Shown here one piece after another: positions 1-64,000 of a stretch of 64,000 bases of DNA. The notes under the pieces are model-generated. The model saw only the letters and a list, made by a program, of their open reading frames with translations. It was not told the DNA's origin and did not search any database. The stretch comes from an uncultured Candidatus Binatia bacterium (GTDB taxonomy: Bacteria; Desulfobacterota; Binatia; UBA9968; JAJDTQ01), in contig OZ219754.1 of assembly GCA_964291295.2 (NCBI GenBank), forward strand, positions 1,056,001-1,120,000. The letters run 5' to 3'. A program made the translations under genes and the position numbers. Each line of letters begins with the position of its first letter. Position 1 is the stretch's first letter.

Positions 1-1371
1 GCGGCCGCCGGCGAACTCCTGGAGTTTCCCGGCGAAGTTTACGGCATGGCGTTGAACCTTGAGGAGGACAATGTCGGTGCGGCAATCTTCGGCGAGTCCC
101 ACCTCATCAAGGAGGGTGACCGCGTCAACCGCACGGGTCGTATCGTCGAGGTTCCGGTGGGCGACGCCCTGCGCGGCCGTGTCGTGAGTCCCCTGGGGGA
201 GCCCATCGACGGCCGCGGCCCCATCGAGACCACCGAGCGGCGCCGGGTCGAGATCAAGGCCCCGGGCATCGTGCAGCGCCAGCCGGTGACGCAACCGCTG
301 CAGACGGGACTCAAGGCCATCGACTCCATGATCCCCATCGGTCGGGGCCAGCGGGAACTCATCATCGGCGACCGCCAGACCGGCAAGACCGCGGTCTGCC
401 TCGATACCATCATCAATCAGAAAGGCGGCGACGTCACCTGCATCTACGTGGCTGTGGGCCAGAAGCGTTCCACCGTGGCCCAGGTGGTGGACCAGCTCCG
501 GCAGTACGGCGCCATGGACTACACCATCGTGGTGGCCGCCACCGCTTCGGAGTCGGCCCCGCTCCAGTACATCGCGCCGTACAGCGGCTGCACCATGGGC
601 GAGCACATCCGGGACAACGGCGGCCACGCCTTGGCCATCTACGACGACCTGTCGAAGCATGCGGTGGCGTACCGGCAGCTCTCGCTGCTGCTGCGGCGCC
701 CGCCGGGCCGCGAGGCGTTTCCGGGCGACGTCTTCTACCTGCATTCCCGGTTGCTGGAGCGCGCGGCGAAGATGAGCGACGAGCAGGGCGGCGGCTCGCT
801 GACGGCGTTGCCGATCATCGAGACCCAGGCGGGCGATGTCTCGGCCTACATCCCCACCAACGTCATCTCCATCACCGACGGCCAGATATATCTCGAGTCG
901 GACCTCTTCTACTCCGGCGTCCGCCCGGCCATCAACGTCGGCCTGTCGGTTTCCCGCGTTGGCGGCAACGCCCAGATCCGGGCCATGAAGCAGGTCGCCG
1001 GCGGGCTTCGGCTGGACCTTGCCCAGTACCGCGAGATGGCGGCCTTCGCACAGTTCGGATCGGACCTTGACGTGGCAACCCAGCGGCAGATCGCCCGCGG
1101 CAGCCGCCTGGTGGAGATTCTCAAGCAGGGACAGTACCAGCCCATGCCCGTGGAGAAGCAGGTGCTCATCATCCATGCGGGCACCAACGGCTTCGTCGAC
1201 CAGGTGGAACCGGAGAATCTGCGGCGGTACGAGAATGAGTTGTTCGAGTTCGTGGAGTCGCGATATCCGGACCTGCTTCCGGCCATCGTCGAGAAGGGCC
1301 GGATCGACGATGACAACAAGGCGGCGGCGGAGAAGGCGCTGCAGGAGTTCGGTCAAGGGTTCGAAGCGTAG
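1..1371 (+). CDS. atpA: F1F0 ATP synthase subunit alpha (5'-truncated by window edge)
   Basis: Frame open from base 1; GDRQTGKT Walker [22 protein letters not shown]. Confidence 0.99.
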
Positions 1372-3659
<2,288 letters not shown>

Positions 3660-3662
3660 GTC

Positions 3663-4067
3663 ATGGCCATCGCCCTGAAAGTCGTCACCCCGGTCCGGCT
3701 GGTGCTCGACGAGCAGGTGGACGAGTTGACCGCGCCCGGTCCTTTGGGCCAGCTCGGTATCCTGCCCGACCACGCGGCGTTGATGACCACGCTGGACATC
3801 GGACAGCTCCGCTACCGGAAGTCCGGCGCCAACCCCGCCATCACCATCACCGGAGGCTACGCCGAGGTGCTCGCCAACGTCGTCACCGTGCTCGCCAACG
3901 CCGCCGAGTTCCCGGACGAGATTGATGTCGCCCGAGCCGAGAACGCCCGGGTCCGGGCCGAACGCATCCTCGAAGACCGCGCCAACGCTGGCGAGGAGGC
4001 GCTGCTGGCCGCGGAGGCCGCGCTGCGCCGCGCCCTGGTTCGCCTCGAAACCGCCCGACGCAGCTGA
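3663..4067 (+). CDS. atpC: ATP synthase subunit epsilon
   Basis: VVTP, GQLGILPDHA, GGYAEV; last gene of the atp operon. Confidence 0.97.
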   Translation: MAIALKVVTPVRLVLDEQVDELTAPGPLGQLGILPDHAALMTTLDIGQLRYRKSGANPAITITGGYAEVLANVVTVLANAAEFPDEIDVARAENARVRAERILEDRANAGEEALLAAEAALRRALVRLETARRS

Positions 4068-4144
4068 GCGGCCCGCAGCGCGGTCCATGCGGAGCACGGG
4101 CGCCTGCCCGGAAAGGTGGCCGCGGTTTTGCGTAGCCTTCCCGC

Positions 4145-5068
4145 ATGGAAGGACGCACCCCCACATGGCGGCAGACCGAGATGCCTGGATTGACAACAAC
4201 GGCGTCGGACCCGATCCGGACTTCTCCGATTCCGGCAGTGAATGTCGCCGCGGTGCCCCAACGAAGTCCGCTGCGATACCCTGGCGGCAAAACATGGTTG
4301 ATTCCCCACATCCGGCATTGGCTCAAAGGCATCCATCCACGGCCCGCTCTGCTCGTGGAGCCGTTTGCCGGCGGCGGTATCGTTTCCTTGTCAGCAGTGA
4401 TGGAAGGACTGACGGAGCGGTGTATCATGGCCGAACTGGACCATGACGTTGCGGCGTTCTGGCATGCCTCCTTGAACCATGGTGTGAAGCTGTGCGACCG
4501 TGTCGCCACATTCGAGGCTACACGGGAGTCGGTAGATCGACTGTCCCGTAGCTGTCCCCGCGATGTGGTTGAACACGGGTTTCGTACGCTTGTGCTGAAC
4601 CGAACGCGACGCGGCGGCATTCTGGCACAGGGTGCGTCCTTGAATCGCATGGGGGAGAATGGCAAAGGTGTGGCGTCTCGCTGGTACCCGGACACCCTCA
4701 CAAGGCGTTTGCAGGAAATCGCCAACTACGCGGACCGCATCGGGTTCTGTGAAACCGATGGAAACAAGCTGCTGGATTTGCTTCCATCCGGTGGTGATGC
4801 GGTCGTGTTCGTCGACCCGCCCTACACGGCTGGCCGCAAGCGGGCGGGAAAGCGACTCTACGCCTGTCATGAAATGGACCATGACGGACTGTTCCAGCGC
4901 CTTGCGGACAGCGGCATGGATTTTCTGATGACGTACAATCGGGCGCAAGAGATTGAGGCCCTGATTCGAAAGCACGGGTTCCACGCCGTTCAGGTGATGA
5001 TGAAGAACGCGCATCACGCTCGCATACCGGAACTGGTCATTACATCGCGGAAAGTCTTCGTGGAGTGA
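4145..5068 (+). CDS. DNA amino-methyltransferase, Dam/D12-like
   Basis: SPLRYPGGK, EPFAGGG (SAM binding) followed by DPPY; less GC-biased codons than neighbours. Confidence 0.92.
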   Translation: MEGRTPTWRQTEMPGLTTTASDPIRTSPIPAVNVAAVPQRSPLRYPGGKTWLIPHIRHWLKGIHPRPALLVEPFAGGGIVSLSAVMEGLTERCIMAELDHDVAAFWHASLNHGVKLCDRVATFEATRESVDRLSRSCPRDVVEHGFRTLVLNRTRRGGILAQGASLNRMGENGKGVASRWYPDTLTRRLQEIANYADRIGFCETDGNKLLDLLPSGGDAVVFVDPPYTAGRKRAGKRLYACHEMDHDGLFQRLADSGMDFLMTYNRAQEIEALIRKHGFHAVQVMMKNAHHARIPELVITSRKVFVE

Positions 5069-5931
5069 ACCCTCGTCACGGAATCGCGGAATGGTAGGGC
5101 AGGGCCTTTCCTGGTCTTTCCGCGGACGAGCGTTGGCAGCTGGCGGAGTCGTCGCTCCGGCCCATCCAGGTTGCACCACCGTGTCCGTTTCAGAAAACCC
5201 GCCCGCCGTGTCGGAAACGGGGCGGCGTCTGTTCCCTCCAGCGTTACGAGGCGGGTGAAGATGGTCAGATCGGCCTGCCGGCCATCGTGTGCCCGGTCAG
5301 ATTCGAAGCCGGGCAAGTGATCGTCGATTGGCTTGCAGAGATCGTCGGGTTTTCCTCGGGGGAGGCGATGTTGGCGCGAGAAGTGCCGTTCATGCAGAGT
5401 ACCAGCACGGGTAAACCTGCCGGGAAGATCGATCTTGTCGTCGCCAAGACTTCCCGGAGCGCTGTCTCGTGGTACGGTTTGGAGATTCAGGCCGTTTACT
5501 TCTCCGGTCCTTCCATGGAGTCCGGGTTCGAGAGCATCCGAAGCCACGGGAAACCGAAGCCGCCGTTTCCGAGTGCAGTCCGGCGACCGGATTGGCGGTC
5601 TTCGAGTGCGAAGCGCCTGATGCCGCAGTTGCAGATCAAGGTCCCTACGCTTCGGCGTTGGGGGTCGAAGATCGCAGTGGCCGTAGATCGTCCCTTTTTT
5701 GAAGCAATTGGTGGGCCGGGTTCGTCTCCGAACCGCGACCTCAACGACGGTGACGTCATCTGGCTGGTCCCGGAGATGACTCTCGACGACACGGTTCAGT
5801 ATCGGTTCTCCCGAGGGCATTGGGAAGTCCTGACGTTGGAGGAGACGGTCACGAAGTTGCTGGCCGCTTCCACCGTTCCGCGCGAGGCATTCGAACGGGA
5901 GCTTCTGAACAAGCTGGAGCCGCTGGCCTGA
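5065..5931 (+). pseudogene. NotI-family restriction endonuclease interrupted by in-frame TAG at 5095-5097
   Basis: GTG 5065 overlaps the MTase stop; reads MNPRHGIAEW*GR...CPF...CRKRGGVCS...CPVRF (Cys4) then ID...LEIQAVYFSG and RPDWRSSSAKRLMPQL, in frame with ORF 5287..5931. Confidence 0.82.
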
Positions 5932-5961
5932 CGGCTGATGGATCGGGCGGGGCCGGCGTTA

Positions 5962-5991
5962 TTGGCCGGGGACGCGCATTTGGGCTAGGAT
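5962..5991 (+). promoter_or_regulatory. Putative sigma70 promoter of aroC (possibly leaderless)
   Basis: TTGGCC-N18-TAGGAT, 7 nt before ATG 5999; no clear SD. Confidence 0.45.
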
Positions 5992-5998
5992 GTGAACC

Positions 5999-7192
5999 AT
6001 GTTGCGTTATTTCACGGCAGGCGAGTCCCACGGGCCGTGCCTCACCACCATCGTCGAGGGGGTGCCGGCCGGGTTCGACATCAGCATCGACAAGGTCAAT
6101 CACGATCTCTGGCGGCGCCAGCAGGGCTACGGCCGGGGCGGCCGGATGCTCATCGAGAAGGATGAGGTGCAGGTACGGTCCGGGCTCCGGTGGGGCAAGA
6201 CCCTGGGTTCGCCGGTGACCTTCGGCATCGACAACCGCGACTGGAAGAACTGGACGCGGAAGATGTCCCCTTACGCGGAAGACGAGGGCCAGGCCATCCC
6301 GGTCAAGAAGCCTCGTCCGGGCCACGCGGACCTCGCCGGCATCCTCAAGTACGGCCATTCGGATATCCGCAACATCCTCGAGCGCGCCAGCGCCCGGGAG
6401 ACCGTTTCCCGGGTGGCGGTGGGCTCCTTCTGCAAGCAGCTCATCGCGCCCTTCTCGATCACGGTGCGGGGCTACCTCCGCTCCCTCGGCGGCATCGCCG
6501 CGGACGTGGACGGGAAGAGCTACGACGAGATCTTCGAACGGGCCGAGAACTCGCCGGTGCGCATGGCGGACCCGGAAGCCGAGAAGAAGGCCATCGCGCT
6601 GATCGACGAGTGCAAGAAGGAAGGGAACACTTTGGGCGGCGTCTTCGAGGTAGTGGCGACCGGGGTGCCGCCGGGCCTCGGGAGCCATGTGCACTGGGAC
6701 CGGAAGCTGGACGGCCGGCTGGCCCGGGGCCTCATGAGCATCCAGGCCATGAAGGGGGTGGAGATCGGCCGCGGCTTCGACATGGCCATGCGGCGTGGCT
6801 CCGAGGTGCACGACGAGATCTTCTTCGACCCCCGGCACGCCAGTTCCGACCCCCGGCGCATGTACCCCACCGACTTCTACCGCGGCAGCAACAACGCGGG
6901 CGGGCTGGAAGGCGGCATGACCACGGGTGCTCCGCTGGTGGTGAGGGTCGCCATGAAGCCCATTTCCACTCTCATGAGCCCCCTTCAGTCGGTGAATCTC
7001 GAGACCCGGCAGCCCGAGGACGCTTCGGTGGAGCGCTCGGATGTCTGTTCCGCGCCGGCGGCGGCGGTCATCGGCGAGGCCATCGTCTCCTTCGAGTTGG
7101 CGCGGGCGTTCCTGGAAAAGTTCGGGGGCGACTCGCTGGCGGAGATCAACCGCAACTATGACGGTTACCTGGAGCAGATCAAAAGCCTCTGA
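5999..7192 (+). CDS. aroC: Chorismate synthase
   Basis: TAGESHG, PRPGHAD, ERASARET, ERSD. Confidence 0.98.
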   Translation: MLRYFTAGESHGPCLTTIVEGVPAGFDISIDKVNHDLWRRQQGYGRGGRMLIEKDEVQVRSGLRWGKTLGSPVTFGIDNRDWKNWTRKMSPYAEDEGQAIPVKKPRPGHADLAGILKYGHSDIRNILERASARETVSRVAVGSFCKQLIAPFSITVRGYLRSLGGIAADVDGKSYDEIFERAENSPVRMADPEAEKKAIALIDECKKEGNTLGGVFEVVATGVPPGLGSHVHWDRKLDGRLARGLMSIQAMKGVEIGRGFDMAMRRGSEVHDEIFFDPRHASSDPRRMYPTDFYRGSNNAGGLEGGMTTGAPLVVRVAMKPISTLMSPLQSVNLETRQPEDASVERSDVCSAPAAAVIGEAIVSFELARAFLEKFGGDSLAEINRNYDGYLEQIKSL

Positions 7193-7198
7193 GAGCGC

Positions 7199-7717
7199 GT
7201 GACAGCGGTTCACGGAAACATCGCGCTGGCGGGTTTCATGGCCGCCGGCAAGACCGTCGTGGGCCAAAGGCTGGCACGGGTCCTGGGCTGGCCGTTCGTG
7301 GATCTGGACGCCGTCATCGAGGCCGGCGAGGGCCGTTCCATTCGCGAGATCTTCGCCGGCCCCGGAGAAGGATACTTCCGCGAATGCGAGAAGGCGGCCC
7401 TCGGAGAGGTGCTGGCAGGGGCCGGCCAGGTCATTGCCCTGGGCGGCGGCGCGGTGGTGGACCCGGACAATCTGCGGCTGCTCAAGGAGCGCAGCCTGCT
7501 GATCTGGCTCAAGGTGTCGCCGCGGACCGTTCTGAGCCGGCTCGGAACCGCCGGAGACCGCCCCCTGCTGCAGGGACCCGGCCGGCTCGAGCGGATCCGG
7601 GAGCTGTCGGCGCAGCGGGAAGAAGTCTATGCCGAGGCCGCCGTCACCGTGGACACCGACGCGTTGACCGTGGAACAGGTGGTTCAGCGCATCCGTCGGG
7701 AGCTATGCAGACCATAA
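7199..7717 (+). CDS. aroK: Shikimate kinase
   Basis: GFMAAGKT P-loop, DLD, GEGYFR, ALGGG, RPLL. Confidence 0.95.
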   Translation: MTAVHGNIALAGFMAAGKTVVGQRLARVLGWPFVDLDAVIEAGEGRSIREIFAGPGEGYFRECEKAALGEVLAGAGQVIALGGGAVVDPDNLRLLKERSLLIWLKVSPRTVLSRLGTAGDRPLLQGPGRLERIRELSAQREEVYAEAAVTVDTDALTVEQVVQRIRRELCRP

Positions 7718-8790
7718 ACGTTGATCTGGGGCGGCGGTCGTACCCCATAGAGTTGGGCGAGGGGCTCCTTTCCCGCGTGGGCAAGCTCATGAAGGCCCGG
7801 GGAATCGGCGGCCGCATCGCCGTGGTGTCCAACCCGCCGGTGGCGGCCCTCTACGCCGAGGAAGTCCGGGAGTCGCTCCAGGATGCGGGTTACGAGACCG
7901 TGCTGGTGCTGATCCCGGAGGGCGAGGCGCACAAGAACACGGCGTCCCTGGGGTTGATCTACGATGCGCTGGTGGCGCACCGCTTCGACCGCGGCGCCAC
8001 GCTGGTGGCCTTGGGCGGCGGGGTCATCGGCGACGTCACGGGATTCGCCGCCGCCACTTTCCTGCGCGGCATCGGCCATGTCCAGATCCCCACCACCCTG
8101 CTGGCGCAGGTGGACGCCAGCGTGGGCGGCAAGACCGCGGTCAACCACGATGCGGGCAAGAATCTCATCGGTGCCTTCCATCAGCCCCGGCTGGTGGTCA
8201 TCGACATGAAGACCCTGCGGACACTGCCGCGGCGCGAATTCGCCGCCGGGATGGCGGAGGTGATAAAGCACGCCATCATTCGGGACGCCGGGTACTTCGG
8301 GTTTCTGGAAAAGGAGATGGACTCGCTGTTGCGCCTGGCCCCGGGGGTCGTGGAGCAAGCCGTGGCCGTCTCCTGCCGCATCAAGGCGGCGGTGGTGGAG
8401 CGGGACGAGCGGGAGCAGGACCGCCGCGCCATCCTCAACTTCGGCCACACCATCGGCCACGCGCTGGAGGCCTTCACGGGATACGAAAGGTTCCTCCACG
8501 GCGAGGCGGTAGCCATCGGCATGATCCAGGCGGCGGTCCTGTCTGCGGGCCGGGAGCTGCTGAGCGCCGGCGACCTGGAGCGCATCAGGAGGCTGGTGCG
8601 CAGAGCGGGCCTGCCGTGGCAGGTGCCGGACGACGTGGCCCTGGAGGATCTCGTGGCCGGCATGGCGCTGGACAAGAAGTCCCATGCCGGCAAGATCAGG
8701 TTCGTGCTTTGCGAAGGCATCGGCGGGACCCGGTTCCAGTGGTTCTCCGCACACGAGATCGTCCGGGAGCTGGCGTCCGCGCGTTCCTGA
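7705..8790 (+). CDS. aroB: 3-dehydroquinate synthase
   Basis: [34 protein letters not shown]; start at ATG 7705. Confidence 0.97.
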
Positions 8791-8854
8791 GCAGTGGCCC
8801 GAAGACCGGCGCCACCATCGGCGGTGCCGGGCGGAGCGGAGTCGAAGGACAACC

Positions 8855-9313
8855 ATGCCCGACATCAGGATCCTGGTCCTCCACGGACCGAATCTGAACC
8901 TTCTTGGCTCCCGGGAGCCGGAGATCTACGGCCGCGGCACCCTGGCGGACATCGACGCCCGGCTGGGCTCCCTGGCCGCGGAGTTGGGGGTGGCCGTGCA
9001 GCCTCGACAGTCCAATCACGAAGGCGAGCTTGTCACCTGGATCCAGCAGGCCGGCGCCGAAGGATTCCACGCGCTGCTCATCAATGCCGGCGCCTACACC
9101 CACACCAGCATCGCGTTGCGGGACGCGCTGGCCGCAAGCGCTCTCCCGGCCGTGGAGGTCCACCTCTCCAACCTCCACAGGCGCGAGGCGTTTCGCAGGA
9201 CCTCCCTGATCGCGGAGGTCGTCGTGGGCCAGGTGGCGGGATTCGGTCCCCACAGCTACCTCCTCGCACTGCGCGCCGCGGCGGCGCTGGCGGCGGCGGA
9301 AGAGACGGGCTGA
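8855..9313 (+). CDS. aroQ: Type II 3-dehydroquinate dehydratase
   Basis: [31 protein letters not shown]. Confidence 0.97.
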
Positions 9314-9353
9314 CAGCGGCAGGCACCGGTGGAGGCATCGGCGCCGGAACATC

Positions 9354-10562
9354 ATGCCTTCTTCCCTCCTGTCGATCCTCGTCCTGGTCACCGCCACCCA
9401 CATCATCGGGGCCTCGGCGCAGTACGGCATCAATACCTTCGCCCCCTTCTATCAGCAGGAGCTCGGCCTGAGCCGCGCCCAGGTGGGGCTTTTTTTCACC
9501 GCCTTCTACATCGGAATGGCCGGGTTCTCGTTTGCCGCGGGATGGTTCAGCGACCGCCTGGGCGTACGCCGGGCGTCGTTCATCGGCCATGTGTTCGCGG
9601 GCACGGCGGTGGTCTTCGCTTCCGCGGCGGGGACTTTCGGCTGGGCCTTCGCCTGTTTTCTCCTGGCCGGCCTGGGCTACAGTTTCCTCAACCCCGCTTC
9701 CACCAAGGGGGTGCTGATGTGGTTCCGGCGCCACCGCGCCACTGCCATGGGCGTCAAGCAGACCGGCGTACCCGCCGGCGGCGTGCTGACGGCGCTGGCG
9801 GGCGCACCCCTGGCGGCGCTCTTCGGGTGGCGCGCCACTCTCGCCGGTCTGGGCGTGATCAACGTGCTGTTCGGTGTGGCGTTCCGGTTTCTCTGGCACG
9901 AGCCGGCGGACGCCGACGGCGGCGGCGGCGTCCGCTCCGGCGCGGCCGGCCGCGCCAGGCTGCGCATCCGGAGCCTGCTGGCCCTGAGCTGCGGCACCGC
10001 GCTGCTGCTCATCGGCCAGATGTCCCTGCTCACCTACCTGCCGCTGTTTCTCAAGGAGAAGCTGGCCTTTTCCACGGTCCACGCCAGTCAGTGGCTGTCC
10101 ATCACCCAGAGCGGCGCCGTGTTCGGCCGCATCGGCTGGGGCACGGTCAGCGACCGTCTCTGCGGCGGCCGGCGCAAGATCGTTCTGGTGTGCATCGGTG
10201 TCATCTCGGTGCTGCTGGCAGCGGCGTTGAGCATCGTGGACCAGGGGGTCTCGCCGTTCGTCCTGGTACCCCTGACCTTCCTCGCGGGGTTCACCATGAT
10301 CGGCTATCAGGGCGTGTCCTATTCCCTCATCAGCGAGATCGCCGGACAGTCGAGGGCCGGAATGGCCCTGGGCCTGATGATCACCATCAACGCCCTGGGG
10401 ACGGTGGCGGGCACGCCCACGTTCGGCTACATCGTCGACGCCACCGGCTCTTACGCCGCGGCGTGGCAGGCGCTGGCGTGCGTGCTGGCGTTGGGAACGG
10501 TCAACATCGCCCTGTTCGTGACGGAGGCCCGCGGCGGCGATGCGGCGCCATCCCGCGGCTGA
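9354..10562 (+). CDS. MFS transporter
   Basis: About 12 hydrophobic segments; motif A GWFSDRLGVRR and repeat GTVSDRLCGGRR. Confidence 0.9.
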   Translation: MPSSLLSILVLVTATHIIGASAQYGINTFAPFYQQELGLSRAQVGLFFTAFYIGMAGFSFAAGWFSDRLGVRRASFIGHVFAGTAVVFASAAGTFGWAFACFLLAGLGYSFLNPASTKGVLMWFRRHRATAMGVKQTGVPAGGVLTALAGAPLAALFGWRATLAGLGVINVLFGVAFRFLWHEPADADGGGGVRSGAAGRARLRIRSLLALSCGTALLLIGQMSLLTYLPLFLKEKLAFSTVHASQWLSITQSGAVFGRIGWGTVSDRLCGGRRKIVLVCIGVISVLLAAALSIVDQGVSPFVLVPLTFLAGFTMIGYQGVSYSLISEIAGQSRAGMALGLMITINALGTVAGTPTFGYIVDATGSYAAAWQALACVLALGTVNIALFVTEARGGDAAPSRG

Positions 10563-10582
10563 CCCCGGGGCCGCCGGTGCGT

Positions 10583-10611
10583 TTGGCTTGATGGCCGGCG
10601 GATGCTATCAT
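10583..10611 (+). promoter_or_regulatory. Putative sigma70 promoter of gyrB
   Basis: TTGGCT-N17-TATCAT with extended -10 TG. Confidence 0.45.
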
Positions 10612-10662
10612 TTGTCAGGCGCGGTGTTCTGCCGAGCCACTCCGTGATACCGGAATCCGTGA

Positions 10663-13185
<2,523 letters not shown>

Positions 13186-13288
13186 ACCGTTACCCTCGTG
13201 TCGAACATGAAACGACAGGCGCCGGTGCCGCGGGCCTCCTCCCTGCCGGCGTCGTGCCGCACGCAGTTCTTCGGTTGAGCCTGCCGCC

Positions 13289-15724
13289 ATGGAACCCGGA
13301 ACGAGACAGCAGAAAGTCCCCGTCTATATCGAGGACGAGATGCGCCAGTCCTACGTGGACTACGCCATGAGCGTCATCGTGGGGCGGGCGCTGCCCGACG
13401 TGCGGGACGGATTGAAGCCGGTGCACCGGCGGGTGCTCTTCGCCATGCACGACATGGGCAACCACTGGAACCACGCCTACCGCAAGTCCGCCCGGGTCGT
13501 GGGCGACGTCATCGGCAAATACCACCCCCACGGCGACGCCGCCGCCTACGACGCCATCGTCCGTCTCGCCCAGGACTTCTCCATGCGCTACTGCCTGGTG
13601 GACGGCCAGGGCAACTTCGGCTCCATCGACGGTGACCCGCCGGCTGCCATGCGCTACACGGAAATCCGCATGGCGCGCATCGCGCAGGAACTGCTTGCCG
13701 ACATCGACAAGGAGACCGTTGACTTCCTGCCCAACTACGACGACTCCCTGGAGGAGCCGTCGGTGCTGCCGTCGCGCCTGCCCAACCTGCTCATCAACGG
13801 CGCGTCGGGCATTGCCGTGGGCATGGCCACCAATATCCCGCCGCACAACCTGGGAGAGGTCATCGACGGTCTCATCGCACTGGTGGAGCGGCCCGGGCTG
13901 ACCATCGACGAGTTGATGGAGTACATTCCCGGCCCCGACTTTCCCACCGGGGGGTTCATTCACGGCCGTGACGGTATTCGCCAAGGCTACAAGACCGGGC
14001 GCGGCAGCGTGCAGATGCGCGCGCGAATCTCCACCGAAACCGTCAAGCGTACGGGCAAGGAGCAGATCATCGTCTCCGAGATCCCGTACATGGTGAACAA
14101 GACCCGGCTGCTGGAGCAGATCGCCAGCCTGGTCAACGACAAGAAGATCGACGGGATCGCTGACTTGCGGGACGAGTCCGATCGCGACGGTATGCGCATC
14201 GTGGTCGAGCCCAAGCGCGATGCGGTGCCGCAGATCGTCATCAACGCCCTCTACAAGCACACGAGCCTTCAGGAATCCTTCGGCGTCAACATGCTGGCCA
14301 TCATCGAGGGCCGACCCAAGCTCCTGAACCTGAAGGAGATTCTTCATGCCTTCCTCGATCACCGCCGGGAAACCGTCACCCGGCGGACGGTCTACGACCT
14401 GAGGAAGGCCGAGGAGCGGCTGCACATCCTCGAAGGGCTCAGGATCGCCCTCGACAACCTCGACGCGGTCATCACCCTGATCCGCGAATCGTCGGACCCG
14501 CGCTCCGCCCGGGAAGGCCTGATGGCCCGCTTCGGCCTTTCCGACGCTCAGGCCCAGGCGATCCTGGAGATGCGCCTGCAACGGCTTACCGGTCTGGAGC
14601 GCGACAAGATCATCGACGAGTACCGGGCCACCGCGGCCACCATAGCCGAACTGCGGGGGATTCTGGCCGACGAGCGAAAGGTGTTCGGCATCATCGTCGA
14701 GGAGCTTCGGGCTGTCAGGGAGGCTTACGGCGACGGGCGCCGCACCGCCATCGTGGACAAGGCCGAGGAGATATCCATCGAGGACCTGATCGTGGAGGAG
14801 GACATGGTGGTGACCTTGTCCCACGAGGGGTACATCAAGCGCAATCCGATCACGCTGTACCGCGCGCAGCGCCGCGGCGGCAAGGGCAAGATCGGCACCA
14901 CCACCAAGGAAGAGGATTTCGTCGAATATCTGTTCGTCGCATCCACCCACTCCCACATCCTGTTCTTCACCACCATCGGCAAGGTCTACCGTATCAAGGT
15001 CCACGAGCTGCCTCAGGGCGGCCGCGCCGCCAGGGGCCGGCCCGTTGTGAATCTGTTGCAGCTTCAGGACGGCGAGAAGGTGTCGGCGTTCCTGCCCGTA
15101 CGGGAGTTCCAGCAGGGCCGCTACGTGATCTTCGCGACCCAGAACGGGCTGGTCAAGAAGACCGCCCTGATGGCCTATTCGAGTCCCCGGGCCACCGGCA
15201 TCCGCGCCATCGCGCTGGACGAGCGCGACTCGCTGATCGCGGTCCGCCTCACCGACGGCGATCAGGATATCCTGCTGTCAACCATGGACGGCCAGTCCAT
15301 CCGCTTCAAGGAGGGTCAGGTGCGCGCCACCGGCCGCGACACCATGGGGGTCATCGGGATCCGGCTGGAAGAAAACGACCAAGTGGTAAGCATGGAGGTG
15401 CTGCGCCCCGGCGCATCGATCCTCACGGCCTCCGACAAGGGCATGGGCAAGCGCACCGGCATCAACGAGTACCGGCTGCAAGGGCGCGGCGGGCGGGGCC
15501 TCATCACCATGAAGACCACCGAGCGGACCGGTCGCGTGGTGGGCGTGCAGCAGGTGGTGGACGAGGACCAGTTGATGCTGATCACCGACGGCGGCAAGAT
15601 CATTCGGCTCCGGATCGGCGACCTCCGCGTCATCGGCAGAAACACCCAGGGCGTCCGCCTCATCGATCTCGACAACGGCGAGCGGGTGGTCTCCCTGACC
15701 CGGTTGGCCGAAGACGACAATTAG
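13289..15724 (+). CDS. gyrA: DNA gyrase subunit A
   Basis: HPHGD, AAMRYTE catalytic Tyr, GyrA-box QRRGGKG. Confidence 0.99.
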
Positions 15725-15821
15725 CGGCGTGCGCCGCGGAAAATGCCGCAAGTTCCTGTTGGCGGTATTGAAGAACGGGAACCGATGGACGATTCACTGT
15801 TTGAATCTCTAGAATGTCCTT

Positions 15822-16664
15822 ATGGTTGAAATCAACAAAATTCATAAGGCAGATACCTTTGCCGTATTGCATCAGATAGAAGATGATTCCATCGATCTGG
15901 TTGTTTGTGATGGGCCTTATGGAGTGACGGTAAACGAATGGGACAGGATTGACGGCATCCAGGAATTCAATTTGAAACTTGTCAAGTTGTTCTCTTCCAA
16001 AATGAAGATGGGAGCCGCCCTGTATCTTTTTGGAAAACCCGATTGTATTGATTTTATTGATTACCGTCCGTTTCTCAGCCTGAAACGAAAAATCGTCTGG
16101 TATCAACCAGGTCGACTTGCCCAGGGTAGAATAAACTATACGAACAATTACGATGTGATCTGCTATTTCATCAAAGGGAAAGGGGCGAGAGCCTTCAATC
16201 TGGATGATATCCGGATTCCTCAGCTTGTCGAGTTGAGTCATCGGCAGCGGTGTGAACGGGTCCCGTCCGTTACCAATGGCAGATTCGGCAAAACCAGGTT
16301 CAATGGGAACGGAAAGAACCCGGGGGATGTCTGGGGGGATATCAAACAACTCACTTACAAATCAAAGGAACTTGTGAGTCGCGATACTCTGAATACCATC
16401 CAGAAACCGGAGAAGCTTATCGAGAGACTTGTCAAAGCCAGTTCCAATGAAGGGGATCTGATTCTCGATCCGTTTGCAGGGGTTGGCACCTGTCCTTTGG
16501 TATGCAGGAAATTGAACAGAAATTTCATAGGAATTGAACAGAAGGAGGATTTTGTTCGAAAGGCAAATCAGAGATTGTCCGATTATGCTCAATCATTGGC
16601 AGGTGTCCATGAAACGCAAAATTCATTCTCATATGATTCGCTTGATCATCAAGGCGGCAAATGA
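15822..16664 (+). CDS. Site-specific DNA methyltransferase (N4/N6, beta-type motif order)
   Basis: DGPY catalytic motif near the N-terminus, GDVW, QKP, LDPFAGVG near the C-terminus; AT-rich island. Confidence 0.92.
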   Translation: MVEINKIHKADTFAVLHQIEDDSIDLVVCDGPYGVTVNEWDRIDGIQEFNLKLVKLFSSKMKMGAALYLFGKPDCIDFIDYRPFLSLKRKIVWYQPGRLAQGRINYTNNYDVICYFIKGKGARAFNLDDIRIPQLVELSHRQRCERVPSVTNGRFGKTRFNGNGKNPGDVWGDIKQLTYKSKELVSRDTLNTIQKPEKLIERLVKASSNEGDLILDPFAGVGTCPLVCRKLNRNFIGIEQKEDFVRKANQRLSDYAQSLAGVHETQNSFSYDSLDHQGGK

Positions 16665-17117
16665 AGCTCGAAAATCAGGTATTGTCAACTTGCTCCAACC
16701 GGGCTTGGTGAAGGAGATGATAATTGCGGACCTCTTGGTCATAAGCTGATTGTTTCAAAAAGAGATGCGGATGCGTGTTCATTTTTCGATGAACATGAAA
16801 AATATGAATACCTTTCGTGTTTGGAGGGAGGGTCGGGTCAGCTTGACAGAATGTTCAGTAATCCTCCTGAAAAAAGAGGGGATTCACTCCACAGAATTAC
16901 AAGAAATTCCATGTTTTATCTTGCTGTGTTCTACGGAGACAACCGGACAAGATGTAAAATCATATATGAAATCAGGGTGGACGATGTTCTGAATGAGGCC
17001 AATCGCCAACTTGATGCCAGTCGAAACGACATATCTCATATTGGTTTTTCAGTAGATTGGGCAAGAAGCAAGGGCAAGGTTGTTCATGAAGACAAGACAT
17101 CTTTGCCAGGGCTATAA
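16609..17117 (+). pseudogene. Putative PvuII-like restriction endonuclease with frameshift at about 16737
   Basis: MKRK...GIVNLLQPGLVKEMIIADLL joins GHKLIVSKRDADA...YEYLS...DISHIGFSVDWARSKGKVV if one G is added in TTGGTCAT; overlaps the MTase 3' end. Confidence 0.65.
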
Positions 17118-17318
17118 TCCCCAGGATTTTTGCAGAACGGATATCCACCAGAGTCCCAGTTCCCAATTCGTGACCCATGATGGAACGAGGCGGCACATTT
17201 CCGGAATTTCGGACGAAAGTCTGGCCGTGTCCCCCGTCCGCCGCATCCCGAAGCGTCCTGTGAGTCACGCTCCCGGGAGCCTGTCCGGACGACGCTCCGG
17301 CCTCTTTGGATTCCCGAA

Positions 17319-18350
17319 ATGGCCATCGGCATCATAGGCGCGGGCGGCTGGGGAACGGCGCTGGCTGTCCTCCTGTGCCGGCGCCACCATCGGGTGGCCC
17401 TGTGGTGCCATTCCGCGGACACTTTCGCGCGGATGCGGGAGACCGGCGAGAACGCCGTCTACCTGCCCGGCGTCAGGTTGCCGGAGCGCCTGGAGGTCAC
17501 CCGTTCGCTGGAAAACGCGGTGCGCGGCCGCGAACTGCTCATCGGCGTGACGCCGTCCCACTTCCTGCGCGAGGTCATGGGCCGGGCGGCTCCCTACGTG
17601 GCGCCCGAAGCCATCGTCGCGTGCGGCTCCAAGGGAATCGAGGAGTCGACCTTGATGACCATGGGCGGCGTTCTGGAGGAGATCCTGGGTCGCCCGGAGC
17701 GGCACGCGTTCCTGTCCGGACCGACTTTTGCCCTGGAGGTGGCCCGGGGGCGGCCCGCCGCCATCACCGTGGCAAGCCGCGACCGGGAGGTGGCCGCCCG
17801 GGTGCAGCGGAGCCTCGGCTCTCCGGAGTTCCGGGTCTATACGTCCACCGATGTGGTGGGCGTCCAGATGGGCGGCGTGATCAAGAACGTCATCGCCATC
17901 GCCGCGGGCGTCAGCGACGGCCTGGAGCTCGGCCACAACGCCAGGGCCGCGCTCATCACCCGGGGGTTGGCCGAGATGATCCGCCTGGCCGTGAAGATGG
18001 GCGCCGAGCCGGCCACCCTCTCCGGCCTTCCGGGCCTTGGCGACCTCGTGCTCACCTGCACCGGCCAGCTGAGCCGCAACCGCGGGGTCGGCCGCGAGCT
18101 GGGCCGGGGGCGCCCGCTTGCGGAAGTGGTCGGTGCAACCCGGGCGGTGGCGGAGGGTATCCGCAATACCCGCTCCGTGCGCCTCCTGGCCGGGAGTCAT
18201 CATGTCGAGATGCCCATCGTGGAGCAGATGTACCGCGTGCTCTACGAGGGCAAGGATCCCATGCAGGCCGTCCGCGACCTCATGGGCCGGACCCTGAGGC
18301 CGGAGGCCGATGAAGAGTCGGCTGCCGGTCTCTTCCCCTCGGGGGATTGA
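17319..18350 (+). CDS. gpsA: NAD(P)H-dependent glycerol-3-phosphate dehydrogenase
   Basis: GAGGWGTALA, SGPTFA, KNVIAIAAG, GLGDLVLTC, SRN. Confidence 0.97.
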   Translation: MAIGIIGAGGWGTALAVLLCRRHHRVALWCHSADTFARMRETGENAVYLPGVRLPERLEVTRSLENAVRGRELLIGVTPSHFLREVMGRAAPYVAPEAIVACGSKGIEESTLMTMGGVLEEILGRPERHAFLSGPTFALEVARGRPAAITVASRDREVAARVQRSLGSPEFRVYTSTDVVGVQMGGVIKNVIAIAAGVSDGLELGHNARAALITRGLAEMIRLAVKMGAEPATLSGLPGLGDLVLTCTGQLSRNRGVGRELGRGRPLAEVVGATRAVAEGIRNTRSVRLLAGSHHVEMPIVEQMYRVLYEGKDPMQAVRDLMGRTLRPEADEESAAGLFPSGD

Positions 18351-18428
18351 CGGGATTCCGCCCGCCGCAAATTGACAAGCCATCCGCCGTGTGCTTGAAA
18401 TAGAACACCGAAAGATGAAGGTGCGGAA

Positions 18429-18590
18429 ATGAAACGGACGTATCAACCAAGCAATCTCAGGCGAAAGAGAACGCACGGTTTCTTCGCGCGAATGGAGACC
18501 CCCGGCGGACGCAACGTGCTGAGGCGCCGGAGGGCCAAGGGAAGAAAGCGGTTGACCGTCGTCATCCCACCGAAGGGTCCTCGCACCTAG
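18429..18590 (+). CDS. rpmH: 50S ribosomal protein L34
   Basis: Translated by hand: [22 protein letters not shown]...[12 protein letters not shown]. Confidence 0.97.
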
Positions 18591-18599
18591 GACGGGCTG

Positions 18600-18974
18600 T
18601 TGTCCGTTGCCCGCGAGGGTTTCCCCAGGGAAGCCCGCCTGACCAGACGTTCCGACTTCCTGCTGCTGTCCCGCAGGGGCAGGAAGGCCTACGCGCCGCA
18701 CTTCATTATCATCCGACGAGACAACGACCACTTGGGCAGGCGGCTGGGAGTCACGGTCAGCGCCAAGGTGGGGAAGGCGGTGGTGCGCAACCGCGTCAAG
18801 CGGGCGTTGCGCGAGTTCTTTCGCCGCGGGCGGGAGCACTTCAAGCCCGACATGGATATGGTCATCATTGCCCGCCGGGGAGCGGGTGAGTTGAGTCACG
18901 CGGCCATGACCGCGGAGCTTCGCAAGCTGGTCGGCTCCGGCGTCCGGCGCGACGCGGGCCCGCCGCCTCGGTGA
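18600..18974 (+). CDS. rnpA: Ribonuclease P protein component
   Basis: [21 protein letters not shown] (RNR motif); follows rpmH. Confidence 0.95.
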
Positions 18975-18978
18975 CCCC

Positions 18979-19200
18979 ATGACGACCATGGCCGGCACCG
19001 CCGTGCGCGTCTGCATCAGGGCCTACCAGCGGTTTCTCTCACCGCTGCTGCCGCGCACCTGCCGGTACCATCCGACATGTTCCGCCTACGCGTTGCAGGC
19101 GGTGCACCGCCACGGCGTGGTCAAGGGCCTTGGCTTGGGTGCGTGGAGGCTCCTGCGCTGCAATCCGCTTACAGACGGAGGGTACGACCCGGTTCCATAG
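18979..19200 (+). CDS. yidD: Membrane protein insertion efficiency factor
   Basis: [10 protein letters not shown]...RCNP...GGYDPVP. Confidence 0.95.
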
Positions 19201-19206
19201 GTATCC

Positions 19207-20826
19207 ATGGAAAAGCGAGCCTTCATAGCAGTCATCTTCTCGATTCTCATCATCATCCTGTACCAGGAGTACGTGAGGCGGTTCCATCCGCCGGCGCCGC
19301 CGCCCGCCCGGGAGGAGACCGCGTCCGGCCCGGGGAAGGCGGCCCCCGCGCCGCGGGTGACGCCTCCAGTGCCAGCCTCGGCTCCCGCCGTGGAGACTGC
19401 CCGGACGGTCCCGGTGCGGGATGTGACGGTGGAGACCCCCGACTATATCGCCCGCTTCACCAATCAGGGAGCCCGGCTCAAGAGCTTCCGCCTGAAGCGG
19501 TACCGTTCAGGAGTGGCCGCCGGCAGCCCGTTGATCGAAATGGTCTCTCCCGGGCCGGGGATGGAATACCCCCTGGGGCTCCGTCTCGACGACACGCCCG
19601 CGGGTACCGATCAGGCGCTGGTCTACGAAGTCCGGGGCGCGGACCTGAGTCTGAAGGAAGGCGGTGCCGGGAGCCTCGTCTTCGTCGGTGCGACGCCGTC
19701 CGGCCGCCGCGTCGTCAAGCAGTTCGACTTCAGCGGCTCCAGCCATGCGGTGGAGGTGGAAGTGTCGATGGCGGGTTCGCCGCAGGGCGCCACGCTGCTC
19801 TTCACCACCGGCGGCGAGAACAAGGGAGTCAAGGGCGATGCCTTGTTCGAGGGTGTCATCGCGTTGCGCCAGGGGGAACTGACGCGCGAATGGCCGGACG
19901 ACATCGAAGGCCGGGTGAATTTCAACGCGCCGCTTTCATGGGCCGGCTTCGGCTACACCTATTTCGTTTCCGCGCTCATCCCGGCGGAAGGCGTCGAGGC
20001 CGATGCCACCGTGATGCCGGGCCCCGGCCGGGCGCGAGGGTTTGTCCTGGAGGTCCGCGGCCGGGTTCTCCCGGCCGCGGAGCGTGTTGCCCGCTACCGG
20101 CTCTTCATGGGCCCCAAGGTGCTCAGTCTGCTCAAGTCCTTCGACCGGGGTCTCGAGGAGTCCATCGACTTCGGCTACTTCGCCTTCATCTCGGTGCCGA
20201 TGCTTCAGGCGCTGCATTTCTTCCAGACGTACACGGGCAACTACGGCCTCGACATCATCCTGCTTACCCTTGTCATCAAGCTGCTGTTGTGGCCGCTGAC
20301 GCAGAAGAGCTTCGTTTCCATGAAGCGGATGCAGAAGCTCCAGCCGCAGATGCAGCGTCTCAAGGACAAGTTCGGGGACGACAAGCAGCGCCTGAACAAG
20401 GAGATGATGGATCTCTACAAGCGGAACAAGGTGAATCCGTTCGGGAGCTGTCTGCCCATGCTCCTGCAGTTCCCTTTCTTCATTGGCTTCTACAACGCGT
20501 TGCTGACACCCATCGAGTTGCGTCACGCCAGCTTCCTGTGGATCAAGGATCTGTCCCGCCCGGACTGGGAATCGCTCCCCTTCTCGGCCTTCGGTTACGA
20601 CGTGGGCATTCCCGTGCTGGTGCTGCTCATGGGAGCGAGCATGTTCATTCAGCAGTGGATGTCGCCCGCTGTGGGCGACCCCAACCAGCGGCGCATGATG
20701 ATGCTCATGCCGCTGATCTTTACCGTGATCTTCGTGAGCTTTCCGTCGGGACTCACGATCTACTGGTTCGTGAACAATATCCTGAGCATCGCCCAGCAAT
20801 ACCTGATCAACCGGAAGGAGCGTTGA
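19207..20826 (+). CDS. yidC: Membrane protein insertase
   Basis: N-terminal TM, periplasmic domain, NYG, CLPMLLQFP, PSGLTIYW. Confidence 0.97.
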   Translation: MEKRAFIAVIFSILIIILYQEYVRRFHPPAPPPAREETASGPGKAAPAPRVTPPVPASAPAVETARTVPVRDVTVETPDYIARFTNQGARLKSFRLKRYRSGVAAGSPLIEMVSPGPGMEYPLGLRLDDTPAGTDQALVYEVRGADLSLKEGGAGSLVFVGATPSGRRVVKQFDFSGSSHAVEVEVSMAGSPQGATLLFTTGGENKGVKGDALFEGVIALRQGELTREWPDDIEGRVNFNAPLSWAGFGYTYFVSALIPAEGVEADATVMPGPGRARGFVLEVRGRVLPAAERVARYRLFMGPKVLSLLKSFDRGLEESIDFGYFAFISVPMLQALHFFQTYTGNYGLDIILLTLVIKLLLWPLTQKSFVSMKRMQKLQPQMQRLKDKFGDDKQRLNKEMMDLYKRNKVNPFGSCLPMLLQFPFFIGFYNALLTPIELRHASFLWIKDLSRPDWESLPFSAFGYDVGIPVLVLLMGASMFIQQWMSPAVGDPNQRRMMMLMPLIFTVIFVSFPSGLTIYWFVNNILSIAQQYLINRKER

Positions 20827-20881
20827 GGGGCGGCGGCCGGCTGAGCCGGGACGGATGCGCCCCGTGGAGGAGAGGTTTGTC

Positions 20882-21757
20882 ATGAAGCAAGTGGAAACGG
20901 AAGGAGAGACCCTTGACCAGGCCATCACCAGGGCGCTGAATCTGTTGGGGGTCGAGCGGGACAAGGTTTCCCTGGATATTCTGGCTGAACAGAAAATGGG
21001 GCTGCTCGGTTTCGGCCGCCAGAACCCGCGGGTGCGCGCCACCATCCGGGACGCGGTGGTGCCGGAGGAGGATGCCGGAAACAAGGATGATGCCGGAAAC
21101 AGCCGCGCTGCGGACGAGCCTGTCGGCGAACCGGCGGCGAGGGTGTCCCCGGCGGTGGAGCCTGCCGCGGTGGAGCCTGCCATGGATGAGGGCGTCGCCG
21201 GCGAGCCCGAGGAAGGCGAGCCGGTCGAGGAGTTTCCGCAGACGGCTCAACGCATTGCGGAGGTTCGGGCGGTCAGCGTCGAGGTGCTGACGAAGATACT
21301 CGGGCTTATGGGCATGGATGCCGAGGTGGTGGTCAACCCGGGTACGGATTCTTCGGAGTTCGTCCTGGACATTCAGGGCGACAGCAGCGCGCTCCTCATC
21401 GGCCACAGGGGCCAGACCCTGGAGTCCCTCCAGCACATCGTCGGCCGTATCGTGGCGGAAAGGGTCGGGGCCGGCGCTCCCAAGCCTGTCGTCGACGCGG
21501 AAGACTACCGCGGAAGGCGGGTGCGGTCCCTGGAGGACATGGCGCTGCGCATGGGCGAGCAGGCCAAGCGCAGCCGGAAGACCCAGGGGATCGACACCCT
21601 CAGCGCCCGCGAGCGGCGCATTGTCCACATGGCCCTCAGGGACGACCCGTGGCTCACCACCCGGAGCCTCGGCCAAGGCGCCTGCCGGCGGCTCCTGATC
21701 ATCCCCGAAGGGGATCGCAAGGCATTGGAAACCGACCCGGCAGGCGACGGTTCGTGA
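20882..21757 (+). CDS. jag: RNA-binding protein Jag/KhpB (Jag_N, KH, R3H)
   Basis: LIGHRGQTLESLQ, ERRIVHMAL; follows yidC; start at ATG 20882 with SD. Confidence 0.92.
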   Translation: MKQVETEGETLDQAITRALNLLGVERDKVSLDILAEQKMGLLGFGRQNPRVRATIRDAVVPEEDAGNKDDAGNSRAADEPVGEPAARVSPAVEPAAVEPAMDEGVAGEPEEGEPVEEFPQTAQRIAEVRAVSVEVLTKILGLMGMDAEVVVNPGTDSSEFVLDIQGDSSALLIGHRGQTLESLQHIVGRIVAERVGAGAPKPVVDAEDYRGRRVRSLEDMALRMGEQAKRSRKTQGIDTLSARERRIVHMALRDDPWLTTRSLGQGACRRLLIIPEGDRKALETDPAGDGS

Positions 21758-21770
21758 TGCCGGTGGTGCA

Positions 21771-21824
21771 TTGATTCCGGCGAATCCCGGTTTATAATGT
21801 GTAGTTGACCGGCTGACCGGTCAA
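21771..21824 (+). promoter_or_regulatory. Sigma70 promoter plus palindromic operator upstream of TetR gene
   Basis: TTGATT-N16-TATAAT (21771-21798); TTGACCGG-ctga-CCGGTCAA at 21805-21824. Confidence 0.75.
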
Positions 21825-21832
21825 GGAAAGCC

Positions 21833-22432
21833 ATGCCCATCGTTGTCGACAAGGAACGCAAGCGCGCGGAGATCCTGGAAGCGGCCATGACCGTCGTGGC
21901 CCAGAAGGGTTTTCATCACTCCAAGATGGAGGATGTGGCCAGTGCCGCCAGGATCGGCAAGGGAACCATCTACGAATACTTCGAGAGCAAGCACCAACTG
22001 CTCCAGGCGCTTCACGGTTACATGCTGGGCAAGCTCAAGGAATACTACGAGGAGAAGTTGCGGGGCATCGAGGAACCGCCGCAGATCATTGCGGGGTTCC
22101 TGGCCGCCGCCCTCGCAAGCTTCCGCCAATGGGAGCCCTTCTTCTACGTATTCTGCGACGTCTGGGCGGAGGCGGGCCGGGACGAGCAGCAGAGCCTCCT
22201 GCGCACGCAGTTGCGGGCCGCCTACCGATCCTCCATCAACGATCTGGTCCGGGTGATCGAGGCGGGCGTGGCCGGCGGCTTTTTCCACTGCGACCAGCCC
22301 AGGCTCGCGGCCGAGCATCTGCTGGCTTGCGTCGACGGGCTGGCGCTGCACTGGCTGTACGACCCGGAGGTCTTCGACCTGGAAGCGATGACGGAAGCCC
22401 TTACGCGGGCGGTGATGAGGAGTCTGCAATGA
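21833..22432 (+). CDS. TetR/AcrR family transcriptional regulator
   Basis: HTH ILEAA...DVASAARIGKGTIYEYFESK. Confidence 0.95.
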   Translation: MPIVVDKERKRAEILEAAMTVVAQKGFHHSKMEDVASAARIGKGTIYEYFESKHQLLQALHGYMLGKLKEYYEEKLRGIEEPPQIIAGFLAAALASFRQWEPFFYVFCDVWAEAGRDEQQSLLRTQLRAAYRSSINDLVRVIEAGVAGGFFHCDQPRLAAEHLLACVDGLALHWLYDPEVFDLEAMTEALTRAVMRSLQ

Positions 22433-23682
22433 AGGTTCGCATCGCCTTGTCGATATTGTTCATTCTTCTCCTGAGCGCCGTGACCGCGGTGGGCGTCTAC
22501 GTCATCAGCGACGTCAAGGAACCGCCCCGGGTCCAACCGGCGGCCGTACCCGTGCCGGTGGAGGTGGCGCCGGTGGTGGCCGCCGATTTCGTGCACCGGA
22601 TCGAGGCGCTGGGGACCCTGTCCGCCGGCCGCGAAGGGTCCGTCAGCGCGGACATCAGCGGCCGGGTGGTGGGGATCCCCGCGGCCATCGACCTCGGCAG
22701 CGTGGTGCGGGCCGGTGACGTGATGGCGCAGGTGGATGCCAAGGATTTCAGGATCGCGGTCCGGAAGGCGGCGGCGCAGGTGGCCGGCGCCAGGGCGCGG
22801 GTGCGCAAGGCCTCGGTGGACATTGAACGACAGCGGAAGCTGGTGGCTCTCAACCGGGAACAGCTGCGGCTGGCTCGCGCGGAGCACCAGAGACTCACCC
22901 GGCTGCTGAAGCAGGGGCTGGTTTCCAACCAGGAGGCGGAGCGGCAGGAGCTGGCCTGGCGGCGCATCGAGGAGGAGCTCGAGTCGGCCAGGAGCGGGGA
23001 GCGGGGGACGGAAGCGCTGCATGCCATCGCCGAGGCGGAGCTTGCCCTGGCCGAGGTTCAACTGGAACAGGCGCGGGAAACTCTGAGGGATACCGATATC
23101 CGCGCGCCGTTCGCCGGCGTCATCGCGCAAAAGAACGTGACGCTGGGGGAGCGTGTCGCTCCCGGGCAGGTGCTGTTCCAACTGGCCGACATCGAGACGG
23201 TCAAGCTCGATGTGCGCATTCCGGCTGCCGACATCCACCGGCTCGGCCCCCGGATCACGGCCAACGTGCGCGTGCGCGGGCTGGAAGAGGACTTTACCGG
23301 ACAGGTGGCCAACATCGGTCCGCAGGCGGACCGACAGACTCGCTCGTTTCCGGTGGAGATCTTCATGTCCAACGCTTCCGGCGGCAAGCTGCTTCCCGGG
23401 ATGTTCGCGCGGGCCTTGATCCCGGTCGGCGACTATCCGGGGGCGATCCTGGTTCCGCGCGACAGCGTCCTCTTCGAGGATGGCGGGCCTGCGGTCTTCG
23501 TGGCGGACCCGGATGCCGGTCGGGCCGGGCGGCGCGCCGTGCGCGTCGCCCGGCGGTTCGGGGCCCGCTACATGATCGCCTCCGGGCTTGAACCCGGGGA
23601 GCTTCTGGTAACCGCCGGACAGCGCCTGCTGCTGGACGGCGCCCGCATTCGGGTGGTCAAGCGCCGGGATCTGTCCTCATGA
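22429..23682 (+). CDS. RND efflux periplasmic adaptor (membrane fusion protein)
   Basis: N-terminal anchor, lipoyl halves, coiled coil, IRAPFAG, LLPGMFA; ATGA coupling. Confidence 0.93.
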   Translation: MKVRIALSILFILLLSAVTAVGVYVISDVKEPPRVQPAAVPVPVEVAPVVAADFVHRIEALGTLSAGREGSVSADISGRVVGIPAAIDLGSVVRAGDVMAQVDAKDFRIAVRKAAAQVAGARARVRKASVDIERQRKLVALNREQLRLARAEHQRLTRLLKQGLVSNQEAERQELAWRRIEEELESARSGERGTEALHAIAEAELALAEVQLEQARETLRDTDIRAPFAGVIAQKNVTLGERVAPGQVLFQLADIETVKLDVRIPAADIHRLGPRITANVRVRGLEEDFTGQVANIGPQADRQTRSFPVEIFMSNASGGKLLPGMFARALIPVGDYPGAILVPRDSVLFEDGGPAVFVADPDAGRAGRRAVRVARRFGARYMIASGLEPGELLVTAGQRLLLDGARIRVVKRRDLSS

Positions 23683-26600
23683 GAAAGATCATCGAGTTCT
23701 CCATCGGCAACCCCGTCATCGTCAACCTGTTGGTGCTGCTGATCCTTGTCCTGGGCGCGATTTCCTACGTCAAGTTGAAGCGTGAACTGGCTCCCGACAT
23801 CTCCCGCGGGGTGATACGGATCGATACGGCTTACCCGGGTGCGTCGCCCGAGGAGGTGGAGGAGCTCATCACCGCCAGGATCGAGGATCAGGTCCGCAAC
23901 GTCGACGGTGTCGACGACATGCTCTCCACCTCTCGCGAGGGCCATTCCACAATCCGCCTGCGATTGCAGTCGGACACCGACATGAGCCGCGCCCTGGGCG
24001 ACGCCAGAGCCGCCCTGGACCGGGTCGTCGGCCTGCCGGAGGAGGTCGACGAGCCCCGGGTGGCGGAGGCCCAGTCCACTGTCCCGGTGATCACCGTCGC
24101 GCTGAGCGGCGACATACCCGAACAGGAGCTGCGCGAGATCGCCAAGGATGTGCAGGAACAACTCAGGCGGGTCGACGGTGTCGCCGCCGTGTCGATATTC
24201 GGCATGCGGGAGAGCCGGATTCTCATCGAGATCGACCCGGAACGCCTCGACCAGTACAGCTTGAGCCTTGATGAGGTGCGCGCCGCCGTGAACAATCAGA
24301 ACCGCAACGTGCCCGGCGGCGCGCTGAAGACCGCCCGGGGCGAGATCCTGGTGCGGACCCTGGGTGTGGCCGGAGGCGTGGCCGATCTGGAGCGCATGAT
24401 CCTGCGTTCCACCGATACCGGCCATGCGCTTGTCGTGGGAGACGTCGCGGCGGTGCGCGAGTCCTTCGAGGACGCCACCACCCTCGCGCGCTTCGACGGC
24501 AAGCCTTCGCTCAACCTCGTGGTCATCAAGGAGCGAAACGGCGACATCATCAGCGTGGCGGAACGCGTCCGCGCCGCCGTGGCGGAGATTCGCAAGACCC
24601 TGCCGGGGACCGTTTCCCTCGGCCTCTTCAACGACTTCTCGGTGTTCATCCGAAACCGTCTGGGCACCCTGGGCGAGAGCGGCGCCATCGGCCTGGCCAT
24701 CGTGCTGGCGACGCTCTGCATCTTCGTCCGCGGGCGGACGGCGCTGTTGACCGCCTTCGGCATTCCGTTCGCGGTGCTGGGCTGTCTGTTCCTGATGTCG
24801 GTTTACGGCTTCAGCCTCAACATGATCTCCGCCTTCGGCCTGATTCTGGTCATCGGCCTTCTGGTGGACGATGCCGTCATCGTTACCGAAAACGTGTACC
24901 GCTACGTCGAGCAGGGCTTGCCCGCCAAGGAGGCCGCTCTTGAGGGTACCTGCGAGATCGCCTGGCCGGTGGTCACCACCGTGCTCACCACCGTCGCGGC
25001 GTTCGTTCCGTTCCTGCTGGTGCCGGGAACCACGGGCGCCTTCCTGAGGCCCCTCCCGGTGGTGGTGACCTTCGCGCTGCTGTTCTCGCTGCTGGAGGTC
25101 CTGCTCATCCTGCCGTCGCATCTTTCGGACGTCATCACGCCCGCCTATGCGGACAAGGTGCGCCGCGGCGGGCGCCGCTGGCTTCCCGGCCTGCGCCGTC
25201 GCAAGCGGCCGAGCGGCCCCGGCCCCGGCAAGAGTTCGTGGTTGACCTGCTTGCGCCATCGCTATGAAAGGATCCTGGGACTCGCGGTCCGCTGGCGTTA
25301 CGTGGCGGTAGCCGTGATCGTGGCGGCAAGCGTGCTGCTGGCCGCGGCGGCCCGGTATCGGGTGCCCTTCGTGCTCTTTCGCGACTTCGAATCGAGCCAG
25401 TTCTTCGTGAATTTCGAAACCTCTACCAACGCCAAGCTGGAAGATACCGAGGCGGTGGCGGTTCAGGCCGAAGAGATCGTTCTGGGCTTGCCCGACGATG
25501 AGCTCAAGTCCCTGTCCACGACCGTCGGCGCCGCCTTCCTCGACCTGGACCGCGTGGTGACGGGAAGCAATGTGGGACAGCTCACGCTGGAGCTCCACGA
25601 CGACCGGAGCCGAAACTCGGCGGAGATCGTTGCCGATCTCCGGGGGGAACTGGAACGGATACCGGGCATTACCAAGCTCCAGTTCCTCAGTCTCCAGGCC
25701 GGACCCGGTGGTCCCGACATCGAGATTCGGGTCATCGGCGAGAACCTCGAAAGCCTCCGGCGTCTGACCGACGAGGTCAAGGGATTCCTGGCCACTCTGC
25801 CCGGGGTACGGGACATCCGCGATGATCTGGTTGCGGGCAAGGAGGAGCTCCGCATCAGCCTCAAGCCGGAAGGCCGCACCCTGGGGCTCGACCTGAGGGG
25901 CGTCGCGCGCCAGGTGCAGCAGGGCTTCCAGGGGGTCGAGGCCTCAAGCATCCAGCGGGGGGACGAAGACGTGCCCATCGTCGTCCGGTTCCCCCGGGAC
26001 CGGCGCAGCCACGTCGACACCGTGTCGCGCATGAAGTTCACGCTGCCTTCCGGGGAGCGGGTTTTCCTTCGCGACGTTGCCGACATTGGCACCGGCATCA
26101 GCCCGAGCCAGATCAACCGGGATGACCGCAAGCGGACGCTGAGCGTCTATGCCGAGGTGGAGGCGGGAAAGACCACCGTGGTGGAGGCCACCGACGCCCT
26201 GCGCCGGGAGTTCGCCGATGCCGGCCGGCGCTACCCCGGGCACAGGGTCGTGACCAAGGGGGAACGGCAGGAAATGGAGGAGTCCCTGGCCGCCCTGCCG
26301 CAGATCTCCCTGCTCACGTTGTTCGTCATCTACTTCTTGCTGGGTTCCCTGTTCAAGTCGTTCATACAACCGATCATCGTCATGGCCACGATTCCCTTCG
26401 CCCTGGGCGGCGTCGTCATCGGCCATCTCGTCATGGGCGAGAACCTGAGCTTCCTGTCCATCCTGGGCTTCATTGCCCTTGCCGGAGTCGTGGTCAACGA
26501 TTCCCTGATCCTGGTGGACTTCATCAACCGCAGCCGGAGAAGCGGCATGTCGGCATACGACTCCATTGTCCGGTCCGGAGTCGTGCGGCTGAGACCGGTC

Positions 26601-26843
26601 ATGCTGACCACGGTCACCACCGTCGGTGGTCTCGTTCCGCTGGCCTTCTTCGCCACCGGCCAGGCCCGGTTTCTCTCGCCCATGGCCATCTCCGTTGTCT
26701 GGGGGCTGTCCTTCGCCACGGTGCTGACGCTGATCCTCACCCCCTGTCTCTACGCCATTCTGGACGACGCCAAGGGATTCGTCCGGCGGTGCTTCCGCAC
26801 CGGTGCCGCGACGCCGGAAGGTGCCGCGGCGGAACATTCCTGA
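23679..26843 (+). CDS. RND efflux permease (AcrB family)
   Basis: YPGASPEEVE, IGLLVDDAVIVTEN, GVVVND, RLRPVMLT. Confidence 0.96.
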   Translation: MRKIIEFSIGNPVIVNLLVLLILVLGAISYVKLKRELAPDISRGVIRIDTAYPGASPEEVEELITARIEDQVRNVDGVDDMLSTSREGHSTIRLRLQSDTDMSRALGDARAALDRVVGLPEEVDEPRVAEAQSTVPVITVALSGDIPEQELREIAKDVQEQLRRVDGVAAVSIFGMRESRILIEIDPERLDQYSLSLDEVRAAVNNQNRNVPGGALKTARGEILVRTLGVAGGVADLERMILRSTDTGHALVVGDVAAVRESFEDATTLARFDGKPSLNLVVIKERNGDIISVAERVRAAVAEIRKTLPGTVSLGLFNDFSVFIRNRLGTLGESGAIGLAIVLATLCIFVRGRTALLTAFGIPFAVLGCLFLMSVYGFSLNMISAFGLILVIGLLVDDAVIVTENVYRYVEQGLPAKEAALEGTCEIAWPVVTTVLTTVAAFVPFLLVPGTTGAFLRPLPVVVTFALLFSLLEVLLILPSHLSDVITPAYADKVRRGGRRWLPGLRRRKRPSGPGPGKSSWLTCLRHRYERILGLAVRWRYVAVAVIVAASVLLAAAARYRVPFVLFRDFESSQFFVNFETSTNAKLEDTEAVAVQAEEIVLGLPDDELKSLSTTVGAAFLDLDRVVTGSNVGQLTLELHDDRSRNSAEIVADLRGELERIPGITKLQFLSLQAGPGGPDIEIRVIGENLESLRRLTDEVKGFLATLPGVRDIRDDLVAGKEELRISLKPEGRTLGLDLRGVARQVQQGFQGVEASSIQRGDEDVPIVVRFPRDRRSHVDTVSRMKFTLPSGERVFLRDVADIGTGISPSQINRDDRKRTLSVYAEVEAGKTTVVEATDALRREFADAGRRYPGHRVVTKGERQEMEESLAALPQISLLTLFVIYFLLGSLFKSFIQPIIVMATIPFALGGVVIGHLVMGENLSFLSILGFIALAGVVVNDSLILVDFINRSRRSGMSAYDSIVRSGVVRLRPVMLTTVTTVGGLVPLAFFATGQARFLSPMAISVVWGLSFATVLTLILTPCLYAILDDAKGFVRRCFRTGAATPEGAAAEHS

Positions 26844-26975
26844 CGGTCGAGGGTGGCATCGGAACAACGGACGGGAGACACCGCCGAAGCGGACGCGCAC
26901 GGTGCCGCCCGGGTCATTCCCGCGCACCCGGAAGGCCGGGGTGGCGCGCGGAGTCCCGGCGCGGAGGGTCCCGAT

Positions 26976-27004
26976 TTGACAGTGTTCGGGGCGCTTCCTA
27001 TAAG
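26976..27004 (+). promoter_or_regulatory. Sigma70 promoter of proS (likely leaderless)
   Basis: TTGACA-N17-TATAAG, 7 nt before ATG 27012; no SD. Confidence 0.65.
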
Positions 27005-27011
27005 TGATCGC

Positions 27012-28730
27012 ATGCGTTGGCGCACGTCCTTCATACCCACCCTCAAGGAAGAGCCTGCGGACGCGGAGGTGACCAGCCATCGCCTGCTGGTCCGCGCCGG
27101 CATGATCCGGCAGGTCAGCCGCGGCGTGTACGATTTTCTGCCGCTGGCGCTCCGCACGCTGCGCAGGATCGAGACCATCGTGCGCGACGAGATGAACCGG
27201 GCCGGCGCCCAGGAACTGCTGATGCCGGTCACGTCGCCGGCGGAACTGTGGCGGGACAGCGGGCGCTGGGAGGTCTATGGCAAGGAGCTGCTGCGTTTCA
27301 GGGACCGCCACGAGCGGGACTTCTGCCTCGCCCCCACCCACGAGGAGGTGATCACCGATCTGGTGCGCCGGGACGTCCGCTCCTACCGCGAACTCCCCAT
27401 GAACCTCTACCAGATCCAGACCAAGTTTCGCGACGAGGTGCGTCCGCGCTTCGGCCTGATGCGCGGGCGCGAGTTCATCATGAAGGACGCCTACAGCTTC
27501 CATCTCGACCGGGACGACGCCGAGCGCGAGTACCGGAACATGTACGACACCTACCGGCGCATCTTCACCCGTTGCGGCCTCAGGTTTCGGGTGGTGGAAG
27601 CCGATTCGGGCGCCATCGGCGGAAGCCTGTCGCACGAGTTCCAGGTGCTGGCGGAGTCGGGAGAGGACGCCCTGGCCACCTGCAGCGCCTGCGACTACGC
27701 GGCCAACGTGCAGAAGGCGGAATCGCGGCTGCCCGCACCCCACCGCGACGGCGCTTCCGCGGCTCCGCTCGAGACCGTGCCCACGCCCGGCCTCAGGACG
27801 GTGCCGGAAGTTTCCGGGTTCCTGAAGGTTCCGCCGGAACGGTTCATCAAGACCCTGATCTACCGGATGCCGTCGGGAGGGTTGCTGGCGGTGCTGGTGC
27901 GCGGCGACCACGAAGTCAACGAGACCAGGCTCGGCAATCTTCTGGACACCATCGCCGTGGAGCTGGCGGATGAAGAACAGATTCGGCAGGCCGTCGGGAC
28001 GACGCCGGGTTTTCTGGGGCCGGTGGACCTGCCGCTGGAGATGTGGGCCGACCACGCCGTCCGGGGCATGACCGAGGCCGTGACCGGGGCCAACCAGGCC
28101 GACGCCCACCTCATGCACGTGAGCCAGCCGAGGGACTTCGCCCCGGCACGCTTCGAGGATCTGCGCCGGGTCCGGGCCGGGGACCTGTGCCCGCGCTGTG
28201 ACGAGGGAGTCATCGAGGAGCACCGCGGCATCGAGGCGGGCCACGTGTTCTACCTGGGGCGCAAGTACAGCAAGGCCATGGGGGCCACAGTCCTCGACTC
28301 CGAGGGGCACGAGCGCGCCATGGAGATGGGTTGCTACGGCATCGGCATCACCCGGCTGATGGCCGCCGCCATCGAGCAGAACCACGACCGGGACGGCATC
28401 ATCTGGCCCTTCTCCATCGCCCCTTTCCCGGTGGAGTTGGTGCCCCTCAACTACCGGGAGGGGCCCATCGGCGAGGTTGCCGACCGGATCTACCAGGGGC
28501 TCGTGGATGCCGGGCACGAAGCGCTGCTGGATGACCGTGACGAGCGGCCGGGCGTCAAGTTCAAGGACGCCGACCTGGTGGGCATCCCGCTGCGGGTCAC
28601 CATCGGCGCCAAGGGTCTGGCCAGGGGCAATGTGGAGTTGCGCCGGCGCGGGCAGCAGGCGACGACGGAGATACCCGCGGCGCAGGCGGTGGAGCGTATC
28701 GTCGCGGTACTGGAGAACGGCGGGGCATGA
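27012..28730 (+). CDS. proS: Proline--tRNA ligase
   Basis: LAPTHEE, FRDEVRPRFGLMRGREF, insertion editing domain, MGCYGIG. Confidence 0.98.
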   Translation: MRWRTSFIPTLKEEPADAEVTSHRLLVRAGMIRQVSRGVYDFLPLALRTLRRIETIVRDEMNRAGAQELLMPVTSPAELWRDSGRWEVYGKELLRFRDRHERDFCLAPTHEEVITDLVRRDVRSYRELPMNLYQIQTKFRDEVRPRFGLMRGREFIMKDAYSFHLDRDDAEREYRNMYDTYRRIFTRCGLRFRVVEADSGAIGGSLSHEFQVLAESGEDALATCSACDYAANVQKAESRLPAPHRDGASAAPLETVPTPGLRTVPEVSGFLKVPPERFIKTLIYRMPSGGLLAVLVRGDHEVNETRLGNLLDTIAVELADEEQIRQAVGTTPGFLGPVDLPLEMWADHAVRGMTEAVTGANQADAHLMHVSQPRDFAPARFEDLRRVRAGDLCPRCDEGVIEEHRGIEAGHVFYLGRKYSKAMGATVLDSEGHERAMEMGCYGIGITRLMAAAIEQNHDRDGIIWPFSIAPFPVELVPLNYREGPIGEVADRIYQGLVDAGHEALLDDRDERPGVKFKDADLVGIPLRVTIGAKGLARGNVELRRRGQQATTEIPAAQAVERIVAVLENGGA

Positions 28731-29458
28731 CTGCCGCCGACGTTCGGCAGCGCCTGATCGTGGCCCTGGATCTGGCTGATCCGGCGAAGGCGAAGACCCT
28801 GGCCACCCGCCTGGCACCGGAGGTGGGGATGTTCAAGGTGGGCAAACAGCTCTTCCTGCGTGCCGGGCCGGACATCGTCCGCACGATCCGCGGTCTCGGC
28901 GGCGAGGTCTTTCTCGATCTCAAGTTCCACGACATCCCCAACACCGTGTCGGCGGCGGCGGTGGAAGCCGCCTGGCTCGAGGTGAAGCTGTTCAATGTGC
29001 ACATCGCTGGCGGCGGCGCGATGATGCGGCAGACCGCGGCGGCGGTGGCGGATGTGTGCGCGAAGGAGAGCCTGCGGCGGCCGTCGATGCTGGGCGTGAC
29101 GGTTCTTACCAGTCTGGATGGAACCGACCTTGAGGCGCAGGGGATTGGAGGAGGCGTGCCCGCCCAGGTTGTCAGGCTGGCGCGCATGGCCCGTGATTCG
29201 GGTCTCGCGGGCGTGGTCTGTTCCGCCCGGGAGGTCCGGGACATCCGGCGCGCCTGCGGCGACTCCTTCATGCTGGTGACGCCGGGCATCCGTCCCGCGG
29301 GCCAGCAGTCCGGCGACCAGAAGCGGGTCATGACCCCGGGCGACGCGGTTCGCGCCGGCGTCGATTACATCGTCGTGGGGAGGCCCATCACCGGTGCCGG
29401 CGACCCGGTCGGGGCGGCACGGTCCGTGGTCGCCGAAATGGCGGAGGCGGCGGGTTGA
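28727..29458 (+). CDS. pyrF: Orotidine-5'-phosphate decarboxylase
   Basis: IVALD, DLKFHDIPNT, VTVLTS, TPGIRP, VVGRPI. Confidence 0.98.
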   Translation: MTAADVRQRLIVALDLADPAKAKTLATRLAPEVGMFKVGKQLFLRAGPDIVRTIRGLGGEVFLDLKFHDIPNTVSAAAVEAAWLEVKLFNVHIAGGGAMMRQTAAAVADVCAKESLRRPSMLGVTVLTSLDGTDLEAQGIGGGVPAQVVRLARMARDSGLAGVVCSAREVRDIRRACGDSFMLVTPGIRPAGQQSGDQKRVMTPGDAVRAGVDYIVVGRPITGAGDPVGAARSVVAEMAEAAG

Positions 29459-29543
29459 GACCGCCGGCGCCGGGCTGGCCGCCCGCGGGCGACCTCGTGT
29501 CCGTCTTTTGAACTTGCCTGTCGAAGTGCTAGGTTAGGAACCC

Positions 29544-30656
29544 ATGCCGGCAGCCACCATCGAAGAGGCACTGGAGGAGATTCGTCAGGGCAGGATGGTC
29601 ATCCTGATGGATGACCAGAACCGCGAGAACGAGGGCGACCTCACCATGGCGGCGGAGCGGGTCACGCCGGAGGCCATCAATTTCATGGCCACCTGGGGAC
29701 GGGGCCTGATCTGCCTCTCGCTCACCGAAGAGCAGGTGGCCCGGCTCGGTCTCGCCATGATGGTGCGCGACAATACCGCTCCTTTCGGCACCGCGTTCAC
29801 GGTCTCCATCGACGGTGTGAAGAACGTCACCACCGGCATATCGGCGTCCGACCGTGCCGAGACCATCCTGGCGGCCATCGCGGACGGCGCCGGCCCGGCG
29901 GATCTGTGCACGCCCGGGCACATCTTTCCGCTGCGCGCCCGGAACGGCGGCGTGCTGGTGCGCACCGGCCAGACCGAAGGCTCCGTGGATCTCTGCCGGC
30001 TGGCCGGGCTCAAACCCGCCGGAGTGATCTGCGAGATCATGAAGGACGACGGCACCATGGCGCGGCTGGCGGACCTCGAGGAGTTCGGCGAGAAGTACGA
30101 CCTCAAGATCTGTACCGTCGCCGACCTGATCCAGTACCGCCTCAAGCACGACTCGCTGATTCACCGGGTCGCCGCCACCCGGTTGCCGACCCGGTACGGC
30201 GGCGAGTTCGAAGCGGTGGTCTACAACACCCACGTGGACTCGAGCGAGCATCTGGCGCTCATCAAGGGAAAGATCTCCGAGAAGCGGGAGACCCTCGTAC
30301 GGGTGTGCACCAAGTTCCTTCCCGGCGACGTCTTCGGCTTCGAGTTCTTCGACACCGGATCGGTCATCAGGCAGTCCATGGAACTCATCGCCAGCGAGGG
30401 CGCCGGCGTCCTGCTCTATCTCCAGCCCGAAGGCAAGGGGCTGCGTCCCGCCGAGGCCGGGGAGGAGAGGAGCTTCCGCGACTTCGGCATCGGCGCCCAG
30501 ATCCTGCGGGATCTGGGCGTTCGCAAGCTCCGGCTCGTCACCAACAACCCCAGGAACCTCGTGGGCCTGTCCGGCTACGGCCTTGAGGTCACCCGTTCCG
30601 TACCTTTCCCCATGCGCGAGGGCACCATCCGGCGGGGTAGCGCGATCGGGGGCTGA
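29544..30656 (+). CDS. ribB: DHBP synthase fused to a degenerate GTP cyclohydrolase II domain (RibBX-like)
   Basis: RENEGD, TGISASDR, PGHIFPL, CEIM; C-domain lacks the zinc-binding cysteines. Confidence 0.92.
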   Translation: MPAATIEEALEEIRQGRMVILMDDQNRENEGDLTMAAERVTPEAINFMATWGRGLICLSLTEEQVARLGLAMMVRDNTAPFGTAFTVSIDGVKNVTTGISASDRAETILAAIADGAGPADLCTPGHIFPLRARNGGVLVRTGQTEGSVDLCRLAGLKPAGVICEIMKDDGTMARLADLEEFGEKYDLKICTVADLIQYRLKHDSLIHRVAATRLPTRYGGEFEAVVYNTHVDSSEHLALIKGKISEKRETLVRVCTKFLPGDVFGFEFFDTGSVIRQSMELIASEGAGVLLYLQPEGKGLRPAEAGEERSFRDFGIGAQILRDLGVRKLRLVTNNPRNLVGLSGYGLEVTRSVPFPMREGTIRRGSAIGG

Positions 30657-30691
30657 GGCTCTCGTCTCGGAGGGCGAGTCTCTCGCCGCCG

Positions 30692-31270
30692 CTATGACGG
30701 CGCCTCGGTCGGACCTTGGCGCAGATATGGGTGAATCGCGTTTCGCAGGCGTCTGAGGGCGTCGTCGACGGAGTGGAAAAGCTGCTCCCCGACGAGTTCG
30801 CCGTGGGCCCAGCAGTCCATCGAAGGGGCATCGGTGAAGTTGATGTCCAACACCTTCTCGCCCGGAGGGCTGCCGGTAACGAGGATGCGCACCGAGTAGC
30901 CTGCGTCAATGGCAGCGGCCCGGGCGTAGCGCGGGATTCGCAGCGAATCCCTGATGTAGCCGAGCCGCTTCCGGGGAAACTCGCCGACTCCCAGGGAGAT
31001 GTAAACCCAGTGGTCCGTGTTGTCGGCGAGCTCCCGCAGGACCTTGCCGTTGATGTCCACGATGTTCTGCAGCGCCTGTTCCTGCCGGTAGTCCTTCAGG
31101 AGCTCGAAGGCCCAGCGCTCGATCACCCCGGTGGGCTCCCGTTTGCCCCCGTCCGGCTGCCGCCTGGTCCCGGTATCGATCCACCACTTCACCTCCTGGA
31201 TGTGGTCGCCGGCAGGCGCCGCCACATCGGTGGCCGGCGGTTCGGTCCCGGGCTTTTCGGCAGCGGCCAT
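30692..31270 (-). CDS. Hypothetical protein (192 aa)
   Basis: Typical GC3 codon bias; starts 8 nt after the upstream gene stop; no recognised motif. Confidence 0.7.
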   Translation of the reverse strand: MAAAEKPGTEPPATDVAAPAGDHIQEVKWWIDTGTRRQPDGGKREPTGVIERWAFELLKDYRQEQALQNIVDINGKVLRELADNTDHWVYISLGVGEFPRKRLGYIRDSLRIPRYARAAAIDAGYSVRILVTGSPPGEKVLDINFTDAPSMDCWAHGELVGEQLFHSVDDALRRLRNAIHPYLRQGPTEAPS

Positions 31271-31278
31271 GGCGGAGC

Positions 31279-32271
31279 CTACACCTTGAACTCGTTGAGC
31301 GTACTGGGGGCGAACAGGCTTTCCACCTCGAGCCGCTGCCTGGTGAGGCCCTGCTCGTGGGCGTAGCCCGCCAAGGTCTCCAGGACATGGCGGTTGGGCT
31401 CCAGCCCGTAGGCCCAGGGATCGGGACCCAGGATCTCCCGCTCCCGCTCCATCTGCTGGACCGACCAAGCCAGCATGTACTTGAGGGCGGAGTACTCGTA
31501 CATGGCTTCGGCACAGAGCCGCTTGGACTCGCAGAAGGCCTTGTAGAGGTTCTGGGCGACCCAGGGATGGCGTTCGTGCACGTCTTCCCGGAGCACCAGG
31601 GTGTGCATGATGGGAAAGATGCCGGTCTTACGGAAGTAGTCTTCCTCCACCGTGCGGAAGTCCGGGAACAGTCGCGCCACCCTGGGCGAGCGGCGCACGA
31701 ACGGCGACGGCATGTGGGCCGAGATCAGCGCGTCGATGTCGCCGTTCTCCAGCATGGAGGAGAGTGTCTGCTCCGGTCCGATGGGAGTGATGGAGAGGTT
31801 TTCGGGCAGATCCGGACGCAGCTTCTCCTCCCGGCCGGGCGTCTCCTCCCCGCCGGTGAACCAGTTCACCTTCTCGAGCTCCACGCCGTACTCGTGCTGC
31901 AGGATGCCCCGTTGCCAGATGGCCGCGGTCATCTGGTACTCGGGGACGCCGACCCGCTTGCCGGTGAGGTCGGCGGCCTCCGTGATGCCGGAGCCGGCAT
32001 GGATGTAGATGCCGGAGTGCCGGAAGGCGCGGGAAGGGAACACCGGGATGGCCGCGAACCGCGGCGTTCCCTTGTCCCGGGACATCAGGTAGGAGCCCAT
32101 GGACATCTCGGCGGCGTCGAAGTCCTGGTAGCGCAGCATGCGCCAGAAGGTCTCCTCGACGCGGAACGGCAGGTAGGTCAGGTCGACCCCTTCCACGGGA
32201 ACGCGGCCCTCCTGCAGCGGGCGCGTGCGGTCATAGTCCCAACAGGCGACGGTGATGCTCACTCTGGCCAT
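31279..32271 (-). CDS. 4,5-dihydroxyphthalate decarboxylase-like protein (periplasmic binding protein fold)
   Basis: YDRTRPL, FPSRAFRHS, GVPEYQMTA, TGIFPIMH, DPWAYG. Confidence 0.85.
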   Translation of the reverse strand: MARVSITVACWDYDRTRPLQEGRVPVEGVDLTYLPFRVEETFWRMLRYQDFDAAEMSMGSYLMSRDKGTPRFAAIPVFPSRAFRHSGIYIHAGSGITEAADLTGKRVGVPEYQMTAAIWQRGILQHEYGVELEKVNWFTGGEETPGREEKLRPDLPENLSITPIGPEQTLSSMLENGDIDALISAHMPSPFVRRSPRVARLFPDFRTVEEDYFRKTGIFPIMHTLVLREDVHERHPWVAQNLYKAFCESKRLCAEAMYEYSALKYMLAWSVQQMEREREILGPDPWAYGLEPNRHVLETLAGYAHEQGLTRQRLEVESLFAPSTLNEFKV

Positions 32272-32590
32272 GGCGGTTGATCTCTCCCATTGCGCCGGGT
32301 TGTCAGAAACGTGGAACCCGTCAGGAACATGGAGTCCGGCATCGGCTTCCGGGCTCGCCCTTGCAGCAAGGTAACAGGAATGGTCGGGCAGTGTAAGGAC
32401 GCCGGCCGGGCGCGGGGCGGGGGAAGGCGGTGTTTCGGCGGCAGATTTCTACGGGACTTGTATCGCGGGGCTTGTATCGCAGGTTACCCGGATCCCCGCA
32501 CCGCGGACCCTGCCGAAAACACCCTGGTCATCCGCTTCAAAGCCGTCCGCCAGCCGGAGCAGCGGTCCCTTGGGGTGCGGAGACGGTTTG

Positions 32591-32619
32591 TTGACCGGGA
32601 ATGGCTTTTTGGGTATAGA
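32591..32619 (+). promoter_or_regulatory. Sigma70 promoter of nuo operon
   Basis: TTGACC-N17-TATAGA. Confidence 0.55.
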
Positions 32620-32628
32620 GAGGACTCT

Positions 32629-32676
32629 GGAAAAGATCGTGAAAAAGATCGTGAAAAAGGTCGTGAAAAAGATCGT
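32629..32676 (+). repeat. 12-bp tandem repeat x4 (GAAAAAGATCGT)
   Basis: Read directly; units differ from the consensus by at most 1 nt. Confidence 0.95.
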
Positions 32677-32742
32677 GAATTTCTGAAAGTTTATTGACTT
32701 CTCTATCTTGCTTCTCTTTTTCCCTGTCTTGCACGGAGACTC

Positions 32743-33120
32743 ATGCTTTTCGACTTTGCCAGCGTACTGGTTTTCACGTTGTTGGGGGCGGCCTTCGTCT
32801 GGGTCAACCTGCTGATCGGCCGCCTGCTGCGGCCTTCCAATCCCCAATTCCGAAAGCTCTCCACCTATGAATGCGGCGAACCGGCGTCCGGGAGCGCCTG
32901 GGTCAACTTCAACGTCCGGTTCTACTTCATCGCTCTCATCTTCATCATCTTCGAGGTGGAGATCGCTTTCATCTTCCCGGTGGCCGTGGTCTTCCGCGAC
33001 TGGCTTCAGAACGACGCGGGGCTCTTCGCGTTCGGTGCCGTCGCCGTCTTCACCCTCATCGTGTTCCTGGGTCTCATCTACGACTGGTGCAAGGGCGACC
33101 TGGAGTGGGTGAAGAACTAG
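32743..33120 (+). CDS. nuoA: NADH-quinone oxidoreductase subunit A
   Basis: YECG, FIIFEVE, KGDLEW. Confidence 0.96.
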   Translation: MLFDFASVLVFTLLGAAFVWVNLLIGRLLRPSNPQFRKLSTYECGEPASGSAWVNFNVRFYFIALIFIIFEVEIAFIFPVAVVFRDWLQNDAGLFAFGAVAVFTLIVFLGLIYDWCKGDLEWVKN

Positions 33121-33163
33121 AGCGGGTGAGGAACCAGGCGGCGGGCACGCAGGTACCGGAGAC

Positions 33164-33670
33164 ATGACGGCGAAAGAAATACACGAGCGCGTCCGGGCGC
33201 TTTGCCCGGGGGGCGTGGGCGATCTCGACGACGAGTGCATGGACCCTTTCTTCCGGGTCGAGCCGGCCAACGTCAAGGAGGTCTGCTTGGCGCTTCGGGA
33301 CGACGACTCACTGAAGTTCGATGTGCTCTCGGACCTGACCGCCGTGGATCTCCCCGGAAAGGAGGTCCTGCAACTGGTCTACCATCTCTATTCATACGCC
33401 TTCCGACAACAGATGGTGGTCAAGGTCGACGTGGATCGGGCGGCGCCCCGGATCGCGACGGTGGAAGATGTCTGGAAGGTGGCCAACTGGTTCGAGCGGG
33501 AAGTGTACGATCTTTTCGGGGTTCTTTTCGAAGGCCATTCGGACCTCCGGCGGATCCTGCTGCCCGAGGACTGGATCGGCCATCCCCTGCGCAAGGACTT
33601 CGTGGAGCAGGAGACGTACGACGGCATCAGCACCGAGCGCGAGCCGCTGGTGCCGGAGAACATGCGCTAG
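33164..33670 (+). CDS. nuoC: NADH-quinone oxidoreductase subunit C
   Basis: ANWFEREVYDLFG, GHPLRKD. Confidence 0.96.
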   Translation: MTAKEIHERVRALCPGGVGDLDDECMDPFFRVEPANVKEVCLALRDDDSLKFDVLSDLTAVDLPGKEVLQLVYHLYSYAFRQQMVVKVDVDRAAPRIATVEDVWKVANWFEREVYDLFGVLFEGHSDLRRILLPEDWIGHPLRKDFVEQETYDGISTEREPLVPENMR

Positions 33671-33769
33671 GGAAGGTCCGAACAAGGCGATGGCACGACA
33701 GTGATCTGCTCGCAACCCATTGATTTTGTCAATTCAGCCCCATCGAACCCGGGGTTGTTCAGACTTCCC
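33671..33769. mobile_element. IS5-type MITE/remnant (99 bp)
   Basis: CTAG then GGAAGGTCCGAACAAG ... GTTGTTCAGACTTCCC imperfect terminal inverted repeats. Confidence 0.7.
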
Positions 33770-33825
33770 CGACCGCTGGTTTCGGGTCCGCCCGCAGCCG
33801 GGTCGGTTGACCGGAGAAGCCTGTC

Positions 33826-34962
33826 ATGAGCGAGGATGCCTCCAGCACGGGTCTGCACACTGAAGACATGACGCTGAACGTCGGTCCGCAGCACCCGAGC
33901 ACCCACGGCGTTCTGCGGTTCGTGGTCAAGACGGACGGCGAGGTCATCAAGGAGGCCATCCCGGACGTCGGCTACCTGCACCGCTCCATCGAGAAGATCG
34001 GCGAGAAGTGCACCTGGCACGGTTACGTCCCCTACACCGACCGGGCCGACTACCTGGCCGCCATGTTCGCCAACCAGGGCTTCTGCATGGCCGCCGAGCG
34101 GCTGGGCGACGTCGAGGTGCCGCCCCGGGGCGAGTACTGCCGGGTCATCGCCTGCGAGCTCAACCGCATCGCCAGCCATCTCATCGCGGTGGGCACCTTC
34201 GGACAGGACATCGGCGCCATCACCCCGTTCCTGCACGCGCTCCGGGAGCGCGAGACCATCAACGACCTCATGGAGGAGATCTGCGGCGCCCGCCTCACCT
34301 ACAACTACCTCCGGATCGGCGGCGTGGGCTACGACATCAGGCCCGAGACGTGCGCGCGGATCAGTGCGTTCCTCGACCACTTCGAGCCCATCGTCGATGA
34401 ATACAACCGGCTCCTGTCGTACAACAAGATCTTCATCGAGCGGCTGGCCAACGTCGCGGTGATCTCCAGGGAGGACGCGCTCCAATACAACCTCGTGGGC
34501 CCCAACCTGCGGGCTTCCGGCGTCCAGTGGGACATCCGCCGGGACATTCCCTATTCGGTCTATCCCGAACTCGATTTCGAGATTCCGGTAGGCCGGGGCG
34601 AGCGGGGCACCCTGGGCGACTCCTACGACCGCTACCACGTCCGGATCCGGGAACTCATGGAGAGCTGCGGGATCCTCCGCCAGTGTCTCGACAAGATGCC
34701 CGCCGGTCCGGCCGTCGCCAAGGTGGCGCGCAAGTTCAAGCCGCCCGCCGGCGAGACCTACGTGCGCATCGAGGCGCCGCGCGGGGACATGGGCTACTAC
34801 GTCGTCAGCGACGGCAGCGAGTATCCCTATCGGGTGAGGATACGCACCGGCTCCTTCACCGCCATGAGCATCATCGACAAGATCAGTCCGGGGATCATGG
34901 TCGCGGACCTCATCGCGCTGATCGCGAGCCTCGACGTGGACGCCCCCGAGATCGACCGCTAG
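33826..34962 (+). CDS. nuoD: NADH-quinone oxidoreductase subunit D
   Basis: [23 protein letters not shown]-terminal EIDR; no NiFe CxxC motifs. Confidence 0.97.
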
Positions 34963-34965
34963 GCA

Positions 34966-36177
34966 GTGCCGATGGACTTTACCGTACAAGACCTTGTCGC
35001 GACGTGGTTGCCGGGCTCCGTCCCGGCGGCGCTGGCCCATGCCCTGGCCGCGGTGGCGGTGGCCCTCGCCGTGCTGTCGTTGTTCGTGGCGCCGCTCGCG
35101 GGCGTGACCAGTTGGCTGGAGCGGCGGGTGTGGGCGCGCATGCAGTCCCGGGTCGGACCCAACCGGGTGGGGCCGCAGGGGGTGCTTCAGTGGCTCGCGG
35201 ACGGTGTGAAGAATATCCAGAAAGAGGACATCATCCCGGCCGCGGCCGACAGGAAGCTCTTTCTGCTCGCCCCGTACATCGTCTTCGCGGGCTTTCTCGG
35301 CGCCTTCGTCGTCATCCCCTTCGGCAGTTGGCTGATCCCCGCCGACCTCAACATCGGCATCCTCTATCTGCTGGCCATCACCTCGCTGGTGGTGGTGGGC
35401 ATCCTGATGGCGGGCTGGTCCTCCAACAACAAGTGGTCGCTCCTGGGGGGCATGCGCTCGGCCGCGCAGATCGTCAGCTACGAGATACCCGCCGGACTGG
35501 CGGTGCTGACGGTGATCTTCCTTTCCGGCACCCTGAGCATGCAGGGAATCATCCAGGCCCAGGGCTGGGCGCCGTGGGACTGGTTCATCTTCTACAACCC
35601 GTTCACCCTGGTCGCCTTCTTCCTTTTCTTCACCGCGGCTCTGGCCGAGGGCAACCGCACGCCGTTCGACATTCCCGAAGCCGAATCCGAACTGGTGGCC
35701 GGCTACGTCACCGAGTACAGCGGCATGCGCTTCCTGTTCTTCTTCTTTGCGGAGTGGGGCAACCTGTACGTCATCGGCGCCATCGCCGCGACCCTGTTCC
35801 TCGGCGGCTGGCAGATACCGGCGACGGTCTTCGGCGTCACCATGGCCGAGCATCCGCTGCTCAAGGGTGTCCTGGAGTTCGCGGTGTTCTTCGTCAAGGC
35901 GTACCTCTGGGCCTTCGTCGCCATGTGGGTGCGCGGAACCCTGCCGCGGGTGCGCGTGGACCAGCTCATGGCCATGTGCTGGAAATACATGGTACCGATG
36001 GCGTTCCTGTGCCTCTTCGGAACGATCCTGCTCCTGGTCATCTGGCCCGAGGGGAACATGGTGCTGACGCTTGCCACGCTTGCCTTCGCCGGTCTCGTCG
36101 TGCTCTTCTTCTTTTGGCGCGTGGTCTGCCAGATTCTGCACGCGCGCCCCACCCTCTATCTCAAGCCCTACGTCTAG
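34966..36177 (+). CDS. nuoH: NADH-quinone oxidoreductase subunit H
   Basis: GPNRVGP, SYE, NRTPFDIPEAESELVAG, TEYSG. Confidence 0.97.
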   Translation: MPMDFTVQDLVATWLPGSVPAALAHALAAVAVALAVLSLFVAPLAGVTSWLERRVWARMQSRVGPNRVGPQGVLQWLADGVKNIQKEDIIPAAADRKLFLLAPYIVFAGFLGAFVVIPFGSWLIPADLNIGILYLLAITSLVVVGILMAGWSSNNKWSLLGGMRSAAQIVSYEIPAGLAVLTVIFLSGTLSMQGIIQAQGWAPWDWFIFYNPFTLVAFFLFFTAALAEGNRTPFDIPEAESELVAGYVTEYSGMRFLFFFFAEWGNLYVIGAIAATLFLGGWQIPATVFGVTMAEHPLLKGVLEFAVFFVKAYLWAFVAMWVRGTLPRVRVDQLMAMCWKYMVPMAFLCLFGTILLLVIWPEGNMVLTLATLAFAGLVVLFFFWRVVCQILHARPTLYLKPYV

Positions 36178-36206
36178 GAGACGGCCAGCCGAACCGGGGA
36201 AACGTC

Positions 36207-36746
36207 ATGAACGGAGTCATCGGGTACATTCGGAACGTGAGAGACACGGTGAGGAGCATCTTCGAGGGCATGACCATCACCTTCTCCCACTTCGTCCGCA
36301 AGCCGTCGACGGTCCAGTACCCCGACCGCATCGCGCAGCAGGTGCAGGCCTCCCTGCCGCTGCGTTACCGCGGCATCCTGGAGGTCGACATGGACATCTG
36401 CACGGGCTGCCTGGCGTGCGAGCGGGTCTGCCCGATCAACTGCATCGCCATCGGCATCGAGATGAACTCCGAGACGAAGCAGCGCGACTTCACCCAGTTT
36501 GACATCGACATATGCAAGTGCATGTATTGTGGACTTTGCATGGAGGCCTGCCCCACGGGATCCATTCGTCACACCCAGGAGTTCGAGGGTGCCTGCAACA
36601 ATCCCGCCGGTCTGGTGCGGCATTTCGTCACCGGGAAAGTGCCTCTCTACAAGCCGAAGAAAGGCGGGGAGACGGAACCCCGGATGATCCGGAAGGTGGA
36701 CATCGGCAAGACGTACATGGACGAGATAGCCGAGCCGGAAAACTGA
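36207..36746 (+). CDS. nuoI: NADH-quinone oxidoreductase subunit I
   Basis: Two CxxCxxCxxxCP ferredoxin motifs; start ATG 36207. Confidence 0.96.
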   Translation: MNGVIGYIRNVRDTVRSIFEGMTITFSHFVRKPSTVQYPDRIAQQVQASLPLRYRGILEVDMDICTGCLACERVCPINCIAIGIEMNSETKQRDFTQFDIDICKCMYCGLCMEACPTGSIRHTQEFEGACNNPAGLVRHFVTGKVPLYKPKKGGETEPRMIRKVDIGKTYMDEIAEPEN

Positions 36747-36884
36747 CGTCCCGCCGGCCATGTCGGGATTCGCGAGAATTTCTCGTCGGAAAGGCTCCCA
36801 GCCCCCCGCCGCGGCACTCCACACCCATGGCCCGGTCCGTGTGATACGGGCCGCTCGTCCCCCATCCAGAGGGTGGTTTGGATC

Positions 36885-37391
36885 ATGGAAATTTCCATAG
36901 ACGTGCTCATCTTTTACCTGGTTTCCCTCGTGGTGGTGGGGTCGGCCTGCGTCGTGGCCTTTTCGCGCAACATCGTGCACTCGGCGTTCTCGCTGCTGGG
37001 CACGTTCGGCGGCGTGGCCGGGCTGTACGTGTTTCTCGGCGCCGACTTCGTGGCGGCGGTGCAGGTGCTGATCTACGTCGGCGGCATTCTCGTGCTGATC
37101 CTGTTCGCGGTCATGTTGACCCACCGGATCAGTGACGTCGACATCACCAACCGCACGGTGGGGCGGATTCCCGGGCTTGCGGCGGTGGCCGTGTTTCTGG
37201 GCATCCTGGTCTACGCCATCGGCCGGACCGATTGGGTGAAGGTCGGGGAGGTGGCGTTCGCCCCCACCACCGCGGTCATCGGCAATCTCTTCCTGGGCGA
37301 CTACCTGCTGCCGTTCCAGATTGCCGCGGTGGTGCTGCTGGTGGCTCTCATCGGCGCCATCACGCTGTCGCGCAAGGAAATCAAGGAATAG
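36885..37391 (+). CDS. nuoJ: NADH-quinone oxidoreductase subunit J
   Basis: QVLIYVGGILVL, YLLPF. Confidence 0.95.
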   Translation: MEISIDVLIFYLVSLVVVGSACVVAFSRNIVHSAFSLLGTFGGVAGLYVFLGADFVAAVQVLIYVGGILVLILFAVMLTHRISDVDITNRTVGRIPGLAAVAVFLGILVYAIGRTDWVKVGEVAFAPTTAVIGNLFLGDYLLPFQIAAVVLLVALIGAITLSRKEIKE

Positions 37392-37414
37392 ATCAGGGAA
37401 CAGAGCTTCACGAG

Positions 37415-37747
37415 ATGGCTGCATACCTCGCAACGTTGACGAACGTCGGACTGGAGCACTACCTGGTGGTGGCGGCCATCCTGTTCGCACTGGGCATCTA
37501 CATCGTCCTCACCCGGCGCAACGCCATCAGCATCCTGCTGGGGGTGGAGCTCATCCTGAATTCGGCCGGACTGAACTACGTGGCCTTCTCGCACTTCAGC
37601 ACCGGCAACGTCGACGGACAGATCTACACCGTCTTCATCATCATGCTGGCGGCCTCCGAAGCCGCCATCGGCCTGGCCATCGTCCTGGCCATCTACCAGC
37701 TCTTCGCCACCATCGACGTCGAGGCCACCGAGACGCTCAAGGACTAG
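37415..37747 (+). CDS. nuoK: NADH-quinone oxidoreductase subunit K
   Basis: RRN, ELILN, AASEAAIGLA. Confidence 0.95.
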   Translation: MAAYLATLTNVGLEHYLVVAAILFALGIYIVLTRRNAISILLGVELILNSAGLNYVAFSHFSTGNVDGQIYTVFIIMLAASEAAIGLAIVLAIYQLFATIDVEATETLKD

Positions 37748-37767
37748 CCCGCACGAGTCGCTTTGCC

Positions 37768-39801
37768 ATGGATCACCCCGTTCAGACCGATTTCCTGCGC
37801 TGGATCGTGTTGTTCCCGCTCATGGGGGCAGTGATAAACGGCCTTCTGGGCGCCCGTCTGCAAGAGCGCGCAGGCAAGTGGGCGGTGGCCTTCATCGCCT
37901 GCGCCCCGGTGACCCTGTCCTTCCTGTTCTCGCTCTGGGCCTTCGGCCGGCTGCTGGCCCTGCCGGCCAAGGATCGGTTTCTCATCGACTCGTTCTATTC
38001 CTGGATCCCGTTGGGTTCCTTCAGCGTGGACGTGGCCTTCTGGGTGGACCCCCTGTCGGCCATCATGATCCTGGTGGTGAGCGGCATCGGCGGACTGATC
38101 CACTTCTATTCCATCGGCTACATGCACGACGACCGCTCCATGTGGCGCTACTTTGCCTACCTGAACCTGTTCACCTTCTCCATGCTGCTGCTGGTGACCG
38201 GCGACAACCTGCTGCTCATGTTCGTGGGCTGGGAGGGCGTGGGGCTCTGCTCCTGGGCGCTCATCGGCTTCTGGTACACCGACCACACCAACACACGGGC
38301 CGGCAACAAGGCATTCATCGTCAACCGCGTCGGCGACTTCGGCTTCGTGCTGGGCATCTTCCTGCTCTACTGGACCCTGGCCGGGCAGGGTCAGGGAACT
38401 CTGGCGTTCCGCGAGATCGAGGAGCACGTGGGGTTGCTGGCGGACGCGCAGCTCTGGGGCATCGGCGCGGCGACGCTGGTGACTTTCCTGCTGTTCATCG
38501 GCGCCACCGGCAAGTCGGCGCAGATCCCGCTCTACGTGTGGCTGCCGGACGCCATGCAGGGGCCTACTCCGGTGAGCGCCCTGATCCACGCCGCCACCAT
38601 GGTGACGGCCGGCGTCTACATGATCGCGCGGCTGAACGGGCTGTTCTCGGCGGCTCCCGCCACCCTGGGCGTCATCGCCGCGGTGGGCGCCGCCACCGCC
38701 TTCTTCGCCGCCACCATCGCGGTGACCCAGACCGACATCAAGCGGGTGCTGGCCTACTCCACCATCAGCCAGCTCGGCTACATGTTCCTGGCCATGGGCG
38801 TGGCGGCCTACGCCGCCGGCGTCTTCCACCTGCTGACCCACGCGTTCTTCAAGGCATGCCTCTTTCTCGGCTCCGGCAGCATCATCCACGCCATGCAGGG
38901 AGAGCAGGACATGCGCCGCATGGGCGGCCTGCGAACGGTGATGCCGGCCACCTTCCGGACCTTCGCCATCGCGGTGCTGGCCATCGCCGGAACCCCGTTG
39001 CTGGCCGGCTTCTTCTCCAAGGACGCCATCCTGTGGCAGGCATGGGCGACCCATCACCCGCTCCTCTGGGGGGTGGGCGTGTTCGTTGCGGGCCTGACGG
39101 CGTTCTACATGTTCCGCCAGTTCTTCATGGTGTTCTTCGGCGAATGCCGCGCCGACGGCCACGTTCGGGAGCACCTGCACGAATCGCCGAAGGTCATGAC
39201 GTATCCGCTGTGGATCCTTGCCGCGGGCTCCGTCGTCATCGGCTATATCGGATTGCCGGCCTTCATGGGCGGCAGCCGCATCGACCAGTGGCTCGATCCG
39301 GTGATCCACGCCGCTCACGGCGAGCACCACTCGGTGATGGAGGAGCTGGGCGTGATGAGCGTTTCGGTGGCCGCCGCCGCCGCGGGGGTGGCGCTGGCCT
39401 GGTTCCTGTACTACCTGCGCACGCCGGCACGGGACGATTCGCCGGAGGCCGGGGGATTCCCGTACCGCCTGCTCTACAACAAGTACTACGTCGACGAGGT
39501 CTACCAGTTCGTCTTTGTCGGCGGCACTCTGCTGCTGGCGCGGATCGGAGCGGCCTTCGACCGCCATGTCATCGACACCCTGGTGGACGGATCGGCCCGG
39601 CTCACCACCCTGGTTTCCTGGTTCAACGGCCTGTTCGACAAGTATGTCGTGGACATGCTGGTCAACGCCGTCGCCAATGTGACCTTTGCCACCGGCAACC
39701 ACTTCCGCAGGGTCCAGACCGGCAACATCAACGGCTACCTCTACGTGGTGGTGGGCGCCGTGGTCGCCGCCCTGATCGTCAAGTTGCGCTACTGGAGTTG
39801 A
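37768..39801 (+). CDS. nuoL: NADH-quinone oxidoreductase subunit L
   Basis: GWEGVG, GKSAQIP, PTPVSALIHAATMV, HAFFKA. Confidence 0.97.
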   Translation: MDHPVQTDFLRWIVLFPLMGAVINGLLGARLQERAGKWAVAFIACAPVTLSFLFSLWAFGRLLALPAKDRFLIDSFYSWIPLGSFSVDVAFWVDPLSAIMILVVSGIGGLIHFYSIGYMHDDRSMWRYFAYLNLFTFSMLLLVTGDNLLLMFVGWEGVGLCSWALIGFWYTDHTNTRAGNKAFIVNRVGDFGFVLGIFLLYWTLAGQGQGTLAFREIEEHVGLLADAQLWGIGAATLVTFLLFIGATGKSAQIPLYVWLPDAMQGPTPVSALIHAATMVTAGVYMIARLNGLFSAAPATLGVIAAVGAATAFFAATIAVTQTDIKRVLAYSTISQLGYMFLAMGVAAYAAGVFHLLTHAFFKACLFLGSGSIIHAMQGEQDMRRMGGLRTVMPATFRTFAIAVLAIAGTPLLAGFFSKDAILWQAWATHHPLLWGVGVFVAGLTAFYMFRQFFMVFFGECRADGHVREHLHESPKVMTYPLWILAAGSVVIGYIGLPAFMGGSRIDQWLDPVIHAAHGEHHSVMEELGVMSVSVAAAAAGVALAWFLYYLRTPARDDSPEAGGFPYRLLYNKYYVDEVYQFVFVGGTLLLARIGAAFDRHVIDTLVDGSARLTTLVSWFNGLFDKYVVDMLVNAVANVTFATGNHFRRVQTGNINGYLYVVVGAVVAALIVKLRYWS

Positions 39802-39848
39802 GGCGGTGTGGTCCGTGAGACCGGACGCCACATAGGAGAGATGCGAAA

Positions 39849-41369
39849 ATGACCGAACACGTGCTGAGCTACATGGTCTTTTTTCCCTTGGCCGGGATGC
39901 TGGTGGTGCTGCTCCTGCCCAGCGGACGCCATGATCTCATTCGCTGGGTTTCGGCCGCGGCCACGGTGCCGCCGCTCATTCTGGGGATCTGGTTGTACGC
40001 CAACTTCGACACCACCACCACCGCCATGCAGTTCGTCGAGCGGGTTCCCTGGATCCCGGCCTTCAACATCGAGTACTTCGTCGGAGTCGACGGTCTCAGC
40101 GTCTCCATGGTGCTGCTGACCGCGCTGCTGTCGTTTCTCTGCATCTTCGCCTCCTGGGGCATCGACAAGGGGGTCAAGGGTTATTTCGCGCTGTTCCTGC
40201 TCCTGGACACCGGCATGACCGGGGTGTTCGTGGCGCTGGATTTCGTGCTCTTCTACGTGTTCTGGGAAGTCATGCTGCTTCCCATGTACTTTCTCATCGG
40301 CATCTGGGGCGGCCCGCGCAAGGAGTATGCCGCCATCAAGTTCTTCCTCTACACGCTGCTGGGCAGCGTGCTCATGCTGGTCGCCATCCTGGCGCTGTAC
40401 TTCCACTCCGAGCCCAACACCTTCGACATGACGAAGCTCATGGACCGGAGCAGCCTCTACGGCACCACGCCGCTGGCCATGTGGCCCTTCAACGCCTGGG
40501 GCTGGGGCTTCCAGCACGTGGTGTGGATGGCGCTGTTCATCGGGTTCGCCATCAAGATCCCGGCCTTCCCGTTTCACACCTGGCTGCCCGACGCCCACGT
40601 GGAGGCACCCACCGCCATCTCCGTGATCCTGGCGGGCATCCTCCTGAAGATGGGGACCTACGGCATCCTGCGCATCAACTATCCGATGCTGCCGGTGGCC
40701 ACGGCCGACCTGGCGTTCTACTTCCTGGCGGCCCTGGGAGCCTGGAACATCGTCTACGGTGGCCTGTGCGCCATGGCGCAGACGGACATGAAGAAGCTCG
40801 TGGCCTACTCCAGCGTCAGCCACATGGGCTACGTCATGCTGGGGATGGCGGCCTTCAATACCCAGGGCATCAACGGCGCGGTGCTCCAGATGTTCAATCA
40901 CGGCACCATCACCGCCATGCTCTTCCTGCTCGTGGGCGTGGTCTATGATCGTGCCCACCACCGCGAGATCAACGGTTTCGGCGGGCTGGCCGGCATCATG
41001 CCGGTGTACGCGGGCTTCACCGCGCTGGCCTTCTTCGCCTCCATGGGGCTTCCGGGGCTGTCGGGCTTCGTCTCCGAGGTGCTGGTGCTGCTGGGCGCGT
41101 GGCCCCGGTACCACGCCCTGACCATCATCGCGGCCCTGGGCATCGTCATCACCGCCGGTTACATGCTGTGGATGATGCAACGGGTCTATCTCGGCCCGCC
41201 CAACGAGAAATACCGGGAGCTGCCCGAGATCAACGGCCGCGAGGTCTTCACGCTGTTCCCGCTGGGAGCGATCGTGGTCATCGTCGGCGTCTATCCGCGG
41301 GTGGTGCTCGACCTGCTCCAGGCCTCCCTCGACAACATCAACCATATGGTGGTCGCGCACCTTTCGTAG
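39849..41369 (+). CDS. nuoM: NADH-quinone oxidoreductase subunit M
   Basis: FWE, HTWLPDAHVEAP, AYSSVSHMG. Confidence 0.97.
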   Translation: MTEHVLSYMVFFPLAGMLVVLLLPSGRHDLIRWVSAAATVPPLILGIWLYANFDTTTTAMQFVERVPWIPAFNIEYFVGVDGLSVSMVLLTALLSFLCIFASWGIDKGVKGYFALFLLLDTGMTGVFVALDFVLFYVFWEVMLLPMYFLIGIWGGPRKEYAAIKFFLYTLLGSVLMLVAILALYFHSEPNTFDMTKLMDRSSLYGTTPLAMWPFNAWGWGFQHVVWMALFIGFAIKIPAFPFHTWLPDAHVEAPTAISVILAGILLKMGTYGILRINYPMLPVATADLAFYFLAALGAWNIVYGGLCAMAQTDMKKLVAYSSVSHMGYVMLGMAAFNTQGINGAVLQMFNHGTITAMLFLLVGVVYDRAHHREINGFGGLAGIMPVYAGFTALAFFASMGLPGLSGFVSEVLVLLGAWPRYHALTIIAALGIVITAGYMLWMMQRVYLGPPNEKYRELPEINGREVFTLFPLGAIVVIVGVYPRVVLDLLQASLDNINHMVVAHLS

Positions 41370-41375
41370 CTCAAG

Positions 41376-42860
41376 ATGGATCTCGGTAACCTCGCAAGCC
41401 TCAAGCTGTTCCATCCGGAAATCGTCCTGGCGGGAACGATCATCCTGCTGACGATCCTGGACCTGGTAGTGGCCAACAAGCGGCTCCTGGCGTACGTGGG
41501 TCTGGCCGGCTGCCTTGTCGCCCTGGGCGTCACTGTGGATCTCCATGGAACGCCGCCGGCGCTGCTGTTCCACCGCATGGTGGCGCTGGACAGCTTCGCC
41601 TTGTTCTTCAAGGTGCTGACGCTGGTGGCGCTGGTGGCGGCCATCTGGATGTCCATCGGCTCCGACGAGGTCCGGAAAGTGCACCTGGGCGAGTATTACA
41701 TCGTGCTCCTGACCTGCGGGTTCGGCATGTTCTTCATGGCCTCGGGCAACAACCTGCTGATGGCCTACCTCGGCCTGGAACTGGTGAGCCTGACGTCCTA
41801 CATCCTCACCGGCATGCTGCCGCACAACCGGCGCTCGGCGGAGGCCGCCCTCAAGTACCTGATCTACGGCGGGGTCGCCTCCGGCACCATGATCTACGGC
41901 ATGAGCTGGGTGTTCGGCATGGCCGGCAGCCTGGACTACGCGGCCATCAACGCGGCCATGTCGCAGGCGGACGGCAACCAGACCGGACTGTTCATCGCCT
42001 TCGTCTTCATCCTCGCCGGCTTCGGCTACAAGATGGCCTTCGCGCCCTTCCACATGTGGTCTCCGGACGTCTACCAAGGGGCGCCCACGCCGTTCACCGG
42101 CTTCCTCTCGGTGGCTTCCAACGCCGCCGGCCTGGCCATCCTGATCCGGTTCTTCTATCCGGCGGTGTCCACCCTGGGGCAGAACGGGAGCTGGACGTTC
42201 CAGGCGTTCTCCGCGGTTCAGTGGACCGACCTGCTGGTGGTCGTGAGCATCATCACCATGACCTGGGGGAACCTTTGCGCCCTCAACCAGACCAACGTCA
42301 AGCGCCTGCTGGCCTACTCCGGCATCGCCCACGCCGGATACCTCATGATGGGTCTCGTGGTGCTGAACAGCGACGGGCTGACCGCCATGCTCTTCTACGC
42401 GGTGGTGTACCTGATCATGAACCTCGGGGCCTTTCTGGTGGTGCAGGTGGTGGCCAACGCCACCGGCCGCGAGGACATGGAGGCCTATCGCGGGCTGGCA
42501 CAGCGCGGCGCGGCCTTCCCGGCGGTGTGCATGGCGGTGTTCCTGTTCTCCCTCACCGGGCTGCCGCCGCTGGCGGGATTCATCGGCAAGCTGCTGCTCT
42601 TCGCCGCCATCATCGAGGGCCAGTTCTACATCCTGGCGGTGGCGGGGCTGATCAACACGGTCATCTCGCTGTACTACTACGTCCGGGTCGTCCGCACCAT
42701 GTTCCTCGACGCCCCGACACCGGAGGACGGGCCGGTGGCGGTCCTCTCCAGCGCCGTGCCGCTGCTGGGCGTCCTGATGGTGCTGACGGTGGTGCTGGGG
42801 GTCTACTGGGGGCCGTTGCTGGACTACACCGCGGGCTCGCTGGGTTTCTTCATGGGGTAG
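41376..42860 (+). CDS. nuoN: NADH-quinone oxidoreductase subunit N
   Basis: EAALKY, PFHMWSPDVYQGAP, KRLLAYSGIAHAGY. Confidence 0.97.
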   Translation: MDLGNLASLKLFHPEIVLAGTIILLTILDLVVANKRLLAYVGLAGCLVALGVTVDLHGTPPALLFHRMVALDSFALFFKVLTLVALVAAIWMSIGSDEVRKVHLGEYYIVLLTCGFGMFFMASGNNLLMAYLGLELVSLTSYILTGMLPHNRRSAEAALKYLIYGGVASGTMIYGMSWVFGMAGSLDYAAINAAMSQADGNQTGLFIAFVFILAGFGYKMAFAPFHMWSPDVYQGAPTPFTGFLSVASNAAGLAILIRFFYPAVSTLGQNGSWTFQAFSAVQWTDLLVVVSIITMTWGNLCALNQTNVKRLLAYSGIAHAGYLMMGLVVLNSDGLTAMLFYAVVYLIMNLGAFLVVQVVANATGREDMEAYRGLAQRGAAFPAVCMAVFLFSLTGLPPLAGFIGKLLLFAAIIEGQFYILAVAGLINTVISLYYYVRVVRTMFLDAPTPEDGPVAVLSSAVPLLGVLMVLTVVLGVYWGPLLDYTAGSLGFFMG

Positions 42861-43176
42861 GGGGGGCCGGGGGCGTCGTGCGGAAGAACCGCTGGAGGTC
42901 GGCGGGTATCTCCACTTGTCCGCCGGCGGACTCCCCTCCAACCGATTCCCTGATCTCGTCCGCCAGCAGGTCGAGCCGTTCACGGGCCGGCAGAGTCCGG
43001 TCCACGATCACCCACCGGTTTCCCATGACCGTGCAGACCCCGCTGCGCACGCGATAGCCGTAGTCGCGCGACAGCTTCTCGCACCGCACCTGGATGCCGC
43101 ACCGTTCCGCAAGGTTCCGAAGCTCCCGGAACAGCTTCTCCTGGGTGTTGTCCTTCCTTGAACTCTTTCCGGGCAT
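42850..43176 (-). CDS. Small hypothetical protein
   Basis: 108 aa with plausible composition (GIQVRCEKL...GVC...VIVD); promoter-like ATGACA-N18-TAAACA 6 nt before ATG. Confidence 0.7.
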   Translation of the reverse strand: MPGKSSRKDNTQEKLFRELRNLAERCGIQVRCEKLSRDYGYRVRSGVCTVMGNRWVIVDRTLPARERLDLLADEIRESVGGESAGGQVEIPADLQRFFRTTPPAPPTP

Positions 43177-43342
43177 GCGATCTGTTTATCATCCTTGCGG
43201 CGGGCTTGTCATGCCCGGCAGGGCCGGGCCGCACCGGCGGGCGGTTGAAAAATGCCCAAGTGCTGCTATCGTCCGACAAGGACGACGCGCACCCATGCTC
43301 TTTTCCGCCGCCGCGTTGCCGGACAGGACGCATCGGGCTTGG

Positions 43343-43384
43343 TGAACCAGGACTCATGAACCAGGACTCATGAACCAGGACTCA
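43343..43384 (+). repeat. 14-bp perfect tandem repeat x3 (TGAACCAGGACTCA) spanning the start codon region
   Basis: Read directly. Confidence 0.97.
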
Positions 43385-44205
43385 TGAAATTCATTGCCGC
43401 GGCAGTGCAGATGCTGGCCACGTCCGACAAGGAAGCGAACCTTCGGGAGGCGGAAAAGTGGATTCGCCGGGCGCAGGCCGGGGGCGCGCACCTTGTGGTG
43501 TTGCCGGAAGTGTTCAACTGGAGGGGTCCTGGCAGGGACACCGCGGCCAACGCCGAGCCGGTGCCCGGTCCCTCCACGGGGCGGATGGGCGCACTGGCGG
43601 CCGAGCTCGGGCTCTACCTGCTGGCCGGTTCGATCCTCGAGAGCGCCGGGCCGGACGGCCGCGCCTACAACACCAGCGTGCTCATCGGCCCGGGTGCCGG
43701 GATCATCGCCAAGTACCGGAAAATACACCTGTTCGATGTCGACATCGAGGGTGAAGCCGCCATCCGCGAGTCCGAATTCCGGCACCCGGGAGAGGCTGTC
43801 GTGGTGGCCGACACCCCTCTCGGTCTCATGGGGCTTTCGGTCTGCTACGATCTCCGCTTTCCGGAGCTCTACCGCCGGCTGACCGCCGCCGGCGCCAAGG
43901 TCATCTTCGTGCCGTCGGTGTTCACGGTCCCCACCGGCCAGGCCCACTGGAGAACGCTTCTGCGCGCCCGCGCCATCGAGAACCAGGTGTATGTCATCGC
44001 CCCGGACCAGACCGGCCGGCATCCCGCCAGCATGGACGCCTACGGACACTCCATGATCGTCGATCCGTGGGGCAAGGTCATCGCCGAGACCGGCACCGAG
44101 CCGGACCTGGTCCTGGCCGCCATCGACCTCGACTACCTGGCGGATGTTCGACGCCAGCTGCCGGTGCTGGAACACCGCCGGGCATTTCTCGCCCCGGACT
44201 CGTAA
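43384..44205 (+). CDS. Carbon-nitrogen hydrolase (Nit1/deaminated glutathione amidase-like)
   Basis: E-K-C triad: LPE, YRKIHLFD, CYDLRFPE; RARAIENQ. Confidence 0.93.
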   Translation: MKFIAAAVQMLATSDKEANLREAEKWIRRAQAGGAHLVVLPEVFNWRGPGRDTAANAEPVPGPSTGRMGALAAELGLYLLAGSILESAGPDGRAYNTSVLIGPGAGIIAKYRKIHLFDVDIEGEAAIRESEFRHPGEAVVVADTPLGLMGLSVCYDLRFPELYRRLTAAGAKVIFVPSVFTVPTGQAHWRTLLRARAIENQVYVIAPDQTGRHPASMDAYGHSMIVDPWGKVIAETGTEPDLVLAAIDLDYLADVRRQLPVLEHRRAFLAPDS

Positions 44206-44356
44206 TCCGGCGGCCGCGTCGGCCGGCGGGCCGGCCGTCCCTGAGCCGGACCCCGACCTCCGGCGCGTGAAGCGGAACGACAGCGGAACCGCACCCCTGG
44301 ACGGATCCTCCGGGCGGAGCCGGCCACGGACGCTGTCCGGGACGCCATGGCCGCGC

Positions 44357-44977
44357 TCAGGAGAGCGGGATCATGATGTGTTCCCGGTAGGCGGGGCGCT
44401 CGCACAGCCGGTCGTACCATGCTTCCACGTTGGGCATGGAGGGGCGCTCGATGGGCATGGTGAACCAGCGGTAAGCCCAGACGCCGACGGGGATGTCGCC
44501 GATGCTGAAGGAATCGCCCGCGAGGTAGCGCCGGCCTGCGAGGTGGCGCTCGACGATCTCCCACTTGGGTACGGCTTCCCCGACCGCCTTCTCGATGGCG
44601 GTGGGGTCGCGCTCGGCTTCCGGGGTCCGGACGATGCCGAAGAAGATCGGTACCATGAACGCATTCAGCGTGCTCAATTGCCAGTCCATCCAGCGGTTGG
44701 CGCTGCCCCGCCCCTCGGGAGTCCCGGGCAGGAGCCTGCCGCCCTCGTACTTGTTGACGAGATACCGGACGATGCTGTTGGATTCCCACAGGACGAAGTC
44801 GCCGTCCTCGATGGTGGGGATCACGCCGTTGGGGTTCAGGTCCAGATAGGACCGCTCCCGGTTGCCGCCGAATTCCCCGCCCAAGTCCACGCGCTCGAAC
44901 GGAATCCGAAGCTCCCCGCAACACCACAGAACCTTCTGCACGTTGGACGAAGTCTTCCTTCCCCAGATTTTCAACAC
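44357..44977 (-). CDS. Glutathione S-transferase family protein
   Basis: SSNVQKVLW, LNPNG, LWESNSI, FSIGDI. Confidence 0.94.
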   Translation of the reverse strand: MLKIWGRKTSSNVQKVLWCCGELRIPFERVDLGGEFGGNRERSYLDLNPNGVIPTIEDGDFVLWESNSIVRYLVNKYEGGRLLPGTPEGRGSANRWMDWQLSTLNAFMVPIFFGIVRTPEAERDPTAIEKAVGEAVPKWEIVERHLAGRRYLAGDSFSIGDIPVGVWAYRWFTMPIERPSMPNVEAWYDRLCERPAYREHIMIPLS

Positions 44978-45096
44978 GTTGTGTCACCTCCACGGGAAAT
45001 ACCTTGGGAAATACCTCGGACGCCCCTTGACTGCAAGAAAATCGTGATTAAATTCGCGGCCAAATCCAATCATCTCACTCTCAAAGGGAGGTTCTT

Positions 45097-45387
45097 ATGG
45101 CGGCTAAAGTGAAGCCACTGCATGACAGGATCATCGTCAAGAGGCTCGACGAGGAGGAGAAGACCGCGGGCGGCATCATCATTCCGGACACGGCCAAGGA
45201 AAAGCCTCAGGAAGGCATGGTCGTGGCCGTGGGTTCCGGCCGGCGCGAAGACGGCAAGGTCCTCGCTCTCGACGTCAAGGAAGGCGACAAGGTCCTGTTC
45301 GGAAAGTACTCCGGCACGGAGATTCAACTGGACGGCGAAGAGCATCTTATCATGCGGGAAGACGATATCCTCGGGATCATCCAATAA
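45097..45387 (+). CDS. groES: Co-chaperonin GroES
   Basis: [19 protein letters not shown]. Confidence 0.99.
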
Positions 45388-47019
<1,632 letters not shown>

Positions 47020-47068
47020 AATTCCTGCCAGGATTCGCGCGGCTCGCATACGGGCCTCGCTTCAAGGA

Positions 47069-47112
47069 GAAGGGGAGGAAGGACGCCGGTCCTTCCCCCC
47101 CTTCTTCGTTCT
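47069..47112 (+). terminator. Hairpin between convergent groEL and aroE, probable terminator
   Basis: 16-bp stem with 1 mismatch (47069-47084/47089-47104), GCCG loop, pyrimidine tail. Confidence 0.6.
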
Positions 47113-47216
47113 CTCTCCCCCCCCTTCCTCATCCCCCTCGGACCTCCCGCACAAGTCGGCATGGCGCATGCCAAGTTCCCTTACCGTCTTCCTTCCCCTC
47201 CCGTGACGGCCGGCCG

Positions 47217-48107
47217 TCACCCGTAACCGAAGGCGCCGAGGGCGTTGAACATGACCGCCGTGTCCGGGTCGCGGCCGAACCAGGTGCGAAAGGACGCCGC
47301 GCCTTGGTGCACCAGCATGCCTATGCCTTCCACGGTCCGGCACCCGCGCTTCCGTGCTTCCCTGAGAAGCGCCGTCTCGCGAGGCTGATAGACGATGTCG
47401 CAGACGGCCTGATGCGGTTCCAGAAGCACGGGGTCCACGGGGCAGCCCGCGGTGTCCGGGACCATGCCCACCGACGTGCAGTTGATGATGAGGTCGGCTC
47501 CGTTCCCGAGATTGGCGAATTCCGCCAGCGGGCCTGAGCGGACCTGCGTGCCGGGCGCGCTTGCCGCGGCAATGGCCTGCGCAAACCGGCCGGCCTTGTG
47601 GGAGTCCCGGCCCAGCAGGGTGAGTTCCGGCAGGCGGAAGGTCTCCTGCCTGCCGCCGATTCCCGTGAAACGGCCTCGGGCCAGCACGAAAGCCAGCGCC
47701 CGGGCCGCGCCGCCGGTTCCCAGGATGGCAACGTGTCTGCCGTCCAGTTCGATGCCGGCCTGGCGCAGGTTCAGCATGGCGCCCGGGGCGTCGGTGGTGG
47801 TCCCCATGAGCCGCCCCCCCTCCCAGTAGAGGGTGTTGACGCTGCCGGTGAAACCGGACTCCTCGCTCAGCCCGTCGAGGTGCGTGATGACCGCCTGCTT
47901 GTGCGGAATGGTCACGTTGGCGCCCAGAAAGCCCAGGCCGCGCAGGCCGGCGACGACTTCCCCCAGTGCCTCGGGCGGGCAGGGCAGGGGCACGTAGCAC
48001 GCGTTCAGGCGCGCCGCCTCGATGGCGGCGTTGTGCATCACCGGCGACATGGAATGCGCCACCGGCCATCCCAGCACGCCCAGGAGCTTCGTGGTCCCGT
48101 CGATCAC
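47217..48107 (-). CDS. aroE: Shikimate dehydrogenase
   Basis: HSMSP, NVTIPHK, SVNT, GTGGAA, INCTSVGM. Confidence 0.96.
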   Translation of the reverse strand: MIDGTTKLLGVLGWPVAHSMSPVMHNAAIEAARLNACYVPLPCPPEALGEVVAGLRGLGFLGANVTIPHKQAVITHLDGLSEESGFTGSVNTLYWEGGRLMGTTTDAPGAMLNLRQAGIELDGRHVAILGTGGAARALAFVLARGRFTGIGGRQETFRLPELTLLGRDSHKAGRFAQAIAAASAPGTQVRSGPLAEFANLGNGADLIINCTSVGMVPDTAGCPVDPVLLEPHQAVCDIVYQPRETALLREARKRGCRTVEGIGMLVHQGAASFRTWFGRDPDTAVMFNALGAFGYG

Positions 48108-48925
48108 GGCGCCCCTTTCCCGCCGGGAGGGTTGGCGGCGGTTTCCCGCCCGGTCGGGCCGGACGGCAGCCTGAAAAGGGTGCGGGCGTTGCGGGTGCAG
48201 GCGTTGGCGAGCGCTTCGACGCCGACCCCCCGGACCCGGGCCAGGGTCTCGGCCACGAAGCGGACATGGGCGGGCTCGTTGCGTCGGCCCCGCAAGGGGA
48301 CCGGTGCCAGGAACGGCGCGTCGGTCTCCATGAGGAGGCGGTCCAGCGGCACCCAGCGGGCGATGTCCCGCAGCGCCCCGGCGTTCTTGAAGGTGACGAT
48401 GCCGGAGAACGACAGGTAGAATCCCAGGTCGAGGAATGTCCGCGCCGCGGCCGCGTCGCTGGTGAAGCAGTGGATCACCCCCGTCGGTCCTCCGCCGTTC
48501 CGAAGCGTCTCCGCCACCTCGCGGTCCGACTCGCGGTTGTGCACCACGATTGGCAGCCGCGTCTCCGCCGCCAGCGCCACGAAGCGCTCGAACAAGTCCC
48601 GTTGCACCTGGCGGGGCGAGTGGTCGTAGTGGAAGTCGAGGCCGGTCTCACCGATGGCCACCACATCCGGATGCGCGGCGAGGTTGCGCATCCGGTCCAT
48701 GTCCTCCGTGCTCACGTCCCTGGCGTCGTGCGGGTGCATTCCCACGGTGGCGTAGACGTCCGCGTGCGCCTCCGCCAACCGCACCGCCGCGTCGTTGCTG
48801 GAAAGATCCCCCGCACCGCCCACGACGATCAGGGTTTCGACGCCGGTCTCCCGCGCCCGGGCCAGCACTTCTTCGCGGTCGTCGTCGAATGCCGCGGTCT
48901 GTATGTGACAGTGGGTGTCGATCAT
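48104..48925 (-). CDS. tatD: TatD family deoxyribonuclease
   Basis: DTHCH, GMHPH, IGETGLD, HCF, ETDAP; start ATG 48925. Confidence 0.95.
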   Translation of the reverse strand: MIDTHCHIQTAAFDDDREEVLARARETGVETLIVVGGAGDLSSNDAAVRLAEAHADVYATVGMHPHDARDVSTEDMDRMRNLAAHPDVVAIGETGLDFHYDHSPRQVQRDLFERFVALAAETRLPIVVHNRESDREVAETLRNGGGPTGVIHCFTSDAAAARTFLDLGFYLSFSGIVTFKNAGALRDIARWVPLDRLLMETDAPFLAPVPLRGRRNEPAHVRFVAETLARVRGVGVEALANACTRNARTLFRLPSGPTGRETAANPPGGKGAP

Positions 48926-49085
48926 GGTTGCGGGCACCGGGTCGATGCGCGTCGTCCGCCGGAGCCGGCGCTTACGCCCCGGGTCGCCGCCGCGTGATTC
49001 CCGCTCCGGATACTGTTCGCCCCGGCGGGAATGGGGCCGCGCGGCGGGCGTGACAGCTGAGGGGAACGCCGCGCCTGTCCACCCG

Positions 49086-50633
49086 TCACTTTCCGTGGTC
49101 TTCCACCTCTTCGATCCGGGGGAAGAGCATTGCCGGCGGCCTGACCGGGTGGCCTTGGGGAAAGGAACCTCCCCACCCGGACCGCGTCGCCTCCTCGGCG
49201 GAGAGCCCCAGTAGGTTCCGGACCGCCCTGCCGGTCTCCGGCAGGAACGGTGCCAGCAGATCCCCGGTGACCCGCACGCACTCCAGCAGATGGTGCAGGA
49301 TCTCGCCCACCCGGGCCTTCCGGTGGGGATCCTTGACCAGGGTGAACGGTGCGGTCTGCACGATGTACTGGTTGGCCTTGTCCAGCGTCGCGAAGATCGA
49401 TTCGAGGGCGCGGTGAAAGGCCAGTTCCTCCATGTGCCGGTCCACATTGGCCGCCGCCTCGGTGAAGGCCTCCCTGAGCTCCCGATCCTCGGGCCGGCTG
49501 CCGTCGCCCAAGGGCTGGACCACACCGCCGAAGTAGCGCTGCTGCATGGCCAGCACGCGGCTCACCAAGTTGCCGAAATTGTTGGCCAGGTCGGCATTGA
49601 CCCGATTGATGAACGCCGCCATCGAGAAGGCGGCGTCCTGGCCGAACACCATTTCCCGCAGCAGGTAGTAGCGGAACGCGTCCATGCCGTAGCGTTCCTT
49701 CATGTCCAGCGGACGGATGACGTTGCCCAGGCTCTTGGACATCTTGCCGCTGTCCATGATCCAGTAGCCGTGGACGTTGAGCCGGTGGTAGAGGGGCAGG
49801 CCCGCGGCCATGAGCATGGTGGGCCAGTAGATGGCGTGGGGCTTGAGGATGTCCTTGGCGATGAGGTGGTTGCAGCCGGGCCAGTAGGCGTCGAAGCAGT
49901 CCGCGCCCTTGTGCTCCAGTGCGCTCACGTAGTTGATGAGCGCGTCGAACCACACGTACGTGACGTAGTCCCCGTCGAAGGGCAGCGGAATGCCCCACTG
50001 GAGCCGGCTCCGGGGCCGGGAGATGCACAGATCCTCCAATGGCTCCCGCAGGAACGACAGCACCTCCGTGCGATACCGCGGCGGCGTCACGAACCCCGGG
50101 TTCTTCTCCAGGTGCTCGACCAGCCGGTCCTGGTACCGGCTCATGCGGAAGAAATAGTTCTTCTCCTGGATGTACGCGGCCGTGGTCTGGTGGTCCGGAC
50201 ACTTGCCGTCCTGCAGCTCCTTCTCGGTGTAGAATCGCTCGCAGCCGTAGCAGTAGTATCCGCCGTACTCCCCGAAGTAGATGTCGCCGGCGTCGTGGAT
50301 GTGCTGGAGGATCCGGCGGACCGTGGCTTGGTGGTAGTCGTCGGTGGTACGGATGAAGTGGTCGTAGGCGATGCCGCAGGTGTCCCAGGTGGAACGGAAC
50401 AGGCCGCTGATGCGGTCCGCGTAGGCCTTGGGGTCGATGTTGTCCGCGGCCGCCGCCTGAACGATCTTGTCGCCGTGCTCGTCCGTGCCGGTGAGCAGGT
50501 ACGCATCCCTGCCGCGCGCACGGTGGTAGCGCTTCAGCGTGTCGGCGATGAGGGTGGTGTAGGTGTGGCCGAGATGCGGCTGGGCGTTCACATAGTAGAT
50601 CGGGGTGGTGAGGTATATGCGGTCCATGCGCAT
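49086..50633 (-). CDS. metG: Methionine--tRNA ligase (short form)
   Basis: HLGH, TGTDEHG, YVWFDAL, KMSKS. Confidence 0.98.
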   Translation of the reverse strand: MRMDRIYLTTPIYYVNAQPHLGHTYTTLIADTLKRYHRARGRDAYLLTGTDEHGDKIVQAAAADNIDPKAYADRISGLFRSTWDTCGIAYDHFIRTTDDYHQATVRRILQHIHDAGDIYFGEYGGYYCYGCERFYTEKELQDGKCPDHQTTAAYIQEKNYFFRMSRYQDRLVEHLEKNPGFVTPPRYRTEVLSFLREPLEDLCISRPRSRLQWGIPLPFDGDYVTYVWFDALINYVSALEHKGADCFDAYWPGCNHLIAKDILKPHAIYWPTMLMAAGLPLYHRLNVHGYWIMDSGKMSKSLGNVIRPLDMKERYGMDAFRYYLLREMVFGQDAAFSMAAFINRVNADLANNFGNLVSRVLAMQQRYFGGVVQPLGDGSRPEDRELREAFTEAAANVDRHMEELAFHRALESIFATLDKANQYIVQTAPFTLVKDPHRKARVGEILHHLLECVRVTGDLLAPFLPETGRAVRNLLGLSAEEATRSGWGGSFPQGHPVRPPAMLFPRIEEVEDHGK

Positions 50634-50637
50634 CCCT

Positions 50638-51624
50638 TCAACTCAACAGCATGGGAACAAGGCCCTCCAGGACCATGCGCCGGTTGCGGTTCCGGTGAAT
50701 GGCACTGGTGACATTGTCGATCTCGGACAGCGCCGCGGTCGTCTGCTCCAGGCTCCGGGCCGCCGCGGCACCCCGGATCTGCTCCAGCAGATCCCGGTTG
50801 CAGACCGTGGTGGCCGAGCCCGTGACCTGGAGCACCATGATGTCGCGCAGCCACCCCCGGACCCAGTCCAGGAATTTCAGTGTCTTCTCCCGGTCGCCGC
50901 CCATCTCCTCCGCCAGCGCCGTGATGCCGCGCATGTCGTCGGACGAAAGCGCCGCCAGCTTGCGAAGGCACTCCCGCCTGCGGTCAAGCAGCTCCGCCTC
51001 GTCGCCCTCGAGGGCGGTGCCGAGGCTGCCTTGGCTGAGGGCCGCCAGCAACAATGCGCGGTCTTCGGCGCAACCCTTGCGCCGGGCCACGACGGCGGCC
51101 ACCTGTTCCAGCGCCAGGGGGAGGAAATGGAGCCGGAGGCAGCGGGACAGCACCGTCGGCAGGACCCCCCCGGTGCTCTCGGCGATGAGGATCAGCAGGG
51201 CATCCGCCGGAGGTTCCTCCAGGGTCTTGAGGAGCGCATTCTGCGCGTGCAGATTCATGAGCGTCAGCGGGTCGATGACGGCGATCTTCTTCCTCCCGGT
51301 GAAGCGGCGCAGCACCAGTTGCCGCTGCAGCGCCCGCACCTGCTCGATGGTGAGGTCGCGCTTGCCCTTGCGCGGTTGGAGCCAGTGGACGTCCGGGTGG
51401 TTCCCGCCGCGAATGCACAGGCAGCTCGGACACTCGCCGCAGGCGTCGCCATCCGCGCTCCCGCACTGGATGGCGGCCGCCAGGGCGGTGGCCACGGTGC
51501 GCTTGCCCGTGCCTTCCGGCCCGGCAAATAGCCAGGCGTGGTGCAGGCGGTCGCGGCGGACCGCCCGCCGCAGCAGTTCGATCCGGCCCTGGTGGCCGAT
51601 GATGTCACGGAACCGCAGCATCAC
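50638..51624 (-). CDS. holB: DNA polymerase III subunit delta'
   Basis: GPEGTGK, CGECPSC, HPD, NALLKTLEEP, SRC; follows tmk. Confidence 0.95.
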   Translation of the reverse strand: MMLRFRDIIGHQGRIELLRRAVRRDRLHHAWLFAGPEGTGKRTVATALAAAIQCGSADGDACGECPSCLCIRGGNHPDVHWLQPRKGKRDLTIEQVRALQRQLVLRRFTGRKKIAVIDPLTLMNLHAQNALLKTLEEPPADALLILIAESTGGVLPTVLSRCLRLHFLPLALEQVAAVVARRKGCAEDRALLLAALSQGSLGTALEGDEAELLDRRRECLRKLAALSSDDMRGITALAEEMGGDREKTLKFLDWVRGWLRDIMVLQVTGSATTVCNRDLLEQIRGAAAARSLEQTTAALSEIDNVTSAIHRNRNRRMVLEGLVPMLLS

Positions 51625-52301
51625 GTCTCCGTCGCCGCGATGCGGCCGCTCTGGCGGCTGGTCTGGTTCGAGAGGAGCCGTTGGTCGATGATCCGCCGCA
51701 GCTTCTCCTGAATGGCCATCACCGGGCCGTCCGCCGGCACCACCACGCAGCGGGAGGGTTCGGCCTCGGCCAGCGCCAGGAACCCCTCGCGCACCCGGCG
51801 TTGAAAGACCACCCCTTCAGCCTCGAACCGGTTCAGGCGCGCGGCCTGGCTTTTCTGCCGGTTGGCCGCCCGGGCCAGCGCCGCCTCCACCGGGCAGTCC
51901 AGGATCAGGGTGAGCGCCGGCATGGTGCCGCCGGTGGCCACGAGATTCAGACGGCGCAGCAGTGCCAGGTCCATGCCGCGGCCGTAGCCTTGGTACGCCA
52001 GCGTCGAATCCACGAAGCGGTCCGACACCACCAGCCTGCCCTGTTCCAGGGCGGGTCTGACGACCTCGAGAACGTGCTGTGCCCGGTCCGCCAGGATCAG
52101 GAACAGCTCGGTCTCGTCCGAAAGGGACTCGGGCCGGCCCTCGAGGAGGAGCTTGCGGAGTTGTTTCCCGAGCCGGGTGCCCCCCGGCTCGTGGGTCCGC
52201 AGCCGGGGCACGCCGCGAGCGCCCAGATATTCGTCGAGCAGTGCGGCCTGCCGCGATTTTCCCGATCCGTCACACCCTTCGATGGTCACGAAACGCAGCA
52301 T
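51621..52301 (-). CDS. tmk: Thymidylate kinase
   Basis: EGCDGSGKS, EPGGT, DRFVDSTLAYQG; start ATG 52301. Confidence 0.96.
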   Translation of the reverse strand: MLRFVTIEGCDGSGKSRQAALLDEYLGARGVPRLRTHEPGGTRLGKQLRKLLLEGRPESLSDETELFLILADRAQHVLEVVRPALEQGRLVVSDRFVDSTLAYQGYGRGMDLALLRRLNLVATGGTMPALTLILDCPVEAALARAANRQKSQAARLNRFEAEGVVFQRRVREGFLALAEAEPSRCVVVPADGPVMAIQEKLRRIIDQRLLSNQTSRQSGRIAATET

Positions 52302-52403
52302 CCCACGCCTTCCCGGACAGTATTGCACAAGAAGGAGAGGGCTGCCCAACCGGCGGACGGCGGCGCGGCGGGCGCGCCCGTCCGGCCATGCGGAAGCCGG
52401 TTC

Positions 52404-52481
52404 CGATACGGCAGGTCGATACGGCAGGTCGATACGGCAGGTCGATACAGCGGGTCGATATGGCAGGTCGATATGGCAGGG
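52404..52481. repeat. 13-bp tandem repeat x6 (CGATAYGGCAGGT) enclosed by an inverted repeat
   Basis: Read directly; GCCGGTTCCG 52396-52405 pairs with CGGAACCGGC 52497-52506. Confidence 0.95.
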
Positions 52482-52585
52482 TCAGGTCGGGTCCGCCGGA
52501 ACCGGCCTGCATGGAAGCCCCGTCAACGGGAAGTACGGCGCCGCAGTCCCGCTCTCTGCCAGAACGACGGTTTCGGCGCTTGCGG

Positions 52586-53191
52586 TCACGGGCCCAGATT
52601 GGCGGGCGTCACCACCGAGCGCAGGGTGTGCGTGCGGTAGCCGTCGTTCCTCGGGTAGCGCGGGTCCCGCCGGCCCGTTCTCGTGGTCACGCTGATCCGC
52701 AGTTGTCGTATCCGGTTTGCCACCGCCGTGACGTTGCCGGCGGCGTCGAGGTATTCCACGGTGAAGCCTTCCACGTCCTCGGCCAGGGGCTGTCCGCCGC
52801 CGCCCGTGTCGCGCCGGAGCATCCGGCGGTCCGGGTCGTGAAAGTAGACGACGCGTTCGTTGGCGTCCGCCAGGTCGCCGTCACCGTTGTGATCCGCGAA
52901 GAGGATCAGACGCGCCGGGTCGTAGGTCAGCCCGACCACGCCCGCCTGTACCGGGTCGTACCCGGCGGCGCGCGCCTCCCGGATCACCGTGGTCATGGCT
53001 GCCCGGGCATTCTGTTGCATGGCGCCCACCTGTTCCTGCAGGGCGTAGGTGGTGAGTTGTCCGGTAAAGCTGGTGGCCACCGCCGCCAGCAGTATTCCCT
53101 GGATCGCCAGGACCACGAGCAGTTCGATGAGGGTGAATCCCCGGCCGCCGCCCCCGGCTGCCGGCCCGGGGCCGCACGGCCGCGGCGTCAC
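52586..53191 (-). CDS. PilW-like type IV minor pilin
   Basis: Prepilin motif RG|FTLIELLV, QNARAAM...IREARAAG; GTGA coupling to the upstream gene. Confidence 0.85.
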   Translation of the reverse strand: MTPRPCGPGPAAGGGGRGFTLIELLVVLAIQGILLAAVATSFTGQLTTYALQEQVGAMQQNARAAMTTVIREARAAGYDPVQAGVVGLTYDPARLILFADHNGDGDLADANERVVYFHDPDRRMLRRDTGGGGQPLAEDVEGFTVEYLDAAGNVTAVANRIRQLRISVTTRTGRRDPRYPRNDGYRTHTLRSVVTPANLGP

Positions 53192-53577
53192 CGGTCCACC
53201 AGGGTCCGGAGGACCGCCGCGCGCGCGTCCCGGGACCGGTACACCGTTACGGTGACGGTGTTCAGGCCGGCCTCCGGCACGTCTTGCCGAACCTCGGTGA
53301 CGCGCTTGTAGCGGGAAAATCCCGGCATCGAACCATAGTTCTCCGTGGTGACGGCCATGCCTCCCGAGCCGCGCCCCTTGACGGTCTCGATCCGGTCCTG
53401 GGCCAGCAGGGTGGCGACGCCGCGGTCGCGGCTCCTCAGGTTTCCCTCGATGACGCCGATGGTGAGTCGCCCCAGGCCCAGCAGTCCGGTGGACAGGATC
53501 AGCATCGCCACCAGCAGTTCGATCATGGAAAAGCCCCGGCAGGACAGGCGGTGCCGCTCCATCGTCCATCCGTTCAC
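53188..53577 (-). CDS. PilV-like type IV minor pilin
   Basis: RG|FSMIELLVAMLILSTGLLGL; start may be 53577 (GTG) or 53562 (ATG). Confidence 0.85.
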   Translation of the reverse strand: MNGWTMERHRLSCRGFSMIELLVAMLILSTGLLGLGRLTIGVIEGNLRSRDRGVATLLAQDRIETVKGRGSGGMAVTTENYGSMPGFSRYKRVTEVRQDVPEAGLNTVTVTVYRSRDARAAVLRTLVDR

Positions 53578-54041
53578 CGGACCCGCACGCGGCCGGCGAT
53601 GCTGATGCTGATGCGTTTCGCCCCGCCGGCGTTGGTCAGCGTGATGGTGGCGAGATTGCTGGCGGTGCCCCGGGGACTGAAGATCGGGTTGTTGGTGGAA
53701 CGCATCGCCACGTCCCCATAGTCCTCCCGCAGGTCTCTGGTGACGGTCCATTCTCCGGGGTCCACGGCGCCGTCGTTGTCGGTATCGTCGAGGAGCCGGT
53801 ACTGATGGTCGTTCAGGAAGAAGATCCGGTGCCGGTTGTTGCGCTGGATGGCCTTCATGCGAGCCCACATGAGGTCCCCCGTCAGTTGCCGCACCGCGCC
53901 GTTGAGGCGATGCCTGGGCAGAACCTTCAGATAGCCCGGCACTGCGATGGCGATCATGATTCCGGCCAAGGCCAGGGTGATCAGTTGACCCAGCAACGAG
54001 AAGCCGGCGGTCTGGCGGAGTGCTCCCGGCATCGGCGTCAT
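53574..54041 (-). CDS. FimT/GspH-like pseudopilin
   Basis: AG|FSLLGQL..AVP, ARMKAI, FSPRG, GRVR C-terminus. Confidence 0.82.
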   Translation of the reverse strand: MTPMPGALRQTAGFSLLGQLITLALAGIMIAIAVPGYLKVLPRHRLNGAVRQLTGDLMWARMKAIQRNNRHRIFFLNDHQYRLLDDTDNDGAVDPGEWTVTRDLREDYGDVAMRSTNNPIFSPRGTASNLATITLTNAGGAKRISISIAGRVRVR

Positions 54042-54874
54042 CCTGCGCGGGACAGGTGAAACAGTGCGCCCATGCATAGAAAAGGGGCAAACGGCAAGGG
54101 CGTGGTGAGCGAGACTTCCTCCCTGAAGACCATGAGACCGACGCCCCAGAGGGTTCCGGCGAGGGCGCTCGAGAACAGGATGGCGGGCACGGCTTCCCAG
54201 CCGGCGAAGGCGCCGATCATTGCCAACAGCTTGATGTCGCCGCCGCCCACGCCGTCCCGGCCCGTCACGGCGCGGTAGCCCCTGGCGGTGCCCAGGAGCA
54301 GGCCTGCGCCCGACAGCAGGCCCAGGAGGGAGCCGAGCGGCGACGGCCAGTGCTGGATCGACAGGGCCGGGGCGCACCACGACAGGGCGAGGGCGCAGAC
54401 CGTGCCCCATGCGCTGATGACATCCGGGATGAGGCCCGTTTCGAAGTCGATGACGGCCGCCGCCAGCAGCGCGCCGGCGAAGGTCAGCCGGACGACCAGG
54501 GAAAGGCCGAGGCCGAATCGGCGGGTCCATGCCAGCGTCAGTGCGGCGGTGCAAAGCTCCACCAGGAAATAGCGCGGGGGAATGCGGACGCCGCACTGGC
54601 CGCAGCGGGCGCGCAGCAGCAGGTAGCCCGCCAGGGGCACCAAGGCCCGGAGCGGTATCGGCCTGTTGCATGAGCGGCAGTGCGACGCGGGTACGAGCAC
54701 CGACTCGCCCACCGGCAGTCGGGTGATGCAGAGGTTCAGGAAGCTGCCAAGACAGGCTCCGAGAACCAGGGACAGAATATCGAAGGACAGACAGTCGAAG
54801 GGCGGGATTTCAAAGGACGGTTGTTCAAGGAACAGCAGCTTCTGTGCGGGTCCCGGTGCCGAGTTTCCGACCAT
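54038..54874 (-). CDS. pilD: Prepilin peptidase (A24)
   Basis: GSFLN, SHCRSC and CGQC zinc motifs, catalytic ID and GGGDIK, PFAPFL. Confidence 0.93.
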   Translation of the reverse strand: MVGNSAPGPAQKLLFLEQPSFEIPPFDCLSFDILSLVLGACLGSFLNLCITRLPVGESVLVPASHCRSCNRPIPLRALVPLAGYLLLRARCGQCGVRIPPRYFLVELCTAALTLAWTRRFGLGLSLVVRLTFAGALLAAAVIDFETGLIPDVISAWGTVCALALSWCAPALSIQHWPSPLGSLLGLLSGAGLLLGTARGYRAVTGRDGVGGGDIKLLAMIGAFAGWEAVPAILFSSALAGTLWGVGLMVFREEVSLTTPLPFAPFLCMGALFHLSRAG

Positions 54875-54922
54875 GCGGGAATAGTCGGCACCGGACCGTC
54901 AAACCGTAGAGTCCAGCAGTCG

Positions 54923-55174
54923 GTGCCGCGGAAGATTTTTGTGGGACAAAGATCCGCCAGAGTCCGGATGGGTGCAGGATGGGTGCGGGATTGTTGCGGA
55001 ATGGGCGTCGAATTCGCTCCCGATAATGGGACAAGGGCGGGGACTTCCGGCATTCCGGGCCAAGGAACGCGCAAGAGTCCGCGGGAAGGACCGCGTGGGA
55101 AGATTCGAGCAAAAGTCCGGGCGAAGGACCTCACATGGCCCCTGCCGGCCACCTGCCGAAGCGTCCCGCGGCGC
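54923..55174 (+). mobile_element. MITE-like element copy B
   Basis: Ends GTGCCGCGGAA / TCCCGCGGCGC; internal blocks align with 17125-17266 and with 56412-56603 (minus strand). Confidence 0.6.
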
Positions 55175-55180
55175 GGGCTG

Positions 55181-55993
55181 TCAGTCGGCCAGCATCTCTT
55201 TCTGCATCGGCGTCAGCGCATTGGCGCATCCCGTCATGCTGTTGCGGGTAACCAGCCCGGCCAGTTGCTCCTCGCTCCAACCCTCGGTTCCCTCCGGACG
55301 CCGGGGCACCACCAAGTAGCGGGTTTCGGCGGTGCTGTCCACCACCCGCACCTCGACAGACTCGGGCAGCTCCAGCCCCATCTCCTTCAGCACCCTGCGG
55401 GGGTCCACCACCACCCGGGTGCGGTAGTTGGTGCTCTTGTACCAGTCCGGGGGTTGGCCCAGCAGTTGCCGGGGGTAGCAGGAGCAGAGCGTGCACACCA
55501 CCACATGGTGCACCGATTCGGTGTTCTCCACCGCGATGAGCTGGTTGGCCGTGGACATGTCGATGCCCAGTTCACCGGCGGCGGCGATGCCGTCCTCGAA
55601 CAGACGCTTCCTGTACTCCGGGTCGGTCCAGGCCCGGGCCACCACCCGCGAGCCCTGATGCCACGAGACCGCATCGTTCTCGTCGATCTTGCGCCGCACC
55701 TCGTCGGTGCTGACGATGCCCTTTTCCCGCAACAGGTTGCCCAAGGCCAGCATCTGCTTCTCGAACGGCGTGTACACGTGTTCCCGCATGTCGATGGGGT
55801 TGTTGGCATGAAGCTGCTCGAACACGTCGTCGTGACTGTGGTCGTGGCCGTGCTTGACCTGCCGCACCTCGTCGGTGTTCAGCACCCCCCTCTCCTTCAG
55901 CAGGTCCGCTGTCGCGCGGGCGCGCCGTTCGAAATATCCCGGCCCCTGGTCCGTTGCCGGCTCGGTGTGTTCCTGCTGCGGTTCCCTGGCCAT
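55181..55993 (-). CDS. Cobalt-type nitrile hydratase alpha / thiocyanate hydrolase gamma-like subunit with N-terminal extension
   Basis: VCTLCSCYP metal motif, VVARAWTDP, RYLVVPRRPEGTEGW; SD before ATG 55993. Confidence 0.92.
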   Translation of the reverse strand: MAREPQQEHTEPATDQGPGYFERRARATADLLKERGVLNTDEVRQVKHGHDHSHDDVFEQLHANNPIDMREHVYTPFEKQMLALGNLLREKGIVSTDEVRRKIDENDAVSWHQGSRVVARAWTDPEYRKRLFEDGIAAAGELGIDMSTANQLIAVENTESVHHVVVCTLCSCYPRQLLGQPPDWYKSTNYRTRVVVDPRRVLKEMGLELPESVEVRVVDSTAETRYLVVPRRPEGTEGWSEEQLAGLVTRNSMTGCANALTPMQKEMLAD

Positions 55994-56015
55994 GAAGTCC
56001 CCCCTTGAAGCGCAT

Positions 56016-56306
56016 TCAGCGCGGTTCCAGCCACTGCTCGAAAATGTCCGCGTAGATCCTGTTGACACCTTCGGGTGCAGGCCGATCGTCCCACACGTGG
56101 GCCAGGTCGAACTCGATGGAGTACAGATTGGCCATGGGCAGACCGTCCTGGCCGAAGGAGAGCAATTCCGGATCCCGGAAGCGACCGCGGATATCCGCCA
56201 CCACGCCGCTCTTGCCCCTGAGATACTGGGGCGAGCGAACGTGGTGCCCCAAGGTCAACGTATCCCGGACTCGTACCGGATCGCCCGGCTTGTAGCGAAA
56301 ACTCAT
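56016..56306 (-). CDS. Nitrile hydratase beta C-terminal (SH3-like) domain / thiocyanate hydrolase alpha-like subunit
   Basis: GDPVRV, HVRSPQYLRGKSG, LYSIEF..VW, DIFEQWLEP. Confidence 0.88.
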   Translation of the reverse strand: MSFRYKPGDPVRVRDTLTLGHHVRSPQYLRGKSGVVADIRGRFRDPELLSFGQDGLPMANLYSIEFDLAHVWDDRPAPEGVNRIYADIFEQWLEPR

Positions 56307-56312
56307 CCCGGC

Positions 56313-56341
56313 AGTCTCATGCGTGACGAGGCGATTGTCAA
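56313..56341 (-). promoter_or_regulatory. Putative leaderless sigma70 promoter of the hydratase pair
   Basis: TTGACA-N17-GAGACT, 6 nt before ATG 56306. Confidence 0.5.
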
Positions 56342-56411
56342 GAACGTTCCAACGATACTGCCTGCGCGGAGTGCCGGAACCTCCGTGACGGTCCCCGGTC
56401 GCGCCTGCGCC

Positions 56412-56603
56412 GTGCTCGCGGGATGGGCGACGGCGGGGCGGCAGCGGATGGAGAGAAGTGTCCCGGTTTTCGTTCAGAATGCCGGAAACCCGCACCTTGC
56501 CCCATTATCGGACATGAATAATCGGGCATGAATTGTCGGACACGAATCGGGCGCCAAAGGGCACGTTGGTGGACCGCTGTCCCGCGAAAATCGTCCGCGG
56601 CGC
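56412..56603 (-). mobile_element. MITE-like element copy C, containing a 14-bp tandem repeat x3 (56507-56548)
   Basis: Minus strand GCGCCGCGGACGATTTTCGCGGGACA...CCGATAATGGGGCAAGG...TTCCGGCATTC...TCCCGCGAGCAC. Confidence 0.6.
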
Positions 56604-56609
56604 GAATTC

Positions 56610-57713
56610 CTATGGTTCATCCTGCAGTTCAAGCCATCGCCGGATCAGCGGAAAGACCTCCTTGCGGGCGTTCCTGCCGAGGATCAGGTCGAAATGCCCG
56701 TAGTTCGTCTCCTCGTCCGGGTCCGACCAGAAGATCATGAGATCGCGGTCCCTTGAGGCAACTTCCCGGTAGACCGTTCTCAGGGCGTCCGGCGGCGCGA
56801 TGGGGTCGGCCGCGCCTCCCACCAGGAGCAGCGGGATGCGGACGCCGGCCAGGGCGTCCCGGTAGCTGGCGGCGCCGTCCGCGGACACGAACTCGTCCTT
56901 GTCCACGGTCGTGATCAACTGTTTCAGGACACCGGGGTTGACCGGGACCAGGAGCGTTTCCAGCAGTTGCCGGGCGACCTGCGGGTCCATGTTCCCGGGG
57001 TTGTAGAAGACTTCCCTGAATCCGGGAATCATGAACAGCAACCGGTTCAGGGCGGACGCGTTCCAGGAGAGAAGCGCGTTCCGCAGCAGCGGCCGCCGGT
57101 CCAGTTCGAGCAGGATGTCGAGCCGGTCCTGCTCGCGGCTGTCGAAAGTCATGGGCGCGGCGATGCCGACGATTCCCGCCACGCCGTGCTCCGCGGCCGT
57201 GCCGGCGTAGGCCAGGGCGAGCGCCCCGCCCAACTCGTAGCCCACCACGAATACCTCGGTCGCCCCGGCGGTCTTCCCGACGTACTCGATGACCGCGGGC
57301 AGGTCGTCCTTCAGGACGTCGTCGAGGGTCCAGGGCCGGTTGCCCCAACCGAGGGGTTGAAGGCTCCGGCCCGTCCCCCGCAGCGACAGATTCCAGACGT
57401 CGAACCCGGCCTCCGCCAGATACCTGGCCAGGCTGGCGCTGCCGAAATCGAGAAAACGGCTGTCCACGAGCAGACCGTGGATGAGGATGACGGGGCGCGG
57501 ATGGCGCAGGTTCCTGTTGAGACGGAAACGCTTGGCGGAGATCTCGAACCTGGTGCCGGTGACGGCCCAGTGGCGCGTCCATGTCACGTAGGCGTCGTCC
57601 AGGGAGGCCGCCCCGGCCGGCCCCGCCGAAAGGCAGCACAGCGCCGCCGCCACACGGCAGAGGAAAAGCCGCAGCCGGACGGGAAACCGTGTCATTGCCG
57701 CGCGGTGTCGCAT
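56610..57713 (-). CDS. Alpha/beta hydrolase fold protein with signal-peptide-like N-terminus
   Basis: ILIHG, GFDVW..LRGTG, GYELG elbow, ADPI, YGHFDL; start 57713 or 57695. Confidence 0.85.
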   Translation of the reverse strand: MRHRAAMTRFPVRLRLFLCRVAAALCCLSAGPAGAASLDDAYVTWTRHWAVTGTRFEISAKRFRLNRNLRHPRPVILIHGLLVDSRFLDFGSASLARYLAEAGFDVWNLSLRGTGRSLQPLGWGNRPWTLDDVLKDDLPAVIEYVGKTAGATEVFVVGYELGGALALAYAGTAAEHGVAGIVGIAAPMTFDSREQDRLDILLELDRRPLLRNALLSWNASALNRLLFMIPGFREVFYNPGNMDPQVARQLLETLLVPVNPGVLKQLITTVDKDEFVSADGAASYRDALAGVRIPLLLVGGAADPIAPPDALRTVYREVASRDRDLMIFWSDPDEETNYGHFDLILGRNARKEVFPLIRRWLELQDEP

Positions 57714-57858
57714 GATGGAAAGATCGCCCCGCCGGGCGCGTGTGCGTTGTTGTACAGGACGGGAGGATTGTATATAGACCCGATCGAAGCGGTCAAGGAG
57801 CGTGCGCCGGACGGCCGGTTCCCGGAAACGGGCAGGGAGCGACGAGGGGGGGCACGAC

Positions 57859-59070
57859 ATGCGCGCGGGTACCGAGAGGAAGATGAAGCGTTGGCGGGAG
57901 CAGCGCTGGATACTCGACCAGGTCATCAAGGTGAGCGGCCTCGACTTCGACCAGGGACGCTCGCACAAGATGCTGCGGAACTGCGGTCCGGGCATCGCCG
58001 GGGAACTGCGCGGCATCGGGCAGCGGATCCAGAAGTTTGCCGACTTTCCGCGGGAGTTCTCCCGCGCCGCCGAGAAGCGCGAGCGCCAGGGGCGCGCCGC
58101 CGAGGCGCTGGGACACACGGTGGAGGCCCGCGAGCACTACTACGTGGCCGCCACCTGGTACACCGCCGCCCAGTGGGGCATCTACGAGGACGGCAACCCG
58201 CGGCGGATGGCCTGGGCGGAGCGCAAGCGCGACTGCTACGACCGCTACATCCGGTTCGCCGACCATCCCATCGAGCGGGTGGACCTGCCCGTGCCGGGCG
58301 GGCAGATGGCGGCGCTGCTGCACCTGCCGCACAAGCCGGCGCCCGGCGAGCGGTTCCCGTGCATCCTCTATCAGCCGGGCATGGACGGGGTGAAGGAGGA
58401 CAATCCCCTGATGGGAGATCCGTTGCTCCAGCGGGGAATGGCGGTCCTCTCCATCGACGGGCCGGGACAGGGCGAGACCCGCGAGCGCGGCATCACGGTG
58501 ACCGCCTCCAACTGCGAGGACGGGGCCAGGGCGGCCTGCGCCTGGCTCAGGAACCGTTCCGAGATCAACGGCGACCGGATGGCGATCTACGGGTCCAGCA
58601 TGGGTTCCTACTGGGGCACGCGCATGGCGGCCGCCGAGCCCGGTTTCAAGGCCTGTGCGGTGGCCGGCGTCTGCATGGAGCCCGGCCAGTACACCATCTT
58701 CAACACCGCCGCCCCCACCTTCAAGCTCAACTACATGTACATGGCCGGCTACGATGACGAGGCGGCGTTCGACGAGTTCTGCAAGAGCCTGACCCTGGAG
58801 GGGATTGCCGCCAGGATCCGCTGCCCGTACATGGTGGTGGCCGGGGAGGACGACGAACTCTGTCCCATCGAGTACGTCTACCGGGTCATGGACGAGGCCG
58901 TCTGTCCCAAGGTTCTTCACGTCTACGAGGGCGAGCGCCACTCGCTCCGCAATCCGGCCGCCCGTACCCGCATCGTGGACTGGCTCAGGGACTGCCTCGA
59001 CGGCAAGCCGGTGACGTCCGAAAAGGTCCATGTCGAGACGAGCGGCAAGGAGACCCGGACGCCGTTCTGA
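57859..59070 (+). CDS. Alpha/beta hydrolase, 2,6-dihydroxypseudooxynicotine hydrolase/FrsA-like
   Basis: GMDGVKE, DGPGQGE, GSSMG nucleophile, GEDD, GERH. Confidence 0.85.
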   Translation: MRAGTERKMKRWREQRWILDQVIKVSGLDFDQGRSHKMLRNCGPGIAGELRGIGQRIQKFADFPREFSRAAEKRERQGRAAEALGHTVEAREHYYVAATWYTAAQWGIYEDGNPRRMAWAERKRDCYDRYIRFADHPIERVDLPVPGGQMAALLHLPHKPAPGERFPCILYQPGMDGVKEDNPLMGDPLLQRGMAVLSIDGPGQGETRERGITVTASNCEDGARAACAWLRNRSEINGDRMAIYGSSMGSYWGTRMAAAEPGFKACAVAGVCMEPGQYTIFNTAAPTFKLNYMYMAGYDDEAAFDEFCKSLTLEGIAARIRCPYMVVAGEDDELCPIEYVYRVMDEAVCPKVLHVYEGERHSLRNPAARTRIVDWLRDCLDGKPVTSEKVHVETSGKETRTPF

Positions 59071-59269
59071 CGCCGCGGGCTTTCCTTGACAGGCTCGACC
59101 CGACGTGGTTCATTCTGTCCCGGCCGTCGGCTGACGAAGATTCGCCCCGAGACAGCGTTTCGAAGCACTCTGAAGTGTTTCGAAGCATTCCGAAGCAGAT
59201 CCGGCCAGATTTCACCGGCTGCACAGACCACGGGCTGCACAGACCAATTTCACGAGGAGAGTTCGTTCC

Positions 59270-60727
59270 ATGCAGATGTTCATTGCTGGCGAGTATGCGA
59301 AAACCGCAAGCGGCGAGGCCACCACCATCCACGATCCCGCCACCGGCGAGGCGGTGGACACCGTACCCACGGGCAGTGCCGAGGACGTGCAGCGGGCCGT
59401 GGCGGCCGCGGCGGAGGCGGCGGTGGAGTGGGGCAGGTTCTCTCCGCCCAAGCGGGGTGCCTGCCTGTCCGAGGCCGCGCATCTCGTGCTGGAGAACGAG
59501 AAGGAACTGACCCGGCTGCTTACCCGGGAGCAGGGCAAGGCGCTGCGCGAGTCGGTGCTGGAGATCCGCCGGTTCGCCCACACCCTGGAGCACTACGCCG
59601 GTATGGCCAAGACCCTGCGCGGCGGCTATGTGAAGCTTGACGATGGCCGCTACGGACTCATCATGCACAAGCCCATGGGCGTGGTGGGCTCCATCGTGCC
59701 GTGGAACTTCCCGGTGTCGTTGATGGGCAACAAGGTCGGCCCGGCGCTGCTGGCGGGCAATGCCATGGTCATCAAGCCCGCCACCACCACGCCGCTGACC
59801 GCCATCCGGTGCGTCGAGCTGGTGCAGCAGGCGGGTCTTCCCAAGGGCACCATCAACATCGTCACCGGCCCGGGCCGGGAGGTGGGTGAGGAGATCATCC
59901 GCAACCCGGTCATCCGCAAGGTGGGCTTCACCGGCGCCACCGACACCGGCAAGCGGATCATGGAGGTGGCTTCCCGGGAGGTCAAGCGGGTGACCCTGGA
60001 GCTGGGCGGCAGCGACCCCATGATCGTTTGCGACGACGCCAATATCGACCGGGCGGTGAGCGCGGCCTCCGTGGGCCGTTTCTTCAACTGCGGGCAGGCG
60101 TGCCTGGCGGTGAAGCGCCTCTACCTGCACGACGGCATCGCCGACGAATTCATCGAAAAGCTGGTGGAAAAGGTCCGCAGGCTGCGGGTCGGCAACGGCC
60201 TGACCCGCGGCACCATGCTCGGCCCCTTGCACACCAAGGCGCAGCGCGACGAGGTGGAGGAACAGGTGGCGGACGCGGTGAAGCGCGGTGCCAGGGTGCT
60301 GGTGGGCGGCGACCGCCCCGCCGGCGGCGAATACGACAACGGCAACTTCCTGAACCCGTCCATCGTGGTGGATGTCGATCCCGCGTCCCGGCTGCTGACC
60401 GACGAGGTGTTCGGACCGGCCCTGCCGGTGGTGCGGGTCCGGAACCTTGAGGAAGGGCTGGCGCTGGCCAACGATTCCGTTTTCGGCCTGGGCTCCTCGA
60501 TCTGGACCCAGGACATCGACAAGGCCATGTACGCGGCCGAGAATCTCGACGCCGGGTATACCTGGGTCAACTCCGCGCAGATCATCTACGACGAGCTGCC
60601 CTTCGGCGGCGTCAAGCAGAGCGGCGTCGGCAAGGAGCACGGCAACGAGGCGGTGGAACACTACAGCGAGGTCAAGTCCGTGGTCATGGCCACGGAGCAG
60701 CGGTCGGAAATGGTGGGAGGCGAATAG
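59270..60727 (+). CDS. NAD(P)-dependent aldehyde dehydrogenase
   Basis: PWNFP, FTG, LELGG, GQAC, EVFGP, PFGGVKQSG. Confidence 0.96.
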   Translation: MQMFIAGEYAKTASGEATTIHDPATGEAVDTVPTGSAEDVQRAVAAAAEAAVEWGRFSPPKRGACLSEAAHLVLENEKELTRLLTREQGKALRESVLEIRRFAHTLEHYAGMAKTLRGGYVKLDDGRYGLIMHKPMGVVGSIVPWNFPVSLMGNKVGPALLAGNAMVIKPATTTPLTAIRCVELVQQAGLPKGTINIVTGPGREVGEEIIRNPVIRKVGFTGATDTGKRIMEVASREVKRVTLELGGSDPMIVCDDANIDRAVSAASVGRFFNCGQACLAVKRLYLHDGIADEFIEKLVEKVRRLRVGNGLTRGTMLGPLHTKAQRDEVEEQVADAVKRGARVLVGGDRPAGGEYDNGNFLNPSIVVDVDPASRLLTDEVFGPALPVVRVRNLEEGLALANDSVFGLGSSIWTQDIDKAMYAAENLDAGYTWVNSAQIIYDELPFGGVKQSGVGKEHGNEAVEHYSEVKSVVMATEQRSEMVGGE

Positions 60728-60749
60728 GCCGGGGTTGGCCGGAACGAGC

Positions 60750-62303
60750 ATGACGGCGCCGCGACTCGAACTGCCGCACCCCTACAACGCCGCCACCACT
60801 TTCGTCGACGACAACGTCGCCGCCGGCCGCGGCGGGCGCACCGCCATCCTGCACGAGGACGAGCACTACACCTACCGGCAGGTCCAGGAGGCGGTCAACC
60901 GGGCGGGAAACGCGTTCCGGAGCCTTGGCCTGGACACCGAGCAACGCGTGTTGCTGGTGCTGCCCGACTGTCCGCCGTTCGCCTTCAGCTTCTTCGGTGC
61001 CATCAAGATGGGCGCCGTCCCCATCCCGGTGAATCCCTGGATGAAGGCCGGGGACTACGAGTACCTCCTGAACGACAGCCGGGCCCGCATCGTGGTGGTG
61101 CACGAGTCGGCGTTGCCCGAGATCGAGGCCATTCGCAAGCGGCCGCGCTACCTGCGCCACGTGGTGGTGGTGGGAACCGCCAGCGGCGAGACCACGGCGT
61201 GGGACGCCCTGCTGGAAGGCCAGTCCACGGAACTCGAGGCGGAGCCCACCGGGCGCGACGACGTCGTCATGTGGAACTACACCTCGGGCAGCACCGGCGA
61301 CCCCAAGGGCGCGGTCCATCTCCATCACGACATGGTCACCATCACGGACCTTTTCGTGAAGCCCGTGCTGGGCATGACCGAGGACGATATCTGCTTCTCC
61401 GCCTCCAAGCTGTTCTTTTCCTACGGGCTGGGCAATTCCCTTTACTTTCCCTTCCGGTTCGGTGCCGCCGGTGTGTTGTGGCCCGAGAAGCCGGACCCGG
61501 AAAGAATCCTCCGGACCATCGAGCGGTACCGTCCGACTTTCTTCTTTTCGGTGCCGACGCTCTACGCCCGCATGCTGCGGGTGGAGCGGGACTACGATCT
61601 CAGTTCGCTCAGGATCTGCCTGTCCTCCGGCGAGCCGCTGCCGCCCGCGCTGTTCCACCAGTGGCGGGACCGGGTCGGCGTGGAGCTGCTGGACGTGGTA
61701 GGTTCCACCGAGGCGACCCACGACTTCCTGGCCAACCGTCCGGGGCGGGCCAGGGCGGGAAGCAGCGGTGAGGTGACCCCGGCGTTCGTGGCCAAGGTGG
61801 TGGACGACGAGGGGCGCGAGTTGCCCGACGGCGAGGTGGGGAACCTCTACGTCAGCGGCGACGCCACCGCGCCCTGCTACTGGAACAAGCATGAACAGAG
61901 CCAGCGCACCATGCTCGGGGAGTGGCTCAGGACCGGCGATACCTACTACCAGGACGGCGACGGCTATTTCTGGTACTGTGGCCGTTCCGACGACATGCTC
62001 AAGGTGGGCGGCCTGTGGGTCTCCCCCATCGAGGTGGAGAACGCGCTGATGGAGCATCCCGCGGTGTTGGAGGCGGCGGTGACGGGGGCGGCCGACGGCG
62101 ACGGTCTTGTGAAGCCCAAGGCCTACGTCATCCTCAAGAACGGACACCAGGGCGTCGACGAGCTGGCCGACGAATTGCAGGACTTCGTCAAGGGCAGCCT
62201 GGAGCCCTACAAGTACCCGCGCTGGGTCGAGTTCGTGGACGATCTGCCCAAGACCGTCACCGGCAAGATACAGCGGTTCAGGCTCAGGGAACGGAACGGA
62301 TGA
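60750..62303 (+). CDS. Benzoate-CoA ligase family protein
   Basis: YTSGSTGDPKG, SKLFFSYGLGN, GSTE, GRSDDMLKVGG, LPKTVTGKIQR. Confidence 0.92.
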   Translation: MTAPRLELPHPYNAATTFVDDNVAAGRGGRTAILHEDEHYTYRQVQEAVNRAGNAFRSLGLDTEQRVLLVLPDCPPFAFSFFGAIKMGAVPIPVNPWMKAGDYEYLLNDSRARIVVVHESALPEIEAIRKRPRYLRHVVVVGTASGETTAWDALLEGQSTELEAEPTGRDDVVMWNYTSGSTGDPKGAVHLHHDMVTITDLFVKPVLGMTEDDICFSASKLFFSYGLGNSLYFPFRFGAAGVLWPEKPDPERILRTIERYRPTFFFSVPTLYARMLRVERDYDLSSLRICLSSGEPLPPALFHQWRDRVGVELLDVVGSTEATHDFLANRPGRARAGSSGEVTPAFVAKVVDDEGRELPDGEVGNLYVSGDATAPCYWNKHEQSQRTMLGEWLRTGDTYYQDGDGYFWYCGRSDDMLKVGGLWVSPIEVENALMEHPAVLEAAVTGAADGDGLVKPKAYVILKNGHQGVDELADELQDFVKGSLEPYKYPRWVEFVDDLPKTVTGKIQRFRLRERNG

Positions 62304-63049
62304 CCGCGCCTTCGGCGGAGCCGGTCACCGGACCGAACGGGGGGTTCATGGACGACTTGGCAGCGCTGCGAGACAAGGTGGCCATCTCGTGCAACATCCT
62401 GGCCATCGGTGGCCACTGGGACAACATCCTGGGGCATGTGTCGGCCCGGGCGCCGGGCGAGAACGCCATGCTGATGAAGCCCCACAGCTACGGGTTCGAG
62501 GAGATCCGGCCGTACCACATCATCAAGGTGGATTTCGACGGCAACAAGATCGAGGGCGACTACGAGCGTCACTCCGAAGTGTTCATCCACACGGAGATCT
62601 ACAAGGCGCGCCCGGACGTGAACTGCGTGATCCACAGCCACCCGCCCTTCACCACCGCCTTCGCCTCCTTGAGGCAGCGGCTGCGGCCGGTAAGCCACGA
62701 GGGCTCGATCTTCCACGACGGGCTGCCGCTGTTCGACGACACCACGGTCCTGATCCGCAGTCCGGAGCTGGGCGTGAAGCTCGCCAACAGTCTGGCCCTG
62801 GCCCGCGGCGTGCTGATGAAGAACCACGGCTCCACGGTGGTGGCCGAGTCGGTGGAGACCGCCACCCTGTACGCGATATTCCTGGAGAAGGCATGTCGCA
62901 TCCAACTCCTGGCCAGCGCGTCGGGAGACCCGGCCTGGAGCAGCGACGACGAGGCGCGCGAGAAATACGACCAGATCTACACCCCCCACCGGTTGGGCAG
63001 CATGTGGGACTACTTCGTGCGGCGGGCGCGGCGGCTCGCCATCGACTGA
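62300..63049 (+). CDS. Class II aldolase/adducin family protein
   Basis: GHVSAR, EVFIHTEIYKARPDV, HSHP, MKNHG; start 62300 or 62348. Confidence 0.92.
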   Translation: MTAPSAEPVTGPNGGFMDDLAALRDKVAISCNILAIGGHWDNILGHVSARAPGENAMLMKPHSYGFEEIRPYHIIKVDFDGNKIEGDYERHSEVFIHTEIYKARPDVNCVIHSHPPFTTAFASLRQRLRPVSHEGSIFHDGLPLFDDTTVLIRSPELGVKLANSLALARGVLMKNHGSTVVAESVETATLYAIFLEKACRIQLLASASGDPAWSSDDEAREKYDQIYTPHRLGSMWDYFVRRARRLAID

Positions 63050-63116
63050 AGAACGGACCGCTCGCCGCGCCCGAAGTTCCGGCTGTTCGGGGGCGCGGAC
63101 CCTGGAGGACAAGGAA

Positions 63117-64000
63117 ATGGCCGAGAAACTCCATCTGACACTGGCCTGCGGCGACTACGAGAGCATCCGCGCCCTCAAGGAAGGGGTGGTGCGGCCGGAC
63201 GGCATCGAGCTCACCGTGCTCACGGATATGGACTCGTCCACCCGCCACTGGCGCGTGGCGCGATTTCGCGAGTTCGACGTGGCCGAACAGTCGGGTTCGT
63301 CCTATCTGCTGGCCAAGGACCGGGGCGAGGCCGACGACCTGACGGCCATCCCGGTGTTCCTGCACCGCCGGTTCCGGCACGGCTTCATCTTCGTCAACGC
63401 GGACAAGGGCATCCGGGAGCCCGGGGATCTCAAGGGCCGGACCGTGGGGCTCAAGAACTGGCAGGCCACGGCGCTGGTGTGGATCCGCGGCATCCTGCAG
63501 GACGAGTACGGCGTCTCCTTCAGCGACGTGGAATGGCGCGCCGAAAAGGAGGAGGACGTGCCGTTCGATCCGCCCGAAGGCCTGCGGATGGAGCGCCTTC
63601 CCAAGGGAAAGCGGGTGGAGACGATGCTCGCCGAGGGCGAGCTGGACGCGGTCATCCACCCGGACATCCTCGGGCCGGTCCTGGACGGCGACCCCCGGAT
63701 CCGGCGGCTCTTCGACGATCCCAAGCGGGTGGAGCTGGACTATTACCGGCGCACGGGCATCTTCCCGATCATGCACACCACGGTCATCAGGCAGGAGATC
63801 GTGGACCGGCACCCGTGGGTGCCCATGAACATGATGGTGGCCTTCGAGAAGTCCAAGCAGGAGGCCTACCGGAGGATGGACAACCCCCGGGTGGTGCCGC
63901 TGGCGTTCTTTCGCGACTCCTGGGAGGAACAGTTCGAGCTGCTCGGTCCGGACCCCTGGGTCTACGGACTCAACGATACGAACCGCAACAACTTCGGCAC
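63117..64000 (+). CDS. 4,5-dihydroxyphthalate decarboxylase-like protein (3'-truncated by window edge)
   Basis: Translated by hand: MAEKLHLTLACGDYE...PVFLHRRFRHG...TGIFPIMH...DPWVYG; frame open to the end. Confidence 0.85.
   Translation, partial: MAEKLHLTLACGDYESIRALKEGVVRPDGIELTVLTDMDSSTRHWRVARFREFDVAEQSGSSYLLAKDRGEADDLTAIPVFLHRRFRHGFIFVNADKGIREPGDLKGRTVGLKNWQATALVWIRGILQDEYGVSFSDVEWRAEKEEDVPFDPPEGLRMERLPKGKRVETMLAEGELDAVIHPDILGPVLDGDPRIRRLFDDPKRVELDYYRRTGIFPIMHTTVIRQEIVDRHPWVPMNMMVAFEKSKQEAYRRMDNPRVVPLAFFRDSWEEQFELLGPDPWVYGLNDTNRNNFG

Follow-up and report, generated by a model that had tools for sequence, protein, structure and literature searches.

The window, i.e. the whole stretch of 64,000 nucleotides that was analysed, contains three repeat copies between genes, referred to as A, B and C. 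Copy A begins directly behind gyrA and is interrupted by a cassette with a DNA methyltransferase gene. Copies B (plus strand) and C (minus strand) bracket a nitrile-hydratase-like operon, and the left end of C sits on the stop codon of a hydrolase gene. The features are the following (positions of the window):

15721..15724, plus strand: left flank of copy A, TTAG, in which TAG 15722-15724 is the gyrA stop codon; it corresponds to the CTAG target or duplication of the family
15725..15745, plus strand: detached left terminal inverted repeat of copy A (profile positions about 1-24)
15746..17118, plus strand: low-GC cassette nested in copy A (GC 41-53%)
15822-16664, plus strand: N6/N4 DNA methyltransferase gene (PF01555, E 1.2e-33)
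16609-17117, plus strand: frameshifted ORF 3' of the methyltransferase gene
17119..17272, plus strand: rest of copy A including the right inverted repeat (profile positions 19-175)
54914..55180, plus strand: copy B, full length, expanded to 267 bp, 70% identical to the consensus
54966..55005, plus strand: tandem array of 3.6 units of 11 nt in copy B (TRF)
55181..56307, minus strand: nitrile-hydratase-like two-gene unit (PF02979, 5e-78; PF02211, 1e-16)
55181-56068, minus strand: hydratase alpha with the beta-N part; the beta-C part ends at 56016
56396..56609, minus strand: copy C, its left end on the hydrolase stop codon TAG 56612-56610
56507-56547: tandem array of 2.9 units of 14 nt in copy C (TRF)

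The three intergenic stretches had been described as colinear in an earlier note made from the sequence alone, and their homology was found to be far beyond chance. When the profile was derived exclusively from 13 further copies of the genome, A was recovered with an E-value of 1.3e-24 (17123-17275), B with 9.2e-12 (54914-55058) and C with 2.9e-11 and 4e-10 (56611-56449, minus strand). With the second-round profile (nhmmer), E-values of 3.1e-32 for A, 3.8e-24 for B and 2.6e-14 and 4.1e-12 for C were obtained. The three sequence blocks by which the copies had been aligned in the note are conserved columns of the family alignment, and the ends given there as GYGCCGCGGRA correspond to the core of the terminal inverted repeat in this family. 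The weak fourth match suspected at 32438-32464 was noise, as the region 32400-32500 gave no profile match even at E ≤ 100. The detached left end of copy A (C1:1071724) was recognised as a 19-mer with four mismatches, with 15/17 aligned to profile positions 8-24.

Copies A, B and C are old members of the family (about 70% identical to the consensus) which have grown by internal tandem duplications. Internal tandem units had been held responsible for the different copy lengths from the outset, and the arrays reported by TRF in B and C agree with this, as does a contig of another sample (run X2) with one extra 11-nt unit in the array of copy B. The flanks of the window copies are degenerate, namely TTAG/CCGG for A (right flank 17273-17276), CCAG/(C)TGA for B and ATAG/CCGG for C; in the case of B, the left flank occupies 54910-54913 and the right end abuts the TGA of hydratase alpha (55181-55183, minus strand). 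A possible second right-end remnant at 56342-56395 gave no profile match. Two joints in contigs of other samples (54053 to 55906 and 55495 to 55618) were disregarded, having 20 letters only on one side.

The genome-wide search for further copies with the same ends, proposed in the earlier note, yielded 48 profile matches at 44 loci of the 3.7-Mb genome, all on contig 1 (C1). Near full length was reached at 26 of the 44 loci, with an identity to the consensus of 58-97% (≥ 90% in 16/26). Terminal inverted repeats of 19-20 nt with the pattern GGAGBCTGYGCCGCAGAAA were determined in 24 near-full-length copies, which are flanked by CTAG, CCAG or CTGG. The canonical unit comprises 178 bp, and a tblastn search with the cognate transposase gave no match inside the copies. 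In the family alignment, some inner blocks have kept their sequence in the very old copies, in which the linkers have grown; this could reflect constraint, for instance by putative binding of a transposase or host protein. BLAST of the canonical copy against 40 relatives resulted in zero matches, and a single 69% relative was found in genome G022. Copies are not orthologous or conserved in position across the genus (27 genomes searched). Two scans of metagenome contigs with family-specific inner motifs gave zero matches each, and literature searches retrieved no description of this repeat family or of a stop-codon rule.

Insertion events can be read from related genomes. The canonical copy at C1:3396384 is a plain insertion into conserved synteny: the genome reads CTAG, element, CTAG, where G010 and G012 have a single GTAG stop followed by 10 bp and the ATG of the next gene. 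At C1:2988339, the ortholog in G018 ends in CTAG without the element. Strains are also polymorphic, in that a contig of another sample (run X3) joins 56395 to 56608, copy C being replaced by 30 other letters. The duplication fits either 4 bp (CTAG) or 2 bp (TA within CTAG), which are indistinguishable, since ends and target jointly form a palindrome.

The position of the copies relative to genes follows from this target. Three ends had been noticed exactly 6 nt behind a stop codon, and this spacing was reproduced for gyrA (TAG 15722-15724, repeat core from 15731), the hydrolase (TAG 56612-56610, minus strand, core from 56603) and the hydratase (TGA 55183-55181, minus strand, core ending at 55174). 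In the genome (GC 66%), CTAG is about six-fold depleted (376 occurrences versus 2,455 expected), and 141 of the 295 non-coding CTAG sites outside the repeat loci (48%) are stop codons. The corresponding number for insertion loci is 20/41, comprising 18 ends found by script and the gyrA and hydratase ends read by eye (binomial p = 1.0 against the 48% background); among the ends examined by script, the stop codon in the flank closes a long GC3-rich ORF in 18/67. The left end faces the gene in 8 cases and the right end in 12 (p = 0.50), hence, an orientation bias is absent. The repeats thus end exactly 6 nt after stop codons because CTAG is targeted in a CTAG-poor genome, and the spacing is a by-product of target choice, not a functional coupling to genes.

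A repeat behind stop codons might instead be a selected regulatory or structural RNA or DNA module, kept for its function and not spread by transposition, e.g. a terminator, an mRNA stabiliser, a small RNA or a protein-binding site in the manner of REP or Correia elements; a recombination or regulatory module had also been considered in the earlier note. Many copies would indeed be located in 3' untranslated regions, some inner blocks were kept in old copies, and stable folds were obtained for either strand (-70.8 and -79.4 kcal/mol, z about -4). This stable fold, however, is the pairing of both inverted repeats into a closing stem, as in any MITE. The covariation term of RNAalifold was +1.01, i.e. 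none, with a double change in 5 of 37 pairs, and Rfam searches were negative both for the window at the gathering score and for five copies at E ≤ 1, so the covariation and Rfam checks that the note had suggested argue against such a module. The same applies to the missing orientation bias toward the upstream gene and to the absence of the specific family from the 40 relatives by BLAST, with the one 69% relative in G022. A regulatory module is therefore highly improbable, although a secondary, exapted effect on single genes may exist. Correia elements (CREE) of Neisseria are short, carry inverted repeats, use a TA-containing target, form a long hairpin when transcribed and lie adjacent to genes; promoters and RNase III processing are documented for them. 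The repeat described here is alike in its short inverted-repeat layout, TA-containing target, predicted long hairpin and gene-adjacent position, without likeness in sequence.

The pattern of the ends was found in at least 122 stretches of public genomes. Eighty loci were fetched, 30 of which encode a transposase 60-100% identical to that of locus L067; paired ends among the 80 loci are either 1,368-1,734 bp (29 cases) or 110-356 bp apart (28 cases). The transposases of L067 and L071 scored 374 and 364 bits, respectively, with the NCBIfam model IS1182 (NF033551; cut-off 270) and contain the Pfam domains DUF772, DDE_Tnp_1 and DDE_Tnp_1_6. Intact copies of about 1.6 kb were present in MAGs of many phyla and in the same-genus genome G012 (1,643 bp, flanked by CTAG). 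The full-length elements L067, L071 and L196 as well as ISKpn6, an insertion sequence best known from clinical plasmids, share the ends of the repeat and its CTAG flanks, and 58 of 81 ends in other genomes are CTAG-flanked. ISKpn6 is the closest named element: in the copy in NZ_KX348145.1, the outer 16 nt of the ends show one to two mismatches, CTAG is found on both sides, and the transposase is 52% identical to the transposases of the full-length elements with the ends of the repeat. Unlike ISKpn6, the repeat has only 178 bp and no gene.

Inverted repeats, CTAG flanks, an empty site in relatives and ends equal to those of intact IS1182 elements bear out the non-autonomous mobile element proposed in the earlier note. 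The repeat family is, with high confidence, a MITE, i.e. a gene-less, non-autonomous DNA transposon of about 178 bp, and it very probably derives from, or is parasitic on, an ISKpn6-type insertion sequence of the IS1182 family. Because the interior of the MITE beyond about 20 nt has no likeness to the ends of the full-length elements, "derived from" may mean only "borrowing the ends of".

A transposase with the same ends, which the note had suggested looking for, was thus found in intact form in other genomes. In the own assembly (99% complete), tblastn detected no intact cognate transposase and three fragments only, with pieces at C1:24517-25074 and 2331240-2331368; matches to PF13751 were likewise remnants. 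Several other candidates for an autonomous partner were rejected. IS630-type gene fragments adjoining copies at C1:555150 and 943869 are truncated and share no ends, an IS5-type element (C1:2332040-2333170) has different inverted repeats, and what lies between the two inverted ends at C1:955247/957314 is an ankyrin gene and no transposase. A 1,186-bp insertion sequence (C1:1539368-1540553 and 2795677-2796862) has unrelated ends; it was observed to sit on the CTA|G flank of a solo end.

A site for site-specific recombination which captures cassettes (integron attC-like, Xer/dif-like, or a REP moved by a Y1 transposase) could also border the nested methylase cassette and the relocated operon. 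Against this stand the identity of the ends with those of DDE-transposase elements of the IS1182 family, the CTAG duplication with its empty site in relatives, and the lack of an integrase or recombinase gene beside the window copies. REP or BIME-type repeats are imperfect palindromes of 20-40 nt without duplication, in contrast to the 178-bp unit with inverted repeats and duplication found here. This explanation has next to no probability.

Comparable elements are known for a MITE with a partner of this type. For Methanosarcina, MITEs of 160-169 bp derived from IS1182 have been reported (PMC3852290). Those of M. acetivorans, partners of ISMac2, can be likened by their description to the 178-bp MITE and have a partner of the same IS family; they reside in an archaeal host, their inverted repeats measure 25-26 nt, one of the MITEs is given with a 4-bp duplication, and the passage concerned does not mention a stop-codon or CTAG pattern (PMC3852290). 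ISPse1 is given as an IS1182-family element with a 4-bp duplication (PMC3281130). The Nezha MITE of cyanobacteria is described with ends equal to those of an insertion sequence found only in another species, and its mobility was deduced by comparing filled with empty sites among related genomes, the same logic as used here; IS family, target and host are different (PMC3184786).

Next to the methyltransferase gene in copy A, the frameshifted ORF matched no Pfam family even at E ≤ 1, and calling it a restriction enzyme would be a guess from its position. The methylase cassette is absent from the gyrA-gpsA interval in 27/27 same-genus relatives. In genome G010, precisely this gyrA stop is occupied by another palindromic element, whose outermost bases are similar.

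The genes flanking B, the hydratase operon and C are neighbours in 23 of 27 relatives, and the operon is located elsewhere in 23/27. Its ancestral locus in the own genome was traced to one flank only, near C1:2743623. Possibly, with a prospect somewhat short of even, the hydratase operon was moved by B and C acting together as a composite unit. At each of its two breakpoints, the relocated operon meets an end of the element, B directly abuts the alpha stop codon, homology to the operons of relatives stops at about 56341, some 55 bp from the inner end of C, and B and C are inverted, as in composite transposons. A similar case is C1:955247, where homology to all 27 relatives breaks off precisely at a stop codon, behind which come a family-type end and the ankyrin gene. 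Two gene-less inverted-repeat copies bracketing a cargo, the unit being moved by a transposase in trans, have been described for the integron mobilization unit (Poirel 2009, summarised in PMC3184786) and for TIME-COMPs (PMC13367494), and the arrangement of B, hydratase and C has the same architecture. Its cargo lies at a new site compared to relatives, and movement as one unit is putative. Unlike in the systems as described in these sources, its flanks are no identical duplication, the cargo is a housekeeping-type operon and not a resistance gene, and the partner belongs to another IS family.

Alternatively, the co-location would be passive, with the element and foreign or moved DNA both accumulating where insertions are tolerated (gene ends, intergenic CTAG sites, variable regions) and with B and C inserted independently of the operon's move. 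This is a plausible reading to which we assign slightly less than an even chance. Targeting of CTAG and stop codons by itself puts copies at gene borders, and the element of G010 at the gyrA stop shows reuse of a site. On the plus strand, B and C have CCAG and CTAT on their outer sides, each one change from CTAG, which do not form an identical duplication, and the methylase cassette is nested in one copy instead of being bracketed by two. Furthermore, GC content in the flanks of the 44 loci was not reduced compared with random sites (p = 0.13). The link to accessory gene acquisition asserted in the earlier note is therefore partly supported: it holds for the window's own cases, the methylase cassette and the hydratase operon, whereas as a general property it lacks a genome-wide compositional signal, and the copy at C1:3396384 is a plain insertion.

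For the MITE, the following course of events is proposed. A transposase of the IS1182 type would recognise the ends common to insertion sequence and MITE and mobilise the latter in trans, and the MITE would be inserted into CTAG with duplication of the target (4 bp, or TA within CTAG). As about half of the insertion-tolerant CTAG sites are C-TAG stops, copies would come to lie directly behind genes, one of the two duplicated target copies preserving the stop codon, and the conserved core of the repeat would follow 6 nt further on. Since no more than degraded remains of the cognate transposase persist in the genome, the family has probably ceased to move here, and its burst is probably over.

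The same 19-nt ends, together with transposases 60-100% identical, occur in MAGs labelled Acidobacteriota, Gammaproteobacteria, Chloroflexota, Longimicrobiales, Rhodothermales, Latescibacterota and Verrucomicrobiota. One might speculate that the ISKpn6-like clade of IS1182 acts as a cross-phylum gene shuttle, in which full-length elements, MITEs of about 160-180 bp and gene-carrying units with the same ends park cargo behind stop codons by docking at CTAG, the cargo being read through from the upstream gene; we consider this unlikely. In the present genome, candidates for such cargo are the methylase cassette in A, the hydratase operon enclosed by B and C, and the ankyrin-repeat gene at C1:955247-957332.

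As a kind of element, the MITE is ordinary, with a few instructive cases bordering moved or foreign genes. An otherwise orphan repeat family now has a named parent, whose ends are common to ISKpn6 and to elements in many uncultured phyla. In annotation, it is advisable to mask the approximately 44 loci as one repeat family; the adjoining stop codons are real. The element marks the exact border of genome changes at the nested methylase cassette, at the relocated operon bracketed by two copies and at the break of synteny beside the ankyrin gene. The explanation by CTAG targeting should apply to other GC-rich genomes with ISKpn6-like elements.

The repeats of the window belong to a real family of gene-less elements, a true MITE, whose parent IS family was identified and whose habit of lying at stop codons was explained. 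All three window stretches could be aligned colinearly, and a whole-genome BLAST search with them in the own assembly (3.70 Mb in three contigs, 66% GC) gave many additional matches. Alignment of 13 further matches with their flanks delimited a sharply bounded unit of ~178 bp. The first profile, built from 13 copies outside the window and from no window member, was used at a cut-off of E<1e-3 and gave 46 matches in the genome, among them the three window stretches (E 1.3e-24, 9.2e-12 and 2.9e-11). The second-round profile gave 48 matches, which correspond to 44 loci and lie exclusively on contig 1 (C1), of which the window covers 1056001-1120000. The window members were detected as follows:

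17123-17273, plus strand, copy A (second-round profile E 3.1e-32)
54915-55178, plus strand, copy B (E 3.8e-24)
56611-56441, minus strand, copy C (E 2.6e-14/4.1e-12)

The three sequence blocks described in the earlier note are conserved columns of the family alignment, and the end motif given there forms the core of the terminal inverted repeats. A weak fourth match suggested at 32438-32464 is not a member, as it gave no profile match even at E≤100. Window positions 32606-32680 hold about five tandem 12-nt units, unrelated to the MITE, in lower-GC intergenic sequence upstream of an ORF starting at 32743.

The ends common to 24 near-full-length copies consist of an inverted repeat of 19-20 nt, directly followed on both sides by CTAG, CCAG or CTGG, the latter two being one-step variants of the first. 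The profile is covered by 26 copies, which are 58-97% identical to the consensus (≥90% in 16 of them). Copy B reaches 70%, and older character states are common to A, B, C and a few further diverged copies. B and C exceed the unit length because of internal tandem units, which agrees with the length variation noticed before; the number of 11-nt units of B differs in contigs of another sample (run X2), and in run X3 a 14-nt insertion is found near them. A 540-bp variant (C1:849904-850447) has a good left end, ~430 bp of other sequence and MITE profile positions 59-174; it represents a longer relative or, alternatively, a copy into which other sequence was inserted. The copies at C1:1211493-1211670 and C1:1270146-1270323 have an identical right-hand flank, and at both a long ORF ends in this shared TAG stop; gene and element seem to have been duplicated as one segment, so that the two copies are not independent insertions. 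Either strand of the element folds well (z ~ -4), the fold being closed by pairing of the two inverted repeats. An alignment of 18 copies gave no covariation support, and the element has no match in Rfam.

The proposal of a non-autonomous mobile element was borne out by a filled/empty site pair and by the IS-type ends. At C1:3396384, where both flanks are kept across the genus, the element of the own genome stands between two target copies (CTAG-[element]-CTAG), with the ATG of the next gene 10 bp on. The equivalent site in two relatives (G010 and G012) reads one GTAG stop, 10 bp and ATG, which makes this a filled/empty pair with duplicated target. At C1:2988339, the ortholog in relative G018 ends in CTAG and the element is absent. 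Run X3 represents a ~95%-identical strain sampled separately in the same study; one of its contigs (2,569 nt) joins 56395 to 56608, with 255 letters supporting either side of the joint, and 30 other letters replace 212 nt of copy C. Compared by eye, without a computed alignment, these 30 letters look like the two ends of C; hence, we read this state as an internal deletion within copy C.

No transposase was found between any paired ends in the own genome. A 390-bp remnant (C1:2331203-2331595) combines the left end (1 mismatch in 19) with the last ~40 transposase codons, which match Pfam DDE_Tnp_1_6, and related remnants lie at C1:24300-25074 and C1:656644-656856. A scan with one genome per species found the end pattern in at least 122 stretches; the MAG titles among the stretches listed include Acidobacteriota/Vicinamibacterales, Gammaproteobacteria, Chloroflexota, Longimicrobiales, Rhodothermales, Latescibacterota, Verrucomicrobiota and others. 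From these stretches, 80 loci were fetched. The paired ends fall into two size classes, 29 cases with a distance of 1,368-1,734 bp and 28 with one of 110-356 bp (mostly ~161); no partner was found for 29 ends. A transposase 60-100% identical to that of locus L067, from a MAG elsewhere, is encoded at 30 of the 80 loci. The transposases of L067 and of a second such locus, L071, were assigned to the IS1182 family (NCBIfam 374 and 364 bits, cut-off 270) and contain the Pfam domains DUF772, DDE_Tnp_1 and DDE_Tnp_1_6; the junctions of both elements read CTA|GGAG...CTCC|TAG.

Among the 27 relatives of the same genus, 13 have the end pattern, and the reversed control pattern was found in none. In G012, inverted end pairs are 1,643 bp apart; one such pair delimits an intact IS, and the C-terminus of its transposase matches the remnants of the own genome. 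The nearest named element is ISKpn6, with 52% transposase identity over the full length. Its ends in plasmid NZ_KX348145.1 differ at 1-2 positions from the outer 16 nt of the MITE, and this copy likewise has CTAG on either side. The short elements of other MAGs have the ends of the MITE, whereas their inside is different. The own family was detected neither by BLAST in 40 relatives nor by two metagenome scans; one relative of it, at 69%, is present in G022. In G012, six end-pattern matches lie on a single strand ~71 bp (or multiples) apart (C1:872115-872700 of that genome), which looks like a tandem array built of inverted-repeat sequence. Two other IS types of the own genome are likewise found on CTAG-like sites, the insertion point of the 1,186-bp element being precisely the flank of a solo MITE-type end:

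C1:1539368-1540553 and C1:2795677-2796862, DDE_Tnp_1 element of 1,186 bp, CTAG-like site
C1:2332040-2333170, IS5-type element, CTAG-like site

The 6-nt spacing between element ends and three stop codons, reported from the sequence before, is exact. By script, a flank stop (16 TAG, 1 TAA, 1 TGA) closes a high-GC3 ORF of ≥80 codons at 18 of 67 ends; with the gyrA and hydratase ends, which are outside the reach of the script, 20 of 41 loci whose ends could be read lie on a stop. CTAG is about six-fold under-represented in the genome (376 occurrences, whereas trinucleotides predict 2,455). Of the CTAG sites not belonging to repeat loci, 141 coincide with stops, 154 fall between genes and 62 within coding sequence; these fractions are approximate, since the gene model used is a crude GC3-based one with ~79% coverage. 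Stops make up 48% of insertion-tolerant CTAG sites versus 49% among the loci (binomial p=1.0), and the end facing the gene is the left one in 8 and the right one in 12 cases (p=0.50). Hence, the spacing results from target choice together with the survival of harmless insertions. In most non-stop flanks, CTAG has decayed to CCAG or CTGG, whereas stop-codon flanks retain TAG. In other genomes, 58 of 81 ends have CTAG flanks and 15 of 81 lie on a stop, and the full-length IS of L067 is located directly behind a 273-aa ORF ending there.

The earlier note had also linked the repeats to accessory genes, which holds for the methylase cassette in A and the hydratase operon between B and C. The genes gyrA and gpsA are adjacent in all 27 same-genus genomes with 3 to ~370 bp between matched parts (in G016, the join is split across two contigs). 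In the own genome, their distance is 1,594 bp, and the spacer contains:

15725-15745, plus strand, left end of copy A
between the two parts of copy A, low-GC stretch of 1.37 kb (41-53% GC)
17119-17272, plus strand, remainder of copy A

The low-GC stretch encodes an N6/N4 methyltransferase (PF01555, E 1.2e-33). The end of this gene is overlapped by an ORF at 16609-17117, which has one frameshift near 16737 and no Pfam family match; should it have encoded the cognate endonuclease, the methylase would today be an orphan enzyme. The pieces of A represent complementary profile parts (8-24 and 19-175); therefore, we conclude that the cassette was inserted into an already resident copy. Cassette homologs are found at other locations in G009 and G023 (66-69% DNA identity). 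The gyrA stop of G010 is likewise occupied, by another palindromic element (~100 bp) that prolongs the reading frame and is similar to the MITE in its outermost bases, but not in the remainder; two species were independently hit at this gyrA target. In several relatives (L168, L169, L171 and L172), the gyrA-gpsA spacer contains, once or twice, a short GC-rich palindrome that is absent from the own spacer and looks like a REP-type element of the genus.

Of the 27 relatives, 23 have the prepilin-peptidase and hydrolase genes side by side, their matched parts being separated by 105-301 bp. In the own genome, the hydratase operon is located between these genes, flanked by B and C, which are inverted relative to each other. 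An operon 76-85% identical to it occupies another location in 23 of 27 relatives, and this old neighbourhood maps near C1:2743623 of the own genome. The right end of B lies on the stop codon of the alpha gene, the left end of C on that of the hydrolase gene, and homology with the relatives' operons stops ~55 bp short of the inner end of C. The arrangement has the architecture of a MITE-bounded composite unit, with non-identical outer flanks (CCAG and CTAT). Mobilisation of units of this kind by a transposase acting in trans has been demonstrated, as for the integron mobilization unit summarised in PMC3184786; the likeness to this unit, whose movement was shown, is one of architecture.

Two results speak against a general accessory link. 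Low GC was not found at the flanks of the 44 loci (<0.55 in 3 of 44 versus 4.7% of random sites, p=0.13), and the copy at C1:3396384 was simply inserted. The six loci for which relatives were compared, without a matched control, comprise 1 plain insertion, 1 nested cassette, 2 clear synteny breaks and two loci with one or both flanks unmatched at DNA level. At C1:955247, a TAG stop directly followed by an end of MITE type is the precise point where homology with 27 of 27 relatives ends. The gene behind this stop encodes a 430-aa ankyrin-repeat protein (Ank_2, 273 bits), and a right end matching the left one is found 2.07 kb beyond. The left end of this region (C1:955247-957332; positions 2048-4133 of the extracted locus L201) is tandemly doubled and of IS1182 type, and the region may be a gene-carrying unit without transposase.

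MITEs of IS1182 partners (PMC3852290) and MITE-bounded composite units (PMC3184786) are already described, so this family belongs to a known type of element; PMC3281130 likewise records a 4-bp duplication in the IS1182 family. The more interesting sides of the present family are that one set of ends is found across phyla and that, in three places, an end is the exact border of a genome change.
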